The position numbers were made by a program, and so were the translations under genes. The notes beneath the pieces are model-generated. The model had not been told where the DNA came from. It saw only the letters and a program-made list of their open reading frames with translations, and made no database searches. From NCBI GenBank assembly GCA_043753995.1, contig JAYUVP010000117.1:1-54892 (forward strand): a DNA stretch of 54,892 bases, read 5' to 3'. The stretch is from Fibrobacterota bacterium (GTDB lineage Bacteria; Fibrobacterota; Fibrobacteria; UBA11236). This document shows, piece after piece, positions 1 to 54,892 of the stretch (within the stretch, counting starts at the first letter, position 1; every line of letters begins with the position of its first letter).

Positions 1-2
1 AA

Positions 3-212
3 GAAAATCCTCCTTGGTGGCTTTGGATGCTTGGATATGCTGAAGCCACGAAAATGCGATCGCGAATGGTTTTAATACCGTGGACCGACTCCATGGATAG
101 CAGGCGCCTTGAAGAATTGCTAGGGACCTACCCCATTTTAGATTACAATGGCGAGCGATCCTTATTGCTTTACAATACCCTAGGTCATGGTATGCCGGTT
201 TACATGGTTTAA
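3..212 (+). CDS. 3' end of a hypothetical protein, truncated by the window edge
   Basis: Frame is open from position 3 (ENPPWWLWMLGY...) to TAA at 210-212; no recognisable motif. Confidence 0.5.
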   Translation, partial: ENPPWWLWMLGYAEATKMRSRMVLIPWTDSMDSRRLEELLGTYPILDYNGERSLLLYNTLGHGMPVYMV

Positions 213-218
213 GGTAAA

Positions 219-364
219 GCCGGTAACAAAACTCAATTATGGCTGGGGGCGGCTCCGCCTCCCCCAGCCTCGGCCCGCCATCACGGGCGCGCGGACTCTC
301 TTTTCGCACATGGCGTGCTTGGCACGGTCGGCCTCGGCTTCCCCTCCGGTCACCGGTTACGGGC
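219..364 (+). repeat. palindromic intergenic element, attC-like or REP-like
   Basis: GCCGGTAAC (219-227) and GTTACGGGC (356-364) are 8/9 complementary; internal hairpin GGCTGGGGG/CCCCCAGCC (241-269). Confidence 0.4.
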
Positions 365-410
365 TTTGCGCATTCGCTTTATTAAGCTTCATGATAAAGG
401 CGAATCACAC

Positions 411-1286
411 ATGAAATATGAATTCAAAATCGTGGATGTTTTTACAAACCAACCTATGCTTGGCAATCCCCTGGCGGTATTTCCGGACGCGAGAGGCTTG
501 AACGACGAAGTAATGCAGAAAATTGCGAGGGAGCTGAATCTTTCGGAGACGACCTTTGTCTTCCCCTCCACACGAAAGGACTGCGTCTGCAAAATCAAAA
601 TATTCACGCCCGCCACGGAATTGCCTTTTGCGGGTCATCCAACCCTTGGCACCTGTTCGGTGCTTTTAAACAAGGGTCTTCTGCCCAATGCTTCTGATTC
701 CTTTGCCGTTGAGGAGAATATCGGAGCGGTAGAAATACGAGTCGAACGCGGCGCGACCCAAAAGATTTGGCTCACAACACCTGAAATCAAAGCTGGGCCA
801 TCCTTTGACGGGAAAAAATGCGCTCAGGCTCTCGGGATTCATCAAGACCAACTTTTGGAGATCGCTCCGCAAATTCTAAACGCTGGGAATCCAACTTTAT
901 TTATCGCATTAACGAATCGCGAAGCCGTGGATAGCGTTCGTTTGGATTCCGTCGGGGCTTCTCAGATAAAAGACGGATACAATAAACCCATTTGTTTTAT
1001 GGTGTTTGCCCTCACGCAAGAAGGCGTTTATTCCAGAATGTTTGTACCCGATTATGGAATTGTTGAGGATCCGGCCACCGGAAGCGCTGCCGGTCCCCTC
1101 GCCCAATATTTAATACAGAATGGTTTGCTCAAGAAAAGCATGGGTTACAGATTCATCCATGAGCAAGGCGTCAAAATGGGCCGCAGAAGCCTTATTCACG
1201 TTTTAATCTCGGGAAGCGAAGACAAGCCCCTTTTTGAAGTAGGCGGTGAAGTGGCCGAATTCGCGGAATGCTCCTTGAATCTTTGA
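411..1286 (+). CDS. PhzF family isomerase/epimerase
   Basis: VDVFT..GNPLAV, NLSETTF, ELPFAGHPTLG, EDPATGSA and EQG..MGRRS motifs; start moved to ATG 411 behind an AAGG SD. Confidence 0.93.
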   Translation: MKYEFKIVDVFTNQPMLGNPLAVFPDARGLNDEVMQKIARELNLSETTFVFPSTRKDCVCKIKIFTPATELPFAGHPTLGTCSVLLNKGLLPNASDSFAVEENIGAVEIRVERGATQKIWLTTPEIKAGPSFDGKKCAQALGIHQDQLLEIAPQILNAGNPTLFIALTNREAVDSVRLDSVGASQIKDGYNKPICFMVFALTQEGVYSRMFVPDYGIVEDPATGSAAGPLAQYLIQNGLLKKSMGYRFIHEQGVKMGRRSLIHVLISGSEDKPLFEVGGEVAEFAECSLNL

Positions 1287-1349
1287 AAGCCTCGTCCCTG
1301 GGACCGCTCACCTATATTTAGAGCTACGCGTCTAATCGGAACCTTAACC

Positions 1350-2300
1350 ATGCCCACCCAAGCCATGCCGCACGAAAACAATCCCCCCTTCTCGATATTC
1401 TGGGAAGTGCGCTTTATGCTTTATCTCGGCGTACTTTTGCTGACTTCGGGTTTGGGCATTCTGATTTATAAAAACATCGACAGTATTGGCCATCAAGCCA
1501 TTCTTGCCATCATCGCCTTAACCATGGGCGGGTGTCTGACCTATAGCGCGAAAAAGTCGGCGCCCTTTACCTGGGATGAAGCGGTTTCGTCCTCTTCTTT
1601 AGCGGATTATGCCCTGCTTTTGGGGGCCTTACTATTCGGTGTTTTCATTGGCTATTTGCAATTTCAATACGCGCTTTTTGGAAGCCAGCATGTCCTCTTA
1701 TTCGGCGGTCCGGCCTTGGTCTATTTCTATCTGGCCTATCGATACGACCATCGCGGGGTTTTGCAATTGGGTATTTCCGGCATCAGTGCCGCGGCAGGCT
1801 TGGCCGTGACCCCCATGGACATGCTTCGTAATGGGGTCGATTTGGGGCATCGCTCGATTTGGGTCGGGCTCATTCTCGGTTCGTTTTTTTATGCCGTCGC
1901 CTTTGTCTCGGAAAAGCAGAAATGGAAAAGTCATTTTGCCTTCAGCTATTACCATTTCGCCCTCCATTTTTGCTTGCTGGCCGCACTCAATGGCATGTTT
2001 CTCGGCGGATTTCGAAATAAGACCTTTTTCCTTATTTTGCTTTTACCGCTTGCCATGGCCTTCGGAGCTTTAGCGCGTTCCAGGCAAAGCCCCTATTTCC
2101 TTTTATGCGCCGTCGTCTATGCTTATGTGGGCGTGACCACTTGGTTGATCGGTACTCTTATTTCGACATCGACTATGGGGGAGGGAGCGATTTATTTCCT
2201 TTTCCTGTACTTCATTTCCTCTTGTGCGGGAACGGTTTTGTTTTTCTTGAACATGAAAAAAATCTTGGGAATGCGAAATGCTGGCTTATCACAAAACTGA
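1350..2300 (+). CDS. DUF2157-type multi-pass membrane protein
   Basis: About 9-10 hydrophobic segments; FSIFWEVRFMLYLGVLL..GLGILIY.NID.IGH start typical of this family. Confidence 0.7.
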   Translation: MPTQAMPHENNPPFSIFWEVRFMLYLGVLLLTSGLGILIYKNIDSIGHQAILAIIALTMGGCLTYSAKKSAPFTWDEAVSSSSLADYALLLGALLFGVFIGYLQFQYALFGSQHVLLFGGPALVYFYLAYRYDHRGVLQLGISGISAAAGLAVTPMDMLRNGVDLGHRSIWVGLILGSFFYAVAFVSEKQKWKSHFAFSYYHFALHFCLLAALNGMFLGGFRNKTFFLILLLPLAMAFGALARSRQSPYFLLCAVVYAYVGVTTWLIGTLISTSTMGEGAIYFLFLYFISSCAGTVLFFLNMKKILGMRNAGLSQN

Positions 2301-3429
2301 TTTCGACCAATTCCTGCTAAGCCGCGACCAGGGGTTCGATCAAGCTTCACCCTTTTATTCGCCCAATTTTTTCGCTCGCATCGGTTTATTTCTGTTTGGC
2401 AACCTGGGTGGTTGGTCTGTTTTCGGCTTATTCTCCCTGGTTTTCATGTCAGGGGGCCGCCATGGCCTGGGCTTTCTACTGACTCTATTTGCACTGGGCT
2501 TGGTCTTTTTACTCGAAGCCATGCTTCGTCGCGAGAAACCTTTTTTCCGCGCCGGATTGGAAGAGGCCGCTCTCTACGGCGCCTTGGGATGTCTGATTTC
2601 TGCATTGTTCTGGTCTTTTGGCTTGTATATACGGACCCCGATCGGCTTTTACCTATTCGTCGCGATTTTGTTTTCCTTGGCGGCCATTCGCTATGCCGAT
2701 AGCCTCTTGGCCGTCGTGGCCTATGGTTTGGGATTATATGTCGTATTTACTCTTGTCGCCCGAGGGGGGAATAGCGCCCGCTATCTATTGCCACCCTTGG
2801 TGATGGTGATTTCGGCTGGGATGATCTGGGCGTCGGGCAAGGCCCTGAGGCATTCGGGTTGGCGGTATTGGCATCATCTTGGAAAAGCCCTGCGTTGCGT
2901 GTCCATCGTGACCTGCTATGCGGGAGGCAATTATTTCGTGGTGCGCGAGCTGAGTCGGGTCATGTTCGGCCTCTCCCTGGGACCCGAGGAAGACATTCCT
3001 CTTGCCTTCGTATTTAATGCCTTCACCTTTGGCTTTCCAATTTTTTGCATAGCCTGGGGCCTGCGCCAGCACGATCGCATTTTCTTACAGGTGGGATTGG
3101 CCTTAGTTGGCTTCGCCGTTTTCACCTATAAGTATTACCATAGCACCCTTCCGCTCGAAGTCGGCATGGTCCTCGGCGGAGTGGTTTTATTGGGTCTCGC
3201 TGCGGTTGCCATAAAGGTGTTTCGAAATACGCGCTACGGAATCACCAGCCAGTCCCATGCGAGCTATCGCCCCAAAGGCGCGCAAAATTTGGAAGGCCTG
3301 GCGGCCTTGGCCAATGTTTCTGGACAGGAAGTTGCCCCACAGAATTCAGGCGGCGATGGGCTTTCCGGTGAAGGTCTTCAAGGTGGCGGCGGTAAATTCG
3401 GCGGCGGCGGGGCTTCGAGCGGCTTTTGA
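2278..3429 (+). CDS. multi-pass membrane protein with Gly-rich C-terminal tail (partner of upstream gene)
   Basis: Overlaps upstream stop; many TM segments; YAGGNYFVVRE; ends GGGGKFGGGGASSGF. Confidence 0.8.
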   Translation: MLAYHKTDFDQFLLSRDQGFDQASPFYSPNFFARIGLFLFGNLGGWSVFGLFSLVFMSGGRHGLGFLLTLFALGLVFLLEAMLRREKPFFRAGLEEAALYGALGCLISALFWSFGLYIRTPIGFYLFVAILFSLAAIRYADSLLAVVAYGLGLYVVFTLVARGGNSARYLLPPLVMVISAGMIWASGKALRHSGWRYWHHLGKALRCVSIVTCYAGGNYFVVRELSRVMFGLSLGPEEDIPLAFVFNAFTFGFPIFCIAWGLRQHDRIFLQVGLALVGFAVFTYKYYHSTLPLEVGMVLGGVVLLGLAAVAIKVFRNTRYGITSQSHASYRPKGAQNLEGLAALANVSGQEVAPQNSGGDGLSGEGLQGGGGKFGGGGASSGF

Positions 3430-3472
3430 TTCATGGCGATAACTTCGCGCCGCTTCCAGGTATATTGTTTTC

Positions 3473-3835
3473 ATGAAAATCCGAAAATACCCGCGCCTTT
3501 CTCCCTATGGCTTCATCACGAGGTCATTGAGCATCGCGGCTTTCCTTTTCACCGCATGCGCCCAATCTGCCGGTTGGTCGGGCGGGGACTCCTGCTCCCA
3601 GATCCGCAAAAACCGCGAAGAAATCGAGCTCATCGAAAACCAAATGGCCGCCTTGAGCGATAAAAACCAAGTTGGTGTGGACGAGGTCCGGGATAGGCAA
3701 ATCCAGGATCTGGAAGAAAAGAAAAGGGATTTGCAATTCTCCAGCGAATCCTTGAAATCCAAATGCACGGTCAACCCCAATTCGCCCCGCAATGAAAATC
3801 CCGATCAAAAATTCGAGCGGGAATTGAACCGGTGA
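3473..3835 (+). CDS. hypothetical exported coiled-coil protein, possible lipoprotein
   Basis: Signal-like N-terminus ending FTAC; charged heptad-like body; TATATT 6 nt upstream of ATG. Confidence 0.65.
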   Translation: MKIRKYPRLSPYGFITRSLSIAAFLFTACAQSAGWSGGDSCSQIRKNREEIELIENQMAALSDKNQVGVDEVRDRQIQDLEEKKRDLQFSSESLKSKCTVNPNSPRNENPDQKFERELNR

Positions 3836-3893
3836 CATCTAGGACGCCGGTTGAAATCACCTGCTTGCGACCCTCCTGTTTTTCGAAAACGGA

Positions 3894-6077
3894 TTAATCA
3901 GACCCTGAGGCCTTAGGCAAATCCAAGGGAATTTTCAGACGCAAGGCAAAATTGCGGCCCTTATCTTCGGCATAATAGCGAAAGCGATTAGTGTAATCGC
4001 GATAAACATCATTCAGAACATTCTCGGCTTCTAACTCGATTTGCACCGAAGCCTTTTCACCGAGAGGCCATTGAAAGCCCGCAGTCAAACCGACGAGAGA
4101 GTAGCCCGGGGGTGCCGGAGCATAGTCCAGGCTATCGGCGGGCGCATGAGTTTGCTTTAAAACTGTTTGCACATTCGCGCCGAGATGTAAATCGGTGAGG
4201 CCTTTCCACTGGGGCAAGGTCCATTCCACGCCATTCACGAAGCGATCGGCGGGCATGAGAATGAGATATCCCCCGGTCGCTTCATTGCGAGCGCGCAAAA
4301 GCGAGGCTTGGCCTATATAGTCCCAGTCTCCGCCCTGTCGCAAAAAGGTGAAGCGCAAGGCGGCATCCCCGCCCCACATGGACGCATCGGCTTGATGATA
4401 ACGAAAGGTGGGGAAGGCCCCGCGTATGGTCAAGGTCGGCGGAAATTCGGGCGACAAATAAATGAAGTCGCGAATATAAGTGCGATAAACCGTCAGCTCG
4501 CTACTCCAGCGATTGCGCTTGGCCTGCAAGGCTAGGGTGCCGTCATAGGCGCGCTCCGGCTGCAAATCAGGATCGCCGTATTCCACGGCTGCCGCGCCAT
4601 GGTGCAAGCCAGCGCTGAAAAGTTCATTGACCCCCGGAGGTCGAAAGGCGGTGGAAAAATGCAGCTTGCCGGTAGTTCCCTCGGTGAAACGCCAAATGCC
4701 TCCGAGCATGGCCGAAGTATTGTCGAATTCAAAAGCCGAGGTGACGATGACCCCTTTTTCGCGGGCATAGGTGCGCAAGAATTTGGTGTCATAACGCAAG
4801 CCACCTTCGAGGTCGAATTGCCGACCATGTTTCAATAAGGTGGCGAAGGCGCCGCCATTATAATTCAAGAAATTGGGAATGAAGGGACGGCCCGAATAAG
4901 TATTGATTTGACTCATGCCGGTCATGCCGAGGGCGGCATCGTATTCTTCTTGAGGATGAAAATCCCAAGTCAAATCGGCAGTGTGGGTCATGATTTCGAA
5001 TTCGAGCTCCGGCAAATTACGCGCCGCTAGGGCATCATTGAGCGGCCTATGATCGTATTCCGCCCGGACATTGTTTTGCAGGGCATAGGCGAAATTCACC
5101 TTGCCCTGCATGGGCGTAACCAAATAGGCATGCGCTTTGGCGAATTGATGGGTGACGTCCTGGTAGGGGCGTCCGATGTCATAGGAAAAATTGGAAATGC
5201 CCTCGGGGCGACCACGTTGCATGGCCGCTTCCAAGTCACTGACGCTGCCTATATGCGAACCCGAAAAAATGCCCAGCTTGGTTTGGAAGCGACTGTAAAA
5301 CAAATCAAAACCAAGACGGGGCTTTTGCCAACCCAGGGCGGCACTCTGGTTGATTTCTTCGATGCCGGTATTGTTGAGGCCATAATTCGGAGTCGAAGCG
5401 TCCCCGCCTTTTTTTAGCGTGCCCTGCAAACGCCACGCTCCGTTCGGAAACCAGGTCGGCGCGCCTTCCACCGTTGCCGAAGCATCGCCTTCGCGATTAT
5501 TGCTGAAGCCAGCGAGGTGGATTTCTCCGCCAATACCCGGTTCCGTGCGCAAGGGCCAAGGCTCCACCAAAACTACGCCCCCCAAGGCATCGGCTCCATA
5601 ACGCACGCTGGAAGCGCCTTGAATCACGGTCAGCTTGGAAGCCAAATAGGGATCGACTTCAGGCGCATGCTCCGAGCCCCATTGCTGTCCTTCTTGCCGC
5701 ACGCCATTATTGAGAATGACGATGCGATTGCCATTGAGGCCGCGTATGGCGGGCTTGGCCAGAGTGGATCCAGTATGCACGACGGTCACGCCGGGCATGG
5801 CTTGCATGGCATCGCCGAGGGACAATCCCCGCCTGCGATCCAAGGCCTTGCCCTGAAGCGAGGACTCGCTTTGCGAGGTCACTGGGGCGTGACGGCTATG
5901 CTGGGACATGACGGTTTGATCCGCCATGTCAAGCACGGGATCCACCGTCGCCGAGTCGGATAAGGAGTCGGTCGGTGCTGGATTGTCTACCAAACTTTCG
6001 GCCCATTTTTTGGGCGAGGTTTCGGCGGTGACGCGAAGCGGAGCGAGGGCGACTAGAGTCCACAGGAGCCATTTCAT
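3894..6077 (-). CDS. TonB-dependent receptor, metal-uptake type
   Basis: Signal peptide; plug motif SLGDAM..MPGV..KPAIRGL..NR..EGQQWGSEHAPEVDP; ELFSAGLHHG; C-terminal ENVLN..YRDY..GRNF barrel strands. Confidence 0.92.
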   Translation of the reverse strand: MKWLLWTLVALAPLRVTAETSPKKWAESLVDNPAPTDSLSDSATVDPVLDMADQTVMSQHSRHAPVTSQSESSLQGKALDRRRGLSLGDAMQAMPGVTVVHTGSTLAKPAIRGLNGNRIVILNNGVRQEGQQWGSEHAPEVDPYLASKLTVIQGASSVRYGADALGGVVLVEPWPLRTEPGIGGEIHLAGFSNNREGDASATVEGAPTWFPNGAWRLQGTLKKGGDASTPNYGLNNTGIEEINQSAALGWQKPRLGFDLFYSRFQTKLGIFSGSHIGSVSDLEAAMQRGRPEGISNFSYDIGRPYQDVTHQFAKAHAYLVTPMQGKVNFAYALQNNVRAEYDHRPLNDALAARNLPELEFEIMTHTADLTWDFHPQEEYDAALGMTGMSQINTYSGRPFIPNFLNYNGGAFATLLKHGRQFDLEGGLRYDTKFLRTYAREKGVIVTSAFEFDNTSAMLGGIWRFTEGTTGKLHFSTAFRPPGVNELFSAGLHHGAAAVEYGDPDLQPERAYDGTLALQAKRNRWSSELTVYRTYIRDFIYLSPEFPPTLTIRGAFPTFRYHQADASMWGGDAALRFTFLRQGGDWDYIGQASLLRARNEATGGYLILMPADRFVNGVEWTLPQWKGLTDLHLGANVQTVLKQTHAPADSLDYAPAPPGYSLVGLTAGFQWPLGEKASVQIELEAENVLNDVYRDYTNRFRYYAEDKGRNFALRLKIPLDLPKASGSD

Positions 6078-6090
6078 GCGGGCCAACTCT

Positions 6091-6672
6091 TTATTGAATC
6101 GTCACGTGAAAAGAAACTTCGACATCGGTTTCGCCCGTGGCGACCGTGCTTGTGTGGCTTTTCAAGCCGGGCTGATGCTTCAGGGTCACCTTGAGGGTGC
6201 CGGTCCCGGCGGAGCCTGCCGTCAATTCGGTTAAGAGGCCGATGGGATGATTCGTGGCGTCCTTGTCGGCATAAGCCACGGTCAGAGCGATGCCAGCGGG
6301 AAGGTAAAAGACCTGATGATCGATGCCTTCCTCTTTCACTTCTTCCGACATCACATCGGCGGGACTTGCGCTTTCATTGAGCAAAATCAATTCGGCGGAA
6401 TAGGATGCGCCCGCCTTAAGCTTCAGCGTGTCGTTTTTTTCCAGCGCATCGCCATGGCCAAAGCCGTCTTTGAATTTTAGGGTGGCCTCAGGGTTGTCGG
6501 TGGAGTCGGCATTGTTCTCAAGCACAAGTTTGACTGTGGTGAAAACTTCGCTTTCATTGCTCTCCGCCGGATTTGAAACATCAGTGCATCCACTGATAGG
6601 CGAGAGACCGAGCAAACAAAAAACGGCGAGCCATGGTAGGGTGGGGGCAAGGTGGGTACGGAATGGCGACAT
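6091..6672 (-). CDS. lipoprotein of the family usually found beside this TBDT type, probable metal-binding surface protein
   Basis: Lipobox ISGC; ESEVFTT, EEGIDHQVFY, LKHQPGLK and GETDVEVSF motifs; GAGGG SD before ATG 6672. Confidence 0.8.
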   Translation of the reverse strand: MSPFRTHLAPTLPWLAVFCLLGLSPISGCTDVSNPAESNESEVFTTVKLVLENNADSTDNPEATLKFKDGFGHGDALEKNDTLKLKAGASYSAELILLNESASPADVMSEEVKEEGIDHQVFYLPAGIALTVAYADKDATNHPIGLLTELTAGSAGTGTLKVTLKHQPGLKSHTSTVATGETDVEVSFHVTIQ

Positions 6673-6879
6673 GATATTTCCCTCGGGAAATGAATGGTTT
6701 GGGCCCATGTGGGCGTGTTTTTTCATGCGGCGACTGAAAGTGTTTTCAGTTTAGGGTCACACAGTGGGCGTATTCCCTGAATGCCGTAATGGGATAAAGG
6801 CGCATGGGAAAACCCATGGCTTCGCACCAAGGCCGGATTGCCAAAATGCGGCAATCGATACGACGAGAGGCGCTAGAGA

Positions 6880-7257
6880 CTAAACGGAAAAAGCGGGAGG
6901 GCCGCGCGGCGATACGGCGCCGGGAAGACGGGAAGGTGCGGCAGTAGAGTGGGGGAAAGCAAAAAAAGCAAAATCATGAAAAGCGAAATCGGTTGAGTAA
7001 GCAGGTGTCTGAGATTGAACTTGCGCCGCGGCATGCCATTGGCAAGGAGCGCAATCCCCATGGATTTCGCTGGCTGGTAATGGGCCTTGCCAAGCGATTC
7101 GGTTTCCCGAAGTCGCTTTCACATGGCCATGAAGAGTGGGAAGGCTGGCCCACAAGGTGAGCAAGGCATAGGCCCCAAGCAGGAACAAGGCCATACCCCG
7201 TCGACGGCCGCTTTGGAGCGAGGCGATGCGGAGGCTTATTCTAGGGGTGTTTCTCAT
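6880..7257 (-). CDS. DUF2946-like leader (putative ribosome-arrest) protein
   Basis: Basic N-terminus, TM segment with AYA, HGH, HGDCAPCQWH, RGPP four residues before stop; directly upstream of lipoprotein + TBDT. Confidence 0.8.
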   Translation of the reverse strand: MRNTPRISLRIASLQSGRRRGMALFLLGAYALLTLWASLPTLHGHVKATSGNRIAWQGPLPASEIHGDCAPCQWHAAAQVQSQTPAYSTDFAFHDFAFFAFPHSTAAPSRLPGAVSPRGPPAFSV

Positions 7258-7329
7258 GGGGCGGATGAACAATATCAGGATCTACTTATCTCCTCTCTTC
7301 CTGGCCAATCGCATGGAGCAAGGCTTGTC

Positions 7330-7700
7330 CTAGTCGTAAGCGGGTGAATTCTTAAGTCTTGATCTCTCGGCGACTTCTGAAAATCGGAAGTTCGGTGAGA
7401 CGAAGCTCGAATCGTTGAGGGTCCCCAAGAAAGCCAAAAGGGCTTGCCGCTCCGCCTTCGTCAGTCCCAGACCCTTCGCCCAGGAAAATGGGCATTGGGC
7501 CAAGGCTCGAACCACCAAGATCGAGTCAATAGGCCCCTCACCGAAAGCTTTGCGAAAGGCGAGGCGATAGCCCGGCTGGGCTTTCAGTCGGATCGCGGCT
7601 TCACTCCAGGGCGGGGCCATTTCTACGGGATTCGTGACGGGACAAAAATCCTGACCTTCGAGGCTGAGCCTTCCCCTTCTTGCCACGCTCTAATCTGAGC
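7330..7700 (-). pseudogene. internally deleted di-haem cytochrome c peroxidase (MauG/MbnH-like) remnant
   Basis: GR.SLEGQ..PVTNPVEM..Y..AF..AFG..I..V.RALAQ is fused straight to the C-terminal GL...E.QALLAFLGTL.D..F; no CxxCH remains. Confidence 0.7.
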
Positions 7701-7744
7701 CGGCCCGAGAGGATCTCTTTCCTAGGAATTCTTTGTCCATTTTC

Positions 7745-8662
7745 TCATTGGATTAAGCTTTCGTCATGGCTATAAAAATCAAAGTCCACCCAGCCATGAG
7801 CCGAACTGATGCCGGTGATATGCAGCAAGTAGATATTGTCTTCATCGCGAACCAAAATCCAAGCCCCGAGGTCGACAGGCACGGCGCTGCGGGAGAAGTC
7901 TTCATCCCACTCTGCTTGCAAGGCGGGTGTTGACGTCCATTGTCGATAAGCCATGCGGGTTTCTGCATTAAGGCGCCGCAATTGGCCCTTCCCGGTTCCC
8001 TCGTTGGGAAGTCCGGGCAAGGCAAGGGTGTCGCCGCGCAATGCCGAATGCAAGGTGTCGCGGCGAAAAACCAAATCAATCGCGGCGGGATTCCGCAAGC
8101 CTGCGGCCAAGTCAATGATTTCCCCACCTCGCAAATGGAGAAAAGGCTTTGCTTGCGAATCGTTTTGCGTGAGTCGTAACGATTGCAATCGTAAACCATG
8201 AAGTCGGGGCAGGGAATCGCGAGAAGCATAGACCCCGTCATAAACCGGATGCCAAATCATGTCGATGGCCGTGTCACCGCGAGTTGGCATGCGACCATTC
8301 GCACGGGCAGCATACACCCATTCCTGGCCGCGATAGGCGCGGGCTTGCAGGGAGTAAGGCGTACCCGGCGGCAAATCGCTCCAGGTCTTTTGCCAAGCCC
8401 GAGGCAAAGAATCCGTGAAGCGCTGAACTTCTCCGCTATCGCCCAGAGTGATTTCAATTTGCCTTAAGGGCATGGAGGGATTGGCGTCAGGAAAATAATC
8501 CAAGGCCACTTGCAGGCTACCCTGGGGGGCGGCCCCGGAGCGAGCGGGGCTTTCCGAGCTGCTGAAAAACGAACAGCCCATGGAATAAAAAGAAAGCGGG
8601 GCCATCCCCGCAAGCAGAAGGCGCGCGGCGAGCACAGTCACGCGAGCGAAGCGGAGCGTCAT
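7745..8662 (-). CDS. hypothetical lipoprotein
   Basis: Start moved to ATG 8662 (GGGGGAAAG upstream, avoids overlap with hldE); signal peptide ending SMGC. Confidence 0.7.
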   Translation of the reverse strand: MTLRFARVTVLAARLLLAGMAPLSFYSMGCSFFSSSESPARSGAAPQGSLQVALDYFPDANPSMPLRQIEITLGDSGEVQRFTDSLPRAWQKTWSDLPPGTPYSLQARAYRGQEWVYAARANGRMPTRGDTAIDMIWHPVYDGVYASRDSLPRLHGLRLQSLRLTQNDSQAKPFLHLRGGEIIDLAAGLRNPAAIDLVFRRDTLHSALRGDTLALPGLPNEGTGKGQLRRLNAETRMAYRQWTSTPALQAEWDEDFSRSAVPVDLGAWILVRDEDNIYLLHITGISSAHGWVDFDFYSHDESLIQ

Positions 8663-8697
8663 GGCTTTCCCCCCTTTCGGCCCGCGCTGGCGATAGC

Positions 8698-10140
8698 CTA
8701 AACCGGCAATTGGCGTATGCGTTCCAAGAGGCCGCTGGTCGAGAGCCCGGGAATTTTGTCGACGATATGAATGCGGCCGCCATGGGCTTTCACCGTAGGT
8801 GCTTCGATGCAATCAGCGCCGTATTCCGAGCCATTCACATGCACATCCGGCTTCACTTCGGTGAGAAAGGGCATGGGTACATCTTCGTCGAAGAGATGCA
8901 CATAATCGACGCAGCGCAAAGCGAGCAGCATGCTCGCGCGATCGGCTTCGCCGACGATGGGACGGCTCTCGGATTTGTAACGCTTCACCGAGGCATCCGT
9001 ATTGACGCCGACAATGAGGGCATCGCCCTGGGCCCGCGCTTGTTCGAGAATGAAAAGATGCCCGGCATGCAAAAGATCGAAGCTGCCGTTCACGGTCACC
9101 ACGGTTTTGCCCTGGGCCTTCAGGGTGTTCGATACAGGCGCGAGTTGGGCGCGGGTGAGGAGGCGATTGGCGCTGGCCTCATAGGCCACTAATTCTTCGG
9201 GAGTCACCGTGGCCGTTCCCAGCTTGCCCACCACCAGGCCCGCTGCCCGGTTGGCAAGATCGGCGGATTTGCGGTCGCTGAGCCCGGAGGCGCGGGCCAA
9301 GGCGAAGGTGGCCACTACAGTGTCGCCGGCGCCGCTAACGTCGAAAACCTCACGGGCCACGGTCGGCAGGGCGAAATGATTTCCGTCACGGCCGAAGAAA
9401 GCCATGCCCTGCGAGCCTAGGGTGAGCAGCACATTGGCGTTCAATTTCTTGACTAGGGCTCGGCCCACGCGTTTCAAGGCTTCGGGCGTGCAGGCCGATT
9501 CGGCTTCTCCCAGCAGGCCTTGCGATTCCTTCCAGTTCGGCGTGAGATAATCGCCGTTCACATAGAGCATGGCATGCTGTGGCCTGGGATCGATAATGAC
9601 TTGTTTGCCCGCCGCCTTGGCCCGGGCTAGGACTTCGGAAAGGACGCGAGGGGTAAGCAAGCCCTTGGCATAGTCGGGGACCACCACCATGGAACATTGG
9701 GGCAATTCCTGTGAAAAGGCGGCCAGAATTTGATCCTCGGTGGCCGGGGAAATCGCTTGGGTTTCTTCCCGATCGAGACGCAGCAATTGCTGGCGCGAGC
9801 CGACCAGGCGCGTCTTCATCATGGTGGGGCGACCGTCATGCACAGCGACCACGCGCACGCCATGCTGTTTCATCAGGGCATGAAAGGTTTCGCCACCGGC
9901 GTCCTGGCCAACCAGGCCGATGAGCACGGCCTTGCCCCCCAGCGAGGCGATATTGGCCGCCGTATTGGCCGCGCCTCCGGGTACCCGGCGGGTTTTGCTT
10001 TCGTCGATTCGCAGAATGGGAACTGGCGCCTCGGGCGAAATTCGGGAGCAATCGCCGATGAGATATTCGTCGACGAAAACATCGCCGAGAACCAGCAGGG
10101 ATTGACTGGGGAACCGGTCCAGGGAGGTGCGAATATCCAT
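8698..10140 (-). CDS. hldE: bifunctional heptose-7-phosphate kinase / heptose-1-phosphate adenylyltransferase
   Basis: RISPEAPVP, GGAANTA.N, DYAKG, VFDVSGAGDT (PfkB domain) plus NGSFDLLHAGH..GVNTDASV (cytidylyltransferase-like domain). Confidence 0.96.
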   Translation of the reverse strand: MDIRTSLDRFPSQSLLVLGDVFVDEYLIGDCSRISPEAPVPILRIDESKTRRVPGGAANTAANIASLGGKAVLIGLVGQDAGGETFHALMKQHGVRVVAVHDGRPTMMKTRLVGSRQQLLRLDREETQAISPATEDQILAAFSQELPQCSMVVVPDYAKGLLTPRVLSEVLARAKAAGKQVIIDPRPQHAMLYVNGDYLTPNWKESQGLLGEAESACTPEALKRVGRALVKKLNANVLLTLGSQGMAFFGRDGNHFALPTVAREVFDVSGAGDTVVATFALARASGLSDRKSADLANRAAGLVVGKLGTATVTPEELVAYEASANRLLTRAQLAPVSNTLKAQGKTVVTVNGSFDLLHAGHLFILEQARAQGDALIVGVNTDASVKRYKSESRPIVGEADRASMLLALRCVDYVHLFDEDVPMPFLTEVKPDVHVNGSEYGADCIEAPTVKAHGGRIHIVDKIPGLSTSGLLERIRQLPV

Positions 10141-10214
10141 GGGGGTAAGTTTAATTTGGTTTTGGGAATATCCCCGGCCTTCGGGGCTTGGTCGGGTTAA
10201 CTTCCTAGTGGATT

Positions 10215-10754
10215 ATGCTGCGATTTGGCCTGCAATACTGGCGCCGCCGCCTTTTGCAGCCAGGACAATTAGTCTTGGCTGCCCTGGCTTATGCCCTATT
10301 CGCCATCGCGCCTCATGATTATTTCCTGAATCATGAGCATGCGGGGGGCGGTCTCACCCATGAGCATTCCGTCTCCTCCTTGCATCAGGCGAATTTAGAG
10401 AGGCAAGTGATGGCGACTTTGAACGGCGCCACTTCGGAGATGGAAGACCACTTGTCCTCGACGGGTGAAGGGGAAACCTCGGTTGCAGCCCACCAAGGTT
10501 CACTCGCGGCGAGCGAAAGTCCGGCACCCTCGATACCGCCATATGCATTGACTGGCGCAGCGGGCCTCAAGGTCCCTCAATCATTCGCTCACGGACATTT
10601 CTTTTCCGACGCCAATCTCGTCGCCCTGGTCTTTGTCTTGTCTTTGTTCTGGGTGCTGCTGGGCAAGGCCGCCATGCCGGCATGGATTTTTCTGGCGAGC
10701 CCCAGCCTTCGCCTTTTGCCCGCCGCCGCGCGTGGGCCGCCCCGCTTCGTCTAA
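10215..10754 (+). CDS. His-rich DUF2946-like leader (putative ribosome-arrest) protein
   Basis: TM segment with LAYAL; HEH...HEH and HGH clusters; second hydrophobic segment; RGPP three residues before stop; upstream of a TBDT. Confidence 0.75.
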   Translation: MLRFGLQYWRRRLLQPGQLVLAALAYALFAIAPHDYFLNHEHAGGGLTHEHSVSSLHQANLERQVMATLNGATSEMEDHLSSTGEGETSVAAHQGSLAASESPAPSIPPYALTGAAGLKVPQSFAHGHFFSDANLVALVFVLSLFWVLLGKAAMPAWIFLASPSLRLLPAAARGPPRFV

Positions 10755-10942
10755 ATCCGCTCCCTATAAAAGCTAGAGCCGGGACTCAACCCGCAGGGGA
10801 AGGCCTTTTCGTGTTTCTCCGCTTCGTTTCGGCTCGCCTTCTCCATTCGGCTTGACCTGTCTTGGCTTGGCCAGGCCAGTGGAAAGCCCATAACCATTAG
10901 TCTAAGCCCTTCCAGAGGCAAAGACACTTTGGAGCCACGGAT

Positions 10943-13042
10943 ATGCTTTTCCGATTTTCTTCCGATACCGTCATGCGTGGGTTACCCTCTATTTTCAATT
11001 TGGGTTTCAGCCTTGGCGTCATCGCTATACTCGCGCCTAAAGTTCAAGCCCAGGCATCCGCGCAAGACAGCGCAGCGCTGGTCATGACCGAACAGACGGC
11101 ACTCAGCCGCAAGCCTTTTTCGGCCGCCAGCAGCCAAACCATTCGCGATCGCGACTTCGAAACGCGCGTCATGCTCAAGCCTTCGGACCTCCTCAAGGTC
11201 ACGCCCGGTCTTTTTACCGGGCAGCATTCAGGCGGGGGCAAGGCTAATCAGTATTTCCTGCGCGGCTTCGACATCGATCATGGCACTGATTTGGCGCTTT
11301 GGGTCGACCATTTGCCCGTGAACATGGTGTCCCATGCCCATGGGCAAGGCTATGCCGATTTGCATTTCATCATTCCCGAATTGTTTCAGCGTGTCGAAGT
11401 GAATAAGGGACCGTATTCCGTCGAGTATGGCGATTTCGCCACGGCAGGCGCGGTGCGCATGGTCACGCGCGATCATTTCGACGAGAGCTATGCCTCCTTG
11501 CAAGCCGGTATGTTTCAAGACTATCGGTTTGTAGGACGGTGGTCGGCAGGCGATACCCTTCTCAAACCCACCTTGGCCGCCGAAATCGCGCGGAATGATG
11601 GGCCTTTCGACAGCCCCGAAAATTTGGAACGCTACAATCTCTTCGCCCGCTCAAAATTATGGCGAAGCGAAGCGGCCAGCTTGGACTTGACCTTCATGGG
11701 CTATGGTTCTTCTTGGCAGGGTTCGGGACAAGTGCCTGAACGCGCCGTGAAGTCGGGACTCATTTCGCGCTGGGGCCATATCGATCCCAGCGAAGGCGGC
11801 AATTCCTTGCGTCACAGTTTGTCCTTTCGCTTGCACAATGGCGAAAGTGCGGGTGAGACCCAGGACGAATGGAATCTTTCGGCTTATGCTATGCAATACC
11901 GCTTGAACCTTTATTCCAACTTCACCTTTTATGCCGCTGATTCCGTGAACGGGGATGAAATCGAACAAGTCGACGATCGTCTGGTCACCGGCTTCCGTGC
12001 TGATTCTCGCCGCCAGCGCAAGCTGCTGGGTATGCCCGCCGAAACCTATTTAGGCGTGGAATGGCGCAGTGATCGCATTGAAAATGGCCTCTATCGCGAT
12101 GTCCGTCGGACGCGCATTGGCGCGACGGTGCAGGACAAGGTGACCGAGTCTAGCCTGGGAATATTCTTGCAAGAAGAGATGCAAGTCTTGCCCTGGTTAT
12201 GCGCCCAAATCGGCAGCCGAGCCGACTATTTCAGTTTCGGCGTGAATGATCCACTGGAAACTCTTTCCGACAGCGCGGCGAAATCCTCGGGAGCGAGATC
12301 GGCGTCGATTTTCAGTCCCAAGGGCAATTTGATTGTCGGGCCTTTTTATCGCACCGAGTTTTATCTGAATTCCGGTTACGGATTTCACAGCAATGACTCT
12401 CGCGGCGTGGTGGCGGGAAGTGATCCCGTGACGCCCTTGTCCCAAGCCTTGGGTTATGAGGTGGGAATGCGCACGGCCTTGCTTCCGCGCGTCGAAGTCG
12501 CGGCCTCGCTTTGGGCTTTAGATCTCGCCAGCGAATTGGTTTGGGTGGGAGATGAAGGACGCACCGAAGCCAGGCCGGCCACCGAAAGGCGGGGCGTCGA
12601 TCTAGAAGCGCGCGCCACTTTGTTGTCTTGGCTATTCGCCGACGTCGACCTGACTTGGGCCAAGGCGGTTTATGTCGAGAATGCGGGCAATGGCGATGCC
12701 GTCGCCCTGGCGCCCACCTTCACCTTAGCGGGCGGCATTTCCGCCGTTCACCTCAGTGGATTCAAAGGGAGCTTGCGTTTGCACCATCTCGCCGATCGCC
12801 CCGCCACCGAGGACGAAAGCCTCACGGCGGAGGGCTTTACCGTGGTGGATGTCGCGGCCATTTACCGATGGCGGCAGGTGGAATTTTCCTTGGATATTGC
12901 CAATGTCTTCAATACCGATTGGCGTGAGGCGCAATTTGAGAATGAATCACGACTTCAATCAGAAGCCGAAGCCGTCACGGATATCCATTACGTCCCCGGC
13001 CATCCGCTCACCTTGAGAAGCGGAGCCAAGTTGTTTTTTTAG
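10943..13042 (+). CDS. TonB-dependent receptor
   Basis: Plug motif QHSGGGKANQYFLRGFDIDHGTD..PVNMVSHAHGQGYADL..KGPY..GDFATAG; ends in Phe. Confidence 0.94.
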   Translation: MLFRFSSDTVMRGLPSIFNLGFSLGVIAILAPKVQAQASAQDSAALVMTEQTALSRKPFSAASSQTIRDRDFETRVMLKPSDLLKVTPGLFTGQHSGGGKANQYFLRGFDIDHGTDLALWVDHLPVNMVSHAHGQGYADLHFIIPELFQRVEVNKGPYSVEYGDFATAGAVRMVTRDHFDESYASLQAGMFQDYRFVGRWSAGDTLLKPTLAAEIARNDGPFDSPENLERYNLFARSKLWRSEAASLDLTFMGYGSSWQGSGQVPERAVKSGLISRWGHIDPSEGGNSLRHSLSFRLHNGESAGETQDEWNLSAYAMQYRLNLYSNFTFYAADSVNGDEIEQVDDRLVTGFRADSRRQRKLLGMPAETYLGVEWRSDRIENGLYRDVRRTRIGATVQDKVTESSLGIFLQEEMQVLPWLCAQIGSRADYFSFGVNDPLETLSDSAAKSSGARSASIFSPKGNLIVGPFYRTEFYLNSGYGFHSNDSRGVVAGSDPVTPLSQALGYEVGMRTALLPRVEVAASLWALDLASELVWVGDEGRTEARPATERRGVDLEARATLLSWLFADVDLTWAKAVYVENAGNGDAVALAPTFTLAGGISAVHLSGFKGSLRLHHLADRPATEDESLTAEGFTVVDVAAIYRWRQVEFSLDIANVFNTDWREAQFENESRLQSEAEAVTDIHYVPGHPLTLRSGAKLFF

Positions 13043-13049
13043 CGCCACA

Positions 13050-13274
13050 TCACTTGGGGCAATCCTTTCCGAGCCGCCACATGTTTCCATCGGCGAGGCT
13101 CGCGACGAGGCAATTGCCAACCGCCGCCACACCCAAGGCTTCCCCAGGCAAGCCGGTGCCAAAGGTCTCCCAGATACCTTGATCTGGGAGATGGCGAACC
13201 ACTCCAGAGGATTGGGCTGCGGCGTAAAGCTTGCCATCCATGACGGCAAAGCCGCGAATATCCCCTTCATCCAA
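13050..13274 (-). pseudogene. C-terminal fragment of a BNR/beta-propeller-type protein
   Basis: LYAA..SGV..W..FGTGLP..LVASLADGNMWR blade-like pattern; in-frame stop at 13359-13361 and no credible 5' part. Confidence 0.45.
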
Positions 13275-13648
13275 TTCGTGATTGCCGCATCGGATACCAA
13301 GGAGTTCTGGCGCACCGTGAACGAGGATGATCTCGGACGCTGGCTGGCGACCAGTAAGCTATTGGCCCTGGGATCGGTGGCTGAACAATTGTTCAATATT
13401 CTAGAACTCGATATCGGGTCCGGTTATTATGGATTTTCCTATGAGGTCAGAGTCGATACACCTGCATTATTGTCCACATCCAGTAAAATCGATACACCAG
13501 ATACTTCGCTTATGCTTTGGCCGCCCACGAATAAATACAACTATGCCCTTTGCCCGCATGACGCCGCAGGGACGACAATTATTTGTGAATTTTGTCGCGT
13601 ATTTACTGTTCCAGAAGCCCACTCCATTGGCGGAGGTGCGCCGGCGCT

Positions 13649-14224
13649 TTAGGCCAAAGGTATGGGCCCGAAACATTTCAGCCAAAGGGCCTCGGCATTG
13701 ATGCGGCGAATTTCCGGCGCTAGATAATTCCAATCCATTTCCTGCGGAGAAATGCGCAGCATGGTGCGTATGTCCTCAATGTGCTTTTCCGATCCGCCTT
13801 CTAAGTGATATTGCAATTTTCGAAGGATCACATATTCCGGTGGCGCTAACCAAACATCAAAATCTGGAAGTATGGTTTGCCGCCGCCGATGATTCAGGCC
13901 CCAGCGATGCCATTCCGCTCCTTTTTCGAGATAGATATCCGCTTTTAAGCCGCTTAAAAAATGAATCAGATTAAAGTGGGCAAAAGCGCGGCGGCGAATC
14001 TCCGCACGTAAAATTTCCTCCGGAGGGCAATAAAAATCACTTTCAGGATAGGCGGCCAAGAGCTCTGACAATCTTTCTTCAGGAAGTGAAAGGACCAAGT
14101 CCAAATCAAGCGTCATGCGAGGTTCGCCGTAAAACATGGCCGCAACCGATCCCGTAATCATGTAGGGAAGGCCCATTGATTCTAAAGGCCCGGCGAAAAT
14201 TTTTGCGATATCAGCGGGATGCAT
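13649..14224 (-). CDS. nucleotidyltransferase-fold protein, putative toxin
   Basis: YMITGSVAAMFYGEPRMTLDLDLV (GS..T.D.D), FNLIH..G.KADI, PEYVILRKL, KH.EDI; ATG 14224 overlaps the upstream gene end. Confidence 0.8.
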   Translation of the reverse strand: MHPADIAKIFAGPLESMGLPYMITGSVAAMFYGEPRMTLDLDLVLSLPEERLSELLAAYPESDFYCPPEEILRAEIRRRAFAHFNLIHFLSGLKADIYLEKGAEWHRWGLNHRRRQTILPDFDVWLAPPEYVILRKLQYHLEGGSEKHIEDIRTMLRISPQEMDWNYLAPEIRRINAEALWLKCFGPIPLA

Positions 14225-14462
14225 GCAGGAATATCCTTTTGACCTCGGTCTGCACTTGCTCCTCAGACCACTCGGGATGCTGACTGCGAACACCCGCTGA
14301 CTTCATGTCGCGGGCAAACCAATAAAGGTTTTGAATGACCTGCCATTTTTCGGCCGGCGTCATGCGGCGAATGGCGGCAATACGGACTTTTTCAGCCTCG
14401 GCGAGATGAGGCGGCAAGTCCTCTTCCGAATAAGAAATGGGCGAAAAAAGCGGTTCAGCCAT
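14211..14462 (-). CDS. small helical protein, putative antitoxin of the downstream NTase
   Basis: 83 aa; RRMTPAEK..AGVRSQHPEWSEE motif; overlaps the NTase start. Confidence 0.72.
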   Translation of the reverse strand: MAEPLFSPISYSEEDLPPHLAEAEKVRIAAIRRMTPAEKWQVIQNLYWFARDMKSAGVRSQHPEWSEEQVQTEVKRIFLHASR

Positions 14463-14692
14463 GGGCCAAAGGTACCCACGAAAACCCTGTCGCGGAACCA
14501 CGGCGAAACGCTAAACGAAGGTAAAAGGAAGTTTTGAGGCTGGATCTTTTAATGCCCTAGGCCGCAAGCTGGCCGAGACCTCCCCGTCGCGGTGCTTGTG
14601 ACCTAGGACATGGGCATTTTAATGCTGTCTCTTCCTAAGCGCATGCTATTCGCAAGATTGTCGAACACCCCAGGTAAACGGTAAGAGCCGAT

Positions 14693-15694
14693 TCAAGTAA
14701 TGGCTGTACCGGTTCGTACAGACTTCAAAAATTCACGTGCCCGCGCCTCGGAATAATAAAGGCCATCAGAATGGGCCGCGATGAAACTGCAATGCCCCCC
14801 ATGCTTGGAAATTTCCAAGCAAAAATTCGGATTCGCTCTGGCGATTTCTCGCGGATAGCAAGTAGCCGATAAAAAAGGATCGTCGAGGCTGGTGAGCAGC
14901 AAGGTCGGGACGACGATGGCCGGTAAAAAGGCAAGGCAGGCATTGGCTTGCCAATAGGCATGGGCGTCGGGATAACCGAAATCCGGCGCCGTATAGCGAT
15001 TGTCGAAATCATGAATGTCACGAATGTGTGAAAATGCATCATCGCTAATCTCACTCGGCAGGGTCTTCATTTTCGCGCGCACCTTGCCGCGAAAGGAAAG
15101 CAGAAAGCGTTTGAGATAAATGAAATTCACCGGACGACGTAAGTTTTCAGCGCAAGCTTCGAGATCGCATGGCACCGAAACTGCCACGGCCCCGCGCAGG
15201 CCTGCCGGGATGCGACCGCCGATTTCACCCAGGTATTTGAGCAGGACATTGCCTCCCAGGCTAAATCCCAACAAATCGAAAACAGCATGGGTTTTTTGGC
15301 CATGCGCGATCACCGCCTCGAGGTCATCGGTTTTTCCGCTGTGATAAAAAAACTTTTTCTTGTTCGGCTGTCCCCCGCAGCCGCGCATATTCCAGGCGAG
15401 TATGTCCCAGCCCGCGGCATATAAGGCCACGGCCATGCCACGAACATAGACCGCATCGGAGGAACCTTCCATTCCATGGGCAATCACCGCCAGGGGACGC
15501 GAGCTCAAGGCCCCCTTCGATGGCATTGACTGGCACCAAAAATCGAGATCGAGAAAATCCCCGTCAGCCGTCTCTATTGTTTCGCGTCGATAGGGTGGCT
15601 GTGCCACGCGGCGAAACAAGGTGGGATAAACCGTTTGCGCATGGGACCAGCGGAAATAAAGAGGTGGGCGATAAGGCGAGTCGATCAGGGGCAA
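14693..15694 (-). CDS. YheT-family alpha/beta hydrolase
   Basis: H.QT, RE..T.DGDF.DLD, HGMEGSS, GFSLGG nucleophile elbow, DDPF, GGH. Confidence 0.92.
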   Translation of the reverse strand: MPLIDSPYRPPLYFRWSHAQTVYPTLFRRVAQPPYRRETIETADGDFLDLDFWCQSMPSKGALSSRPLAVIAHGMEGSSDAVYVRGMAVALYAAGWDILAWNMRGCGGQPNKKKFFYHSGKTDDLEAVIAHGQKTHAVFDLLGFSLGGNVLLKYLGEIGGRIPAGLRGAVAVSVPCDLEACAENLRRPVNFIYLKRFLLSFRGKVRAKMKTLPSEISDDAFSHIRDIHDFDNRYTAPDFGYPDAHAYWQANACLAFLPAIVVPTLLLTSLDDPFLSATCYPREIARANPNFCLEISKHGGHCSFIAAHSDGLYYSEARAREFLKSVRTGTAIT

Positions 15695-15719
15695 AAAAAC
15701 CTCAGGTTTCGTGGCGGCT

Positions 15720-17114
15720 TCAGCGGAATAGTTTACGAAGTCCAGAGAATACGGCTTGCTTCATGGTAGCGCCCGTGATACCCAATTGCTGATCGCGCCA
15801 TCCGCCTTGAAGGGTGCAGCCCACATAGGGTGTCCCCGCCTCATAGCGCAGGGCATTGCGGCCCAAAGTCCCCAGGGAGGCGGCCAGAGTCTTTTCGAGG
15901 CGGGCCCGCAAAAGCAAATCGGCTCCTGCCTCATAGTCGAAATGCCCTTGGCCATTCACGGAAATGGGGCTGCCCTTGGCCTCGAAGGACCCAAGCCGCA
16001 AGCTGCGGCGCTGAAGCTGAACGGCTTCGGCATGCAAGGCATCGAAGCGCATTTCATTCATCATGGGCAAAACCTTGCGCACGAGATAGCCGCGTTGAAA
16101 GGCGAAGCCCTTGGCGGCCAAATCGCGGCAGGTGACCTTTCCCGCGCCGGAAAAGGTCGACAATAAGGCCACCAAGGCGGCCTCGTCGCTTCCGGTTTCG
16201 CCTTCGCTTCCCAGGGGCATAGGCGCTTGGGACGACAGTTGGAATGTTCCGTCGCACCGGCCTTGCCACGAGGCATCACCGGCCTTGGCGGGAATGGGAA
16301 TAGAGGCCAGATCAAGTGATTGAAATTGGATTTTTGCCTTCACGCCCGACCGTGATGGTCGCGACCAAGATGCCTGGCCTTTCACATCGCCTCCAAAAGC
16401 CCGCGCCTCGAAGCTCTTGACCTGGATTTTGTCGGCGGTGATGCGGATGTCGAAATCAAAAGACTTAGCGCCCAGGTTTCCGTAACTTGCGCGTTTCCCT
16501 GACCCCTCCAAGCGAAAACCCGAAGCCGCGGTCATGCCCGCGGAGGCATGCATTTCGTCGAAGCGCAAATCAGGCTTGCCGTTTCCGAGCCGCACCGACA
16601 CTTCGCGCGCCACCAAATCAGGGGATTGTAACCAGCCAGCCACAGGCTTCAGGCAAGGACCGGCATGTCCGGCCAATCCGGCAAGGGTCTGCATGGCCTC
16701 GGCCAAATCATCACGAGGTTCCTTTGGCGAATTCGCCCCGTTGTTTTGGCCCTCGCGCGGGGCAGGCGTGATGCGCAAACCCTTTAGGCGAATAGTGGCG
16801 ACGCGGGGTTGCCAGCCCTTCAGGCTAAACCAAGCCAAGGAAAAATCGGCGCGTTCGACGGCCAAGGAAAAGGGCCCCAAATCCAGGCTGGCACGCCGCA
16901 GCCGCAGGCCGCGCAGCAGGGACAATTCGGCCTTGCCGGCCGCCACCCGCGACAAATGAGCCTCGCTACAAGCCTTCGGAAGGGGCAAGGTGTCGAGATG
17001 CACCAAGGCGGTGACGGGCCAATATATCCAGGCCATGGCGAGGGCACCCAATACGGCTAAAACCAGCATGGCCTTACCGCGAAACGCCAATAACCCAAAG
17101 CGCTTTTTCGCCAT
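15720..17114 (-). CDS. AsmA-like envelope protein
   Basis: Single N-terminal TM anchor, beta-rich repeats (FEARAFGG.V.G), AsmA-like C-terminus. Confidence 0.6.
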   Translation of the reverse strand: MAKKRFGLLAFRGKAMLVLAVLGALAMAWIYWPVTALVHLDTLPLPKACSEAHLSRVAAGKAELSLLRGLRLRRASLDLGPFSLAVERADFSLAWFSLKGWQPRVATIRLKGLRITPAPREGQNNGANSPKEPRDDLAEAMQTLAGLAGHAGPCLKPVAGWLQSPDLVAREVSVRLGNGKPDLRFDEMHASAGMTAASGFRLEGSGKRASYGNLGAKSFDFDIRITADKIQVKSFEARAFGGDVKGQASWSRPSRSGVKAKIQFQSLDLASIPIPAKAGDASWQGRCDGTFQLSSQAPMPLGSEGETGSDEAALVALLSTFSGAGKVTCRDLAAKGFAFQRGYLVRKVLPMMNEMRFDALHAEAVQLQRRSLRLGSFEAKGSPISVNGQGHFDYEAGADLLLRARLEKTLAASLGTLGRNALRYEAGTPYVGCTLQGGWRDQQLGITGATMKQAVFSGLRKLFR

Positions 17115-17206
17115 AGGCTAAATCGTAATCGGGACGGGATTTTAAGAGCTGAATATTTCGCACCTTTTTTCGCGCTGAGTTTGACGACGCCTCAACGGGA
17201 GATGCC

Positions 17207-17950
17207 ATGACTTCGGAAACCACCGTCCTATCTCATCACGGCAAAAGCACGGCCCCCGCGCGCAGCAAGGCGCAATTGCTTAAGGGCGTCGATCTTTTTT
17301 CGCCTCTCGACGATCAGCAAATCGCCTTGCTAGCCCCAATGGCGCATGAAAAAAACTATGACAAGGGCGAGGCCATCCTTTTTGAGGACGATGACAGCCA
17401 TCAGGGCTTTTTTCTCATCGTCTCGGGCGAGGTCAAGGTGGTGCTCACCTCCATGGATGGCAAGGAAACCATTCTCGCATCCCTAAAAGAAGGCGACTTC
17501 TTCGGAGAAATGGCCTTGCTCGACGGCGAACCGCGCTCCGCCACCGTGCGGGCCGTCGACTCCTCCTTGCTTTTAGCCATTCGCCGCGACGACTTCCTGC
17601 AATTCTTGAAAAAGCATCCCGACGTCGCCCTGGTTTTGCTCGCGGAAATGTCACGGCGCCTACGCAAGAGCAATAAGCAAGTCTCCTCCCTGGCCCTCAT
17701 GGGCGTGCATGGCCGCGTAGCCGAAGCCCTGCTCAAACTCATGGAAGAACGCGGCGTCCGCCAAAAAACCCGCGAAGGAAAATCCATCGTGGTGATTCAC
17801 GATCGGCCCACCCAGCAATTCATTGCCGACATGTCCGGCTCAGCCCGCGAAACCGTATCGCGCGTACTCAAACACTTCGAACAAAAAGGCTGGATAGCCG
17901 TCGACGGCCGCAACCTGGTGATCATTGATCCCGGGAAGCTGCAAGCTTAG
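17207..17950 (+). CDS. Crp/Fnr family transcriptional regulator
   Basis: cNMP pocket FFGEMALLDGEPRSATV; HTH TQQFIADMSGSARETVSRVL. Confidence 0.95.
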   Translation: MTSETTVLSHHGKSTAPARSKAQLLKGVDLFSPLDDQQIALLAPMAHEKNYDKGEAILFEDDDSHQGFFLIVSGEVKVVLTSMDGKETILASLKEGDFFGEMALLDGEPRSATVRAVDSSLLLAIRRDDFLQFLKKHPDVALVLLAEMSRRLRKSNKQVSSLALMGVHGRVAEALLKLMEERGVRQKTREGKSIVVIHDRPTQQFIADMSGSARETVSRVLKHFEQKGWIAVDGRNLVIIDPGKLQA

Positions 17951-17978
17951 AGCCGTTCCTTTGTGTTTTCGTCCGAGC

Positions 17979-19523
17979 TTAGACCAAAGAACTAATGGGC
18001 AGTAGCCCCCAAAGCCAAGTTTTGACGCGCACCCAAAGCGATACCGTGGCGTCGCCGGTTTCCCTGGAGGCTTGCCAGCTATTGTCGGCGTGCATGTCGC
18101 GCTCAATGGCGGCTTCCACTTCCTGGGCAAGGCCCTCATGCTCAATGAGTATGCCGGATTCGGTATTCAAATTCATGCTACGCGGATCAAAATTAAAGGT
18201 TCCAATAAAGACGAGGCGATGATCCAAGACGGCCGTCTTCGCATGCAAAACAAAGATCGGAGGCTTGCCTTTGAAATGGGCGAGCCGGTCGATGAGCTTG
18301 GTCTCGTCAGCGGGATGGGGCTTGTATTCAAAAGCCTCGATGCCTGCCGCCAGGATGGCGTCCCGCCTCCGTAAGTAACCGCTCAGGGCTTGGACATTAT
18401 CATTATTCGCCAAGGAATTCGTGCTGATGCGGACGGGTACCCCTTGCGCGACCTTTTTGCGCAAGAGCCCCAGGGCGGTGTCATTGGGAATGAGATAGGG
18501 CGTTTGCAAGGTAATGCTCACCTTGGCCGAATCGATAAGGTTGCCCAAAAATCGAGTCGTTACGCCCCCGCCGCCCAGGCCCAGCCAGCCCGAGGCTCCC
18601 GAGTTTTTCCCTGGGGCATCCGTGATAAAGCGCGTGGGAGCCCATACCCAATGTTTAAACACCTCGGGAAAGCTGCCGTGGAGATTGAGCATGGCCCCGC
18701 GAATCGCGGGCTCGAAATTCAAGGTGTCGAGGGCATAGGCGCGAATCTCCTGCTCGACGGAATCACGCTTTGCCGGGGAAAGAGGAGCGACCAATTGCCC
18801 ATAGCGCTGGCTCAACGGGGAATTCCAATAGTCCTCGAAAGCGGCCTGCATGGGTTGTATCACTTGCCCCATGACCAAGACATCGCGGTCGCGAAAATTA
18901 AATTCGTGATGAAAGTCATAGTATTCATCCGCTAAATTGCGGCCTCCCGTCACGGCCACGAATTGGTCGGCGATCACGACCTTATTGTGCATGCGCTGGT
19001 TGACGCCTCGGAATCGCGTCAAAATATTCCACCACCTCCGCCAGGCCGACACCCCGGTTTTAGCCAAGGGATTGTAAACCTTGATTTCAATCCCGGGATG
19101 GGTATCCAAGGTATTGAGCCTATCGCTGGAGCCTTCTAGCAAAAAATCGTCGACCAAGACGCGCACCTTCACGCCGCGATCAGCAGCCCGTAAAAAGGCA
19201 TCCATGGCCAAACGACCCACATTATCAGGATTCCAAATGAAGTATTGCACGTCGATGCTGCGCTGGGCATGCTCCACCAACCAACCGCGTGTCAACAAGG
19301 AAAGCTCGCCGCGCTCCAAGGTCATGGCGGCACTTTGCCCGGGATGGGCCGCGCAAAGCGACTCGGCCTGGGCGATATAGGCTTGCGGTGCCGATGGCAT
19401 ATCGACTGAGGCGGAATCGGCGACAAGGGTGGTTGTGACGCCGCCAAAGGCATGCGTCAACGCCAGCGCAAATAGAAAACTCGATGCCGAAGCCATCACC
19501 GGCCGAATTGAATTGGGGGGCAT
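17979..19523 (-). CDS. phospholipase D family protein, ClsC/YmdC-like
   Basis: Two HKD motifs (RMHNKVVIAD, LHAKTAVLD); GGRN, FNFDPRS..LNTE. Confidence 0.93.
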   Translation of the reverse strand: MPPNSIRPVMASASSFLFALALTHAFGGVTTTLVADSASVDMPSAPQAYIAQAESLCAAHPGQSAAMTLERGELSLLTRGWLVEHAQRSIDVQYFIWNPDNVGRLAMDAFLRAADRGVKVRVLVDDFLLEGSSDRLNTLDTHPGIEIKVYNPLAKTGVSAWRRWWNILTRFRGVNQRMHNKVVIADQFVAVTGGRNLADEYYDFHHEFNFRDRDVLVMGQVIQPMQAAFEDYWNSPLSQRYGQLVAPLSPAKRDSVEQEIRAYALDTLNFEPAIRGAMLNLHGSFPEVFKHWVWAPTRFITDAPGKNSGASGWLGLGGGGVTTRFLGNLIDSAKVSITLQTPYLIPNDTALGLLRKKVAQGVPVRISTNSLANNDNVQALSGYLRRRDAILAAGIEAFEYKPHPADETKLIDRLAHFKGKPPIFVLHAKTAVLDHRLVFIGTFNFDPRSMNLNTESGILIEHEGLAQEVEAAIERDMHADNSWQASRETGDATVSLWVRVKTWLWGLLPISSLV

Positions 19524-19609
19524 TCGAGAATCTTAAGATTTAAGGGTCGAATCGGCTCCTCCTTCAAGCCTGATTCTTCCAAATTCCCTGAGGAAATATC
19601 GAGACATAA

Positions 19610-20035
19610 ATGGCCATCGCCAAAGACAAACTCACCGAAGCCCAAAAGCAAGAAGTCGAGCGCCTGCGCCAATTCGCCACGCGCAATCGTTATGAACTCA
19701 AAATGAATAGCACGCGCTGGCGCGCCGCGCTGGATGCCATCCTGGCCCTGCCAGGGTATTCGCTGAGTTACCAGTGCCGATGCCTCACCGACCCCAAGGA
19801 CGCCACTTCAGATTGGAAAACCGATTTCCCCCAGGGCCTGCCGCTTTACAATGCCATCGAATGGCTCGAAGTGCAATGGAGCCAACCTTCAGGATCGGGG
19901 AAGGATATCCGACTCGCCTTCCAACGGGATTTCCCTGCTCAACTCCGCGATCTCGAAGCTGTGTTGCGGACCGCCGGCGTGCCCTTTCAAACCCAGGAGC
20001 GCGGCGTTCGCATTCTGGGGTATGTAAAGAATTAG
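19610..20035 (+). CDS. hypothetical protein, DUF6678-like
   Basis: MN.T.W..., Y.AIEWLEV and terminal RILGY pattern; GAGG upstream. Confidence 0.65.
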   Translation: MAIAKDKLTEAQKQEVERLRQFATRNRYELKMNSTRWRAALDAILALPGYSLSYQCRCLTDPKDATSDWKTDFPQGLPLYNAIEWLEVQWSQPSGSGKDIRLAFQRDFPAQLRDLEAVLRTAGVPFQTQERGVRILGYVKN

Positions 20036-20088
20036 CGACATCGTTCATCCCTATTCGCCCGCATAAGATTTTACTTATGCTCTAGAAT

Positions 20089-20598
20089 ATGAATCGCAAA
20101 GGCTACCGCTTCCAGCTCATACGGGATGCTTTCCGATATTCAATAAGTGTCAAAGGAATCGCCCTGGCGCTTGCCCTCCAAGCGAGTTGCGGTTCTGGGC
20201 ATTCCATGAAAGAATCGGCCTATTTCTTGAGTCCGGGAGCAACCTTTTCTAGCCACGGCTTGGGCTTGGAAATATCCGCAGGGCTTGTCAAAAACAAAGA
20301 TTACAATCTGTACATGGCGGGTCTTCTCTTCCAATATGAAGCAGAAAGTGAAATCAAGAATTTTGGATTTGAAATCGGTTATTACATCGTCCAATTGGAG
20401 TTCGGCGCTTCCTTTGCCGGAGAAAAGCAGGGCCTTTTCCTCACTCCCAATTTATGCCTAACCATGCCGCTGATGTTTCTAGGTGAGCATAATTGGGTCG
20501 CCATCAACCTTTTCGTCCGGACCTATCACGGAATTGAAGCGGAAGAAGCCTTCGGTATGTCTTTAAAATTCCCCCTTCTTATTGACCCATCAGAATAA
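20089..20598 (+). CDS. hypothetical exported or outer-membrane protein, AT-richer than neighbours
   Basis: 169-aa ORF; possible lipobox ASCG; alternating beta-strand pattern. Confidence 0.55.
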   Translation: MNRKGYRFQLIRDAFRYSISVKGIALALALQASCGSGHSMKESAYFLSPGATFSSHGLGLEISAGLVKNKDYNLYMAGLLFQYEAESEIKNFGFEIGYYIVQLEFGASFAGEKQGLFLTPNLCLTMPLMFLGEHNWVAINLFVRTYHGIEAEEAFGMSLKFPLLIDPSE

Positions 20599-20640
20599 AG
20601 CCCCAGCTCCCGCCTGGAGATTCGCTCGTGAGAGGGTCAC

Positions 20641-20667
20641 GGGGGCGTTACGGGGGCCAGGCCCCCG
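20641..20667 (+). repeat. 27-nt G/C hairpin repeat, copy 1
   Basis: GGGGGCGTTACGGGGGCCAGGCCCCCG; 26/27 identical to 37747-37773. Confidence 0.85.
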
Positions 20668-20751
20668 ATAGGAGGGGTCGCCGCGGCCGACCACACCCAG
20701 GAAGATTACAGGCCAAGGCGAGGGGAGGGGCACCAGGTCGAGTTCCCTTCA

Positions 20752-21127
20752 CCAACCCCAGGGCAACTCAGCGCGATCCAAAAACATCAAGGCTGTGCGA
20801 AGGACGCGCGCACCCAGTGCAATGCAACGGAGAACCGGCGGAATCAAAGCGGGATGAACGACAACCGCCGCAAGCGCAGCGAGCAAGGGTCGGAGCCCCG
20901 CGTCACAGTAACCCCATCACCCGGTTCGAGATTCTAGCGACCTCGCCAACCCCAGGGCAACTCGGCGCGACCAAGCCCTTTCAGGGCAAGGCGAGGGACG
21001 CGCACACCCAGCGCAAGGCGACGGAGAACTGGCGGTGCAAGTGTGCGGAGGGCCGACTTCCGCAGTGAGCGCAGCGAGCGAGGACCAGGAGGCTCGCCGC
21101 ACACTTGCACATCAGCCAGTTCGAGAT
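20752..21127 (+). repeat. two tandem ~190-bp structured repeats
   Basis: Units start CCAACCCCAGGGCAACTC at 20752 and 20946 and end CCRGTTCGAGAT; unit 2 forms a long hairpin at 21026-21122. Confidence 0.85.
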
Positions 21128-21161
21128 CTCCTTCACGCAGGGGATCCCCGCGCCCCTCCCC

Positions 21162-22025
21162 TTACCCAGAAAGGGCCTCCCCAAACGCGTCTATTTCCCC
21201 CTTCTGCTCCAAAAGCCACTCTCCGAAAATCACCAATTGCTCGACGGGCAAATGCACGTCTTGCAAATAGGCTTCGCTGGTGGGCGGGGGTAATTCTTTG
21301 GCGTGCATGCCGAAGCGAAAGCCGCTGGCCGTGAGGTCGGCGAGATGAATGATAATGGTACGGTGATAAAATTCACGTGAGTTTTCGGGCTGATGGTGAT
21401 GCGCGATGGCATGCACCAAGTCCGAAGGGAAATTCCAGCGCTCGGCGATGTGACGGCCCAGTGTGGCGTGATCAAAACCAAAAACTCGGCGCTCCGCTTC
21501 GTCGAGCGGCAAGGATTCGGCATTCAATTGCGCGTCGACCGCACCATATTCTCCCGAGAGAAGCATGACGAGGACGCCCACATCGTGCAAAAGCCCCATG
21601 GTGAAAAACTCTTCTTGTTCATGGGGGCCATAGTTTTTGAGAAAGCGGGAGATATGGCGCGAGAGTAAGGCTACCGCGATGGAGTGGCGCCAAAACCCGG
21701 ACCACAAGGGGGAGCGTGTGGGCGTGAGCGCGGCCGCGAGGGTGAGGCGGGCGATATTCTGATTGCCGACGCGAACCACCGCGGCCTTGAGTGAGCTGAT
21801 AGTCCGTGGGGCTCCGAAAAAGGCCGAGTTGGCGGTTTTGATCACCTTGGAACTGATACCAGGCTCACGTTCAAGTACTTGCACCAGGACTTGGGCGGAG
21901 CAACCGGGATCGCGTAAGACGCCCATGGTCTTTTCGACAAGCACGGGATTGCGGAAATGCTGTCCGCCGTATTTTTCGAAAAAAGCTTGGGGATTTCCGT
22001 GCAGCGAAGGGTCCATAATAGGCAC
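21162..22025 (-). CDS. HDOD domain protein
   Basis: ANSAFFG..R.ISSL..AV..VG, FWRHS, GLLHDVG, E..FGFDH..LG..W.FP..AI.HHH. Confidence 0.92.
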   Translation of the reverse strand: MPIMDPSLHGNPQAFFEKYGGQHFRNPVLVEKTMGVLRDPGCSAQVLVQVLEREPGISSKVIKTANSAFFGAPRTISSLKAAVVRVGNQNIARLTLAAALTPTRSPLWSGFWRHSIAVALLSRHISRFLKNYGPHEQEEFFTMGLLHDVGVLVMLLSGEYGAVDAQLNAESLPLDEAERRVFGFDHATLGRHIAERWNFPSDLVHAIAHHHQPENSREFYHRTIIIHLADLTASGFRFGMHAKELPPPTSEAYLQDVHLPVEQLVIFGEWLLEQKGEIDAFGEALSG

Positions 22026-22038
22026 GGGCCGGACCCGC

Positions 22039-22917
22039 TTAATTCGCCTCGATGAGACTGAAAAAGGCCTCTGCTTCTTTCAGCAAGCCTTCCAATTCCT
22101 TGAGCAGCGCGACTTCTTCGATGCTGAGAGCCAGGCGCGCATAGCATTCTTGCACGAGCGGCGCGAACACCTCTCCCTCCATGCAACCGCTGCCGGCTTG
22201 ATGCGCAAGATGATTGGCGACATGCACCAAGGCCGTCATCTCCGGCGTTTCAAGATCACTGAGGGGCGTGTGATGATTCACGATGGGAAATTTCAATTCA
22301 TTGGGCATTTGCCATTTGTCGATGAGCATGCCGCTGACATCGGCATGATTGAGTCCGAGTATGGCCTTTTCGACCGCGAAAAGCGGTATCGCTTTCTCCT
22401 TCGAAAGCTTGAGGGCTTGCATGTATTCCTGATTCGCGAATTGTTCGAGAATGAGCTTGCCCACGTCATGCATCAGGCCGCCCGCAAAAGCGATTTCGAG
22501 ATCCACGAGTTTGCGGCGCCGCAAATGGGTGGCGAGCATGCGCGCGGCCATGCCGACGACGAAGCTGTGCTTCCAAAAAGCCTTGCGATCAAAGCTCGCC
22601 GCACCCGGCTTGGCGGGAAAGATTTTGATCACGGAAGCCGAAAGCACCAAGCTGCGAATGGTATTGAAGCCCAAAATGACAATGGCCGAATTGACCGAGG
22701 AAATGGTGCGGGGAATGCCGTAAAAGGCCGAGTTGGCGAGCCGCAAAACCTTGGAAGTGAGAGCCACGTCCTTGGAAATGAATCGAGCCACGTCCTCGGC
22801 ATTGGATTTCGGATCATTCACGATTTGCATGACCTTGCCCGCGATGGTGGGCATGGTAGGGATTTGGCCCAAATCCTGAATGATTTTCTGATAGCGTTTC
22901 TTGACCTCTTCATTCAT
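22039..22917 (-). CDS. HDOD domain protein
   Basis: IPTMP, D.ALT.KVLRLANSAFYG, FWKHS, GLMHDVGKL, W.MP; start trimmed to ATG 22917 (22947 also possible). Confidence 0.93.
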   Translation of the reverse strand: MNEEVKKRYQKIIQDLGQIPTMPTIAGKVMQIVNDPKSNAEDVARFISKDVALTSKVLRLANSAFYGIPRTISSVNSAIVILGFNTIRSLVLSASVIKIFPAKPGAASFDRKAFWKHSFVVGMAARMLATHLRRRKLVDLEIAFAGGLMHDVGKLILEQFANQEYMQALKLSKEKAIPLFAVEKAILGLNHADVSGMLIDKWQMPNELKFPIVNHHTPLSDLETPEMTALVHVANHLAHQAGSGCMEGEVFAPLVQECYARLALSIEEVALLKELEGLLKEAEAFFSLIEAN

Positions 22918-23120
22918 GGCGGCGTCTTTTTGAGTGGAGGCGATCATGGCGATAAAGGTCCGTGCGGGTGCGCCCCCGCGACATCGGGGGGTGGCTAAGC
23001 GGATTGTATCACGAGGCAACCGGCAGGGGAAGGCTTTTTGAGGCGGTGGACAAGGTCTTGATTTTGTACGCCTATTGTGCAAACATAATCTTGAATGGAC
23101 GCAGACGCGAAAGGTGTCAA

Positions 23121-23411
23121 ATGGCTACCACGGTTAAATCCACTGGACGTCAGGCCCGCCTGGGTTTGCGCGCCACTAGCGCCCAGGAAGCCATTTTGCG
23201 TAAAGCCGCCGCAGTTTCTCACAAATCACTTACTGATTTCGTGCTAGATGCTGCCTGCCAGGCAGCCGAGCAGACCTTGCTCGATCAGCGTCTCTTCCTG
23301 GTTTCTGCAGGTCAATTCCAGGCCCTATCGGATTTGCTCGAACGCCCTGAAGGCGGCAATCACGGACTCTCCCAATTATTCTCTAAACGAGCACCATGGA
23401 CTAAGCGGTGA
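23121..23411 (+). CDS. DUF1778 RHH antitoxin (TacA/AtaR family)
   Basis: RL.LR..Q..I..AA..SLTDFVL.AA..A...L..PW; ATG 23121 with AAAGG SD; overlaps toxin start. Confidence 0.9.
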   Translation: MATTVKSTGRQARLGLRATSAQEAILRKAAAVSHKSLTDFVLDAACQAAEQTLLDQRLFLVSAGQFQALSDLLERPEGGNHGLSQLFSKRAPWTKR

Positions 23412-23902
23412 AGTTTCAAGCTCCGACGGGGCTGAATGAAAGCCATTCCCTAGACTCATTCGATTGCGGAAAATCCAATCTGAATGAGTGGCTCTTACGT
23501 CATGCGCGACAAGCTCAAGGCCGTGGCTCAGCTAAGACTTTCGTGGTAGGTCAGGGTCATCAGGTCGCAGGATACTTCAGCCTTACCGTGGGCCAAGTCG
23601 ATACTCTCGAAACACCCGAACGTATACGAAAAGGCATGGGAAACGATCCGATTCCCGTGGTGATGATGGCCCGATTAGCGGTGGGATTGGTATTTCAAGG
23701 CCAGGGAATAGGCGGTGGCATGCTACAGGATGCGATTCGACGGACTTTGGCGATAGCAGAACAAGCGGGGATAAGGGCCCTACTCACGCATCCGATCGAT
23801 GAGGAGGCAGAGCGATTCTATCAGCATTTCGGTTTTGAGGCCTCCCCCTTGAGGGAGAGGCAATGGCTGCTTTTATTAAAAGACGCGAGACGTTTAGTCT
23901 GA
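23408..23902 (+). CDS. GNAT acetyltransferase toxin (TacT/AtaT family)
   Basis: FDCG..LN.WL..A, IPVV.MARLAV..QGQGIG, A..FY..FGF. Confidence 0.92.
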   Translation: MKFQAPTGLNESHSLDSFDCGKSNLNEWLLRHARQAQGRGSAKTFVVGQGHQVAGYFSLTVGQVDTLETPERIRKGMGNDPIPVVMMARLAVGLVFQGQGIGGGMLQDAIRRTLAIAEQAGIRALLTHPIDEEAERFYQHFGFEASPLRERQWLLLLKDARRLV

Positions 23903-23936
23903 CTCGTCGACGCTAAAGAGCTCTAAGCCCTAAGGC

Positions 23937-24578
23937 TCACATTTTGTTTTCGATCAAGTCGACCAGGCCATAGGTCTTGGCTTCTCCGGCCGTCATGAAA
24001 TTGTCGCGGTCGGTGTCGTGCTCGATTTCGGCTTCGGTCTTTCCGGTATGCTCCGCCAAAATGACATTGAGCATGGTGCGAATTCGGAGCATTTCCTCGG
24101 CCTGAATCTGAATGTCCGAGGCGGGGCCATACATGTGGCCCTGAATCAGAGGCTGGTGAATCATGACGCGCGAGCTTTTCCATGCATAGCGCTTGCCTCT
24201 AGCGCCGCCAGCCAATAGCAAGGAGCCCATGCTGGCTGCTTGGCCACAAACCACGGTGGCCACGTCGGATTTGACCGCCTGCATGGCATCATAAATGGCC
24301 ATGCCCGAGCTAATCACGCCACCCGGCGAATTGATATAAAAGGTGATGTCGTCGTGATTCACGCTGTCGAGATACATCAGCATTTTCACCAGCTTTTCGG
24401 CCTGGGTATCATCGACGGCCTGAAACAGGAAAAGCTTACGCTGCTTGATAAAGGATTCGGAGATTTCCTTGGCGAGAAAGCTCTCCTTTTCCTTGTCGTC
24501 CTTCTTTTCCTCCTCTTTGTCATCGAGGCGAAAGGGCGAAGCGGTAAGCAGGGACTTGCGATGGAGGATGCTCGACAT
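23937..24578 (-). CDS. clpP: ATP-dependent Clp protease proteolytic subunit
   Basis: YINSPGG, AASMG (Ser), MIHQP (His), RDNFM (Asp), YGLVD. Confidence 0.95.
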   Translation of the reverse strand: MSSILHRKSLLTASPFRLDDKEEEKKDDKEKESFLAKEISESFIKQRKLFLFQAVDDTQAEKLVKMLMYLDSVNHDDITFYINSPGGVISSGMAIYDAMQAVKSDVATVVCGQAASMGSLLLAGGARGKRYAWKSSRVMIHQPLIQGHMYGPASDIQIQAEEMLRIRTMLNVILAEHTGKTEAEIEHDTDRDNFMTAGEAKTYGLVDLIENKM

Positions 24579-24703
24579 AGGTAACCTGTAGGCTGCGCGC
24601 GGACCCGCGCGGTTGCGAGTCACAAGATACTACACCTACCCCCGGGCTATTCAAGGGGCTTGTGGGAAACCGGGGCTAAATACGAGACCTTGCTTCGAGG
24701 CCT

Positions 24704-25855
24704 TCAAGGCAAGACGATGCGCTGAACCTGACTTTTTCCATTCGAAAAGGTTCGCAGAAAAAAGAGCCCGTTGAGGCCAGCTGTGGGGATTTCTAGGTGG
24801 CCTGGGCCCTGAAACCAGCCGCTGAGGGCGGGTTTTCCATCCGAGAAATACAACGAAATTTGTTGCTTATGTGGGGTGGTGAATTCGAGATTCAGCCTCT
24901 CCTGGCCTTTCGTCATGCGATGACCAGGGAGTTGGGCCTGATTGTTTGGAGTCAAGAGCTTGGTTGAGGTTTGGCATTCCTTAGGACGTGTCACAATGAC
25001 ATCGTAAGGCAGACTTTTATAAAGACTATCGGAGCAATAGAGGAATTCACCGGCCGCATATCGCAAGAGATTGTAGTTGAGGGCCTTTAAATACCCGTCC
25101 ATTTGAGAATAGACATTGAGGACGCCGCGACTACCGCCTAAAGAATTGTATACGAATCGGCCCAAGCCAATTCTTTGGGTCCAAACCAGAGGATGGTCGT
25201 CACCCATGGGCGCTGGCACGGGGGTGGAATAGGATTTCTCGTCAACGGTGACAAGAACGGTGACGCCTGGTTGGCCCCGAGGTGAAGCCTTGAAGCTGAT
25301 ATAAACGTCTTGAAACTGGGTTGGAGCGGTTAGACCGTGGAATATTCCTCGGGTTTCAGAATTCAAATCCATTCCCTCGCTATCGTGGCTCAAGTTCGCA
25401 GAGGGTTGATTTTGAGTCCAGGGGCTATAAAACGTTTGCACAAAAGCAGATTGTATAAAAGGCCAATTGCTTATAAATGCGGAAGCCGTATGGACGGCGA
25501 GCACCCCGCCACCGTTTCGTATCCAAGTTTCAAAAGTGAGTCTTGTAGAGTCCGGGAAAAAACGATCAAGACCATCATTATTGGCCAAAACTACGACTTG
25601 TATTTTTTGGAGGCTATCACGCGAGTAATACAGGTCATCCTTGCGATTTGCATTGCTCAAGACCACCAGCTCAAAGCCATTTTGGGCGGCGAGATCTTGT
25701 AATGCGACTCTTAAGTCTCGACGCTCCTCATGGTCTCCACCCGTAGTATTTCTTTCATCAAGGAGGACACGCTGAAGCTTCCCAGGCTGAAACGAGGCCC
25801 AACCCCAAAAAGCGGACATAAAAACCAGTGCTAAAAACTTTGAAATACAGGACAT
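24704..25855 (-). CDS. secreted ThuA-like (class I glutamine amidotransferase-like) domain protein with T9SS-like C-terminal tail
   Basis: Signal peptide; GGG.LAVH.A, VDEKSY..MGDDHPLVW..GR.VYNSLG; tail Y..DGK...L.GLFFLR......QRIV. Confidence 0.75.
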   Translation of the reverse strand: MSCISKFLALVFMSAFWGWASFQPGKLQRVLLDERNTTGGDHEERRDLRVALQDLAAQNGFELVVLSNANRKDDLYYSRDSLQKIQVVVLANNDGLDRFFPDSTRLTFETWIRNGGGVLAVHTASAFISNWPFIQSAFVQTFYSPWTQNQPSANLSHDSEGMDLNSETRGIFHGLTAPTQFQDVYISFKASPRGQPGVTVLVTVDEKSYSTPVPAPMGDDHPLVWTQRIGLGRFVYNSLGGSRGVLNVYSQMDGYLKALNYNLLRYAAGEFLYCSDSLYKSLPYDVIVTRPKECQTSTKLLTPNNQAQLPGHRMTKGQERLNLEFTTPHKQQISLYFSDGKPALSGWFQGPGHLEIPTAGLNGLFFLRTFSNGKSQVQRIVLP

Positions 25856-25881
25856 CAAGCATCCTCCCTAGCTCGGTCGAT

Positions 25882-26421
25882 TCACACCGTGATTTGCGTC
25901 ATCTCCGACACTTCCGCCCGGTCGCCTATGCTGACATTGAGGGTACCGTCTTGAACCAGAATATCCCAGGAGTTTTTCCGCTCCAATTGATTGGCCAGTT
26001 TTTCCAGAAAGGGAGCATTCAAAGCAAAAATCTCGATTTGCTCGGCGTGAAAGACCTTGTTCTCACGGATTTCCTTGACCAAGGCCTGCGGATCCTTATA
26101 CGTATAAACCTTGACCTGCCGCGCCGCCTTGGTCGCCTTGTGCAGCTTACGCGCGCTGGGATTGCCGATTTCTATCCACAGCAAAATGTCCCCGCCCGGC
26201 GTCTTGGCGCAAAGCGCCGGCGCATCGGGATCGCCGAGCCCTTCGCCCGAAAACTCCAAGTATTCCCGCTCGTTCAGCACAAAGGCCAAAAGGCGCGTCA
26301 TCAAATAAGGCCTGCTTTCCGAAGGATGCATGGCCAAGCGCAAATCCAGCGTCTTGTAAATGCCGCGATCGATGTCGGAGAAATTGATCTGAAAGCGATA
26401 AAGCGTAGTGGATTGGGTCAA
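25882..26421 (-). CDS. yaeQ: YaeQ family protein
   Basis: D.DRG.Y..L.A.HPSE...RLLA, F..GL...D.PAL, LWIEIG.P..KL.KA. Confidence 0.92.
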   Translation of the reverse strand: MTQSTTLYRFQINFSDIDRGIYKTLDLRLAMHPSESRPYLMTRLLAFVLNEREYLEFSGEGLGDPDAPALCAKTPGGDILLWIEIGNPSARKLHKATKAARQVKVYTYKDPQALVKEIRENKVFHAEQIEIFALNAPFLEKLANQLERKNSWDILVQDGTLNVSIGDRAEVSEMTQITV

Positions 26422-26705
26422 TGGAGCTTCACCTTGGCGTCGCCGAAGCGCAAACGCGAGGCTTGTATGGCCTTGGCCTTTTCCACTTCGCGATCGCGCG
26501 CGGGCAGGGCCGTCACCAGAGACCGAATCAACTTTTGCGCGGCGGCATGCACTTCCACCACGGCCAAGTCGAAAGCTGCTTCATTCACCTTGGATGGCTT
26601 TTGAAACCCGCTCAGCTTACGCACGAATTGCAAAGCGGAGGCCTGAATTTCCGCCTCCGTCGCAGGCGGCGCAAAATTGAAAAGCGTCTTGATATTCCGG
26701 CACAT
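26418..26705 (-). CDS. DUF2277 family protein
   Basis: MCRNIKTLFNFAPPATE.EI.ASALQFVRKLSGF.KPS..NE.AF signature. Confidence 0.92.
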   Translation of the reverse strand: MCRNIKTLFNFAPPATEAEIQASALQFVRKLSGFQKPSKVNEAAFDLAVVEVHAAAQKLIRSLVTALPARDREVEKAKAIQASRLRFGDAKVKLH

Positions 26706-26723
26706 GTGGAAAACCTCTCGCTC

Positions 26724-27761
26724 CTATCCCTTTTCTTTTTCGGGGGAGGAGTCGCCTCCCCCCGCCTCGGCCTGCTTTTCTTTGGCCGCTTCGCTAGGCA
26801 CGGTCGGCCTCGGCGTCCCCACCCCAGTTTCGCCCTCGCCCTTCGCCTTTTCGATCTTGGCTTCTTTTCTCAAAGCGATCAAATCGCCTTCGCGCAAGAC
26901 ATCGACTTCGACCTTGAGGCGCTGGGCTCCGCCGCCATAAAGCACGCCACGCAAGGGACTGATATCGGAAAAGTCGCGACCCCAGGCCACGGTGATATGG
27001 CGCGGTCCGGGCAGCATGCGATTGGTGGGATCGAAGTCTATCCAACCGCCGCCGGGAACATAAACCGATACCCAGGCATGTGAGGCGTCGGAGCCTTGCA
27101 ATTTGGCCTTGCCGGGAGGCGGCAAGGTTTCGAGATAACCGCTGACATAGCGTGCGGCCAATCCGAGACTGCGCAGGCAGCCTATCATCAAATGGGAAAA
27201 GTCTTGGCAAACGCCACTGCGATTCTGAAAGACGGTTTCGAGGGCCGTCGACAAATTGGTCGAGCCCGGACGAAAGCGAAAATCGCGGAAGATGCGTTGC
27301 ATGAGGTAAAAGGACGCGTCACCGATGGAGCGCCCCGGAATAAAAGATCGCGAGGCATAATCGCGCAAATCAGGAAAGGGGCGCACCATGGGTGAATCGA
27401 GGGTGAATTGCAGAGCATGCTGCAATTCTGTGGTCGCAGCCGATTCCAAGAGGGCCACGGCTTCTTCCCAGGGCATGGTGGGCGGAGGCGCTTCGACCTG
27501 GGCCCAGCTCACGTCGACACGGCTAATGGCGGTGATTTCGAATTTCTTGTGGGGTTGCTGCAATTGGAAAAAGGACATGGGATTTCCAAAGAAATCGAGA
27601 CCTTCTTCATAAGATTCCAGCTCGGGGCTGGAAGCCAGTTCAAAGCTGAGTAGCCGCTGTCCCGGCAAATCGCGTGGGCGAAGCCGCGCTTGATTCACGC
27701 TGGCGGCGGCCTCTTCCTTATAGGTGTACAAGGTCCGGTGGCGAATAGAATAAACCGGCAT
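26724..27761 (-). CDS. transglutaminase-family protein with bacterial transglutaminase N-terminal domain
   Basis: H.T.Y.Y N-terminus; triad GVCQDF, SHAW, FDPTN; WGRDF.D. Confidence 0.95.
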   Translation of the reverse strand: MPVYSIRHRTLYTYKEEAAASVNQARLRPRDLPGQRLLSFELASSPELESYEEGLDFFGNPMSFFQLQQPHKKFEITAISRVDVSWAQVEAPPPTMPWEEAVALLESAATTELQHALQFTLDSPMVRPFPDLRDYASRSFIPGRSIGDASFYLMQRIFRDFRFRPGSTNLSTALETVFQNRSGVCQDFSHLMIGCLRSLGLAARYVSGYLETLPPPGKAKLQGSDASHAWVSVYVPGGGWIDFDPTNRMLPGPRHITVAWGRDFSDISPLRGVLYGGGAQRLKVEVDVLREGDLIALRKEAKIEKAKGEGETGVGTPRPTVPSEAAKEKQAEAGGGDSSPEKEKG

Positions 27762-27762
27762 G

Positions 27763-30306
27763 TCAATTCCATTCCTTGAGGGTCTGGGTCAGCGGACGCT
27801 GGCGGAAGAATTCGCTGGCCAGGCGCTCGGAAATGTCGCCCAATCCGGTTTCGACCTGGTGCAATAAATGTTCGAAGGCTTCGTTGCCGCTGGGCGAGAG
27901 TATACCTTCCTGCGCCGTGGCGTCGAAGCCGCGCACACTGAGCAAGGTCTGACGTGCCATCTTTTCGACTTCAAGGGTTTGGCCGGCAATGGGACGGGGT
28001 ATGGCCGCCATGTCCTCGACCAGGCGCAGCATAGGGGCGGCCACCGATCGCGGATTCAATTCGTCGGCAAGCAAGACGTCGACGACCGCAGCAGGTTGTA
28101 ATTCCGTCGCATAGCGATTGCGATAGGTGATGACACTATCATGAATGACAAGTAAGGATCGCAAGAGGCCGCGATCGGGCTCGCTGCCCGCGGGAAAGGC
28201 GGCCACCAGGCTGCGGCAAGTGATTTGCGAACGCTCTAGACGGCGACCCAATTGCAGGAAGCGACGCACGGGGCCGTCCGTCATGCTTTCCGTGACGAGG
28301 CCGGTGAAGCCCGCCAGGCTGACGACCAGGCGATCGAGATGAATGAGGGCCGCGCCCGCATCGATTTCGGGGGATAGGCCTTCGGTTTCATCGCCTTCTT
28401 CTTGCCAGGCATGCAAGCTGAGCCAGGCATCATTGGAAAGCAATTCGCGCACGACGCGCGCCGAGCGGCGCAGGGCCGCCAAATTGAAGGCGGGCGATCC
28501 CAATTCGGCGCGCGCCGAAAGCGAGGCGATGAGGGCCGGCTCCAGGCCGACGATTTCGCTGTCGAGCGAGGGCTGATAGCTTTCCAGCAGCTCAGCCAAA
28601 CCTTCAGGCACCGAACCCCCCACGCCTTCGTCCTGGGCCAATAGCGCCAAGGCTTCGCGCCACAAGCGGGCCTGGGCTTCCAAGCGCTCTTGGTAGCGCC
28701 CGAGCCAGAATAAGTTTTCAGCGGCATAGCCGGGCAAGGGCGAGGCTTCGCGGTGAATGCGCACCCTGGGCGCCAGGGATTCGACGGGCTCTTCCGCTTC
28801 CACCGGCTCCGAGGCGATAATCCAGGTATCCTTGCTGATACCCCCATCCTGGCTGGTAATGCTGTTCGATCCGGGCTTTAGCGAAGCCCGGGTGAGGCCA
28901 CCGGGCATGACTTCATAGGTCTTGTCGACGGCGGCCAAAAAGCTGCGCACCACCATGAGACGGGGTTCGAGTTTTCCGCCGATGAAACAAGGGGTGGTCG
29001 AAAGAGGCACGCGCTCTTGCAGCAAATACAAATGCGGCTTGGCGCGTATGCGCGAGAGCAGTCTTTCGCGTTGTTCCTTCGAAAGCCGGTGGACGAACCA
29101 GGTGCTGCGCCGCGACCCTTGGTATAGAGGCTTCACCACCATGTCGTCGAATCGATCCAAGGCCTCGGCGCGCTGGGCTGGGTCACCGCACCACCAGGTG
29201 GGCGTCGAGGGCAGGCGTAATTCCTGGCCGAGCAGACGTTTGCACAAAGCCGGTAAAAAGGCCATGAGGCCCGAGCCGGTCAAGACACCGCTGCCCAAGG
29301 CATTGGCCATGGTCACGCGCTTTTGGCGCACCGCCTGCACCAAGCCGGGAACGCCAAGCAGGGAGGCACCTTCCAGCTCCAGCGGATCGCAATAGGCATC
29401 GTCCACGCGGCGCAGGATGACATCGACTTGGCGCGAACCCCCGAGGCCTTCGAGACGCACACCATCGGATCGCGCCGAGAGATCGCCGCCGCGCACCAAG
29501 GGCAAACCGAGGTAACTCGCCAGATACGCCTGTTCAAAAAAGGTTTCGTTTTCGGGACCGGGGCTGAGCAGCACCACTTGCGGTTGCTTCACGCCGGGCG
29601 GTGCCGACTGGATAAGACCGCGCCGCAGCGATTGGAAAAAGCCTGCTAGGCGATGCACTCCGAAATGCCGGAAAAGGCTGGGCAAGGCGCGGCCCAAGAC
29701 CACGCGATTCTCCAGGGCATAGCCATAGCCCGAGGGGTTTTGGCAGCGATCACTGACTACGCGGAATTGCCCGTCGGGCCCGCGCGCCAAGTCGGCCGAA
29801 TACACTTGTAGTAAGCGCGAAACGCCTTCGAGCGAGCCCACGCAGGCGCGTTGAAATCCCGGATGTGAATACAGGAAAAGAGCCGGCAGCAGGCCTTCCC
29901 TCATGAGCAGGCGAGCCCCATAAATATCGCGCAAGATGGCTTCGAGCAATTCGGCTCGTTGAATCAATCCGCGTTCTAGCTCGCTCCAGGCTCCGCTATC
30001 GAGGACCATGGGCACGGGATCGAGTTCCCATTGCCTATCGGCGCCGCGGCGATCGCCATAGACGTGATAGGTCACGCCATTGAAGCGCAATTGCTCTTTG
30101 ACTTCGTCGGAGCGGCGCGCCAGGGCTTCGGCGCCCATGGATTCCAGAGCGGTAGCGAGACCTTGCCAGGCAGGACGAATAGCCCCGGTGGCATCGATCA
30201 TCTCGTCCCAACCCTCGGCTGGCGGCAAATAGCCGCTGACCAAACCGGATCGGCCTGCAGAAGCGGTGGTGGCCGAAATGGGCATAGTCGTAGGTTTGAG
30301 AGGCAT
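27763..30306 (-). CDS. circularly permuted type 2 ATP-grasp fused to an alpha-E domain
   Basis: PSG.GYALENR, DVILRRVDD..CDPLEL, GVPGL, VMPGGLTR, GG.SKDTW, then LFWLGRY.ER and GRRLER (alpha-E). Confidence 0.95.
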   Translation of the reverse strand: MPLKPTTMPISATTASAGRSGLVSGYLPPAEGWDEMIDATGAIRPAWQGLATALESMGAEALARRSDEVKEQLRFNGVTYHVYGDRRGADRQWELDPVPMVLDSGAWSELERGLIQRAELLEAILRDIYGARLLMREGLLPALFLYSHPGFQRACVGSLEGVSRLLQVYSADLARGPDGQFRVVSDRCQNPSGYGYALENRVVLGRALPSLFRHFGVHRLAGFFQSLRRGLIQSAPPGVKQPQVVLLSPGPENETFFEQAYLASYLGLPLVRGGDLSARSDGVRLEGLGGSRQVDVILRRVDDAYCDPLELEGASLLGVPGLVQAVRQKRVTMANALGSGVLTGSGLMAFLPALCKRLLGQELRLPSTPTWWCGDPAQRAEALDRFDDMVVKPLYQGSRRSTWFVHRLSKEQRERLLSRIRAKPHLYLLQERVPLSTTPCFIGGKLEPRLMVVRSFLAAVDKTYEVMPGGLTRASLKPGSNSITSQDGGISKDTWIIASEPVEAEEPVESLAPRVRIHREASPLPGYAAENLFWLGRYQERLEAQARLWREALALLAQDEGVGGSVPEGLAELLESYQPSLDSEIVGLEPALIASLSARAELGSPAFNLAALRRSARVVRELLSNDAWLSLHAWQEEGDETEGLSPEIDAGAALIHLDRLVVSLAGFTGLVTESMTDGPVRRFLQLGRRLERSQITCRSLVAAFPAGSEPDRGLLRSLLVIHDSVITYRNRYATELQPAAVVDVLLADELNPRSVAAPMLRLVEDMAAIPRPIAGQTLEVEKMARQTLLSVRGFDATAQEGILSPSGNEAFEHLLHQVETGLGDISERLASEFFRQRPLTQTLKEWN

Positions 30307-30325
30307 CAGCCGCGTGATGGTAGCT

Positions 30326-33300
30326 TCAATACTCCCTAAGATCCAGGGTCAGGGGATGGTCCGGATGCACTTTCGGCGATTGCCAGTGAATTGGACCGGG
30401 GCTATGCCCAAAAGGCTCAAAGCGCGCGGCCCGCCGAGCTTCAGCTTCAGCGGCATTGACGGGAAAGGTGGCATAGTTGCGCCCGGCGGGATGCATGACA
30501 TGATGGGTGCAGCCTCCCAAGGAGCGGCCATTCCAGGTGTCCACGAGATCGAAAACCAAGGGACTGTGCACGCCAATCATGGGGTGCATAGCGGAAGGCG
30601 GCTGCCAAGCGCGATAACGCAAGCCCGCCACGGCTTCACCCTGTACGCCCGTGGGCGCCAGCGGCAAGGCCTCGCCATTGCAAAGCACGGCATGGCGACG
30701 GCTGGTCGCGCCGCGTAACTTGACTTGCAAGCGCTCCAAGGAAGAATCGACAAAGCGCGACGTGCCTTGCCCCGCAGCTTCTTCGCCCAATACCGGCCAC
30801 GGCTCGGCGGCCACGCGCAATTCCAGGGAGACATCGCCCAAATTCACCTCGCCGCAGCGGGGAAACCGGAATTCCAGGAAGGGCGCATACCAATTGGGAT
30901 CGAGGGCATAGCCCGACTCCCGCACAAAACCAAGCACATCCTCGAAATCGCGCCAGAGAAAATGCGGTAGCATCCAGCGGTCGTGCAGGGAAGTTCCCCA
31001 GGGCTGCAAAGGCGCGCGATAAGGTTGTTCCCAGAAGCGCGTGACCAAGGCCCGCACCAAGAGGCTTTGCGCCGCGCTCATGCGCGCATGCGGCGGCATT
31101 TCAAAGCCGCGCAATTCGAGCAGGCCCAGGCGGCCCGTCATGCTGTCGGGGCTATAGAGTTTATCGATGGAGAATTCGGCGCGATGGGTATTGCCGGTCA
31201 AGTCGACGAGCAAGTTGCGGAAAATGCGATCGACTTGCCAAGGCAAAAGGGCTTCGCCATCGGGGGTTTGCTGAAAAGCCAATTCCAATTCCGCTAGGCT
31301 GGAATCGCGGGCTTCGTCGACGCGCGGCGATTGGCTGGTGGGCCCAATGAAAAGGCCAGAGAACAGATAAGACATGCTGGGATGATTCTGCCAGAAATTC
31401 ACCATGCTGCGCAGCAAATGCGGACGTCGTAAAAAGGGGCTATCCGAAGGACGCGCGGCGCCGAGCACCACGTGATTGCCGCCGCCGGTGCCGGTATGGC
31501 GTCCGTCGAGCTGGAATTTCTCTGTGCCGAGCCGGCATTGCCGCGCCTCGTCATAAAGGATTTCCGTGCGCATCACCGATTCGCGCCAAGACGAAGCCGG
31601 GTGAATATTCACCTCGATGACGCCGGGATCGGGCGTGATGGAATAATTCTTGAGGCGATAATCCTGGGGCGGTTTATAGCCCTCGATGCGTATGGGTAAA
31701 GATTGTTCGGCCGCCGCGGCCTCTACCGCCGCCGCCATTTCCAGAAAGGTCTCCAGGTGAGAGACGGGAGGTAAAAAGACATACAGAAAGCCCCCGCGGG
31801 CTTCGACGCAAATCGCAGTTCGCACCAAGCTTTCATTCGATGCGGCGGGGAAGGTACCGTCTTTGGCGCTTTGGGACAAATCGCGTGGAGTCACGCGCCC
31901 GTTACCTGGGCCTTCCAGTGGAGAAGCGCCGGGGCGTCCACCGTTGACGCCTCGTCTTTGCGCCATGGGGGAGCGCGCGATTTCGGGCAAGGAAGGGCGA
32001 GGCGCGAGGGGCGACATTTCGATTGGAAATTCGGCCTTTTGCGATCCGAAGGGCAGGCTGGAAAGCGGCAAGCGATAACCCATGGGCGAATCGCCGGGAA
32101 GCAGGAAGAGATGGCCACGGCGCATGTCCCACAGGCCCGATTGCCAATGCGTGCGCACGCCGTCGAAATCGCCCCATAGCGGCAAGGTGAAACCGGCAAT
32201 GCGATCGAGGCCGCGCTCCAGCAATTTTAAGAGGCGGACGCGCTCGCTGTCTTTCTTGTATTCGTGCTGCAGTGGATCGAAATCGAGAGGCAGGCGACCT
32301 TCTTGCCACAGATAATAGAAGACGTCTTCATGCGCAGGCTTGACCCAGCGCTCTTCGAGCATGAGCTGGCGGGCAATGGCGCGGGCTAAGGCACCCGCTT
32401 CGCGCGGTCCCACTTCACCCTTGTAGGGCTCGCGAGCTTGCAGGCGATCTTGCGACCAAATCGGATGGCCGTCGGCGCGCCAATACGTGGTCAAGCCCCA
32501 GCGCGGCAAAGGCTCACCGGGATACCATTTTCCCTGGCCATAGTGAATGAGCGAGCCGGGAGCGAATTTATCCTTGAGTCGCCAAAGCAAATCTTGCGCG
32601 AGGGAATATTTCTTATCGCCCAAGGCCTCGGTATTCCACTCGGCGCCGTCCATGTCGTCGATGGAAACGAAGGTGGGCTCACCGCCCTGGGTGAGCTGCA
32701 AGCCGGCGGCCTGCATGGCGGCATCGACGCGATCGCCGGCGGCCATAAGGCTTTGCCATTGCTCCTCGGAATAAGGCGCGGTGACGCGAGGCGTTTCGCT
32801 GTGGCGCGCCACTTCCATGTGAAAATGGAATTTCGTTTCGCATTCCGATGTCGATCCCGTGATCGGCGCGGCGTCTTCGGGCGAAGGCGTGCAGCTCAGA
32901 GGAATATGCCCTTCGCCGGCCAATAGCCCCGAAGTCGGATCGAGGCCCACCCAACCTGCGCCGGGCACGAAGGCTTCGGCCCAAGCATGCAAATCGGTGA
33001 AATCAGTTTGCGGGCCTTCCGGCCCATCGAGTGGTTTTTGATCGGGCTTAAGCTGAATCAAATAGCCCGAAGCGAAGCGCGCGGCTATGCCTAAGTGCCG
33101 GAGGACTTGCACTAAAAGCCAGGTGGAATCGCGACAAGAGCCGGTGCGCTTTTGCAAGGTCTCTTCACAGGTCTGCACGCCGGTTTCCATGCGAATGGTA
33201 TAGCCAATCGCGGTTTGCACCTGGCGATTTAAATCCACGAGAAAGTTCACCAGATTGCGGGGCTTCTTGTCTATGCTCGCCACCCACTCGGAAAGCAAGT

Positions 33301-33673
33301 CGCCTTTTTCACGCACTTCGAGATAGGGCATGAGCGATTCACGCAACCCCTCCGCATAAGCAAAGGGAAAGTTGTCTGCCTCGGGCTCCACGAAAAAATC
33401 AAAGGGATTGATCACCGTCATTTCGGCGACCAGTCCCACCTCGATTTCAAAGCGCCTTTGCGGGCCGGGAAAGACCACGCGCGCGGCGAAATTACCGAAG
33501 GGATCTTGCTGCCAATTGAGGAAATGGCCCTCTGGCTGAATTTTCAGCGAATAGGCGCAAATGGGGGTGCGGCAATGCGCGGCGGGGCGCAGGCGTATCC
33601 ATTGCGGCGACAGGCTCGTGGGCCGGTCATATTCATAAGTGGTTTTATGATGGAGGGATACACGTATGGACAT
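30326..33673 (-). CDS. transglutaminase fused to a DUF2126 putative amidoligase
   Basis: GSCRD, DLHAW, LDPTSG; GGEPTFVS, GKWYPGE.LPRW, TPDPGVIEVN, GTGGGNH, GNTHRAEF. Confidence 0.95.
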   Translation of the reverse strand: MSIRVSLHHKTTYEYDRPTSLSPQWIRLRPAAHCRTPICAYSLKIQPEGHFLNWQQDPFGNFAARVVFPGPQRRFEIEVGLVAEMTVINPFDFFVEPEADNFPFAYAEGLRESLMPYLEVREKGDLLSEWVASIDKKPRNLVNFLVDLNRQVQTAIGYTIRMETGVQTCEETLQKRTGSCRDSTWLLVQVLRHLGIAARFASGYLIQLKPDQKPLDGPEGPQTDFTDLHAWAEAFVPGAGWVGLDPTSGLLAGEGHIPLSCTPSPEDAAPITGSTSECETKFHFHMEVARHSETPRVTAPYSEEQWQSLMAAGDRVDAAMQAAGLQLTQGGEPTFVSIDDMDGAEWNTEALGDKKYSLAQDLLWRLKDKFAPGSLIHYGQGKWYPGEPLPRWGLTTYWRADGHPIWSQDRLQAREPYKGEVGPREAGALARAIARQLMLEERWVKPAHEDVFYYLWQEGRLPLDFDPLQHEYKKDSERVRLLKLLERGLDRIAGFTLPLWGDFDGVRTHWQSGLWDMRRGHLFLLPGDSPMGYRLPLSSLPFGSQKAEFPIEMSPLAPRPSLPEIARSPMAQRRGVNGGRPGASPLEGPGNGRVTPRDLSQSAKDGTFPAASNESLVRTAICVEARGGFLYVFLPPVSHLETFLEMAAAVEAAAAEQSLPIRIEGYKPPQDYRLKNYSITPDPGVIEVNIHPASSWRESVMRTEILYDEARQCRLGTEKFQLDGRHTGTGGGNHVVLGAARPSDSPFLRRPHLLRSMVNFWQNHPSMSYLFSGLFIGPTSQSPRVDEARDSSLAELELAFQQTPDGEALLPWQVDRIFRNLLVDLTGNTHRAEFSIDKLYSPDSMTGRLGLLELRGFEMPPHARMSAAQSLLVRALVTRFWEQPYRAPLQPWGTSLHDRWMLPHFLWRDFEDVLGFVRESGYALDPNWYAPFLEFRFPRCGEVNLGDVSLELRVAAEPWPVLGEEAAGQGTSRFVDSSLERLQVKLRGATSRRHAVLCNGEALPLAPTGVQGEAVAGLRYRAWQPPSAMHPMIGVHSPLVFDLVDTWNGRSLGGCTHHVMHPAGRNYATFPVNAAEAEARRAARFEPFGHSPGPIHWQSPKVHPDHPLTLDLREY

Positions 33674-33686
33674 GGCCTAGCCGAAC

Positions 33687-33703
33687 TGCAAGGAATGGGC
33701 CAG
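33687..33703 (-). promoter_or_regulatory. sigma54 (-24/-12) promoter candidate for the transglutaminase/ATP-grasp operon
   Basis: Minus strand CTGGCCCATTCCTTGCA: GG-N10-GC with TGGC and TTGCA, ending 13 nt before ATG 33673. Confidence 0.65.
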
Positions 33704-33845
33704 CCCCATTTTGACTTGCTAATGACAATTTTATGGGGATTTTGGCGACACTGAAACAAAATGTCAATTCTTAGCGCGAATTACATGACAAAAAACAACA
33801 TCAAGCGCCATAAACTCAATGGGGGGATGCCCCGAATTCAGGCCT

Positions 33846-33880
33846 AAAAAAAGCGGTCCCCAGTTAAGACCGGGGACCGC
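33846..33880 (-). terminator. intrinsic terminator
   Basis: GCGGTCCCC(G)G-loop-C(T)GGGGACCGC followed by T7 on the minus strand, 7 nt after the stop at 33888. Confidence 0.9.
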
Positions 33881-33887
33881 GATTTGC

Positions 33888-34688
33888 TTAAGCAGACTTT
33901 TTCAATAGGCCGAGAGCTTTTTCCAAAGCCTTGACGGCGCGTTCCAAGCCCTTATTGGCCTTGGCGGCCTTCGCAGGCTTGATAGCGATGATGGCAGACA
34001 AAGGCGCATACTTGACGCCATTGAGAACCAAAACGCCCTTGGTGGCTTTGCCCGAGATCTTGATGCCCTTGGGAGCTTTACCGGCCTTGGGGGCTTTGGC
34101 GGAAATGCCCGCGCCCTTGACCCAGTTATTCACCGTGGGATAACTGATCTTGAACTTGGAGGCGGCCTTCTTGAGGATGCCGCGGCCAGGATTGCTCTTG
34201 ATGAAATCAAGAACTTCGGCTTTTTGTTCCGCTCCATAACCTTTGCGTCCACGTCCACCACCCTTGGCGGCTTTTGCCTTCTTAGGAGCTTTCACCTTGG
34301 CGGCTTTCTTAGCCTTAGGCGCTTTGCCGGCCTTGGTTTTCTTTTCTTTCATCTCGGCGGGTTTTGCTTCCGTGTCCAAATGTTTCTCCTTGATCAAGGT
34401 GAGGGTTGCCATATGATTATTTGAATTAAAATCGAATTCCACACCTTTGTTTTCCCATAAATTACGGAAGGTGGGTAATTCTTTTTGCTGCTGCCTGTTC
34501 AGCATTTCTTGAAACACCGCGCGAATAGCGTTGTCAGGCAGCCAAGCAGGTTTTGAATAAGATCCCATCGGTTCGATATAACCGTCTTTCCATTGATAAG
34601 CCAAGCTGACATTGATTTTGTCACCCAGGCTGATGGATTTGTGGTGTATCGCTTTCGCGATTTCATCGATTTCCGTTTGCAGAGACAT
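33888..34688 (-). CDS. Lys/Ala-rich histone-H1-like protein with an HTH, putative nucleoid-associated protein
   Basis: KAPKAKKAAK-type tracts flank Y.AEQKAEVLDFI..GRG...AASKFKISYPTVNNWVK (HTH); has its own terminator. Confidence 0.75.
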   Translation of the reverse strand: MSLQTEIDEIAKAIHHKSISLGDKINVSLAYQWKDGYIEPMGSYSKPAWLPDNAIRAVFQEMLNRQQQKELPTFRNLWENKGVEFDFNSNNHMATLTLIKEKHLDTEAKPAEMKEKKTKAGKAPKAKKAAKVKAPKKAKAAKGGGRGRKGYGAEQKAEVLDFIKSNPGRGILKKAASKFKISYPTVNNWVKGAGISAKAPKAGKAPKGIKISGKATKGVLVLNGVKYAPLSAIIAIKPAKAAKANKGLERAVKALEKALGLLKKSA

Positions 34689-34881
34689 TCTGGTATAAAA
34701 TATAAATATCCTTCGTTAATAATTAAATACTATACCCGGAACTATTTCAACTTTCGTCGTATTTCCTGCCACGGCATAACTTTATCGAATGTTTTCACCG
34801 TCAAAAAACACCGCTGAATAGGATTTAAGCGGGGTGATTTGCATGAAAAGCCCCCCGCTCTCTTCTACCTTTCGGCCCCAT

Positions 34882-36069
34882 ATGAATATTCAGAATCCAT
34901 TGCGTTACGAAGATCGTGGCGCCTCGGCCGACAAAACCGAAGTGCATGCCGCCATCGCCCAAGACGACAAAGGCCTTTATCCAGGCGCCTTTTGCAAGAT
35001 TTTGCCTGATTCTTTGACCGGCAGCGCCGATCATGCCTTGCTCATTCATGCCGATGGTGCAGGAACCAAAAGCCTGCTCGCTTATATGGCATGGAAAGAA
35101 ACCGGCGATCTCTCCTGGTTTCGTGGCATTGCGCAAGATTCCTTGATTATGAATATCGACGATCTCGCCTGCGTGGGCGCTTTCGGGCCTTTTTTGCTTA
35201 GCAATACCATCGGTCGTAATGCAAAAATTATTCCCGGATCCGTCATCGCCGAAGTCATTGCCGGCTACCGCGATTGTATTGATTTGCTCAGCAAGCATGG
35301 TATTGATGTCGTAAATGGTGGCGGCGAAACCGCCGACCTCGGCGATGTCGTGCGGACACTTGTGGTCGACTCCACGGTTACGGTACGCATGGCCCGCAAA
35401 GACATACTCGATGCTTCGAATATTCGGCCCGGCTTGAGCTTGGTTGGCCTCGCTTCCGGCGGTCAGGCGAAATACGAAGGGCGCGAGAATGGTGGACTCG
35501 GCAGCAATGGCTATACCTCCTTACGCCATGAATTGCTTTCGAGTTATTACCGAGATAGGTTCCCCGAATGTTATGCACCTGAAATTCGCGACCTGGCTTA
35601 TCTCGGAAAATATCGTCTGGACGATGCCCTTCCCGGCTCTTCGCTGACTATCGGTGGGGCCTTGCTCTCGCCCACGCGCACCTTTGCCCCCGTGCTCAAG
35701 GCCATACTTAGCGCTCATCGATCCGCCATTTACGGCATCATTCACAATACCGGCGGGGGACAGGCCAAGTGCCTTCGCTTCGGCACCAAGGTCACTTATG
35801 TGAAAGACAATTTGATGCCGCCGCCGCCTGCCATGCGCCTCTTGCGCGAAACGGGACGCCTTTCCCCTTATGAAATGTATCGCAGCCTGAATATGGGCCA
35901 TCGCGTCGAAATCGCCTGCGAGCCTGACGCGGCGCAAGCTCTCATTGCCCTCAGCGAAAGTTTCGGCATTGCTGCGCAAGTCATCGGTCATACCGAAGCC
36001 GGCCCCATGGGCAATGCCCTGAAGCTCTTCGACGCCCCCAGCGGCGAGTGGTTCGAATACAAGTTGTGA
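34882..36069 (+). CDS. purM: phosphoribosylformylglycinamidine cyclo-ligase (AIR synthase), Bacteroidetes-type
   Basis: RY..RG.SA.K.EVH.A, HADGAGTKS, GIAQD..MN.DD, GGETAD.GD, SNG.T..RH, H.TGGGQ.K, NMGHR. Confidence 0.9.
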   Translation: MNIQNPLRYEDRGASADKTEVHAAIAQDDKGLYPGAFCKILPDSLTGSADHALLIHADGAGTKSLLAYMAWKETGDLSWFRGIAQDSLIMNIDDLACVGAFGPFLLSNTIGRNAKIIPGSVIAEVIAGYRDCIDLLSKHGIDVVNGGGETADLGDVVRTLVVDSTVTVRMARKDILDASNIRPGLSLVGLASGGQAKYEGRENGGLGSNGYTSLRHELLSSYYRDRFPECYAPEIRDLAYLGKYRLDDALPGSSLTIGGALLSPTRTFAPVLKAILSAHRSAIYGIIHNTGGGQAKCLRFGTKVTYVKDNLMPPPPAMRLLRETGRLSPYEMYRSLNMGHRVEIACEPDAAQALIALSESFGIAAQVIGHTEAGPMGNALKLFDAPSGEWFEYKL

Positions 36070-36082
36070 AGAAATGGCGCGA

Positions 36083-36457
36083 TTAAGAACGCGCCTTCGC
36101 CTGCCTTGCCGGGGTTTTCCTCGCTAGTTCTTGTTTGCCGTGCTTGCGATCAAGATGATGGCCCAGGGCATCCAGCCGTCCGCTGAAATAAATCGCGAAA
36201 GTGTCGGCCCAATGCTTCACTTCGCTCAAAGGTTGGGCTTGCAAGCGATAAAGACGTTGGCGTCCCTCGCGGCGCGGTACTACCAGCTTGGCTGCTTCCA
36301 GAATGCGCAAGTGCTGGGAAACGGCTGGCAAGGTCATGTGAAAAGGTTCGGCCAATTGGCCAGCCGAGCACTCTCCCGCCGTCAAAGCCGAGAGCATGGA
36401 CCGCCGCGCCGGATGGGCAATGGCATGAAAAATATCACTCTCTTGAATCGGTCGCAT
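36083..36457 (-). CDS. ArsR/SmtB family regulator
   Basis: FHAIAHPARR.ML..L, AVSQHLRIL..A.LV..REGRQRLY.L. Confidence 0.92.
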   Translation of the reverse strand: MRPIQESDIFHAIAHPARRSMLSALTAGECSAGQLAEPFHMTLPAVSQHLRILEAAKLVVPRREGRQRLYRLQAQPLSEVKHWADTFAIYFSGRLDALGHHLDRKHGKQELARKTPARQAKARS

Positions 36458-36965
36458 GGCCACTCCACTCCGGATATAGGCTAATCAAGGAAGTGAAGCG
36501 CGACATCCAGTCGGGCAGGGTTTCGCCTGCCAATTGGGCTTCCAAGCGATCGAGAAAGGCATGCAGTCCAGGTAAAAATCCGTCGGCCGTAGCACGGGTG
36601 ATACGTCGATATGTCACCGTGAGTCGAGTCGACGTCCCTTCTGAGGCAAGCTCATACCGGAAAATCGCATTTTCTCCCTGGGGCATTTCCGGCACAGGCG
36701 CGACTATCCATTCGTATTCGAATAGGCGCGGCGGTTCCCACGAAAGAATTCGGCTCGTCGAGCGATAACCGGCGGCCCCTGAAACCATTTCGATGCGGCC
36801 TCCCACTCGCCCGTCAATCACTGCCTGCGAGCACATTAGCCATTCACCCAAGCCCTCGGGCGTCGCTATCGCCTCCCAAACATGCTCGATGACATGCGGA
36901 TAAATGCGGTGAAAAACCAAGGTGGCAAATTCCCCGTCTTCAATAAGCCGTCCTTTAAGTTGCAT
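36435..36965 (-). CDS. SRPBCC (AHA1/START-like) domain protein
   Basis: R.YPH.IE.VW.AI..PEGL.EW, D.RVGG, EPPRLFEYEW, G.H.FLD.L. Confidence 0.9.
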   Translation of the reverse strand: MQLKGRLIEDGEFATLVFHRIYPHVIEHVWEAIATPEGLGEWLMCSQAVIDGRVGGRIEMVSGAAGYRSTSRILSWEPPRLFEYEWIVAPVPEMPQGENAIFRYELASEGTSTRLTVTYRRITRATADGFLPGLHAFLDRLEAQLAGETLPDWMSRFTSLISLYPEWSGHATDSRE

Positions 36966-37515
36966 AGGTCAAGACCACTCTGCCACTACTGAATACACGG
37001 TGGGCAATCAGCTTGAGCTTGCCTTCATGCGTGAATAAGGTTCGGCCGCTCCCTAGCGCTACCGGAATCACGACGAATTGATATTCATCGACAAGACCCG
37101 CTTCGCCGAGTTGGGCGACTAAGCTTCCACTTCCCAAAATCACAATGTCGGAGCCACGTCCTTTTTTCAATTTTCGCACCGCCTCCACCAAATCACCGCT
37201 TAGGCATTCGCTATTAGCCCATTGCGTCTTCCAGCGTGTCGGCGCTTTACGGGTGACCACCCATTTCTTGGCCGCATTCATTCCCTTGGCGACTTCGGGC
37301 ATTTGCTTGGCGGCCATGGGCGTGGGCCAAAAGGCCTCCATCATTTGAAAAGTCTTGCGCCCGAAAAGCAAGTCGCTTTCCCCTCCCGCATTCCCGGCAA
37401 CCCATAGCTGGAATTCGGCATCAGGCGCGACGGCATGCGCCCAGCTCATGTCATTGCCTTTATCGGTGAAGTAGCCGTCTATCGATATCGACTCGAAGAC
37501 TTTCAGCTTTCTCAT
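36955..37515 (-). CDS. dihydrofolate-reductase-fold (RibD C-terminal) protein
   Basis: MRKL....S.DGY, LLFGRKTF, GSGSLV..L...GLVDEY...P..LG.G. Confidence 0.92.
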   Translation of the reverse strand: MRKLKVFESISIDGYFTDKGNDMSWAHAVAPDAEFQLWVAGNAGGESDLLFGRKTFQMMEAFWPTPMAAKQMPEVAKGMNAAKKWVVTRKAPTRWKTQWANSECLSGDLVEAVRKLKKGRGSDIVILGSGSLVAQLGEAGLVDEYQFVVIPVALGSGRTLFTHEGKLKLIAHRVFSSGRVVLTYAT

Positions 37516-37543
37516 AGGGCCTCCTGGGGGAAGATTAATATAG

Positions 37544-37559
37544 TTAAGTAATAACTTAA
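37544..37559. promoter_or_regulatory. palindromic operator candidate for the ArsR-SRPBCC-DHFR operon
   Basis: Perfect TTAAGT-N4-ACTTAA, 28 nt upstream of the first ATG. Confidence 0.6.
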
Positions 37560-37577
37560 ATGACGTGCAAAGGAGTC

Positions 37578-37671
37578 GGGCGTCTGACGTTACCGTCTCC
37601 GCCGAGGCTCGCGGTCCTCACTGCTTCGCAAGTTGCGGAGCGAGCCCCTTCGGAGACGTCCACCGCCGCCC
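37578..37671 (-). repeat. structured repeat copy, minus orientation
   Basis: Minus strand GGCGGTG..CGTCTCCG..GGCTCGC-TCCGCA-[ACTTGCGAAGCAGT]-GAGGACC-GCGAGCC..CGGAGACG..CGTCAG. Confidence 0.8.
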
Positions 37672-37746
37672 TTGGCGCACGCCGAATGTATTGCTTTGGG
37701 GTTAAAAAGCTTCGCTCCGCATCCCGATCCTTCGAGGCATTTCTCT

Positions 37747-37773
37747 GGGGGCGTTACGGGGGCCAAGCCCCCG
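37747..37773 (+). repeat. 27-nt G/C hairpin repeat, copy 2
   Basis: GGGGGCGTTACGGGGGCCAAGCCCCCG; followed near 37813 by CCCCAGGGCAA, as in the 20.7-kb locus. Confidence 0.85.
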
Positions 37774-37898
37774 TTCGAGAGGGCAGGGCGAGCCCCCACA
37801 GGCATGTGCTAGCCCCAGGGCAAGACAAACGGCGTCGCGAAAATGGACAGGGGAGAGTCACTATCGCGCGCCGAGTCTCCGGGGATATGCCGAGGGGT

Positions 37899-38005
37899 GG
37901 CGGTGAGCGCCTGAAAAAAGGCTCGCTCCGCAGGCCCGATCGCTTCGAAGTATTTCCCTGGGGGGCCGAGGACCCGCGAGCCTTTTTTCAGGCCGAACAT
38001 CAGCC
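37899..38005 (+). repeat. structured repeat copy, plus orientation
   Basis: GGCGGTG, then a perfect 18-bp stem (37909-37926 / 37976-37993) enclosing TCCGCA-[GGCCC..GGGCC]-GAGGACC, then CATCAGCC. Confidence 0.85.
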
Positions 38006-38063
38006 CCCCGCACACAGGCCGAGGAGGCTCAACCGAGGGAGAGACCTCTCCCTCCAAAACGCG

Positions 38064-39632
38064 CTAGTAAGCCCCAACGCCCTTCAAGCACGAGAAAAAC
38101 GTGCGCACCAAAATGACTAGGTCGAGCAAGAAGCTTTGATTATTGATGTAATAGATATCATAGTCCATGTTCTCATGGATGGCATTCTTGCGATCGGCGC
38201 TGATTTGCCAGAGGCCGGTAATGCCTGGCTTGACATTGAGGCGTTGGCGTTGCAAGTCATTGTATTTCGAAACCAGGAAGGGCATTTCGGGGCGCGGGCC
38301 GACCAGGCTCATATCGCCCTTGAACACATTCCAAAGCTGGGGTAGTTCGTCGAGGGAAGAGCGGCGTAAAAAGCGGCCGATGGGCGTAATGCGGGGGTCA
38401 TGACCATGCTGCGGAGTGATGCCGTATTTCGGCGCCTCGGTATACATGGAGCGGAATTTGTAAAAGAGAAAACGCTTACCGTATTGGCCGATGCGCTTTT
38501 GCACGAAAACGACCGGACCTTTGCTGGAAAGCTTTACCGCCAAGGCCATGCCGAGTAAAACAGGGGAGAGCAAGGCCAATAAAATCGAAGAAGCCACGAT
38601 GTCGAAGGCGCGCTTCATCACCACGGTTTTCCAGCTATAGGTCGGTTCGGCCAAGCCGATGAGGGGAATGCCTTCTAGCTCGGAAACCTTGACTCGCTGA
38701 ATGACGATGTCATAGAGCGAGGGCACGATTTGAAATTCGCAGCCGGTGTCGCGGCAAACATTCATGATATCGATGACCACGCGCGAAGGCACATGAGAAA
38801 GGGCGATGAATAGTTTAGAGGCACCCGTGCGAATCAAGGTTTCTTTCAAGTCGCTGAAATCACCCAAAACGGGAACGTGGTGAATTTTGGTGCCTCGCAA
38901 TTGCGTATCGTCATCAATGAAACCGGCGACATGCAAGCCCAATTTCGGAGATTCGCGGAATTTGTCATGCAATTTACGGCCGACTTCACCCGCGCCATAA
39001 ATGAGGCAGGTGGTTTCCACAAAACCCTTGCGACGCACCCAATTATTGAATTTGAAAAAGGCATAGCGCTCGAATATGAGGCCCACCAGCATGGCTCCCC
39101 AGGTCAAGACGAAAACGCCGCGGCTGAAAAAGAGTTGCTCGGCTACAAAAAGAATGGCGAGTGTGAAAAGGCAGGCCTTGCCCCAAGTCTTGAGGACAAG
39201 TTCGAATTCGCGCACATTCATGAGGCTGCGCTGCGGCTTATATAGGCCATGCACTTCTAGCCCCACCATGACCGTAGCCAGAGTAACACCCATAAAACTG
39301 GTATAACGCGATAGGGACTCAGGTTCGTAAGCCTCGATGGCAATCATGGGGCCGAGCCATTGCCAAGCGAAATAGCCTATCCCGAAACTCATTATCACGG
39401 TAAAAGCATCAACAAAGGCCTGCATGCCGGTTAATAGCGGCTTATAATAGGACAGGCTGACAATGCGGCGCGGACGGCCTCCTGCATAATGATCAGGCAG
39501 AACACGTACAGCGACCGCATTCGATTTGGATGGCTTACTGGGATTGCGTTTTGGCTTGGTCAGAGACTCAGGCAAAACCGAAAGAGATGCTGAGCCATTT
39601 TCGGGCTCAGGCTGGCGGGCAGATTCTTGCAT
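38064..39632 (-). CDS. undecaprenyl-phosphate sugar phosphotransferase, WcaJ/WbaP-like
   Basis: Four TMs, IYGAG..G..DD domain, KRAFD, KFRSM, DPRIT..GRFLRRSSLDELPQLWNV.KGDMSLVGPRP, KPGITGLWQ. Confidence 0.95.
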   Translation of the reverse strand: MQESARQPEPENGSASLSVLPESLTKPKRNPSKPSKSNAVAVRVLPDHYAGGRPRRIVSLSYYKPLLTGMQAFVDAFTVIMSFGIGYFAWQWLGPMIAIEAYEPESLSRYTSFMGVTLATVMVGLEVHGLYKPQRSLMNVREFELVLKTWGKACLFTLAILFVAEQLFFSRGVFVLTWGAMLVGLIFERYAFFKFNNWVRRKGFVETTCLIYGAGEVGRKLHDKFRESPKLGLHVAGFIDDDTQLRGTKIHHVPVLGDFSDLKETLIRTGASKLFIALSHVPSRVVIDIMNVCRDTGCEFQIVPSLYDIVIQRVKVSELEGIPLIGLAEPTYSWKTVVMKRAFDIVASSILLALLSPVLLGMALAVKLSSKGPVVFVQKRIGQYGKRFLFYKFRSMYTEAPKYGITPQHGHDPRITPIGRFLRRSSLDELPQLWNVFKGDMSLVGPRPEMPFLVSKYNDLQRQRLNVKPGITGLWQISADRKNAIHENMDYDIYYINNQSFLLDLVILVRTFFSCLKGVGAY

Positions 39633-39799
39633 ATCCGTCAGACCCCTAGGTTTCAAGACAAAAGCACGGTGTTAACAAGTGAACAAATTTCCCCAAAAGT
39701 GGCAAACTTTGAGGGTAGCTTAATGTGACATTGTCACGCCTAACCCATTGATTTTCAATCAGAAGTTTCAAAAGCCAACCCCTTGTTGGGGTACGGTAA

Positions 39800-39815
39800 A
39801 GCAATTATCAAGCCA
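39800..39815 (-). promoter_or_regulatory. sigma54 (-24/-12) promoter candidate for the sugar transferase
   Basis: Minus strand TGGCTTGATAATTGCT (GG-N10-GC). Confidence 0.45.
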
Positions 39816-39966
39816 TGATTCAGGGGTGAATTGAGTTTATGTCGGATTTTTTGACGATTTGTGGGATTTCCTGATAGCGATAATGTCTTGCATGGTATAG
39901 TTTACCGAATAACGTTTACCTACGCATTTACCCTTAGGTCAAGCCGACCTAGGGGTATGGGGACGA

Positions 39967-40485
39967 ATGAGAATAAGTAGGGGTTTTCAGCTTTTACTCC
40001 TTATGGGGGCCATGGTGCTAGGCACCCTCGTTCCCGTTATGGCCGAAAAGCAAACCATCATCCTAAAACTGAAGCAGCCCCTACGCTCAGAAGTGGTGAA
40101 AATTCGCATTCCAAGTACCCTCAATGCCAAAGGTGAGAGGCGTGACTTGGAAACCGTCTTGCCTCTGGGACCCGGATCTACCGGCAAGGAAGCACAGGCA
40201 AAGAGCGAAATCGCAGAAAAGCTTTCCCTGGCCTTTCAAGTGAAACAATTGGGGAAAAACAGCTTGCTCATTCGCTTCACCTTGCCCACCGCGGGTTATG
40301 TCGAAGTGCAATTGCTTGACTTATACGGCAAGACCTTGGCGACGGTGGCTGCGGAGAATTATTCCAAGGGTTCGCATATTCTGCCGCCCCTGCCTTATCG
40401 CGAATCGGAGCAAAACGGCGTTCGCTTTTTGGCTCTGAAAATCGATGGCAAAATGGTTAAGAAGCAAATGCTGCAGGGGATTTGA
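39967..40485 (+). CDS. small secreted protein consisting mostly of a T9SS-CTD/FlgD-like Ig domain
   Basis: Signal peptide; IRFTLP.AG.V.V.LLDLYGK.LAT.....KG.H....GV.FL.LK.DG. Confidence 0.7.
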   Translation: MRISRGFQLLLLMGAMVLGTLVPVMAEKQTIILKLKQPLRSEVVKIRIPSTLNAKGERRDLETVLPLGPGSTGKEAQAKSEIAEKLSLAFQVKQLGKNSLLIRFTLPTAGYVEVQLLDLYGKTLATVAAENYSKGSHILPPLPYRESEQNGVRFLALKIDGKMVKKQMLQGI

Positions 40486-43025
40486 TGAGGGCCGCCTCCC
40501 ATTCCCGCCTATCGTCTGCTATCGGAATGAGCCTGGCCTCGGCCGGGCTTGGGCTGACTCAGGCTGCGCCGCAATTGAAGGTGGAAAGCGCGGCCGTCGG
40601 TGGCCAAACTGTAATTCTCTCGGTGGACGAACCGGTTCAAATCTCCGACCTGATCAATATTCGCGTCGATGGCTATGACGTCGAGCAAGCCACGGTGATA
40701 GACGAAGGCGATAGTCTGGTATTGAGCCCCTTGGTTTTGGATTTGACGACCAAGGGCGCGCCTAAGATTCGCGAGGTGATTCCCGCGCAAAACCAGCTGG
40801 TGCTTGAGGCGCCGCTTTTTTTCTCCCCTCGCAATGGCCAAGTCCTCGCCGATACCGCTTTCGGAGGCTTGCTTTGCCGAGTGATTTCCGCGTCGACCGA
40901 TGGGCCCGCCCTCGGTATTTCTCGGCGATGGATTATTCGTTATGAGGCTGCTTCCGTCGAAGAGGTTTTTGTTTCGGCGGATATTGCTTTCCGAACAACG
41001 GTGGACCTCAGTGTTTTGCCCGACGATTCGCTAGAAACCGGCGATGTCTTGGGCATGTGGCAGGATAGCACCTTGTCCACGGCCCGTATGACTTTCGGTT
41101 GGTCCAAATCTCGCGTGATTTTACGCCCGGAATTGAGCGGTAAAATTCGTCTGCGCCGTGGCCGTCTGGAAACTTTCGATTTGAGCATGCAGGGTTTGGC
41201 GGAGGCGGCGGGACGCTTTCAAGTGTCAGTCTCGGGCCAGGGCCGATATACCTGGGATCGTTGGGTGGGCGAAAAGAAAACGGTGTCCATTCCCCTGGGG
41301 CATGGCGTTCAAATTCTGGCGACGCATCGGCCTCGTTTTACCGTGCAAGCCGATGCCCGGGATACCGCCCTGAAGGGCAATGCGCATTTCCGCTTGCAGC
41401 AAGACATGAAAGGCTTTTTCCCATCGGAGCTTGGCCCTTCGCCCAGCGGGGATGCCAAGCTCGCCTACCAGATTATGCCTGGCGATTCGTCTTCGGGAAC
41501 GGGCACGGTGCGCTTTCAAGTACGCAGCCTTTTGGATTTGCAATTGGGGGCTTCGGACTCGCATCGGCTCACCGTAGTGCATGAGGCCACCTTGACCAAT
41601 CAAAGCTGGGATTCGCTGGGGCGTCCCCCGACGAAACTCTCACGTGCCAAGATTTGGCAGCGTGAATTGAAATTGGGCGGATCGCTTTCCATGGAGCAGC
41701 GCATTGATTCTTTGTCCAGCCCTAGGTCCTGGCTTTTATACAATCGCGAATTACCCCTGCTCGCCCCCCCGAAAAGCGTGGTGGCCCAATTGCTTCGCCT
41801 GGACGCAGGTAAAATGGCCTTGCTTTGCCAAGCCCAGCCCAAGGCCGAATGGTATACCGTGCAGGCCCTGCTTCCCGATAGCAATTGGGTGACCGTACTG
41901 GATCGCGTCCCAGGACCCAAAATAAAATTGCCTGATTTCTTGCCGCCCCATCCCCTGCGGGTGCGGGTCTTGGCGGGCAATGCCTATGGCCTTTCCCAGC
42001 CCTGGCCTCAAGAAGGCTTGCTCTTGCCCCTACCGAATCGCCCGCCCCTTTTGCCCTATGCCATGCTGCCCGCGAATAATGCGGTCGCCGATACGACCTT
42101 GCGTTTGTCCTGGGTCGGCGGTGATCTCGATTCGGGATCCCGGATGCAATACCGTGTTTTCCTGGGATTACAAAACCCGCCTTTGAATCCGGTCGGTCTC
42201 GCCTCTGGGGATAGCTCGTGGTTGGCCTCTGGGCTTAAGCCCGGCACCACCTATTTCTGGCGCGTCCGCGCGAGTGACGGACAAGACAGCAGTGAAGGGC
42301 CGGTTTTCAGTTTTCGCACCCGCGCACCTGAGCCCGTAGCAAGTCCGGTGGTTAAGGAAGAAGAGGGCAATCCCTGGGTTTATCTCGCCCGTGGCCGATT
42401 TGTGCGTGAGGACAAGGCCGTGGTCACCATAGGCCCTTTCTTGATTCAAAAATTCGAAGTGAGCCAGGCCGAATTCTTTCAGATGATTGGCGAAAACCCG
42501 AGCTTTCGCCTGAATGATTCCCTGCCTGTCGAAAGGGTGACTTGGGAAGAAGCGCAGAAATATTGCCAAGCCTTAGGCGGCCGCCTTCCCACCGAGGCCG
42601 AATGGGAATATGCCAGCCGAGGCGGTAGCCAGGCCTTGCCTTGGGCTAAGGGCAAAGCCAGCGACTATGCCTGGTACAAGAGCAATTCCGACGGGCGAAC
42701 CCGCAAGGTGGGCTTGCTCAAGCCCAATGGATTCGGCCTACATGACATGGCTGGCAATGTTTTTGAATGGGTAGAGGATTGGTATGCCCCCTATGTGGAA
42801 GACAATATCGACCATCCCAAAGGGCCCGAAGACGGCAGCGCACGCGTCATTCGCGGGGCAAGCTGGTATAGCGAGGAAGCGAATTTGAATCCCGCTGGCC
42901 GCTTTTACAATAGACCGGGCTTTCGCAATTATAAGGTGGGATTCCGTTGCGCCGAAGAGGCCCCGAATACCCAGGCTTCAGCTCACATTTCCAATGAAAA
43001 GGCCATACCGGCAACCCTTCCCTGA
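40482..43025 (+). CDS. large secreted protein with FN3-like domain and C-terminal FGE-sulfatase (SUMF1) domain
   Basis: LKPGTTYFWRV.A.DG (FN3); EV.Q..F, PVE.VTWEEA..YC, RLPTEAEWEYA.RGG, PN.FGLHDMAGNV.EW, RV.RG.SW, GFRC. Confidence 0.85.
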   Translation: MMRAASHSRLSSAIGMSLASAGLGLTQAAPQLKVESAAVGGQTVILSVDEPVQISDLINIRVDGYDVEQATVIDEGDSLVLSPLVLDLTTKGAPKIREVIPAQNQLVLEAPLFFSPRNGQVLADTAFGGLLCRVISASTDGPALGISRRWIIRYEAASVEEVFVSADIAFRTTVDLSVLPDDSLETGDVLGMWQDSTLSTARMTFGWSKSRVILRPELSGKIRLRRGRLETFDLSMQGLAEAAGRFQVSVSGQGRYTWDRWVGEKKTVSIPLGHGVQILATHRPRFTVQADARDTALKGNAHFRLQQDMKGFFPSELGPSPSGDAKLAYQIMPGDSSSGTGTVRFQVRSLLDLQLGASDSHRLTVVHEATLTNQSWDSLGRPPTKLSRAKIWQRELKLGGSLSMEQRIDSLSSPRSWLLYNRELPLLAPPKSVVAQLLRLDAGKMALLCQAQPKAEWYTVQALLPDSNWVTVLDRVPGPKIKLPDFLPPHPLRVRVLAGNAYGLSQPWPQEGLLLPLPNRPPLLPYAMLPANNAVADTTLRLSWVGGDLDSGSRMQYRVFLGLQNPPLNPVGLASGDSSWLASGLKPGTTYFWRVRASDGQDSSEGPVFSFRTRAPEPVASPVVKEEEGNPWVYLARGRFVREDKAVVTIGPFLIQKFEVSQAEFFQMIGENPSFRLNDSLPVERVTWEEAQKYCQALGGRLPTEAEWEYASRGGSQALPWAKGKASDYAWYKSNSDGRTRKVGLLKPNGFGLHDMAGNVFEWVEDWYAPYVEDNIDHPKGPEDGSARVIRGASWYSEEANLNPAGRFYNRPGFRNYKVGFRCAEEAPNTQASAHISNEKAIPATLP

Positions 43026-43127
43026 CTTGAAAACCGGCGCGTTTACTCTCGCTTGCCGACAAAAACTTGGATGAGGGCCGAGTTTGCGGCTGGTCCCTAG
43101 CCAGGGGGCTAGGTATAATTAGCCACT

Positions 43128-43859
43128 ATGAAGTACGGAATTTTCTCCGACATTCACGGCAATCTGGAAGCCCTGCAGCGCGTCATCGAATCGATGAATC
43201 GTCTCGGTGTGGAGCGCAAGGTTTGCTTAGGTGATATTGTCGGTTATGGTCCCTTTCCCAATGAATGCGTTGAATTGGTGAAAGAAGAAAGCGATATCGT
43301 CATTCTTGGCAATCACGATAGCGTGGCCGTGGGACGTGAAAGCTCGGAAGACTGGAACAATTACAATGCCCAGCGCGCCATCGAATGGACGGCGAAAACG
43401 CTGAATGCCAGCAATGCCGAATATTTGAAAAAGCTGCCTTATATGGTCAGCGAAGATCCGCTCTGTTTCGTGCATGCCTCCCCCTGGGAGCCCGAGCAAT
43501 GGCGCTATGTCAGTTCGCTCGACGATGCCGTGGACGCCTTTTCCTTTTTCACGGAAAAGGTGTGCTTCATCGGCCACACCCATTGGCCTATCATCGTGAT
43601 CATGGAAGGCGAGCAGAGCTTTCACGTTTCGGAAACCCTGTTCCACACTTGGAAGCCGGGCCAGCGCCTGCTGGTGAATGACGGTAGCGTGGGCCAGCCG
43701 CGCGATCGCAATCCCCTGGCGAGCTGGTGCCTCTTCGACACCGACAAGATGACGGTCGAAATCGTGCGCGTGGCCTATGATATTTCCAAGACGCAAGCTG
43801 CCATGCGTAAATTGGGCCTAGCCGATTTCTTGATCAATCGCCTTTCCGAAGGGCGTTAA
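43128..43859 (+). CDS. metallophosphoesterase family protein
   Basis: SDIHGN, LGDIVGYG, GNHD, HASP, GHTH, N.GSVGQPRD. Confidence 0.95.
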   Translation: MKYGIFSDIHGNLEALQRVIESMNRLGVERKVCLGDIVGYGPFPNECVELVKEESDIVILGNHDSVAVGRESSEDWNNYNAQRAIEWTAKTLNASNAEYLKKLPYMVSEDPLCFVHASPWEPEQWRYVSSLDDAVDAFSFFTEKVCFIGHTHWPIIVIMEGEQSFHVSETLFHTWKPGQRLLVNDGSVGQPRDRNPLASWCLFDTDKMTVEIVRVAYDISKTQAAMRKLGLADFLINRLSEGR

Positions 43860-43868
43860 ACGCCCGCC

Positions 43869-45401
43869 GTGTCCCGCTTAAAAGCCCTGTTCAAAGAGTC
43901 GCTGCTTTACGGCGTCTCTTCGCTATTGTCCCGCTTTCTCAATTTCCTTTTGGTGCCGTTTTACACCCATGTTTTATCGCCAGCGGAATTCGGCGTCAGC
44001 AATATCCTATTCGCTTTGATAGCCTTTTGCAATATTCTCTGGCAGGGTGGCTTCGACACGGCTTATTTGCGTTTGCGGCATGATGAAGGCGAGGAGAATG
44101 GCCGCAAGCTTTTCGCGACGGCTTTCACTTCGCTTTGGGTGACTTCGGGGCTGGGCACGCTATTGCTGATTGTCGCCACCCCCTGGTTGGCATCGGGGCT
44201 CATGATACCCGAGGCCGATCGCGGGCTCCTGCGCTGGGCCGCGGCCATCCTATGGCTGGACGCCCTGACCGTGGTGCCCATGGCGCATTTGCGCTTTCGC
44301 CACATGGCATTGCAATATTCACTTTTGCGCCTGTTCAATGTGGCCGTGAATATAGGCGGGAATTTGCTTTTCGTGCTTTATTGGCGCCGCGGTCTCGAAG
44401 GCATTTTCTGGGCCAATGCCCTGGCGAGCGCAGTTTGCCTGTTGCCGCTTCTGCCCTTGCTCGTACGCCAATTGCGGGGGCAAAAACTTTTTCGGTGGGA
44501 AACCTCGCGGTTACGTGCTTTGCTGTCCTTGGGCTTGCCTCTGGTGCCTGCGGGGCTTTATGGCATAGTCAATGATGTCGCGGGTCGGCTTTTTCTCGGC
44601 TGGCTCCTGACCGACGCCGCCGTGGCTGCGCTTTATCCCGGCCGGGGTTGGAGCGTGCTCGATCTCACCGGCATTTTCTCGGCGGCATGGAAGCTGGGCA
44701 TATTCGGCCTATTGCTCACGCAAATGTATCGCCTGGCTTGGCAGCCTTTTTTCATGCAGCATGCCAAGGATGCCGACGCACCGATTCTGTTCGGGCGCAT
44801 TTTGCGTTTGCTTTTGCTTTTCATCGGTTGCAGCACGGGAGCCTTGATGTTGTGGCTCGACAAGCTCGTTGCCATTCCCATCGCAGGACGACCCTTCATT
44901 GCCGAGGCCTATTGGGGCGGGCTCTCCATCGTGCCGCTAGTGCTTTTGGCCTATGCCTTTCAAGCCGTTTTCATTCATTTCACTCTGGGGCTCTATATTG
45001 AGAAGCGCACCCGTTACCTCATTTGGAGCAATGGCATCGGCGCTGCGGTGACCATAGCGGGCAATCTTCTACTGGTGCCGCGTTTCGGTTTATGGGGTGC
45101 CTCGGTGGCCGTAGTGGCCTGTTATGCCTGCATCGCTTTTTTGGTGGCGCGCCAAAGCCAAAAGCTTTTCCCCATCGAACTCGGAGGTTGGCGTTTGGTC
45201 GCTCTGGGCTTGTGGTTACTGCTCTCTCATGGCTTGGGCCTGTGGGTACAAACCCATGTCGAGGGCGTGAATTGGGTATGGCGCATGGCGGGCACAGCCG
45301 CGATTTGGATTTTGCCTTTTGCTCTGGGCGCGCTTTCCCCCAACGAATTGAAAGCGGCGAAAGGATTATTGCGAAGGCGCCCCGCTACGGCCGCATCCTA
45401 A
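43869..45401 (+). CDS. Wzx-like oligosaccharide flippase / polysaccharide biosynthesis protein
   Basis: LYG.S..L.R...FLLVPFYT..L.P.EFG start; about 12-14 TMs; AWQPFF; P.FGLWGA. Confidence 0.88.
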   Translation: MSRLKALFKESLLYGVSSLLSRFLNFLLVPFYTHVLSPAEFGVSNILFALIAFCNILWQGGFDTAYLRLRHDEGEENGRKLFATAFTSLWVTSGLGTLLLIVATPWLASGLMIPEADRGLLRWAAAILWLDALTVVPMAHLRFRHMALQYSLLRLFNVAVNIGGNLLFVLYWRRGLEGIFWANALASAVCLLPLLPLLVRQLRGQKLFRWETSRLRALLSLGLPLVPAGLYGIVNDVAGRLFLGWLLTDAAVAALYPGRGWSVLDLTGIFSAAWKLGIFGLLLTQMYRLAWQPFFMQHAKDADAPILFGRILRLLLLFIGCSTGALMLWLDKLVAIPIAGRPFIAEAYWGGLSIVPLVLLAYAFQAVFIHFTLGLYIEKRTRYLIWSNGIGAAVTIAGNLLLVPRFGLWGASVAVVACYACIAFLVARQSQKLFPIELGGWRLVALGLWLLLSHGLGLWVQTHVEGVNWVWRMAGTAAIWILPFALGALSPNELKAAKGLLRRRPATAAS

Positions 45402-45490
45402 GGGCTCCGGTTCAAATAACTTTATCAGTCCCATCACACTTATTCACTTAATAAACTAAACCGTGTCGAATTGTATTCACGTTCCCATGA

Positions 45491-46096
45491 ATGAAGGGCC
45501 ACTTGGCAAATTCCGCTGAACGCCTGGGGCCTCCCTCATCGCAAGCGCTCTGGCTGGCCTTGCTATTGCCTCCGGAAGCCTTGCTTCGCGAATGCCGCCG
45601 CGAAACCTATCAGGGCTCGGGAGCGGGCGGACAAAAGCGCAATCGAGTGCGATCGGGGGTGCGCCTAGTGCATACCACCACGGGACTGCGCGCCGAAAAT
45701 TGCGAGCACCGCGAGGCCTTGCGCAATGTCGAGGCCGCCACACGCGGGTTACGCCTGGCCATGGCCTTGACCTTGGGCGAGCTTGCGGCGGAGGCCAGCG
45801 GGGAGCTTCCCGGCTTCGCAGGCGCAGCACCGAAGGTGGATGGGCCTAACCCCGTGCTGGCAACAGCGCTTCGCACCCGCTTTCGCGTGGAGGCGAATTC
45901 GCATCATGAAGACTTTGCCGTGACCGCGGCCATGGCCCTGACGGCTTTGATGCAAAATCAAGGGCGCTTGGCCGACACTGCGAAGCAATTGGGCATTACA
46001 GGATCCGCGCTCACTCGGCATTTCAAGGCGGATAAGGCCATTTGGTCGGCTGTCCTGCGCTTGCGGGAAAAAGCGGGCTTGCCGGGTTTGAAGTGA
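45491..46096 (+). CDS. stand-alone GGQ (class I release-factor-like) domain protein
   Basis: YQGSGAGGQKRNRVRSGVRLVH..TGL, R....N...A..LR; C-terminal HTH-like A..LGIT.SAL. Confidence 0.85.
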   Translation: MKGHLANSAERLGPPSSQALWLALLLPPEALLRECRRETYQGSGAGGQKRNRVRSGVRLVHTTTGLRAENCEHREALRNVEAATRGLRLAMALTLGELAAEASGELPGFAGAAPKVDGPNPVLATALRTRFRVEANSHHEDFAVTAAMALTALMQNQGRLADTAKQLGITGSALTRHFKADKAIWSAVLRLREKAGLPGLK

Positions 46097-46107
46097 ACGG
46101 GACGACG

Positions 46108-46671
46108 ATGAATTTGTCGCAAGCGGTTCGAATCGTCGCGATCTTGAACTTCACCTATTTCTTCATCGAATTTGCAATTGGCCTGAAGATTGGATCGGTT
46201 TCGCTTTTCGCCGACAGTATTGATTTTCTTGAAGATACCCTAGTCAATATCCTGGTTTTAATCGCTTTGGGTTGGAGCGCGAAAAAGCGCGCATACGTCG
46301 GAATGTTTTTGGCATTCCTTTTACTGGTTCCTGGAATAGCCTTCCTCTGGACTGCATGGAACAAAATTCAAATGCCCATTCCGCCTTCTCCTCTTCCCCT
46401 GTCCCTGACCGGTTTAGGGGCCATGGCCGTGAATTTTTCTTGCGCCATGATTCTTATTCGCTTCCGCGAACATGGCGGAAGTTTATCCAAGGCTGCGTTT
46501 TTATCCGCGCGGAATGATGTGCTGGCGAATATCGCCATTGTCTTGGCGGGGCTTATAACCGTTTTTCTGCCTACCATTTGGCCGGATTTATTGGTGGGTC
46601 TCGCCATCGCAGCTATGAATGTGGATGCAGCGCACGATGTATGGAAAGCGGCCCGGCGAGAAAGGGGATAG
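46108..46671 (+). CDS. short CDF-type cation (Co/Zn/Cd) efflux membrane protein
   Basis: LN..YF.IEF, SVSLFADSIDFLED, AAFLSARND..AN, WPDL.VG. Confidence 0.88.
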   Translation: MNLSQAVRIVAILNFTYFFIEFAIGLKIGSVSLFADSIDFLEDTLVNILVLIALGWSAKKRAYVGMFLAFLLLVPGIAFLWTAWNKIQMPIPPSPLPLSLTGLGAMAVNFSCAMILIRFREHGGSLSKAAFLSARNDVLANIAIVLAGLITVFLPTIWPDLLVGLAIAAMNVDAAHDVWKAARRERG

Positions 46672-46695
46672 ACTCGCCTGCCACTCATGGATTCC

Positions 46696-47931
46696 TCACC
46701 AAGCCCACTTCGCCGACGCACCCAGGGTATAGCCCTCGGGATGAACGCCAGACTCTTGTGACCTTTGCCAAAAGCGGCTGAGAAAGCCGCTCAAACCCAA
46801 AACGCGATCCCCGATGGGATGGCTCCAGCCGAGTTCGCCCGTGACCGTTTCTTGAGTCAGTCCCGCCAAGCGATAGTCTCCGCTGCGATACCCTTCGACC
46901 TTTGTGTAATGATGTTGCCAGAATTCCGCGGCGTCTTGCGAGGCATGGCGATGGCGCAAGGTGAGCAAAAAGCCATCGACGAATTGCCAACGCAAGGCGG
47001 TTTCGGGAATCCAGGCATGAAAATTCCAACTGTCATAATATGCCCCTTCACGATGATGCAAAGCCAAACCGCTCCAAAGAGAAAAGGACCATTCCAGCAC
47101 CGCACTGTGACGCCAGCGAGTGTCGGGGAGATTTTCGGTGAATTGCGTAGTGATGACCGTCGATCGCCGATAAGGGCTTTCCAAAGTGCCGGCCTGCACG
47201 GCAAGTCCATAAGTCGCCGAGACGACGCTGCGCCGTCCCATCACCTGAGAAATACCGAAACCGGCAAGATACCTTTGCTGGTTGGCGGGCCAGCGATCTT
47301 GCTCTCCCGGGGGAGGGACATGGGGTTCAATGCGATCCTGGCCGAAACCCAAATGCCCGGAAAGCATAAGGTTGCGCTGCCGCAACTCCACCGCAGCGTC
47401 CGCGATGCCGGTCATGGAGAAGTAATCATCCTCATGGGAAATACTGACCCGACCGCCCAAGCGATGGGGCTTATCGCCATGCCCGATTTGCCGAGCCAAT
47501 CCAACGCTGCCTTCATAGCGATGCTGCACCAAACCGCCATCTACGCTGGAAGCCCGCTGCGAAGCCCCGCTCACCGCATCGCTCCCGTTGGCTAAATCGG
47601 ATGAAGTCATGTCTACTTCATCGGGGTCGTCAGATGCGCCCACCGCGCGCTTGGCGGCATGCACATGGCCACCGCCCGTAGATCCATCGGGGGAGGGCAT
47701 CATCTCAATGCGATCCCAAAGTATATCGGCGATGAAAAGCCAATTCGGGGCGAGGCCCTGTTCCAGACCGACATTCGAAGTCAGCACCTGCATGCCACCG
47801 TGATCGCGATAGTGAAAGAGATCGAAATACGAACTACCGCCCGCTATGGACAAGGCCCTAGCGGTTAGCACCACCACGGTGGCGCGTCGTCCTGAGGCAT
47901 GCAGTAAATGGACCCACGCGCCAAGCCGCAT
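46696..47931 (-). CDS. DUF3570 family outer-membrane protein
   Basis: DAVSGAS, S.E.DY.S, G.L..PYR, E.LPD.R.R, YYDSW..A, D.RLA; start ATG 47931 overlaps the upstream TAA (TAATG). Confidence 0.82.
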   Translation of the reverse strand: MRLGAWVHLLHASGRRATVVVLTARALSIAGGSSYFDLFHYRDHGGMQVLTSNVGLEQGLAPNWLFIADILWDRIEMMPSPDGSTGGGHVHAAKRAVGASDDPDEVDMTSSDLANGSDAVSGASQRASSVDGGLVQHRYEGSVGLARQIGHGDKPHRLGGRVSISHEDDYFSMTGIADAAVELRQRNLMLSGHLGFGQDRIEPHVPPPGEQDRWPANQQRYLAGFGISQVMGRRSVVSATYGLAVQAGTLESPYRRSTVITTQFTENLPDTRWRHSAVLEWSFSLWSGLALHHREGAYYDSWNFHAWIPETALRWQFVDGFLLTLRHRHASQDAAEFWQHHYTKVEGYRSGDYRLAGLTQETVTGELGWSHPIGDRVLGLSGFLSRFWQRSQESGVHPEGYTLGASAKWAW

Positions 47932-49340
47932 TATTTCACCGGACCCGCAGGATGCGACGGGCCTACTTCGCTGCCCCAAGTTGCCAAAGTAGATGGACCC
48001 GTAACTACCAGTATTGTTTTGACGACTTTCCCTGTACCCACTTCAATCACCGTCACGGTATTGTCGAGATTATCTCCTTCGATCAGCCACTTACCGTCGC
48101 CAGTCAAGGTTTCGGGATGATGACCGCGGCTCTTGCCCACGGTGAGAGACGGCAATTGGATGGGGTTTTTCGGATCGCTGATATCGAAGACATGGCGTTG
48201 GCTGGAATAGCCTGCCGTGTCGCTATTGCCGCCCAAGACATAAATGCGATTCACCGAAGCCATCACGGTCATATGATCAAGGCCAGTATTCTTATGGACC
48301 TTGGGCAAACTGTCCTTGCAAGCGGATCCGGTTAGCAATACCGGAATCTGGTTCACCACACTGTCCAAACCGCCGTCAATCACGACGATTTGTCCCACTT
48401 GGCAAACCGCGCCGGGATGGGTGGCACTGCCTTCGCGAGGACTATTCTGCACGCTATAGACATAGTTGGTGCCAGCCAAAGCCTTGGTATAACCTCCACC
48501 TTTGCCGTGGGTATTCAGCAATTTGGCCTTAGGTGCGGCGGCATCTTGATCGATGCTCAAGATTTTGCCAATGCCGGTAAGACTGTGATACCCGCGTCCC
48601 GAAACCGGTGCCGTGGCCGCACCATGCGGAGAAAGTGAAACGCCTCCCGTGCCGCAGGTTTTTTCTATCGACGATCCGTCAAAGCCCAAGTCCAGCGAAG
48701 AAATATTGGCGACCTCGACGATATTCGCCGCATCACTGAAGTCGAGCACTTTAATCACTTCGGCGCAATCGCCTATATCCGATATCGAGACGCGCGCCTT
48801 GGTTTTGCTGAAGGCCGCCTTGTGATGGCCTATGCCGAGTGGGGCTTCACCGACATATTGCAAATACTTGTCACTACCCGGTTGGATGTCGATGAATAAG
48901 GCTCCATTGGTGGGCTTGGTGCCGCTACCGTCAAGCAAGGAAACGAAATATTGTTTGCCATTCAGAGGCGTCGTCAAAAAACCATGGGTGGGCTTGAGAC
49001 CGCCATTTTTGGGGGTGATGCGACTTTTTTCCAGCATGTCCTTGCCGTTAAAAACAATCACCTGATGTTTGGTGCCGCTATTGACGATCAGGGTCCCGTC
49101 CTCCAAAGCCGACATATCGGTCAAGCCGCCCACATCGGGGATTTCGCCGGCTTTTTGCTCGCCCGTAGTCAAATCATAAGCAGCAATTTTCGATGCGCCG
49201 CCCACATAAAGGGTGAGATGGGTATGGCTGGAATGATAGTGTCCTTCGTCGTCGTGGGCGTCGTTCATGCAGCCATAAAAACCAAGCGCTAGGATTGCAG
49301 CCACACCACCCGGCAATAAATAAAAACGAGATAATTTCAT
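47931..49340 (-). CDS. His-rich YncE/AztD-like beta-propeller lipoprotein
   Basis: Lipobox FYGC followed by AHDDEGHYHSSHTH; blade repeats (PTHG, GHH, SPHG, DNTVTVI.V.TGKVV.TI.V..GP); AGAGG SD. Confidence 0.75.
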   Translation of the reverse strand: MKLSRFYLLPGGVAAILALGFYGCMNDAHDDEGHYHSSHTHLTLYVGGASKIAAYDLTTGEQKAGEIPDVGGLTDMSALEDGTLIVNSGTKHQVIVFNGKDMLEKSRITPKNGGLKPTHGFLTTPLNGKQYFVSLLDGSGTKPTNGALFIDIQPGSDKYLQYVGEAPLGIGHHKAAFSKTKARVSISDIGDCAEVIKVLDFSDAANIVEVANISSLDLGFDGSSIEKTCGTGGVSLSPHGAATAPVSGRGYHSLTGIGKILSIDQDAAAPKAKLLNTHGKGGGYTKALAGTNYVYSVQNSPREGSATHPGAVCQVGQIVVIDGGLDSVVNQIPVLLTGSACKDSLPKVHKNTGLDHMTVMASVNRIYVLGGNSDTAGYSSQRHVFDISDPKNPIQLPSLTVGKSRGHHPETLTGDGKWLIEGDNLDNTVTVIEVGTGKVVKTILVVTGPSTLATWGSEVGPSHPAGPVK

Positions 49341-49363
49341 ATTAAACCTCTTGCGAATAGGGG

Positions 49364-49624
49364 TTAGTTCACGCATCCGCAGCCTCCACCGGGAGCACTG
49401 GCGGGAAGGTGTGAACCCGTCATGGTTTGAAAAACCTTGTCTTCATAGGATCGCAGCGATCTCGATCCCGCGAAAGGCGATTCCATGCAGGGCTGGGCAA
49501 GTCTCCCGCGCTCCGCAGGCTTTACCGTGGCGCAATGCATAAGCATGAAGCCGGCGGAAATCGGCAGAGCCAGGAATACGAATCGGGAAACGGCTTTCAC
49601 CGCACCCACCAGGGTAACGCGCAT
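49364..49624 (-). CDS. DUF4266 family small lipoprotein
   Basis: C.TVKP.ERG.LA..CM and terminal GGGCGC; GGAGG SD. Confidence 0.88.
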   Translation of the reverse strand: MRVTLVGAVKAVSRFVFLALPISAGFMLMHCATVKPAERGRLAQPCMESPFAGSRSLRSYEDKVFQTMTGSHLPASAPGGGCGCVN

Positions 49625-49747
49625 GGGACCTCCGCCACGGCCTAGGCCGGGGCAGACAGGGTTGAAAATGGGAAACGAATATTAAGGGCTCCGGAGCCCT
49701 CATGCCGTAGCAAAAACGGCAAATCGGCTTTGTAAAGCCGCGAGGAA

Positions 49748-50275
49748 TTAAGCCAAGAAAATGGGAACTTTGTCGGGCGCTTCGGGGCTAAAGCCCGCCC
49801 AACGCGACGAGGCGATTTCGTATTGCGCGGCCTGGCTTTCCCAAAGCATCGGGGCTTCGGTAAGACACAAGGCGTGCAGGGGCAGGCCGCCCATTTCCCA
49901 AGCAAAGTCTGCTTCGGAGCTACAGGCGCGATAGCAAGTCTCGCCCTTAAGTAAATCCGCCTTGGCTTCCGAATCTGCTTCGTGGTGACCGTGACTCTCC
50001 ACCACTTCCGGCGGACAATGGCAATTCGGCGGACAAGCCATTTCGGTATGATGCATGCAATGCCGCACCTGCTCGGCAGGCATTTCAATACGCGAGGCGG
50101 CTAAAGCTGTCTCTTTATCACGATGCGCATCGCGCCAGCTTTGAACCAAGGGTAAAACAGCTTGAAATACCAGCCAGGCATAGGCCACAAGCGCTACCGC
50201 ACTCAGGGTGCCGGAGCGTTGCCGCTGTAGGTAAAATCCACCCGAGGGGGAGTTCAAGACCAAAGGCCATCTCAT
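49748..50275 (-). CDS. Cys/His-rich membrane-anchored leader protein ending PDKVP
   Basis: TM with VAYAW; HCMHH, CPPNCHC, HGHH, CYRAC; ends PEAPDKVPIFLA; first gene before DUF4266. Confidence 0.72.
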   Translation of the reverse strand: MRWPLVLNSPSGGFYLQRQRSGTLSAVALVAYAWLVFQAVLPLVQSWRDAHRDKETALAASRIEMPAEQVRHCMHHTEMACPPNCHCPPEVVESHGHHEADSEAKADLLKGETCYRACSSEADFAWEMGGLPLHALCLTEAPMLWESQAAQYEIASSRWAGFSPEAPDKVPIFLA

Positions 50276-50402
50276 ACTGAAGTCAATCTAAGGCCAAGTT
50301 CACCTGGAAAACTGTATTGAATTAAAGCCAAAAGGTCACTGCCCTGAGGCGACCTGTCAAGCTGCCCCTCACTTTCGCGGGATAGTGGTAAGTTAAAGCC
50401 TT

Positions 50403-52298
50403 ATGTCGGCCAAGTTTCCCAAATCCAATTCCCGCTTATCCTTGGCCCTTAGCCTCGTTGCTCTGGCAGGCCTCAGCGCCTGCATGCGCGACACCATCAC
50501 CGGACCCACCGGGCCACGCTATTTCACCCGCGACACCCAGGGCTTGCCCGAAGCGCATGCCATGAAAATCCGCGAGGTAGGGTCAGGCGATTCCCTGAGG
50601 CTAGAAGCCGGACCCGCGAAGAAAAACATCAAGGGCATTGAAACTCGACTCCTGGTTTATGGCGGCAGCTTTCCCGGTCCCATCTTGCGGGTCAAGCAGG
50701 GCAGCCGCATCACTCTCAATCTTGTCAATCATACCGGAGCGCCCACCACCTTGCATCCCCATGGATTACGTCTCGATTATCGATTCGACGGCGTGCCCAA
50801 TTACACGCAAGCGCCTATCGCTCCCGGCGATTCCTTTGTTTATCAACTCGACTTTCCCGATCCGGGACTCTTTTGGTATCACCCGCATGTGCGTGGCGAT
50901 TATCAAGGCGATCTCGGACTCTATGGTGCCATCTGGGTCATTCCCAAGGACTCGGCTTATTGGGGCGGGTCGGTCGATCAGGAGCAAATCCTCATCCTCG
51001 ACGACATGCTGCTCGACAGCGGCGGCATCGCTCCTTATCCAACGGAGGGGTCCGATCATTCCCTCATGGGTCGCTTCGGCAATACCTTGCTTATCAACGG
51101 TGAAACCGACTTTCGCCTGCAGGGAAAACATTTCGAACGCGTCCGCTTTTTCATACTCAATGCCGCCAATGTGCGGGCTTTCAATTTCAGTTTAAGCAGT
51201 GCCTTGATGCGAGTCATCGGATCGGATTGCGGACGTGCCCATAGCATCAGCTTAGCTAACTCCATACTCATCACTCCCGCCGAGCGCAGTGTCGTCGAAG
51301 TCCTTTTTCTTTCTCGCGACGAATATCTCATCGAGCATCAGAGCCCGGTGAAATACCTGACCACCGGCCCCTATTATGCACCCTATGGATCGGCCACTGC
51401 CCCCTTTCCCGAAAATTATCCCGTCATGGGCCGCATTCTCATCGATGCCGATTCCGCCAAATCAGGTCATAACCGTGATTTTTATGACTATCAAAATTTC
51501 TCGAATTTCCTCCACGACTATCCCGTCACGAATTATCAGCAAATCGATTCCGCCATTCAGCAAAATCCGGACTTCACCATGGAATTATCCATTGCCATGG
51601 ACCACAGCACCTTGCCCATGTCCATGATGCCGACGCCCGTTCAGGACACCGTCGCCCCAACCCCATTCCCTCAATCGCCCACCGCTTTCCATGATGCTCA
51701 AGTTCCAGGGGGTAACCCCAAGGTGGCCCCCTATTTTATGCCCTATGTCCCACGTGATTCCCTGGGCCGCCCCATAGCCGCGGGATCCATAGGCGAAGTG
51801 ACGCCCTTGGGCATTCGCCGCGTCGCGGCGCAGGCCAAGACCCATCATCATGGCAGTGCGCCCGCTCTCGCCAAGGCCGCGCATAATGATCCTTTCGGAC
51901 AAGGCATCGATTGGTATGACGATATGCCCGAAATGAATGCCGCCAGTAATACCGGCAATGTCCGCTGGATCATGCGCGACTTTCAAACCGGCCTCGAAAA
52001 CATGTCGGTGCGGTGGCGATTGCGCCAGGGCCGATATTATCACGTACGCATTTGGAATATCGCCGATCATATGCACCCCATGGCTCACTTCATTCACTTC
52101 CACGGACAACGCTCCCTATTGCTCGGAACCAATGGCGTGCCCGAAGCCTCCCTGGCTTGGAAAGACACCTTTCTCGTCGGCATGGGCAAGGTCGTGGATA
52201 TTTTAATAGAAGCCAGCAATCCCGGTGATTGGATGGCCCATTGCCACATCGCCGAGCATGCCGAAGCCAGCATGATGACTTATTTCCGGGTGGACTGA
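50403..52298 (+). CDS. multicopper oxidase, lipoprotein
   Basis: All four Cu motifs (HPHG, WYHPH, HFIHFHG, HCHIAEHAEASM); lipobox LSAC. Confidence 0.95.
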   Translation: MSAKFPKSNSRLSLALSLVALAGLSACMRDTITGPTGPRYFTRDTQGLPEAHAMKIREVGSGDSLRLEAGPAKKNIKGIETRLLVYGGSFPGPILRVKQGSRITLNLVNHTGAPTTLHPHGLRLDYRFDGVPNYTQAPIAPGDSFVYQLDFPDPGLFWYHPHVRGDYQGDLGLYGAIWVIPKDSAYWGGSVDQEQILILDDMLLDSGGIAPYPTEGSDHSLMGRFGNTLLINGETDFRLQGKHFERVRFFILNAANVRAFNFSLSSALMRVIGSDCGRAHSISLANSILITPAERSVVEVLFLSRDEYLIEHQSPVKYLTTGPYYAPYGSATAPFPENYPVMGRILIDADSAKSGHNRDFYDYQNFSNFLHDYPVTNYQQIDSAIQQNPDFTMELSIAMDHSTLPMSMMPTPVQDTVAPTPFPQSPTAFHDAQVPGGNPKVAPYFMPYVPRDSLGRPIAAGSIGEVTPLGIRRVAAQAKTHHHGSAPALAKAAHNDPFGQGIDWYDDMPEMNAASNTGNVRWIMRDFQTGLENMSVRWRLRQGRYYHVRIWNIADHMHPMAHFIHFHGQRSLLLGTNGVPEASLAWKDTFLVGMGKVVDILIEASNPGDWMAHCHIAEHAEASMMTYFRVD

Positions 52299-52400
52299 TT
52301 CCACCGATTTCCTCGCGCGCGCGAGTTACTTTTCACCGGCTCTATTTCGTCTTAGCCTACTCGACCCCTTTGTTTTCTTGATACTTAAGGATGATTACCC

Positions 52401-53036
52401 ATGGGACTTTTTTCGCGTTACACGACTCTTCGTTTCATCCTCGGCATGGGCCTGCTCTTTGTAATCAGCACGCCAATCCAAGCTCAAGCCCTTTCCCATT
52501 TTCTCAAAAACCCACCGGAAGGCGCGCCCAGCCGCTTTGCCACCAATGCCCTCGTCACCGGCCTCAGCTATCATCCTGACGGCGGAGAAAACGAAGGCTA
52601 TCCCCGCCAACTGGACGATGAAGCCTATTGGGTGCTTTTGCTCGGAGGCCAACTCGATGGCGATATGTATTTGCATCGCTACCTTCTCTTGCGCGCCTCA
52701 CTCTCGGTCTATCGCGATTGCGCCGATGTCTGGAGCGGCTTCTATCATCTCGGCCCGCGCCTAAATTTGCCCATAGGCCCCCGCTTCACCTTTCGCATCG
52801 GCATCGGACCCACCTTACTCTGGCGACAAAACTGGCTCGGCGTGGTGAAGGGCTATACCAAGGACAGCTTTTACGGCAAAGCCACGAATGGCGACTATCA
52901 AACCAAATTCATTTGGTATGGCGGCGACCTCGATTTCGAATGGAAGCTGACTCCAAAGCTAAGCCTCATCTATGCCAATATTCCCGGATGGCCCGAAGTC
53001 ATTACCAGCAGTATCGGCGTGCGCTTCACTCATTAA
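52401..53036 (+). CDS. hypothetical exported or outer-membrane beta-strand protein
   Basis: Signal peptide (AQA); amphipathic strands; terminal IGVRF; AAGGA SD. Confidence 0.75.
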   Translation: MGLFSRYTTLRFILGMGLLFVISTPIQAQALSHFLKNPPEGAPSRFATNALVTGLSYHPDGGENEGYPRQLDDEAYWVLLLGGQLDGDMYLHRYLLLRASLSVYRDCADVWSGFYHLGPRLNLPIGPRFTFRIGIGPTLLWRQNWLGVVKGYTKDSFYGKATNGDYQTKFIWYGGDLDFEWKLTPKLSLIYANIPGWPEVITSSIGVRFTH

Positions 53037-53055
53037 ACTGCGCCCTCCCGAATGC

Positions 53056-54333
53056 TCAAGGCGCATCCAAGGGGCTGATCACTCGCCCCGATAATGCCTG
53101 CAGGGCATGGGTATAAATCATGGTCGTCGAAACATCTTCATGCCCCAACATTTCCTGCACGGTGCGAATATCATAGCCCATTTGCAATAGGTGAGTGGCA
53201 TAGCTATGCCTCAGGGTATGAGCCGAAACGCGCTTGGTGATTTCGCTCAGCCCAACAGCTCTTTTAATTTCTTTTTGTATGCTGCTCTCGTGGAGATGAA
53301 AACGCCGCATCTTCCCATCCTCTTCTGTCTTGACCAACTTCACCGACGGGAATACCCATTGCCATGGCCACTCCTTGGCTGCACTTACATACTTCCTCGA
53401 TAGAGCCGGCGCCAGCAAAACCCCTTCAAAGCCCGCACGACAATCCGCTTCATACAATCGCCGTAATCGCCCAAATTGCTCGGTCAATAAAGGCAACAAG
53501 GTTTTCGGAAGCGGGAGGCTGCGACTTTTATTTCCCTTTCCATTAAACACTTTCAATCCTCCCCCAGCCAAATCAATATCCTGAATCCTCAAGGTCAAAG
53601 TCTCATTCAGTCTCAATCCGCACCCATACATCAACTGAGTAAAGAGCCGGAACGTAGGGTCCACCTTGGATAGCAAAAGCTGGACTTCACCACGACTCAA
53701 GACGCTAGGAACCTCATGCCGCCGCTTCGCCCGCGCCGTTTGCTTTAATCCCTCGAAATCACCCCCCAACACATGGGTGTAAAAAAACAGCAAGGCGCTG
53801 AAGGCCTGATTTTGCGAAGATGCCGAAACGCCTTGCTCAGTCGCCAGGTGCACCAAAAAATCCTGCGCATCCCCAGCGACCAAATCCCCCAATTCCCGAT
53901 AATCCAAATACCTTCCAAACCAAGCCACCCAATACCGATAACTCTTCAACGTCTTGGGTGAATAATGTCGCAGTTGAATTTCCTCCGTCAATTTCGACAT
54001 TGCTTCAACCCAATTCTTGGGGCACAGAATCTTCAACTCGCGAGACGGGCTTTCCACAGCAACCTCATTGAGGCCCTCCACTTCTTCTCCCAAGCTCTTC
54101 CAATAAAAAAAGATCGCTCTCCCCGCCTGCCCCCTAAGAAAATCCGTCTTCCTGGACTTTCTTAATTCATCTAAGAAAAAATCCATCGAGACTCTTTCCC
54201 TTATACCCAATCCAGCACCACGGCAAAAATCAATATACCGATTCACCCAATTGATATAATAGGACTGCTCCGTTGCTCCCTTCACCCCATGACGACTTAA
54301 AACCTCCCCATACTCCACCCGACCCTCTTCCAT
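53056..54333 (-). CDS. intI: integron integrase, long form
   Basis: Tyrosine-recombinase residues (YGCGLR, GKG.K, HTLRH, LGH, TMIY) plus the integron-specific insert ALSRKY...EWPWQWVFPS and RRFH; start uncertain (ATG 54333 or TTG 54435). Confidence 0.95.
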   Translation of the reverse strand: MEEGRVEYGEVLSRHGVKGATEQSYYINWVNRYIDFCRGAGLGIRERVSMDFFLDELRKSRKTDFLRGQAGRAIFFYWKSLGEEVEGLNEVAVESPSRELKILCPKNWVEAMSKLTEEIQLRHYSPKTLKSYRYWVAWFGRYLDYRELGDLVAGDAQDFLVHLATEQGVSASSQNQAFSALLFFYTHVLGGDFEGLKQTARAKRRHEVPSVLSRGEVQLLLSKVDPTFRLFTQLMYGCGLRLNETLTLRIQDIDLAGGGLKVFNGKGNKSRSLPLPKTLLPLLTEQFGRLRRLYEADCRAGFEGVLLAPALSRKYVSAAKEWPWQWVFPSVKLVKTEEDGKMRRFHLHESSIQKEIKRAVGLSEITKRVSAHTLRHSYATHLLQMGYDIRTVQEMLGHEDVSTTMIYTHALQALSGRVISPLDAP

Positions 54334-54780
54334 CACCGAAGCCTGCGCCAAAATCGCCGGCCTTCCCCCTCGTTTCTTCCTACCCCAATACACCGATTTG
54401 ACTATTACCACAAGCCCCTCCGTCTTTGCTTTCAAAGTTCAAAATCAATCAAGGCAGATTTTGTCCCTTTTGTTGTGACGGCCAACACCCATTCCCGACC
54501 AAATACCCATTGGGATATTCATTTCGATCCCAACCGAACCCGCTAACACCCTCTCCACCTATCAAAAACAGCGGAATTCTATGCTTTCAGTGAATGAGGG
54601 ACGCCTCGCCTAAAGACGGGACACCCCGAGACCAAGCTCACCACGAAGTCTATGGTTAGATTTTATCACGGAGCTCGCACCAATCAGTTTATCCCAATAT
54701 GACGAATCTCATCCTGACAAAACAGAATCAACCCCGCGTTTTTAAGCAATTCACAACCCACCCATTTTGGCATAGGTTCC

Positions 54781-54800
54781 GGTGAATGAGATCGTTATGA
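54781..54800 (+). other. attI candidate (G/TT crossover at 54794/54795)
   Basis: GGTGAAT-N6-GTTATGA upstream of and divergent from intI; an ORF starts at ATG 54797 and stays open to the window end. Confidence 0.45.
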
Positions 54801-54892
54801 ACTGTGTTGTTTGTCAAGCACCAAAGGCCAACCTTTCATCAAAATGTTTATCGGACTTTATCATCGCCGCTGCCTGCCTCAGCAGCTTTGAT

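What the first reader, a model, noticed from the sequence alone, without database searches (positions are those of the whole stretch)
6880..50275. Three parallel metal-sensing leader ORFs with shared architecture but different ligand sets
Seen: ORFs 6880-7257, 10215-10754 and 49748-50275 each have a basic N-terminus, a TM helix containing AYA (LGAYAL, LAYAL, VAYAW), a His/Cys cluster, a spacer of 45, 44 and 49 residues from the last metal motif, and a Pro motif 3-4 codons before the stop (RGPP, RGPP, DKVP). Each heads an outer-membrane transport unit, and no Fur/Zur/CsoR-type regulator lies beside any of them. Ligands differ: CxxC + His, His only, Cys/His-rich. Inference: a set of nascent-chain metal sensors, each tuned to a different metal, used in place of DNA-binding metalloregulators. 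The constant spacer would roughly span the exit tunnel plus translocon. This is my best candidate for an under-described system here.
Basis: partly seen in the sequence, partly recalled or inferred. Interest (0 to 1): 0.8.

Follow-up and report, generated by a model that had tools for sequence, protein, structure and literature searches.

The report
Three metal-sensing ribosome-stalling leader genes
Three small genes that sit in front of outer-membrane uptake and redox gene clusters look like the published kind of leader peptide that stalls its own ribosome until it meets a metal; two are anticipated members, and the third belongs to an unnamed family with a different stalling tail.

Summary
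All three ORFs are real, conserved genes.

- **A (6880-7272, -):** has CxxC, 45 residues, then RGPP. This is the hallmark of the DUF2946/CruR copper leader (Roy 2022, PMC9426467). Relatives touch Pfam PF11162.
- **B (10215-10754, +):** an unnamed, clade-restricted family with six invariant His. The spacing HxH to R[AG]PP is 43-45 in 12 of 12 members. A TonB receptor follows in 10 of 10 loci.
- **C (49748-50275, -):** an unnamed family of 69 representatives. It has C.HH..CP..C.CP, then a lone Cys exactly 48-51 residues before a terminal K[IV]P[IR] tail in 66 of 69. It has no RAPP.

In all three, spacer length is fixed while spacer sequence drifts.

"AYA" is not conserved. Which metal each one senses is untested. 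"In place of regulators" is not supported, because a Fur gene abuts an A-type relative.

The new parts are the His-only receptor leader and, above all, the C family with its non-RAPP tail. No experiment was possible. This scan noted CruR-like leaders before in other genomes.

The parts
6880..7272 (-). Leader A, 130 aa (start uncertain: TTG 7272, ATG 7257 or ATG 7194). It has a basic N-terminus, one helix, CAPC, a 45-residue spacer, RGPP, then 4 residues and the stop.
7042..7053 (-). CAPC codons of leader A (C74, C77)
   Evidence: Both Cys are invariant in 14 of 14 A-type sequences.
6895..6906 (-). RGPP codons of leader A, the presumed arrest site
   Evidence: R, P and P are invariant
6727..6879 (-). 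153-nt spacer between leader A and the next gene
   Evidence: With short flanks (6715-6900) it folds at z -2.58. The C-over-G stretch lies just upstream, inside the ORF's 3' part, in 78-nt windows starting at 7014-6936.
6091..6726 (-). 211-aa lipoprotein-like gene with no family match. The same gene follows the leader in G013 and G021.
3894..6086 (-). TonB-dependent receptor of unit A
   Evidence: Plug plus barrel domains. No substrate-specific NCBIfam model reaches its cut-off.
10215..10754 (+). Leader B, 179 aa. It has a basic N-terminus, one helix, PH..HxH..HxH, a distal HGH, a 44-residue spacer, RGPP, then 3 residues and the stop.
10332..10367 (+). Proximal His cluster of leader B (H40, H42, H49, H51)
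   Evidence: invariant in 12 of 12
10590..10598 (+). Distal HGH of leader B (H126, H128)
   Evidence: invariant in 12 of 12
10731..10742 (+). RGPP codons of leader B
10755..10942 (+). 188-nt spacer between leader B and its receptor
   Evidence: The fold is no better than shuffles, z -0.27.
10943..13042 (+). TonB-dependent receptor of unit B
   Evidence: A Plug-domain receptor follows the leader in 9 of 9 relatives' loci.
49748..50275 (-). Leader C, 175 aa. It has one helix, a Cys/His cluster, a lone Cys118, a 50-residue spacer to K169, KVPI, then 3 residues and the stop.
50012..50059 (-). CMHHTEMACPPNCHCP cluster of leader C (residues 73-88)
   Evidence: C73, H75, H76, C81, P82, C85, C87 and P88 are invariant in 60 of 60.
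49922..49924 (-). Cys118 codon, the ruler's upstream anchor
49760..49771 (-). KVPI codons, the conserved tail of leader C
49625..49747 (-). 123-nt spacer with three hairpins, one of them terminator-like (49683-49702)
   Evidence: z -1.94. One terminator-like site was found against 2.3 expected, so this is not beyond chance.
49364..49624 (-). DUF4266 small secreted protein ending in CGC
47931..49376 (-). 481-aa lipoprotein-like protein, possibly propeller-like
   Evidence: Only weak Kelch-repeat hits. A counterpart is present in G005.
46696..47979 (-). DUF3570 protein
   Evidence: a single SGAS motif at residue 137
50403..52298 (+). Multicopper oxidase, divergent from leader C

Best explanation
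Each of the three ORFs encodes a short leader peptide that is inserted or exported co-translationally with its N-terminus in the cytoplasm. It acts in cis on the genes behind it.

Near its last codons the peptide carries a sequence that arrests its own ribosome. In A and B this is R-G-P-P. In C it is a conserved K-[IV]-P-[IR] tail.

A metal-ligand site sits a fixed 43-51 residues upstream: CxxC in A, HxH in B, and a lone Cys following a Cys/His cluster in C. At the moment of arrest that site has therefore just left the exit tunnel and reached the translocon or periplasm.

Whether the ligands hold a metal changes how long the ribosome stays arrested. That in turn sets expression of the downstream genes through the 120-190-nt untranslated spacer. 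The route could be Rho-dependent termination, as in CruR, or unmasking of the next start site, as in CutF.

- A is a divergent member of the DUF2946/CruR family and probably senses copper.
- B is a His-only analogue that may sense nickel, cobalt or zinc.
- C is an unnamed family that probably senses copper.

Shown here: the genes, their conservation, the fixed rulers and the gene order. Inferred: the arrest itself, metal binding, which metal, and the downstream read-out.
For: **A.**
- CAPC, 45 residues, then RGPP. [quoted passage not shown]
- Relatives in 5 of 32 genomes of the same family, counting the window's own, keep 43-45.
- Two relatives match PF11162 over its full length just below the cut-off: 19.9 and 16.7 bits against 23.7.
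- One relative, in the unpublished genome G021, is above it at 30.6 bits. That same locus is hit by the A-type profile at 2.6e-6.
- A TonB receptor follows.

**B.**
- Three metagenome homologues at 60-65% identity.
- 9 of 31 other genomes of the family have it, and 0 of 264 elsewhere in the phylum.
- A172, R173, P175, P176 and six His are invariant.
- The spacer is 44 (9), 45 (2) or 43 (1) of 12, while its sequence ranges from hydrophobic to polar.
- A Plug-domain receptor follows in 9 of 9 relatives, once after an intervening ORF.

**C.**
- The profile search gave 70 hits at E up to 0.001, of which 2 were spurious repeat proteins.
- Of the 69 family sequences (68 real hits plus the window's own), 66 end in [IV]P[IRLV], and 60 of those are preceded by K.
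- All 66 have a Cys 48 (6), 49 (32), 50 (27) or 51 (1) residues upstream. The distance from the CxC cluster varies from 71 to 93.
- 48 of 60 have exactly 2 residues after the Pro.
- AlphaFold2 with 60 sequences predicts only the N-terminal helix. The rest has pLDDT 50-70 and no fold.

**All three.**
- Arg, Gly/Ala and Pro codons of the tails vary synonymously, so selection acts on the peptide.
- RGPP and RAPP are the strongest arrest motifs, and CruR arrest was shown in vitro (PMC12992588, passages read).
Against: - No experiment was done. Translation, arrest and metal binding are all inferred.
- The window's A itself gives no PF11162 hit at E up to 1, and the gene callers behind the protein database did not call it.
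- B (179 aa) and C (175 aa) are longer than typical leaders.
- C lacks R[AG]PP. The window's copy also lacks the PP seen in 35 of 69 family members. I found no published arrest motif resembling K[IV]P[IR] in the arrest-peptide papers read.
- The Lys codon of the C tail is AAA in 8 of 8 loci, which leaves room for a constraint at the RNA level.
- The spacer RNAs give no clear switch. B folds no better than shuffles. The only terminator-like hairpin, in C, is within chance. The pairing between A's post-RGPP codons and the next start is six A-U pairs, and the G013 counterpart folds at z 0.14.
- Metal assignment rests on neighbours only.
Confidence: 0.7

Rival explanations
1. The three products are stable, membrane-anchored periplasmic metal-binding proteins, such as chaperones or receptor accessories. 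They would work in trans on the downstream transport proteins, and the conserved C-termini would serve protein contacts rather than ribosome arrest.
For: - Sizes of 130-179 aa, with conserved ligand sets.
- CutF was first read as a copper-binding accessory protein (PMC8456105, passages read).
- C-type leaders precede varied exported proteins, not one kind.
Against: - Spacer length is fixed to within about 1-2 residues while the spacer sequence is free. That is unlike a folded domain.
- No fold is predicted for C beyond the helix.
- R[AG]PP sits 2-8 residues from the stop in all 26 A- and B-type sequences. Published work says the motif is depleted from proteomes and arrests ribosomes (PMC12992588).
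Confidence: 0.12
2. A and B are arrest leaders, but C is not. Its K[IV]P[IR]-x tail would be a C-terminal recognition tag for a periplasmic protease, a PDZ protein or a sorting step. Alternatively the tail could reflect a conserved RNA element, and C would be a small membrane sensor of another kind.
For: - No R[AG]PP in C.
- The tail ends in hydrophobic residues, and the Lys codon is AAA in 8 of 8 loci.
- C shows no homology to A or B by profile comparison.
Against: - The ruler of 48-51 residues between a lone Cys and the tail holds in 66 of 66 members that have the tail. It is very close to the 43-45 of CruR-type leaders.
- The tail sits exactly 2 residues from the stop in 48 of 60.
- Ile/Val and Pro codons do vary.
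- Language-model neighbours include DUF2946 and CzcI clusters. These are leads only.
Confidence: 0.15
3. The ORFs are chance open frames in untranslated leader regions, and the shared features are coincidental.
For: - No Pfam or NCBIfam match for any of the three.
- A is absent from the protein database.
- The three are not alignable with each other.
Against: - Each has conserved homologues with invariant ligand residues and tails.
- Gene order is conserved.
- Only 2 of the 18 R[AG]PP-tailed ORFs in the genome have the full architecture.
Confidence: 0.02

Closest known systems
CruR (Bp2923) of Bordetella pertussis, Pfam DUF2946/PF11162 (Roy et al. 2022, PMC9426467)
   Same: It shares an export signal, CXXC, a 45-residue spacing, an R-x-P-P motif 3-4 residues from the stop, first position before a TonB-dependent transporter, and a long intergenic spacer (162 nt there; 153 nt for A). 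B and C share the layout.
   Different: - A has RGPP rather than RAPP, and scores below the Pfam threshold itself.
- B replaces CXXC with HxH plus four more invariant His.
- C uses a lone Cys and a K[IV]P[IR] tail.
- The host is a different phylum.
- Rho dependence and the copper response were not tested.
CutF and CutF-like proteins of Rhodobacter capsulatus and others (Ozturk et al. 2021, 2023 and the 2025 preprint; PMC8456105, PMC9973294, 10.1101/2025.02.05.636593)
   Same: They are small exported sensors with Cys and/or His motifs and a Pro-rich C-terminus. Several are found per genome in different neighbourhoods. His-only clusters exist, and TonB proteins and multicopper oxidases are frequent neighbours. 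C lies next to a multicopper oxidase.
   Different: - CutF uses CxxxC and a PPP tail, and a short spacer with a stem-loop over the next ribosome-binding site.
- The published His-only clusters neighbour HupE/UreJ, not TonB receptors.
- B and C exceed the 150-aa filter used there.
- I could not check whether the C family is in their lists, because File S1 is not held.
RAPP/RGPP arrest peptides (ApdA, ApdP and the survey in PMC12992588; PMC10951233 and PMC7897499 seen as search listings only)
   Same: A and B carry a C-terminal RGPP plus a localisation signal and lie upstream of a TonB receptor. That class is reported as universal in Gram-negative bacteria.
   Different: Those papers centre on Sec/YidC monitoring. 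The metal-ligand rulers of B and the tail of C are not described in the passages I read.
CzcI of Cupriavidus metallidurans (named in PMC9973294 as a CutF-like protein without the Pro motif)
   Same: It is a small metal-related leader-like protein before a transport operon and lacks a canonical PP tail. A CzcI cluster is among the language-model neighbours of B and C.
   Different: No sequence match was shown here. C has its own strictly conserved tail.

Membership tests
DUF2946 / CruR (PF11162) | Match to the Pfam model above its gathering score (23.7 bits) | tested here: inconclusive
   - Window A: no hit at E up to 1, and none in the own-genome search.
- Its relatives score 19.9 and 16.7 bits over the full model.
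- One relative in the unpublished genome G021 scores 30.6 bits.
- B and C: no hit.
DUF2946 / CruR (PF11162) | CXXC motif | tested here: met
   A has CAPC, and both Cys are invariant in 14 of 14. The feature is not met by B (no Cys in the window's copy) or by C (a different Cys pattern).
DUF2946 / CruR (PF11162) | About 45 residues between CXXC and the R-x-P-P motif, conserved to within 1-2 residues | tested here: met
   A has 45. Its relatives have 43-45 in 14 of 14, and so do 23 further ORFs in the phylum.
DUF2946 / CruR (PF11162) | [quoted passage not shown] | tested here: inconclusive
   A has RGPP four residues before the stop. Relatives carry either RAPP or RGPP. RGPP is reported to be as potent as RAPP (PMC12992588).
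DUF2946 / CruR (PF11162) | N-terminal export signal or N-in helix | tested here: met
   Hydropathy and charge script. No dedicated signal-peptide predictor was available.
DUF2946 / CruR (PF11162) | First gene of an operon with a TonB-dependent transporter, followed by a long intergenic spacer | tested here: met
   153 nt for A and 188 nt for B.
DUF2946 / CruR (PF11162) | Copper-relieved arrest coupled to Rho-dependent termination | not testable with these tools
   The only relevant observation is a C-over-G stretch in A's 3' coding part, with C/G 2.5-2.9.
RAPP/RGPP arrest peptides | R[AG]PP near the C-terminus of a small uORF that has a localisation signal | tested here: met
   Met for A and B. 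Not met for C.
RAPP/RGPP arrest peptides | Demonstrated translation arrest | not testable with these tools
   This needs an in vitro translation or toeprint assay.
CutF-like proteins (filters of PMC9973294) | Under 150 aa, PP within the last 15 residues, an N-terminal signal, and a same-strand downstream gene within 1000 nt | tested here: inconclusive
   - A meets all four filters.
- B fails on length (179 aa).
- The window's C fails on length (175 aa) and lacks PP.
- Across the 69 C-family sequences, 35 have PP in the last 15 residues and 20 are under 150 aa.

The most novel reading that the evidence does not exclude
**C family.** It may define a new ribosome-arrest tail, x-K-[IV]-P-[IR] placed 2 residues before the stop. 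A single Cys 48-51 residues upstream would read it out. The family would form a widespread but unnamed class of metal- or redox-sensing leaders that control varied exported modules, including DUF4266/DUF3570 redox units, TonB receptors and YtkA-like proteins.

**B family.** In parallel, it would be a six-histidine arrest leader that senses a metal other than copper (nickel, cobalt or zinc) for a TonB receptor.

Together, one genome would run three chemically distinct nascent-chain sensors.
Probability: 0.35. Interest if true: 0.65.

Novelty: new variant of a known kind. Interest (0 to 1): 0.45.

Why it matters
Metal-sensing arrest peptides are a recent discovery, and only the copper-sensing cases CruR and CutF have been tested.

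This window offers three natural variants side by side. They share the same ruler length but use different ligand chemistry, and one has a different tail. That makes a ready-made comparison for three questions:
- how ligand binding outside the ribosome is converted into arrest or release
- whether metals other than copper are sensed this way
- whether motifs other than R-x-P-P can serve

The C family also suggests how DUF4266/DUF3570 extracytoplasmic redox modules, whose function is still unknown, might be regulated.

For genome annotation, these leaders are systematically missed or left unnamed.

Tried and rejected
- **Family libraries.** Pfam and NCBIfam scans of the three ORFs gave nothing meaningful. 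Scans of 60 C-family members gave only chance hits.
- **Homology among the three.** Pairwise BLASTP and profile-profile comparisons aligned only the R-x-P-P tail of A and B, 9-12 columns at probability 4-6%. Common descent is therefore not shown.
- **Word-index search with A.** It found nothing, not even A itself.
- **Collection scans with the C family.**
  - The first alignment was too divergent to make patterns.
  - A closer 10-sequence alignment found one genome locus, on the same contig as G005.
  - It found none in metagenome contigs, where 299 pattern matches went unconfirmed.
  - The wider gene context of the C family therefore rests on 8 loci only.
- **AYA as a motif.** Rejected.
- **RNA read-out.**
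  - Promoter and terminator scans were at or below chance.
  - Folds of the three spacers gave z -2.58, -0.27 and -1.94.
  - A's post-RGPP codons pair with the next gene's start region by six A-U pairs. In G013 the same codons pair with an AGGGAA box, but that fold has z 0.14.
  - The 18 nt after PP are 69% pyrimidine against 51-61% for the ORFs.
  - This is suggestive of an anti-start element or a Rho site but is not established.
- **Metal assignment from receptors.** No NCBIfam receptor model reaches its cut-off.
- **Neighbour hints for B.** CbiM was found in 1 of 9 relatives, and a weak nickel/cobalt-efflux-like hit (E 0.001) in 1.
- **Supplements of PMC9973294.** Only 3 small text files are held, and they have no entries for DUF4266, DUF3570 or Fibrobacter. 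Whether the C family is already in that paper's lists stays open.
- **Earlier scan notes by sequence.** None for B or C.

Full report
**The objects**

The three ORFs exist as described.
- A: 6880..7272(-), 130 aa from a TTG.
- B: 10215..10754(+), 179 aa.
- C: 49748..50275(-), 175 aa.

None matches a Pfam or NCBIfam model.

Gene order:
- A is followed by a 211-aa lipoprotein-like gene (6091..6726) and a TonB-dependent receptor (3894..6086).
- B is followed by a TonB-dependent receptor (10943..13042).
- C is followed by DUF4266 (49364..49624), a 481-aa lipoprotein-like protein (47931..49376) and DUF3570 (46696..47979). A multicopper oxidase lies divergently at 50403..52298.

The untranslated spacers after the leaders are 153, 188 and 123 nt.

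**Are they genes?**

Each is conserved.

A:
- The single-protein search found weak matches in 3 of 41 related genomes, counting the window's own.
- A three-sequence profile found 5 of 32 genomes of the same family.
- The homologues keep a helix with a Tyr, a P.LH.H stretch, C-x-x-C and R[AG]PP.

B:
- It has three metagenome homologues at 60-65% identity.
- It has homologues in 9 of 31 other genomes of the family, and in 0 of 264 genomes of the rest of the phylum sample.

C:
- It has one close homologue.
- With a four-sequence profile it has 70 matches at E up to 0.001 among 1.84 billion representatives, 31 of them at 1e-10 or better. Two of the 70 (P0059, P0066) are spurious repeat proteins. 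I refer to the remaining 68 plus the window's own protein as the 69 family sequences.
- In the phylum sample the 60-sequence profile finds it in 8 of 296 genomes.

**The rulers**

This is the strongest result.

A-type:
- The distance from CxxC to the Arg of R[AG]PP is 45 in the window.
- In 14 aligned sequences it is 43 (7), 44 (2) or 45 (5).
- A script over the 30 loci returned by the Pfam DUF2946 model found 23 ORFs with both motifs: 43 (10), 44 (10) and 45 (3). The other 7 loci gave no ORF that passed the filter.

B-type:
- The distance from the last HxH to the Arg is 44 (9), 45 (2) or 43 (1) of 12.
- The intervening sequence ranges from a hydrophobic stretch, in the window's subgroup, to polar and Pro-rich.
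- Six His (H40, H42, H49, H51, H126, H128) and A172, R173, P175 and P176 are invariant.

C-type:
- 66 of the 69 sequences end in [IV]P[IRLV], and 60 of those are preceded by Lys.
- All 66 have a Cys 48 (6), 49 (32), 50 (27) or 51 (1) residues before that position.
- The distance from the upstream C.HH..CP..C.CP cluster varies from 71 to 93.
- The three without the tail are two sequences of about 100 aa that look truncated and one with a different end.
- For the 60-sequence alignment A6 I dropped the nine sequences lacking K[IV]P. The invariance of K169 and P171 therefore holds partly by selection. The count over all 69 is the unbiased one.
- 48 of 60 have exactly two residues after the Pro.

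**What they are**

The layout of A is the published hallmark of CruR/DUF2946. [quoted passage not shown]

Evidence that A belongs to that family:
- Two A-type relatives match PF11162 over its whole length at 19.9 and 16.7 bits, against a cut-off of 23.7.
- One relative reaches 30.6 bits. It is in G021, which is flagged unpublished, so this point rests on a genome that may not be published without its depositors' consent.
- PF11162 matches 36 of 296 genomes of the phylum sample at E up to 0.01, and 6 of them lie above the cut-off.

A is thus a divergent member of a family that is common in this phylum.

B and C share the design but not demonstrable ancestry. Profile-profile comparisons align only the R-x-P-P tail of A and B, and nothing for C. 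Language-model neighbours of B and C include clusters named DUF2946, CzcI and "cobalt transporter family protein". These are leads, not tests.

**Context in relatives**
- All 9 B-type relatives are followed by a Plug-domain receptor, one of them after an intervening 299-aa ORF.
- Divergent neighbours of B-type leaders include CbiM in one relative, and a membrane protein with a weak nickel/cobalt-efflux-like hit in another.
- A-type relatives are followed by the same lipoprotein plus receptor (G013, G021), by a thioredoxin-like protein plus receptor (G012), or by an unassigned 379-aa ORF (G003).
- In G013 a Fur-family gene lies directly upstream of the leader.
- The 8 C-type loci with context precede:
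  - a small ORF, a propeller-like protein and DUF3570 in G005, as in the window, where the small ORF is DUF4266 (the G005 one gave no Pfam hit)
  - a TonB receptor plus a BNR lipoprotein (G009)
  - a YtkA-like protein (G027)
  - unassigned exported proteins of 267-378 aa with Cys motifs after the signal peptide (G010, G012, G016, G019)

**Mechanism**

Published work shows the following:
- CruR's RAPP is needed for downstream expression, its CXXC is needed for the copper response, and adding five residues to the spacer breaks regulation (PMC9426467).
- CruR arrests in vitro with the two Pro codons in the P and A sites, and RAPP and RGPP are the most potent of the RAPP-like sequences (PMC12992588, passages read).
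- CutF stalls under copper and opens a stem-loop over the next start site (PMC9973294, and the abstract of 10.1101/2025.02.05.636593).

By analogy, I infer that A and B arrest at RGPP with the ligand site 43-45 residues back, just outside the tunnel. I infer that C does the same at its own tail.

Supporting observations here:
- Codons of the tails vary synonymously.
- C has no predicted fold beyond its helix.

The read-out is open:
- A has a C-over-G stretch in its 3' part, with C/G up to 2.9, which would fit a Rho site.
- A also has a weak pairing between its post-RGPP codons and the next start region (z -2.58).
- B's spacer folds no better than shuffles.
- C's spacer has three hairpins, z -1.94.
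- The terminator-like hit in C is within chance.

**Which metal?**

This is untested.
- Copper is plausible for A. It has CxxC and DUF2946 kinship, and a remnant of an MbnH/MauG-type peroxidase gene lies just upstream. Such genes occur in CruR operons according to PMC9426467.
- Copper is also plausible for C, which has Cys/His ligands, an adjacent multicopper oxidase, and a YtkA-like neighbour in one relative.
- For B, six His and the CbiM and efflux-like neighbours hint at nickel or cobalt. Zinc is equally possible.
- The receptors themselves reach no substrate-specific model.

AYA is not conserved, and C's unit is not a shown transporter.
- "Instead of DNA-binding regulators" is not supported.

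**Novelty**
- A is a new member of a known family.
- B is a clade-restricted His-only variant before a receptor. The published His-only clusters neighbour HupE/UreJ instead.
- C is an unnamed family with a non-RAPP tail and its own ruler. I found no description of it in searches for DUF4266/DUF3570, RAPP/RGPP arrest peptides and CutF. I could not inspect the large supplementary lists.

Earlier notes of this scan record CruR-like and His-rich R-x-P-P leaders before TonB receptors in several other genomes. I did not check that.

**Claims that rest on the unpublished genome G021**
- The above-threshold Pfam match of an A-type relative.
- One of the nine B-type relatives, and one of the twelve sequences in alignment A8.
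- One of the 23 DUF2946-like ORFs counted.

Noticed in passing
window 7330-7686 (-), match at 7495-7665: A 118-aa open frame matches only positions 73-128 of the 149-position di-haem cytochrome c peroxidase (CCP_MauG) model. It lies directly upstream of leader A on the same strand. It looks like a remnant of an MbnH-like gene, and three full copies lie elsewhere in the genome.
   Followed up: partly
L002 596-1102 (+) (G013): A Fur-family regulator gene sits directly upstream of the A-type leader in a related genome. The leader and a DNA-binding metalloregulator can therefore coexist at one locus. The window's own genome has a single Fur match, on another contig.
   Followed up: partly
window 46696-47979 (-): The DUF3570 protein has one [ST]GA[ST] motif (SGAS at residue 137). 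Flavinylated DUF3570 proteins are reported to have two (PMC8238504). The unit here has a propeller-like lipoprotein in place of the usual ApbE and thioredoxin-like partners.
   Followed up: partly
window 45491-46096 (+) and 46042-46671 (+): A 201-aa protein with an RF-1 (peptidyl-tRNA hydrolase) domain, overlapped by a cation-efflux family gene, lies convergent with the end of unit C. A ribosome-rescue-type factor next to a presumed arrest-peptide unit may be coincidence.
   Followed up: no
window 53056-54435 (-): A tyrosine recombinase with SAM-like N-terminal domains lies at the window's end, about 2.8 kb from leader C and beyond the multicopper oxidase. It raises the possibility that this copper-related block is mobile.
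   Followed up: no
C-type tails in window, L023, L024, L066-L070: The Lys codon of the K[IV]P[IR] tail is AAA in 8 of 8 loci, and Pro is CCC in 7 of 8. The Ile/Val codons vary. This is a possible extra constraint at the RNA level.
   Followed up: partly
window 10600-10700 (+) within leader B: The spacer of the window's B subgroup contains a second hydrophobic stretch (LVALVFVLSLFWVLLG). Most B-type relatives have polar sequence of the same length there.
   Followed up: partly
window 26724-33673 (-): A cluster of a transglutaminase-like protein, a circularly permuted ATP-grasp/Alpha-E protein and a DUF2126 amidoligase-like protein. It is unrelated to the finding.
   Followed up: no
L066 2407-3210, L068 2402-3418, L069 5987-6922, L024 5176-6312: Four C-type leaders precede unassigned exported proteins of 267-378 aa that carry Cys motifs (such as CGLxxCP or CxCGC) right after the signal peptide. 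They match no Pfam or NCBIfam model.
   Followed up: partly

Follow-up and report, generated by a model that had tools for sequence, protein, structure and literature searches.

A unit of three linked genes from a Fibrobacterota bacterium (assembly GCA_043753995.1, contig JAYUVP010000117.1), encoding a small DUF4266 protein, a His-lined beta-propeller and a DUF3570 protein, is a conserved module that likely captures a scarce metal, most likely copper. We tentatively regard it as a metal-regulated, plug-less copper-capture module of the outer membrane, a reading that falls a little short of probable. The original prediction, which saw a repurposed system for metal capture or reduction, was partly supported. 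The whole stretch of 54,892 nucleotides that was analyzed is here referred to as the window, and its features are collected in Table 1.

Table 1. Features of the module and its surroundings in the window.
Feature	Positions	Strand	Basis or remark
CDF exporter	46042-46671		convergent to module
DUF3570 outer-membrane beta-barrel	46696-47931	-	PF12094 92.3 bits (cut-off 25), E 3.9e-26; model
Long loop, strands 3-4, residues 78-133: HVH, acidic run, motif	47533-47700	-	model
DAVSGAS, full ApbE motif D-x-x-[S/T]-G-A-[S/T]	47560-47580	-	Ser124 = predicted FMN acceptor
Beta-propeller remotely related to AztD, lipoprotein predicted (Cys24)	47931-49340	-	AlphaFold pLDDT 91, fold searches, HHalign
His356, His407, His408: extra blade His enriched in barrel-linked clade	48117-48275	-	
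His239 = AztD site-1 His218	48624-48626	-	98/104 sequences; alignment
His172-His173 = AztD HH motif holding site-1 His167	48822-48827	-	98 and 103/104; alignment
His119 = AztD site-1 His124	48984-48986	-	97/104 sequences; alignment
DUF4266 small exported protein, probably lipoprotein	49364-49624	-	PF14086 32.3 bits (cut-off 27), E 1.9e-7
GGGCGC tail (C-x-C) of DUF4266	49373-49390	-	sequence
Leader-to-DUF4266 spacer, 123 nt	49625-49747	-	perfect hairpin 49683-49702
Cys-rich leader ORF, 175 aa, predicted metal-sensing upstream ORF ("KIPI" type)	49748-50275	-	
Multicopper oxidase, divergent flank outside conserved module	50403-52298	+	Pfam

The order of the three ORFs in the window was confirmed, all of them on the minus strand. 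The 23-nt gap between the DUF4266 and propeller genes and the TAATG overlap of the propeller and DUF3570 genes are present as described earlier, and so are the leader, the multicopper oxidase and the cation exporter around the unit. The two flanks had been taken as signs of a metal function, but the CDF exporter stands next to no other module locus and the oxidase recurs only in L088, the closest relative. This argument is therefore weak, and the flanks were dropped as functional evidence. Promoter and terminator scans stayed at chance level (3 vs 2.9; 6 vs 5.1).

We examined 123 propeller loci, grouped into 86 clusters at 95% identity. DUF4266 and/or DUF3570 adjoin the propeller in 35 of these clusters, which come from Fibrobacteria and Myxococcota. 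According to the locus DNA, TlpA is nearby in none of the 35 and ApbE in three, so the module is no routine locus but a distinct conserved subtype without TlpA, in agreement with the original prediction. Another 41 clusters represent a second type of locus, in Alphaproteobacteria, where the same propeller follows DUF2946-like leaders, and no cluster has both DUF4266/DUF3570 and the alternative partner gene. DUF3570 was found in 0 of the 16 genomes of this sister clade. In a quick version of the propeller tree, which carries no order of events, the alphaproteobacterial type makes up one side of a branch (SH-aLRT 88). The three linked genes occur together across many soil and water bacteria.

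The propeller comprises 469 aa with 19 His and has Cys24 after a hydrophobic signal. As for its supposed His-rich character, the conserved His lie in the blades, and the N-terminal His tract is not conserved; of the extra blade His, His356 is present in 29/33 barrel-linked but 0/20 alphaproteobacterial-type sequences. A comparison by HHalign with AztD, a zinc metallochaperone (Neupane et al. 2019, PMC6689063), gave a probability of 96.1 (E 3e-9) over 372 columns with the His triad aligned. By this alignment, the propeller is remotely homologous to AztD and keeps the central His triad. The case for homology is built on the match between the two profiles and on the motifs, because the single-sequence AztD template gave a probability of 4% and the propeller profile scored at most 26 bits on AztD sequences (E 0.34 at library size). 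The AztD family model NF038015 (cut-off 400 bits) left the window protein unmatched at E 0.1 and matched one of 47 propeller relatives (E 0.006). Single-sequence searches against the PDB gave no match, the profile search found generic YVTN-type propellers only, and the ESM Atlas returned only unnamed clusters.

Both proteins share the fold, the central-pore His triad, an aligned Cys before the third His and remote homology from end to end (PMC6689063). Unlike AztD, to which its identity is about 21%, the propeller has a predicted lipid anchor, additional His in the blades and two more cysteine pairs, and it is accompanied by a barrel or by PCuAC/SCO in place of AztABC. The proposal of an AztD-like chaperone was borne out for the kinship and the residues of the central metal site, but the site-2 hairpin H-G-D-H-x-D, which hands zinc on, is absent, with a 9-residue gap opposite. 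The AztD chaperone mechanism therefore does not carry over to the propeller.

DUF3570 is a proven ApbE substrate, and we know of no function for it. Its model shows a 16-stranded barrel that lacks a plug, a Plug domain was not matched in Pfam, and the fold matches (PgaA, PelB, BcsC, CymA, OmpG) include plug-less 16-strand channels. TonB-dependent transporters, in contrast, have 22 strands and a plug, and the model is consistent with the predicted independence of TonB. The loop between strands 3 and 4 was modelled poorly (pLDDT <50 for residues 84-124); from the number of strands and the aromatic residue at the C-terminus, we infer that it lies on the outer face. It carries the HVH/acidic insert and, behind it, the DAVSGAS motif, both as originally described, and the motif is intact by the definition of PMC12052999. 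Its Asp, Ala and Ser are invariant across 22 aligned sequences, and Ser124 is the predicted FMN acceptor. One [S/T]GA[S/T] motif is found in each of the 19 aligned module barrels and two in the paralogues C317 and C349. Ser replaces the motif Gly in 11 of the 19, and a model substrate in which this Gly was changed showed half the flavinylation (PMC12052999). ApbE adjoins three distinct loci, two of them with SSAS or a related motif (DVISSAS in L040), which were scored partially.

Repurposing had been inferred from the missing ApbE and TlpA, and the argument from ApbE fails because this gene is encoded in trans in all 20 module genomes tested. The proposed search for apbE elsewhere in the genome of the window found it at C199:2358-3413, and DsbD and two TlpA genes are likewise encoded elsewhere. 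Its local absence is not special, since the three other DUF4266/DUF3570 pairs of this genome likewise have no ApbE beside them (one contig is only 3.9 kb); ApbE is simply encoded in trans. Both ApbE and DUF3570 are missing in three genomes where the propeller stands alone.

Flavinylation clusters, as described by Meheust et al. (2021, PMC8238504), combine ApbE, DUF3570, a thioredoxin-like protein and DUF4266, with DsbD in addition, and the metal hint given there is iron only (VIT1 in 25 clusters). Compared with these clusters, the module shares the C-x-C-tailed DUF4266, the DUF3570 with an ApbE motif, and a genome that encodes ApbE, TlpA and DsbD. It differs in that its operon contains neither thioredoxin nor ApbE, its barrel keeps a single motif and has a His-rich insert at the place of the missing first one, the AztD-related propeller lies between DUF4266 and DUF3570, and a Cys-rich leader stands ahead. 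DUF4266 of the window ends in GGGCGCVN; the tails at related loci contain CGC in 38/39 cases and CAC in one.

The leader has a hydrophobic N-terminal segment, a Cys/His cluster and a C-terminal PDKVPI, with 51 aa from Cys118 to Lys169. The Cys-to-KIPI spacing is 49–52 aa in all 18 members of the leader family, while that of the next Cys cluster varies over 16–33 aa; in DUF2946-like leaders the spacing is 42–54 aa. The first position, the hydrophobic segment that the alignment shows as a likely export signal and the constant spacing between the Cys and the Pro motif near the C-terminus agree with the predicted anatomy of a metal-sensing upstream ORF. A Cys-rich leader, defined by a Cys 48–54 aa ahead of PP or KIPI at the end, was found at 15 of the 38 barrel-linked loci, vs 0/38 on the opposite strand; these criteria are stricter than a first set, which had given 14 vs 5 of 35. 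The other 23 loci are without one. No Pfam family matched the leader, none of 15 leaders compared matched PF11162 (DUF2946) at E up to 1, and HHalign against DUF2946 gave 3%, i.e., no detectable homology. The language-model neighbours, which include a DUF2946-named cluster and CzcI (0.93–0.94, low shared counts), serve as a lead only.

By its sequence, the leader is built like CruR/CutF but is not detectably homologous to them. Shared are the first place in the unit, the hydrophobic N-terminus, a Cys about 50 residues before the C-terminal proline motif, a spacer of 50–230 nt and transport genes downstream, whereas the Cys cluster is larger and the terminus is K-[IV]-P-I instead of RAPP or PP. 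The surveys of CutF-like leaders were filtered on PP and <150 aa (PMC9426467, PMC9973294), so the KIPI type would be missed. The folding energy of the spacer lies within that of shuffles (z -0.77). Pairing of the leader 3' end with the next ribosome-binding site was rejected, as own pairs were no better than cross pairs (p ~0.1, n=18).

The conservation of the module, the AztD homology, the ApbE genes in all module genomes tested and the plug-less channel fold support the copper-capture reading as a whole. For copper itself, the sister-type loci are informative: among the 41 clusters, 32 have a DUF2946-like leader (Pfam-confirmed), 5 have SCO nearby and 23 have PCuAC, a count inflated by near-copies, since at 80% identity clustering only 3/9 retain PCuAC. 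DUF2946/CruR stands first in copper operons that encode PCuAC, Sco and YcnI (PMC9426467). The Cys-rich leaders at barrel-linked loci point the same way, and so do the DsbD and three haem-copper oxidase subunit I genes of the genome. One barrel-linked locus, L020, carries DUF1775, which we take to be the YcnI copper-binding domain. The reading is weakened because the direct copper-chaperone evidence belongs to the sister clade without DUF3570, and neither PCuAC nor SCO was found at any barrel-linked locus. It is weakened further by the missing homology of the leader to DUF2946, its absence from most module loci, the Ser in place of the motif Gly, and the neighbouring TonB receptors, which were tried as OprC and did not match.

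An unlikely alternative keeps the architecture and the uptake with zinc (or nickel/cobalt) as the metal, the flavin freeing chelated metal or having a side role. AztD, the closest characterised relative, binds zinc, and its site-1 triad is retained in the propeller. Two alphaproteobacterial loci (L037 and L039) adjoin ZigA and a Zur-like regulator, HupE/UreJ lies upstream in L118, and a P1B ATPase of ambiguous metal occurs in L090, all of which weaken copper. His-only ligands would fit Zn, Ni and Cu(II) alike, and CutF-like leaders differ in their direction of action and are not all specific for copper (PMC9973294). However, PCuAC/SCO accompany the propeller family far more often than zinc genes do, and no zinc ABC transporter of the AztABC type was found in the locus of the window or among recurrent neighbours. 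Moreover, module leaders are Cys-rich, whereas Ni/Co-linked CutF-like leaders are His-only (PMC9973294), and zinc requires no reduction.

We also consider it improbable that the propeller is a metalloenzyme or cofactor client, like the propellers of NirF, cd1 and N2O reductase, with the barrel and DUF4266 supplying electrons and the leader only matching synthesis to metal. In fold searches with its model, NirF (Z 29.2), cd1 (Z 28.4) and WD40 propellers came out level with AztD 6ck1 (Z 28.6, rmsd 3.3, 328 aligned). The up to seven blade His in the barrel-linked clade, the absence of the AztD transfer hairpin, a haem-motif protein in the neighbouring slot at the other DUF3570 loci of the genome, and RegB/RegA-like redox regulators flanking 6/35 module clusters would also suit such an enzyme, which PCuAC and SCO could load in the sister clade. 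On the other hand, it is AztD that the profile matches over its whole length and with identity in the motifs, the NCBIfam models of L-NosZ, NosZ and methanethiol oxidase matched weakly (best E 7e-6, 3e-3 and 8e-4), and no substrate or pathway genes recur near propeller loci. No CuA/cupredoxin domain was found, the model being propeller only. A seven-His cluster like CuZ of NosZ was rejected, as only four His are family-wide, and is retained solely within this alternative.

Detoxification or buffering, induced by excess copper as in CutF and involving the divergent multicopper oxidase, is distinctly improbable. The oxidase occurs in the window and L088, the CDF exporter adjoins, and CutF switches on an oxidase (PMC9973294); however, the oxidase is missing from other module loci and the exporter from all of them, other KIPI leaders head genes for a TonB receptor and for proteins resembling outer-membrane barrels, a setting more like import, and the spacer is C-rich in 16/18 leaders vs 263/450 control gaps, weakly like the Rho control of CruR. 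Finally, a vestigial flavin site in a simple metal-selective porin, gated by a loop rich in His, suggested by the loss of one of two canonical motifs, the Gly to Ser changes and the uncoupling of ApbE and TlpA from the operon, is very improbable given the invariant acceptor Ser, Asp and Ala, the perfect motif in the window and the ApbE genes adjacent in three loci and present in all 20 module genomes tested.

Under the copper-capture reading, the leader would stall ribosomes at KVPI, sense the metal through the Cys about 50 residues upstream and switch the operon, by analogy with CruR/CutF. In the periplasm, ApbE made elsewhere would attach FMN to Ser124 of the still unfolded barrel. The barrel, with its predicted plug-less form and one covalent flavin predicted on a His-rich outer loop, would bind the metal without TonB and probably reduce it, while the C-x-C tail of DUF4266 may relay electrons from the DsbD/TlpA pool or carry Cu(I). 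The propeller would dock on the barrel, hold the metal in its central His site, and store or buffer it for cuproenzyme assembly. A bolder form of this mechanism, which we hold to be doubtful, is a TonB-independent, flavin-driven reductive importer, in which the loop-FMN of a porin-like barrel would reduce His-bound Cu(II) and pass it to a propeller derived from AztD, the KIPI leaders being a new class of stalling metal sensors.

To our knowledge, how copper crosses the outer membrane is little understood apart from a few TonB-dependent receptors. Among these, OprC and CrtA/BfrG are described as copper importers (PMC12914433); compared with that account, the module shares the proposed outer-membrane copper entry and a leader-controlled operon linked to oxidase supply, and differs in the modelled 16 plug-less strands and the flavin motif. 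If the reductive importer is true, it would give the DUF3570/DUF4266 system its first function, and in Alphaproteobacteria the propeller would also work in a second copper operon, so far undescribed. The module supplies a ligand hypothesis, a purifiable soluble partner in the propeller, a single acceptor Ser and a leader spacing testable with reporters. It also extends the AztD kinship to a new family and indicates a leader class that would escape PP-based surveys. Capture of copper, or of another metal, would be the first testable job for the orphan DUF3570/DUF4266 system.

As the original prediction had claimed, the gene order, the 23-nt gap, the TAATG overlap, DAVSGAS after an HVH/acidic insert, the metal-type leader and both flanks were all found in the window (table below), which belongs to a genome of 5.2 Mb that is 97% complete. 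The flanks are a divergent multicopper oxidase and a convergent CDF exporter. They had also been taken to argue for a metal role, but this argument is weak, as among module loci the oxidase recurs only in L088 and the CDF gene never. In the close relative L088 the oxidase (2051-3946) ends in QGHVTEPIEAM, where the window copy keeps HCHIAEHAEASM, an intact copper-ligand motif; the L088 enzyme may have lost copper sites. Near the contig end lies an ORF (53056-54435) that by its motifs is probably an integrase-like tyrosine recombinase; this ORF (0.50) and the CDF gene (46042-46671; 0.49) are both lower in G+C, against 0.55. A protein with an RF-1 domain and, at its C-terminus, a weak helix-turn-helix (45491-46096), near this operon with its predicted stalling leader, is possibly a ribosome-rescue-type peptidyl-tRNA hydrolase.

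Features of the DUF4266/propeller/DUF3570 operon
Feature	Coordinates	Strand	Remark
Cys-rich leader ORF	49748-50275	-	175 aa
Leader-to-DUF4266 spacer		-	123 nt
DUF4266	49364-49624	-	
Propeller	47931-49340	-	469 aa; 23-nt gap from DUF4266
DUF3570	46696-47931	-	TAATG overlap with propeller
DAVSGAS (flavinylation-type motif)	47560-47580	-	HVH/acidic insert before it

Propeller relatives comprised 48 matches in the protein database and 103 representatives with E values of 1e-30 or below, many of which are repeat proteins; loci numbered 43 in species genomes and 156 in metagenomes, and from the metagenomic set the best 80 were examined. In its own phylum the propeller is present in 8 of 296 genomes, all of a single family. 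We scanned 123 loci with custom profiles and merged them at 95% identity into 86 clusters, which were divided into type A (35), type B (41) and neither (10), with none belonging to both. Type A comes from Fibrobacteria and Myxococcota where titled. Its neighbours are DUF4266 (33), DUF3570 (30), a barrel-like gene with an N-terminal cysteine pair (8), RegB-like (6), TonB receptor (6), ApbE (3) and TlpA (0), the absences, in this type as in type B, being lower bounds because many metagenome loci are short. The neighbourhood survey thus bears out the module as a conserved subtype. Type B, from Alphaproteobacteria where titled, has a DUF2946-like leader (32), a small helical three-Cys protein (38), PCuAC (23) and SCO (5); only the last two are independent counts, since the leader or helical gene defined the type, and when clusters are drawn at 80% identity PCuAC is left in 3 of 9. 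DUF3570 was found in none of the 16 type-B genomes searched. A quick tree separates type B from the rest at a branch whose support (88) is moderate; the window propeller groups with L088.

Several other arrangements were seen. The alphaproteobacterial operon (L027-L049 and many of L103-L167) runs from a DUF2946-like leader, often through PCuAC, to the propeller and then an exported helical protein of about 105 aa, which starts with A-C-D, has three cysteines and no Pfam match, and is sometimes followed by SCO; this operon is apparently undescribed. A RegB/RegA-like two-component pair, below the family cut-off, adjoins the propeller or module in several myxobacterial loci (L015, L018, L029, L030, L050 and L089). 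In one Leptospiraceae genome (L052:9177-10352) a distant propeller relative precedes a protein rich in Met (28 Met, 10 His) without Pfam or NCBIfam match. Reading frames of the propeller or DUF3570 are broken in L038, L044 and L050, by assembly error or decay.

The propeller is modelled as a confident beta-propeller (pLDDT 91), but fold alone is not decisive because AztD tied with NirF, cd1 and WD40. When a profile of the family (104 sequences) was compared with 17 AztD sequences, the two aligned over their full length (probability 96.1, E 3e-9, 21% identity), a match below significance in plain search. RPVH, GHH and C..PHG align with the motifs of the AztD site-1 residues His124, His167, and His218 with Cys214 (PMC6689063), numbering being transferred to L168 by motif spacing. 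Among the 104 sequences His119 is kept in 97, His172 in 98, His173 in 103 and His239 in 98. His356 occurs in 29 of 33 type A and 0 of 20 type B sequences, and His407/408 are usual in type A. AztD, however, transfers zinc only from its site-2 hairpin (PMC6689063), and the alignment shows no such hairpin in the propeller. Hence, of the proposed AztD-like chaperone, a probable remote homology and the site-1 residues stand and membership of AztD does not; the propeller is probably a relative of metal-holding kind.

The DUF3570 model (pLDDT 80) has 16 strands, counted from listed elements, and no plug; its top fold matches are PgaA, PelB, BcsC, CymA and OmpG (Z 16-19). The His insert and the motif share a single long loop, which joins strands 3 and 4 and is unmodelled; a strand count backwards from the aromatic residue at the C-terminus would place it on the outer face with the other long loops. 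All 19 aligned module barrels carry one motif (canonical Gly in 8, including the window; Ser in 11), whereas in the characterised DUF3570 there are two such sites and both are modified (PMC8238504). Directly before the motif, 18 of 19 have 2-6 His, versus 0-2 in three paralogues.

ApbE and TlpA are indeed missing from the window locus, but both exist elsewhere in the genome, which has one apbE (located on contig C199), one DsbD and four DUF4266/DUF3570 pairs. A TlpA-like gene adjoins two of the four pairs and apbE none, one contig being only 3.9 kb. The other pairs (C337:4680-8858, C317:35378-37507, C349:291-2715) each have a CxxCH haem-motif protein upstream, and that on C337 also a large lipoprotein, TlpA and two barrel-like genes. 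Among 24 genomes (29 entries, 5 duplicates), ApbE is present in all 20 with a whole or partial module. G249 has a lone propeller yet ApbE and other DUF3570 genes; G315-G317 have a lone propeller and neither. This distribution is consistent with flavinylation of DUF3570 and is not proof, because ApbE is widespread, in about half of bacteria (PMC8238504), kin are not independent and two genomes have it in a different context.

A profile built from seven leaders matched 12 of the family's 32 genomes. The members are about 14-26% identical to the window copy; they have invariant cysteines in common and end in K-[IV]-P-I. From the last conserved Cys to the Lys there are 49-52 residues in 18 of 18, a constancy possibly favoured by the profile having itself picked up some members, versus 16-33 to the previous Cys cluster. 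CruR likewise depends on fixed CXXC-to-RAPP spacing (PMC9426467), and DUF2946-like leaders of type-B loci span 42-54, although homology of the leader to DUF2946 was not detectable. Control directions differ, with repression by CruR and induction by CutF (PMC9973294). Myxococcal module loci have Cys-rich leaders with a PP end. A leader of either kind heads 15 of 38 module loci, not dereplicated, versus 0 of 38 in the strand control, under criteria tightened after a looser version gave 14 versus 5 of 35. KIPI-type leaders (L077-L083, L087 and the window) also head several other export/transport operons in the family: a TonB receptor, barrel-like genes with an N-terminal cysteine pair, or a His-lipoprotein and cytochrome pair. 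For the Pro of the motif these leaders use CCC in 16 of 18 cases, against 126 of 277 for the remaining Pro codons of these genes, a hint of nucleotide-level constraint.

We tentatively favour metal-regulated, TonB-independent copper capture, every step of which is inferred. The flavinylated His-loop would bind and probably also reduce metal, DUF4266 would relay thiol electrons or Cu(I), and the propeller would hold the captured metal. Zinc or another metal in place of copper is unlikely; in its favour are the AztD ancestry, ZigA and a Zur-like regulator immediately upstream of the type-B operon in L037 (5556-7368) and L039, a zinc link, and HupE/UreJ at L118. That the propeller is an enzyme or client supplied with electrons is doubtful to the same degree, detoxification is quite improbable, and a vestigial flavin hardly credible. 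PMC8238504 and bioRxiv 2023.06.07.544157, in their available text, describe no propeller-containing or copper-linked DUF3570/DUF4266 form, and supplementary file 1 of the former may list such clusters. Literature on flavinylation, outer membrane and copper, and on AztD and copper homologues, yielded nothing on the module at the level of titles, mostly outside subscription journals. The module is a real, conserved and apparently undescribed variant, and offers a testable copper hypothesis for the DUF3570/DUF4266 system, which has no known function.

Follow-up and report, generated by a model that had tools for sequence, protein, structure and literature searches.

Is the unannotated, Cys-rich protein encoded at the head of a small envelope operon made for its own sake, or is it a leader that is read while the ribosome is still making it, and, if so, through which residues? 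The question arises from an ORF in a 54,892-nucleotide stretch of DNA from a Fibrobacterota bacterium (contig JAYUVP010000117.1), called the window here. A sequence-only reading had described this ORF as a DUF2946-like leader, similar to two RGPP leaders of the same window and ending in a possible new arrest motif, PDKVP. The ORF and its C terminus (PEAPDKVPIFLA, then the stop codon) were confirmed in the translation, as were the ligand motifs named in that reading, HCMHH (residues 72 to 76), CPPNCHC (81 to 87), HGHH, and CYRAC (114 to 118). Coordinates are collected in Table 1.

Table 1. Features of the leader locus and the RGPP leaders of the window
Feature	Position	Strand	Basis or remark
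Leader ORF	49748..50275	(-)	175 aa; homologues and dN/dS; start codon uncertain, clear Shine-Dalgarno not seen
Hydrophobic signal/anchor segment, residues 24-44, preceded by basic residues	50144..50206	(-)	Hydropathy and model
Cys/His cluster C73-x-H-H-x(4-5)-C81-P-x-x-C85-x-C87-P	50012..50059	(-)	Putative metal or thiol sensor
CYRAC, with C118 the conserved "ruler" Cys	49922..49936	(-)	50 residues ahead of K169
K-V-P-I motif	49760..49771	(-)	Candidate ribosome pause site; Lys is AAA, Pro is CCC
Intergenic region, 123 nt	49625..49747	(-)	Several predicted local hairpins
Predicted local hairpin over the DUF4266 gene's ribosome-binding site (GGAGG)	49628..49662	(-)	
DUF4266 small secreted CxC protein	49364..49624	(-)	Next after the leader; PF14086, E 1.9e-7
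His-containing lipoprotein	47931..49340	(-)	Sub-threshold Kelch matches
DUF3570 protein (flavinylation-substrate family)	46696..47931	(-)	PF12094, E 4.6e-26
Divergent multicopper oxidase	50403..52298	(+)	Same arrangement at L009; copper context; regulation by the leader not implied
RGPP leaders of the window	6880-7272 and 10215-10754		

The N terminus of the leader is hydrophobic (Kyte-Doolittle mean of 2.14 in the best 19-residue window), and by the same kind of measure an N-terminal membrane segment was found in 20/20 family members (hydropathy 1.4 to 2.3). In a structure predicted from a 17-sequence alignment, the N-terminal helix (residues 22 to 52) alone was confident; the model as a whole had a mean pLDDT of 60 and a pTM of 0.28, and the linker was apparently unfolded. 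Across leader pairs, dN/dS was 0.21 to 0.43 in 6/8, with the remaining 2/8 saturated at synonymous sites. Judged by these substitution rates, purifying selection shows that the leader family is a real protein. An overlapping frame at 49642 to 50088 was taken as a shadow ORF.

No Pfam or NCBIfam match was obtained for the leader protein, with NCBIfam searched for 17 members and Pfam also tried on relatives, and solved structures gave no match to the family (best E 0.55). PF11162, the DUF2946 family, was not matched at E≤1 by the leader or by 12 members, and the whole genome yielded one unrelated sub-threshold match. The description as DUF2946-like therefore held for the layout and not for the family. 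Feature-based cluster neighbors of the leader were unnamed, “DUF2946 domain-containing,” and CzcI clusters at 0.93 to 0.94, sharing just 112 to 135 features; weaker neighbors (DUF6769, DUF8199, and DUF6660) lay below 0.9, and all of these are treated as leads only.

Single-protein searches first gave six relatives with 34 to 66% identity; a seventh fell into a 90% cluster with one of these six and was left out of the counts. The family was assembled by single-protein, profile (296 genomes from the phylum and 39 from the order), metagenome, and DNA-pattern searches and comprises 25 distinct full-length members of 143 to 186 aa plus one short ORF, with DNA available for 19 loci. None of the positive conclusions depends on the unpublished genome G254. 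Full-length leaders occurred in 14/39 genomes of the order. The remaining 257 genomes from the phylum, searched with narrower profiles than the widest, yielded no leader among the 12 candidates scored in each, and viral contigs and plasmids held none of this family. Reach outside Fibrobacterota was judged by single-protein searches and peptide-pattern scans, and in these searches the family was found only in a single Fibrobacterota order, with limited reach elsewhere. Several kinds of candidate were read and set aside as not being leaders: all six pattern matches outside the order, 10 of 13 new DNA-pattern matches, and weak genome matches (L007, L008, L035-L040, L149, L152-L154, and L156).

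The members are strongly diverged. Among the 20 aligned first, median identity was 22%, and the columns common to all were five Cys plus the K, P, and I of the terminal motif, nothing else. C73, C81, C85, and C87 were kept in 20/20 aligned members, and C73, C81, and C85 in 22/22. Within the exported part, C81-x3-C85 is an invariant CxxxC, and C114-x3-C118 recurs in four members besides the present leader. HGHH, placed in the ligand region by the sequence-only reading, was not conserved. Three ligand heads were distinguished, namely C-x-H-H..C-P-x-x-C-x-C-P, as in the present leader, one ending in C-C-C-F, and one starting with C-C-C or C-x-C and ending in C-C; all three lead into the same tail at the same spacing. 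At two places (L021 with L124, G253 C58; L023 with L165, G252 C97), two K[VI]PI leaders that differ in ligand type stand at the heads of divergent operons, back to back and in each case separated by one gene.

The conserved tail is K-[VI]-P-I. Its K, P, and I were invariant in 25/25 full-length members, and the variable position was V in 17 and I in 8. The residue before the Lys was D in 7/25 and the one before that was P in 16/25, so that PDKVP must be redrawn to exclude its first two residues. Some members were found with models containing the motif, which makes their conservation circular; in four (P0003, P0006, G247, and G252), however, the search match ended before the motif, and it was present nonetheless. 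A fifth noncircular case is the short ORF of genome G264, located by gene order alone, which ends in KIPIA. This ORF (L072:2949-3119, minus strand; 56 codons from stop to stop, 42 aa from a GTG) precedes an orthologous DUF4266 operon, has neither signal nor Cys cluster, carries one Cys 34 residues ahead of the Lys, and is either a minimal leader or a remnant. No homologue without K-[VI]-P-I was found, the weak matches read being shadow frames. R[AG]PP was absent from the last 20 residues of all 25 members, and PP occurred in the last 15 residues of five, the present leader not among them. K[VI]PI fell within the last 10 residues of 0/2,932 predicted long genes of the same genome.

Whether these four residues could arrest a ribosome unaided was considered from their use elsewhere. 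In the proteome of this one genome, K[VI]PI was observed 14 times against 16.5 to 17 expected, small counts on our own gene calls that indicate no depletion, whereas in the same count RAPP (4 versus 9 to 17 expected), RGPP (3 versus 5 to 14), and RAGP (3 versus 14 to 28) were depleted. Since K[VI]PI is not avoided, strong context-free arrest by the tetrapeptide alone is unlikely. No further position within tunnel length was invariant among the 20 aligned members, so any extra context needed for arrest is not visible in the alignment. The possibility that ribosomes shift frame by +1 or -1 at the CCC codon, in a programmed manner, and read on into the gap or next gene was rejected, as the 19 loci share no frame or stop position.

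The leader opens a same-strand unit: 123 nt further on comes the DUF4266 gene, followed by the lipoprotein and DUF3570 genes; the unit is divergent from the multicopper oxidase. The lipoprotein, for which a single-sequence model was uninformative (pLDDT 32), is presumably a beta-propeller, with sub-threshold Kelch matches. The DUF3570 protein keeps one SGAS flavinylation-type site and has a His-containing insertion, and the unit is without an ApbE or thioredoxin gene. According to PMC8238504, DUF4266 and DUF3570 are parts of a thiol/flavin redox system outside the cytoplasm; thiol state is therefore an alternative input to metal, and the downstream operon looks more like such an extracytoplasmic redox system than a copper importer. 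In this it departs from the two RGPP leaders, whose downstream operons are of the TonB uptake type; the presence of these two leaders in the window was confirmed. From the Cys-rich ligand set and the operon context, copper is our best guess for the ligand.

Around the unit, at both loci where the multicopper oxidase is divergent from a leader, that gene is followed by one for a probably exported protein without a family (52401 to 53036 in the window and L009:1287-2312). A short cation-efflux gene (PF01545, 46042 to 46671), convergent with the operon end, is a further metal-related neighbor. An integrase-like gene with tyrosine recombinase motifs, presumably of the integron type, lies at the contig end (53056 to 54435). 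The genome has four DUF4266 genes (G000 C117, C317, C337, and C349), two others of which were read and sit mid-operon; among the DUF4266 surroundings read, a leader was seen just with the divergent lipoprotein-linked type.

A same-strand gene followed the leader by 48 to 231 nt at 19/19 loci with DNA. Six full-length leaders and the short ORF precede a DUF4266-lipoprotein unit. The other next genes were five without a family (presumably outer-membrane barrel-like with an N-terminal Cys pair), five His-containing lipoproteins with weak DUF6130/DUF4399 or Ig-like matches, one TonB receptor, and one YtkA lipoprotein; as families, they are mutually unrelated envelope proteins. Eight genomes with the lipoprotein had a full leader in five cases, the short ORF in one, none in one, and a contig edge in one. 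In one genus, beside the same divergent gene, a leader was present in three genomes (L074, L075, and L077) and absent from four (L095, L097, L099, and L104), and at a sister-genus locus the barrel gene stood without a leader in four genomes. In G274 the leader is kept and the downstream barrel-like gene is from another family. In the upstream regions of 25 loci and of 30 mid-operon DUF4266 loci, no case was found in which orthologous loci had exchanged an RxPP end for a K[VI]PI end or the reverse.

A fixed feature of these proteins is a distance. From the ruler Cys to the motif Lys there were 48 to 51 residues in 25/25 members. Among the 20 aligned members this distance had a standard deviation of 0.78 over a linker of 15% identity, whereas the distance from the Cys cluster to the Lys ranged from 73 to 93 residues (standard deviation 5.3). 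In 18/25 members a single Cys lies 40 to 62 residues ahead of the Lys, so the ruler Cys is not a matter of choice. Three leaders found by motif DNA alone, with a different head, had spacings of 50, 49, and 51, and two more found later had 51 each. A divergent linker of constant length between a Cys and the terminal motif would suit a nascent-chain sensor and would be unneeded by a finished chaperone; the fixed ruler is, in our inference, the strongest argument for a co-translational role.

The same evidence bears on the reading in which the leader is a stable metallochaperone, periplasmic or anchored in the membrane, that serves the operon products and in which K-[VI]-P-I forms a strand for structure or partner binding. 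Such a protein could be expected to have the rich Cys/His set, export signal, and length observed and to lie among neighbors with metal-type motifs, as it does. It accords poorly, however, with the lack of a confident fold past the helix, with three heads sharing one tail and one spacing, with downstream partners unrelated to each other, and with the position of the leader, first in its unit ahead of a long C-rich gap, at 19/19 loci. We consider this reading very unlikely.

Unlike its distance from the Cys, the distance of the motif from the stop codon varies. The number of residues after the motif Ile was 1 in 12 members, 2 in one, 3 in six, 4 in five, and 7 in one; of the two expectations raised for homologues, conservation of the motif was thus borne out and a fixed distance to the stop was not. 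At the present locus a C-rich stretch covers the leader end together with the 15 nt directly past the stop. Over 14 loci, the C-over-G skew in the 48 nt around the leader stop was 0.37 compared with -0.045 at ordinary gene ends (0/20,000 resamples), and in the 15 noncoding nt after the stop it was 0.41 compared with 0.006; Pro codons contribute to the signal of the coding part. By composition, the leader ends are like Rho-loading sites, as in the cruR bubble. The genome encodes Rho and EF-P, with two Rho-like proteins carrying long N-terminal extensions (L175 and L176; G000 C274 and C227). Neither a sigma-70-type promoter at the leader locus nor an operator common to this locus and L009 was found.

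These two observations weigh on the possibility that a released, exported peptide carries K-[VI]-P-I as a hydrophobic protease or PDZ-type tag and is degraded or signals in trans. C-terminal recognition normally requires a fixed register, and here the motif ends 1 to 7 residues from the C terminus. The tails are short and nonpolar, as a tag would be, and in the accessible reports CruR was proposed to be degraded via its nonpolar C terminus and CutF was rapidly proteolyzed. A tag would nonetheless leave unexplained both the fixed distance to the upstream Cys and the C-rich 15 nt past the stop, and we regard this explanation as clearly unlikely.

The codons of the motif are themselves biased. 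Lys was AAA at 13/14 loci (6.4 expected) and Pro was CCC at 13/14 (6.1 expected), with p about 1e-4 each, although synonymous sites are near saturation. The leader end was predicted to form at least 8 pairs with the next start region at 9/19 loci, compared with 0/19 for an upstream control window. Own partners paired better than swapped ones with p about 1e-4 (0.03 in a narrower window), values that are overstated because the loci are kin and inflated by base composition, since 3/7 control windows gave p of 0.01 to 0.02. At 10/19 loci, the present one included, no such pairing was predicted, and at the present locus a modeled ribosome on the motif left the ribosome-binding site closed (0.3 kcal/mol; 0.1 expected pairs).

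The motif might then be constrained mainly as RNA, its codons being an anti-ribosome-binding-site or Rho-loading element switched by ordinary translation or termination, with no peptide-specific arrest. The codon bias, the pairing where it occurs, and the absence of proteome depletion all point in that direction. Against this, third codon positions vary while first and second positions are fixed except for the V/I difference, the Ile codon is never AUG, the motif is never out of the leader frame and lies a set number of residues from a Cys, and the pairing is missing at more than half of the loci. We consider an explanation mainly by RNA constraint unlikely.

We consider it probable, on comparative grounds, that the leader exerts cis-acting, pause-dependent control of the downstream envelope genes, as a CruR/CutF-like sensor with a new conditional pause motif. 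The leader product would enter the Sec translocon while attached to the ribosome. With the ribosome at the motif, the register that we infer, the conserved Cys 50 residues upstream would be just out of the exit tunnel, where it may combine with the Cys/His cluster to bind a metal, copper being the likeliest, or to form a disulfide. Folding of the head would set the duration of the presumed pause, and the paused ribosome would keep the downstream envelope genes on. At the leader end it would cover the C-rich putative Rho-loading stretch, and at about half of the loci it would melt the helix that joins this end to the next ribosome-binding site; at the present locus the Rho route fits better than helix melting.

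A bolder version, which we put forward tentatively and rate somewhat below an even chance, is that K-[VI]-P-I acts in the nascent peptide as an arrest motif of a new kind, with neither Arg nor di-proline. It would be harmless in ordinary proteins and would stall only where the 50-residue ruler couples it to the folding, driven by metal or thiol, of an exported Cys/His head, with three heads grafted on the same ruler and tail. Its codons would also be selected as RNA, either as a Rho site or as an anti-start arm, so that 12 nt would bear both stall and switch. If K-[VI]-P-I does arrest, it would represent new ribosome-stalling chemistry and a sensor-ruler-stall design that arose with a second motif. 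It would also offer a clean test of ligand-driven folding at the tunnel exit as the gate of a stall, the spacing being fixed to about 1.5 residues either way.

The closest functional parallel is CruR (Bp2923) of Bordetella pertussis, a member of Pfam DUF2946/PF11162. In the accessible text of PMC9426467, its 45-residue spacing from CxxC to RAPP is functionally required, with regulation lost when five residues are added, and that of PMC12992588 reports translation arrest; the CruR type is further marked by Rho-dependent termination under the control of copper. Like CruR, the K-[VI]-P-I leader heads an envelope operon and has an export signal, a Cys sensor at a fixed distance from a motif near the stop, a long intergenic region, a C-over-G stretch at the leader end, and a poorly structured product. 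The K-[VI]-P-I leader differs in its motif, in having a four-Cys/His cluster plus a lone Cys instead of CxxC, in a spacing of 48 to 51, in its greater length, and in its downstream genes, which are mostly not TonB receptors. Genes with a possible copper link at K-[VI]-P-I loci were the divergent multicopper oxidase at two, the TonB receptor at one, YtkA at one, and the weak DUF6130/DUF4399 matches; several loci had family-less genes. RAPP-like translation-impeding motifs, as far as PMC12992588 could be consulted, are avoided in the proteome, and K[VI]PI, in the one genome counted, is not.

The RGPP leaders of the window likewise lack Pfam (PF11162 included) and NCBIfam matches. The one at 6880 to 7272 has exactly the CruR spacing (45), and just upstream of it a fragment at 7330 to 7686, possibly a broken gene, has a partial di-haem cytochrome c peroxidase match; the one at 10215 to 10754 is without CxxC and has a second hydrophobic stretch ahead of RGPP. 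The spacing from CxxC to the motif was 43 to 45 in 4/4 local RxPP leaders with CxxC. Kinship of the present leader with that at 6880 to 7272 was rejected, profile comparison giving a probability of 4% on the hydrophobic stretch alone. The presence of both types in one genome makes a direct side-by-side comparison possible.

CutF of Rhodobacter capsulatus, judged from the accessible portions of PMC9973294 and bioRxiv 2025.02.05.636593, is similarly a Sec-exported, Cys-rich leader with CxxxC and a multicopper oxidase nearby, and the pairing of leader ends with the next ribosome-binding site predicted at 9/19 K-[VI]-P-I loci, the present one not among them, would be a further likeness. The present leader differs in having no polyproline, in its length of 175 aa, and in that its oxidase is divergent and not downstream. 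CutF-like proteins are defined in the same part of PMC9973294 by fewer than 150 aa, PP in the last 15 residues, and a stem-loop that hides the next ribosome-binding site until a stalled ribosome opens it, and the first two of these filters would exclude the present leader.

Precedent for new arresting motifs comes from peptides that monitor Sec/YidC, for which the accessible parts of PMC10987492 describe the non-RAPP motifs uC_KYxIW, uA_LPPP, NSP-stop, NAP-stop, and DGMK-stop; LudP (bioRxiv 2026.10.26.761930) is a further example. They share with K-[VI]-P-I leaders a short conserved C-terminal motif on a divergent exported leader. K-[VI]-P-I leaders, in contrast, are not upstream of sec/yidC genes and carry a Cys/His sensor, and their distance to the stop varies, whereas the stop-dependent motifs (NSP-stop, NAP-stop, and DGMK-stop) keep a fixed register directly ahead of the stop. 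KIPI does occur in some MifM-type uORFs in the part of the PMC10987492 supplement consulted, 11 residues ahead of the DED site and thus in a different register. In yeast, according to the accessible text of bioRxiv 2022.09.27.509727, ribosomes pause conditionally at Ile-Pro and especially at KIP; this redox pausing at XIP/KIP is eukaryotic, ubiquitin-dependent, and genome-wide, an analogy and not a relative.

In the freely readable literature, including that on CruR, CutF, and arrest-peptide surveys and part of their supplements, no description of the motif was found; the sequence-only reading likewise knew of no characterized DKVP-type arrest peptides. The characterized metal-sensing stalling leaders in the same readable literature use RAPP/RGPP or polyproline, and to genome surveys filtered on these the K-[VI]-P-I family is therefore invisible. 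What is new is an unannotated family of sensor-type leaders that share a new, conserved motif at the C terminus and a strict ruler from the Cys to that motif. By analogy, the K-[VI]-P-I leader appears to be CruR/CutF-like in its working while falling outside the sequence definitions of both.
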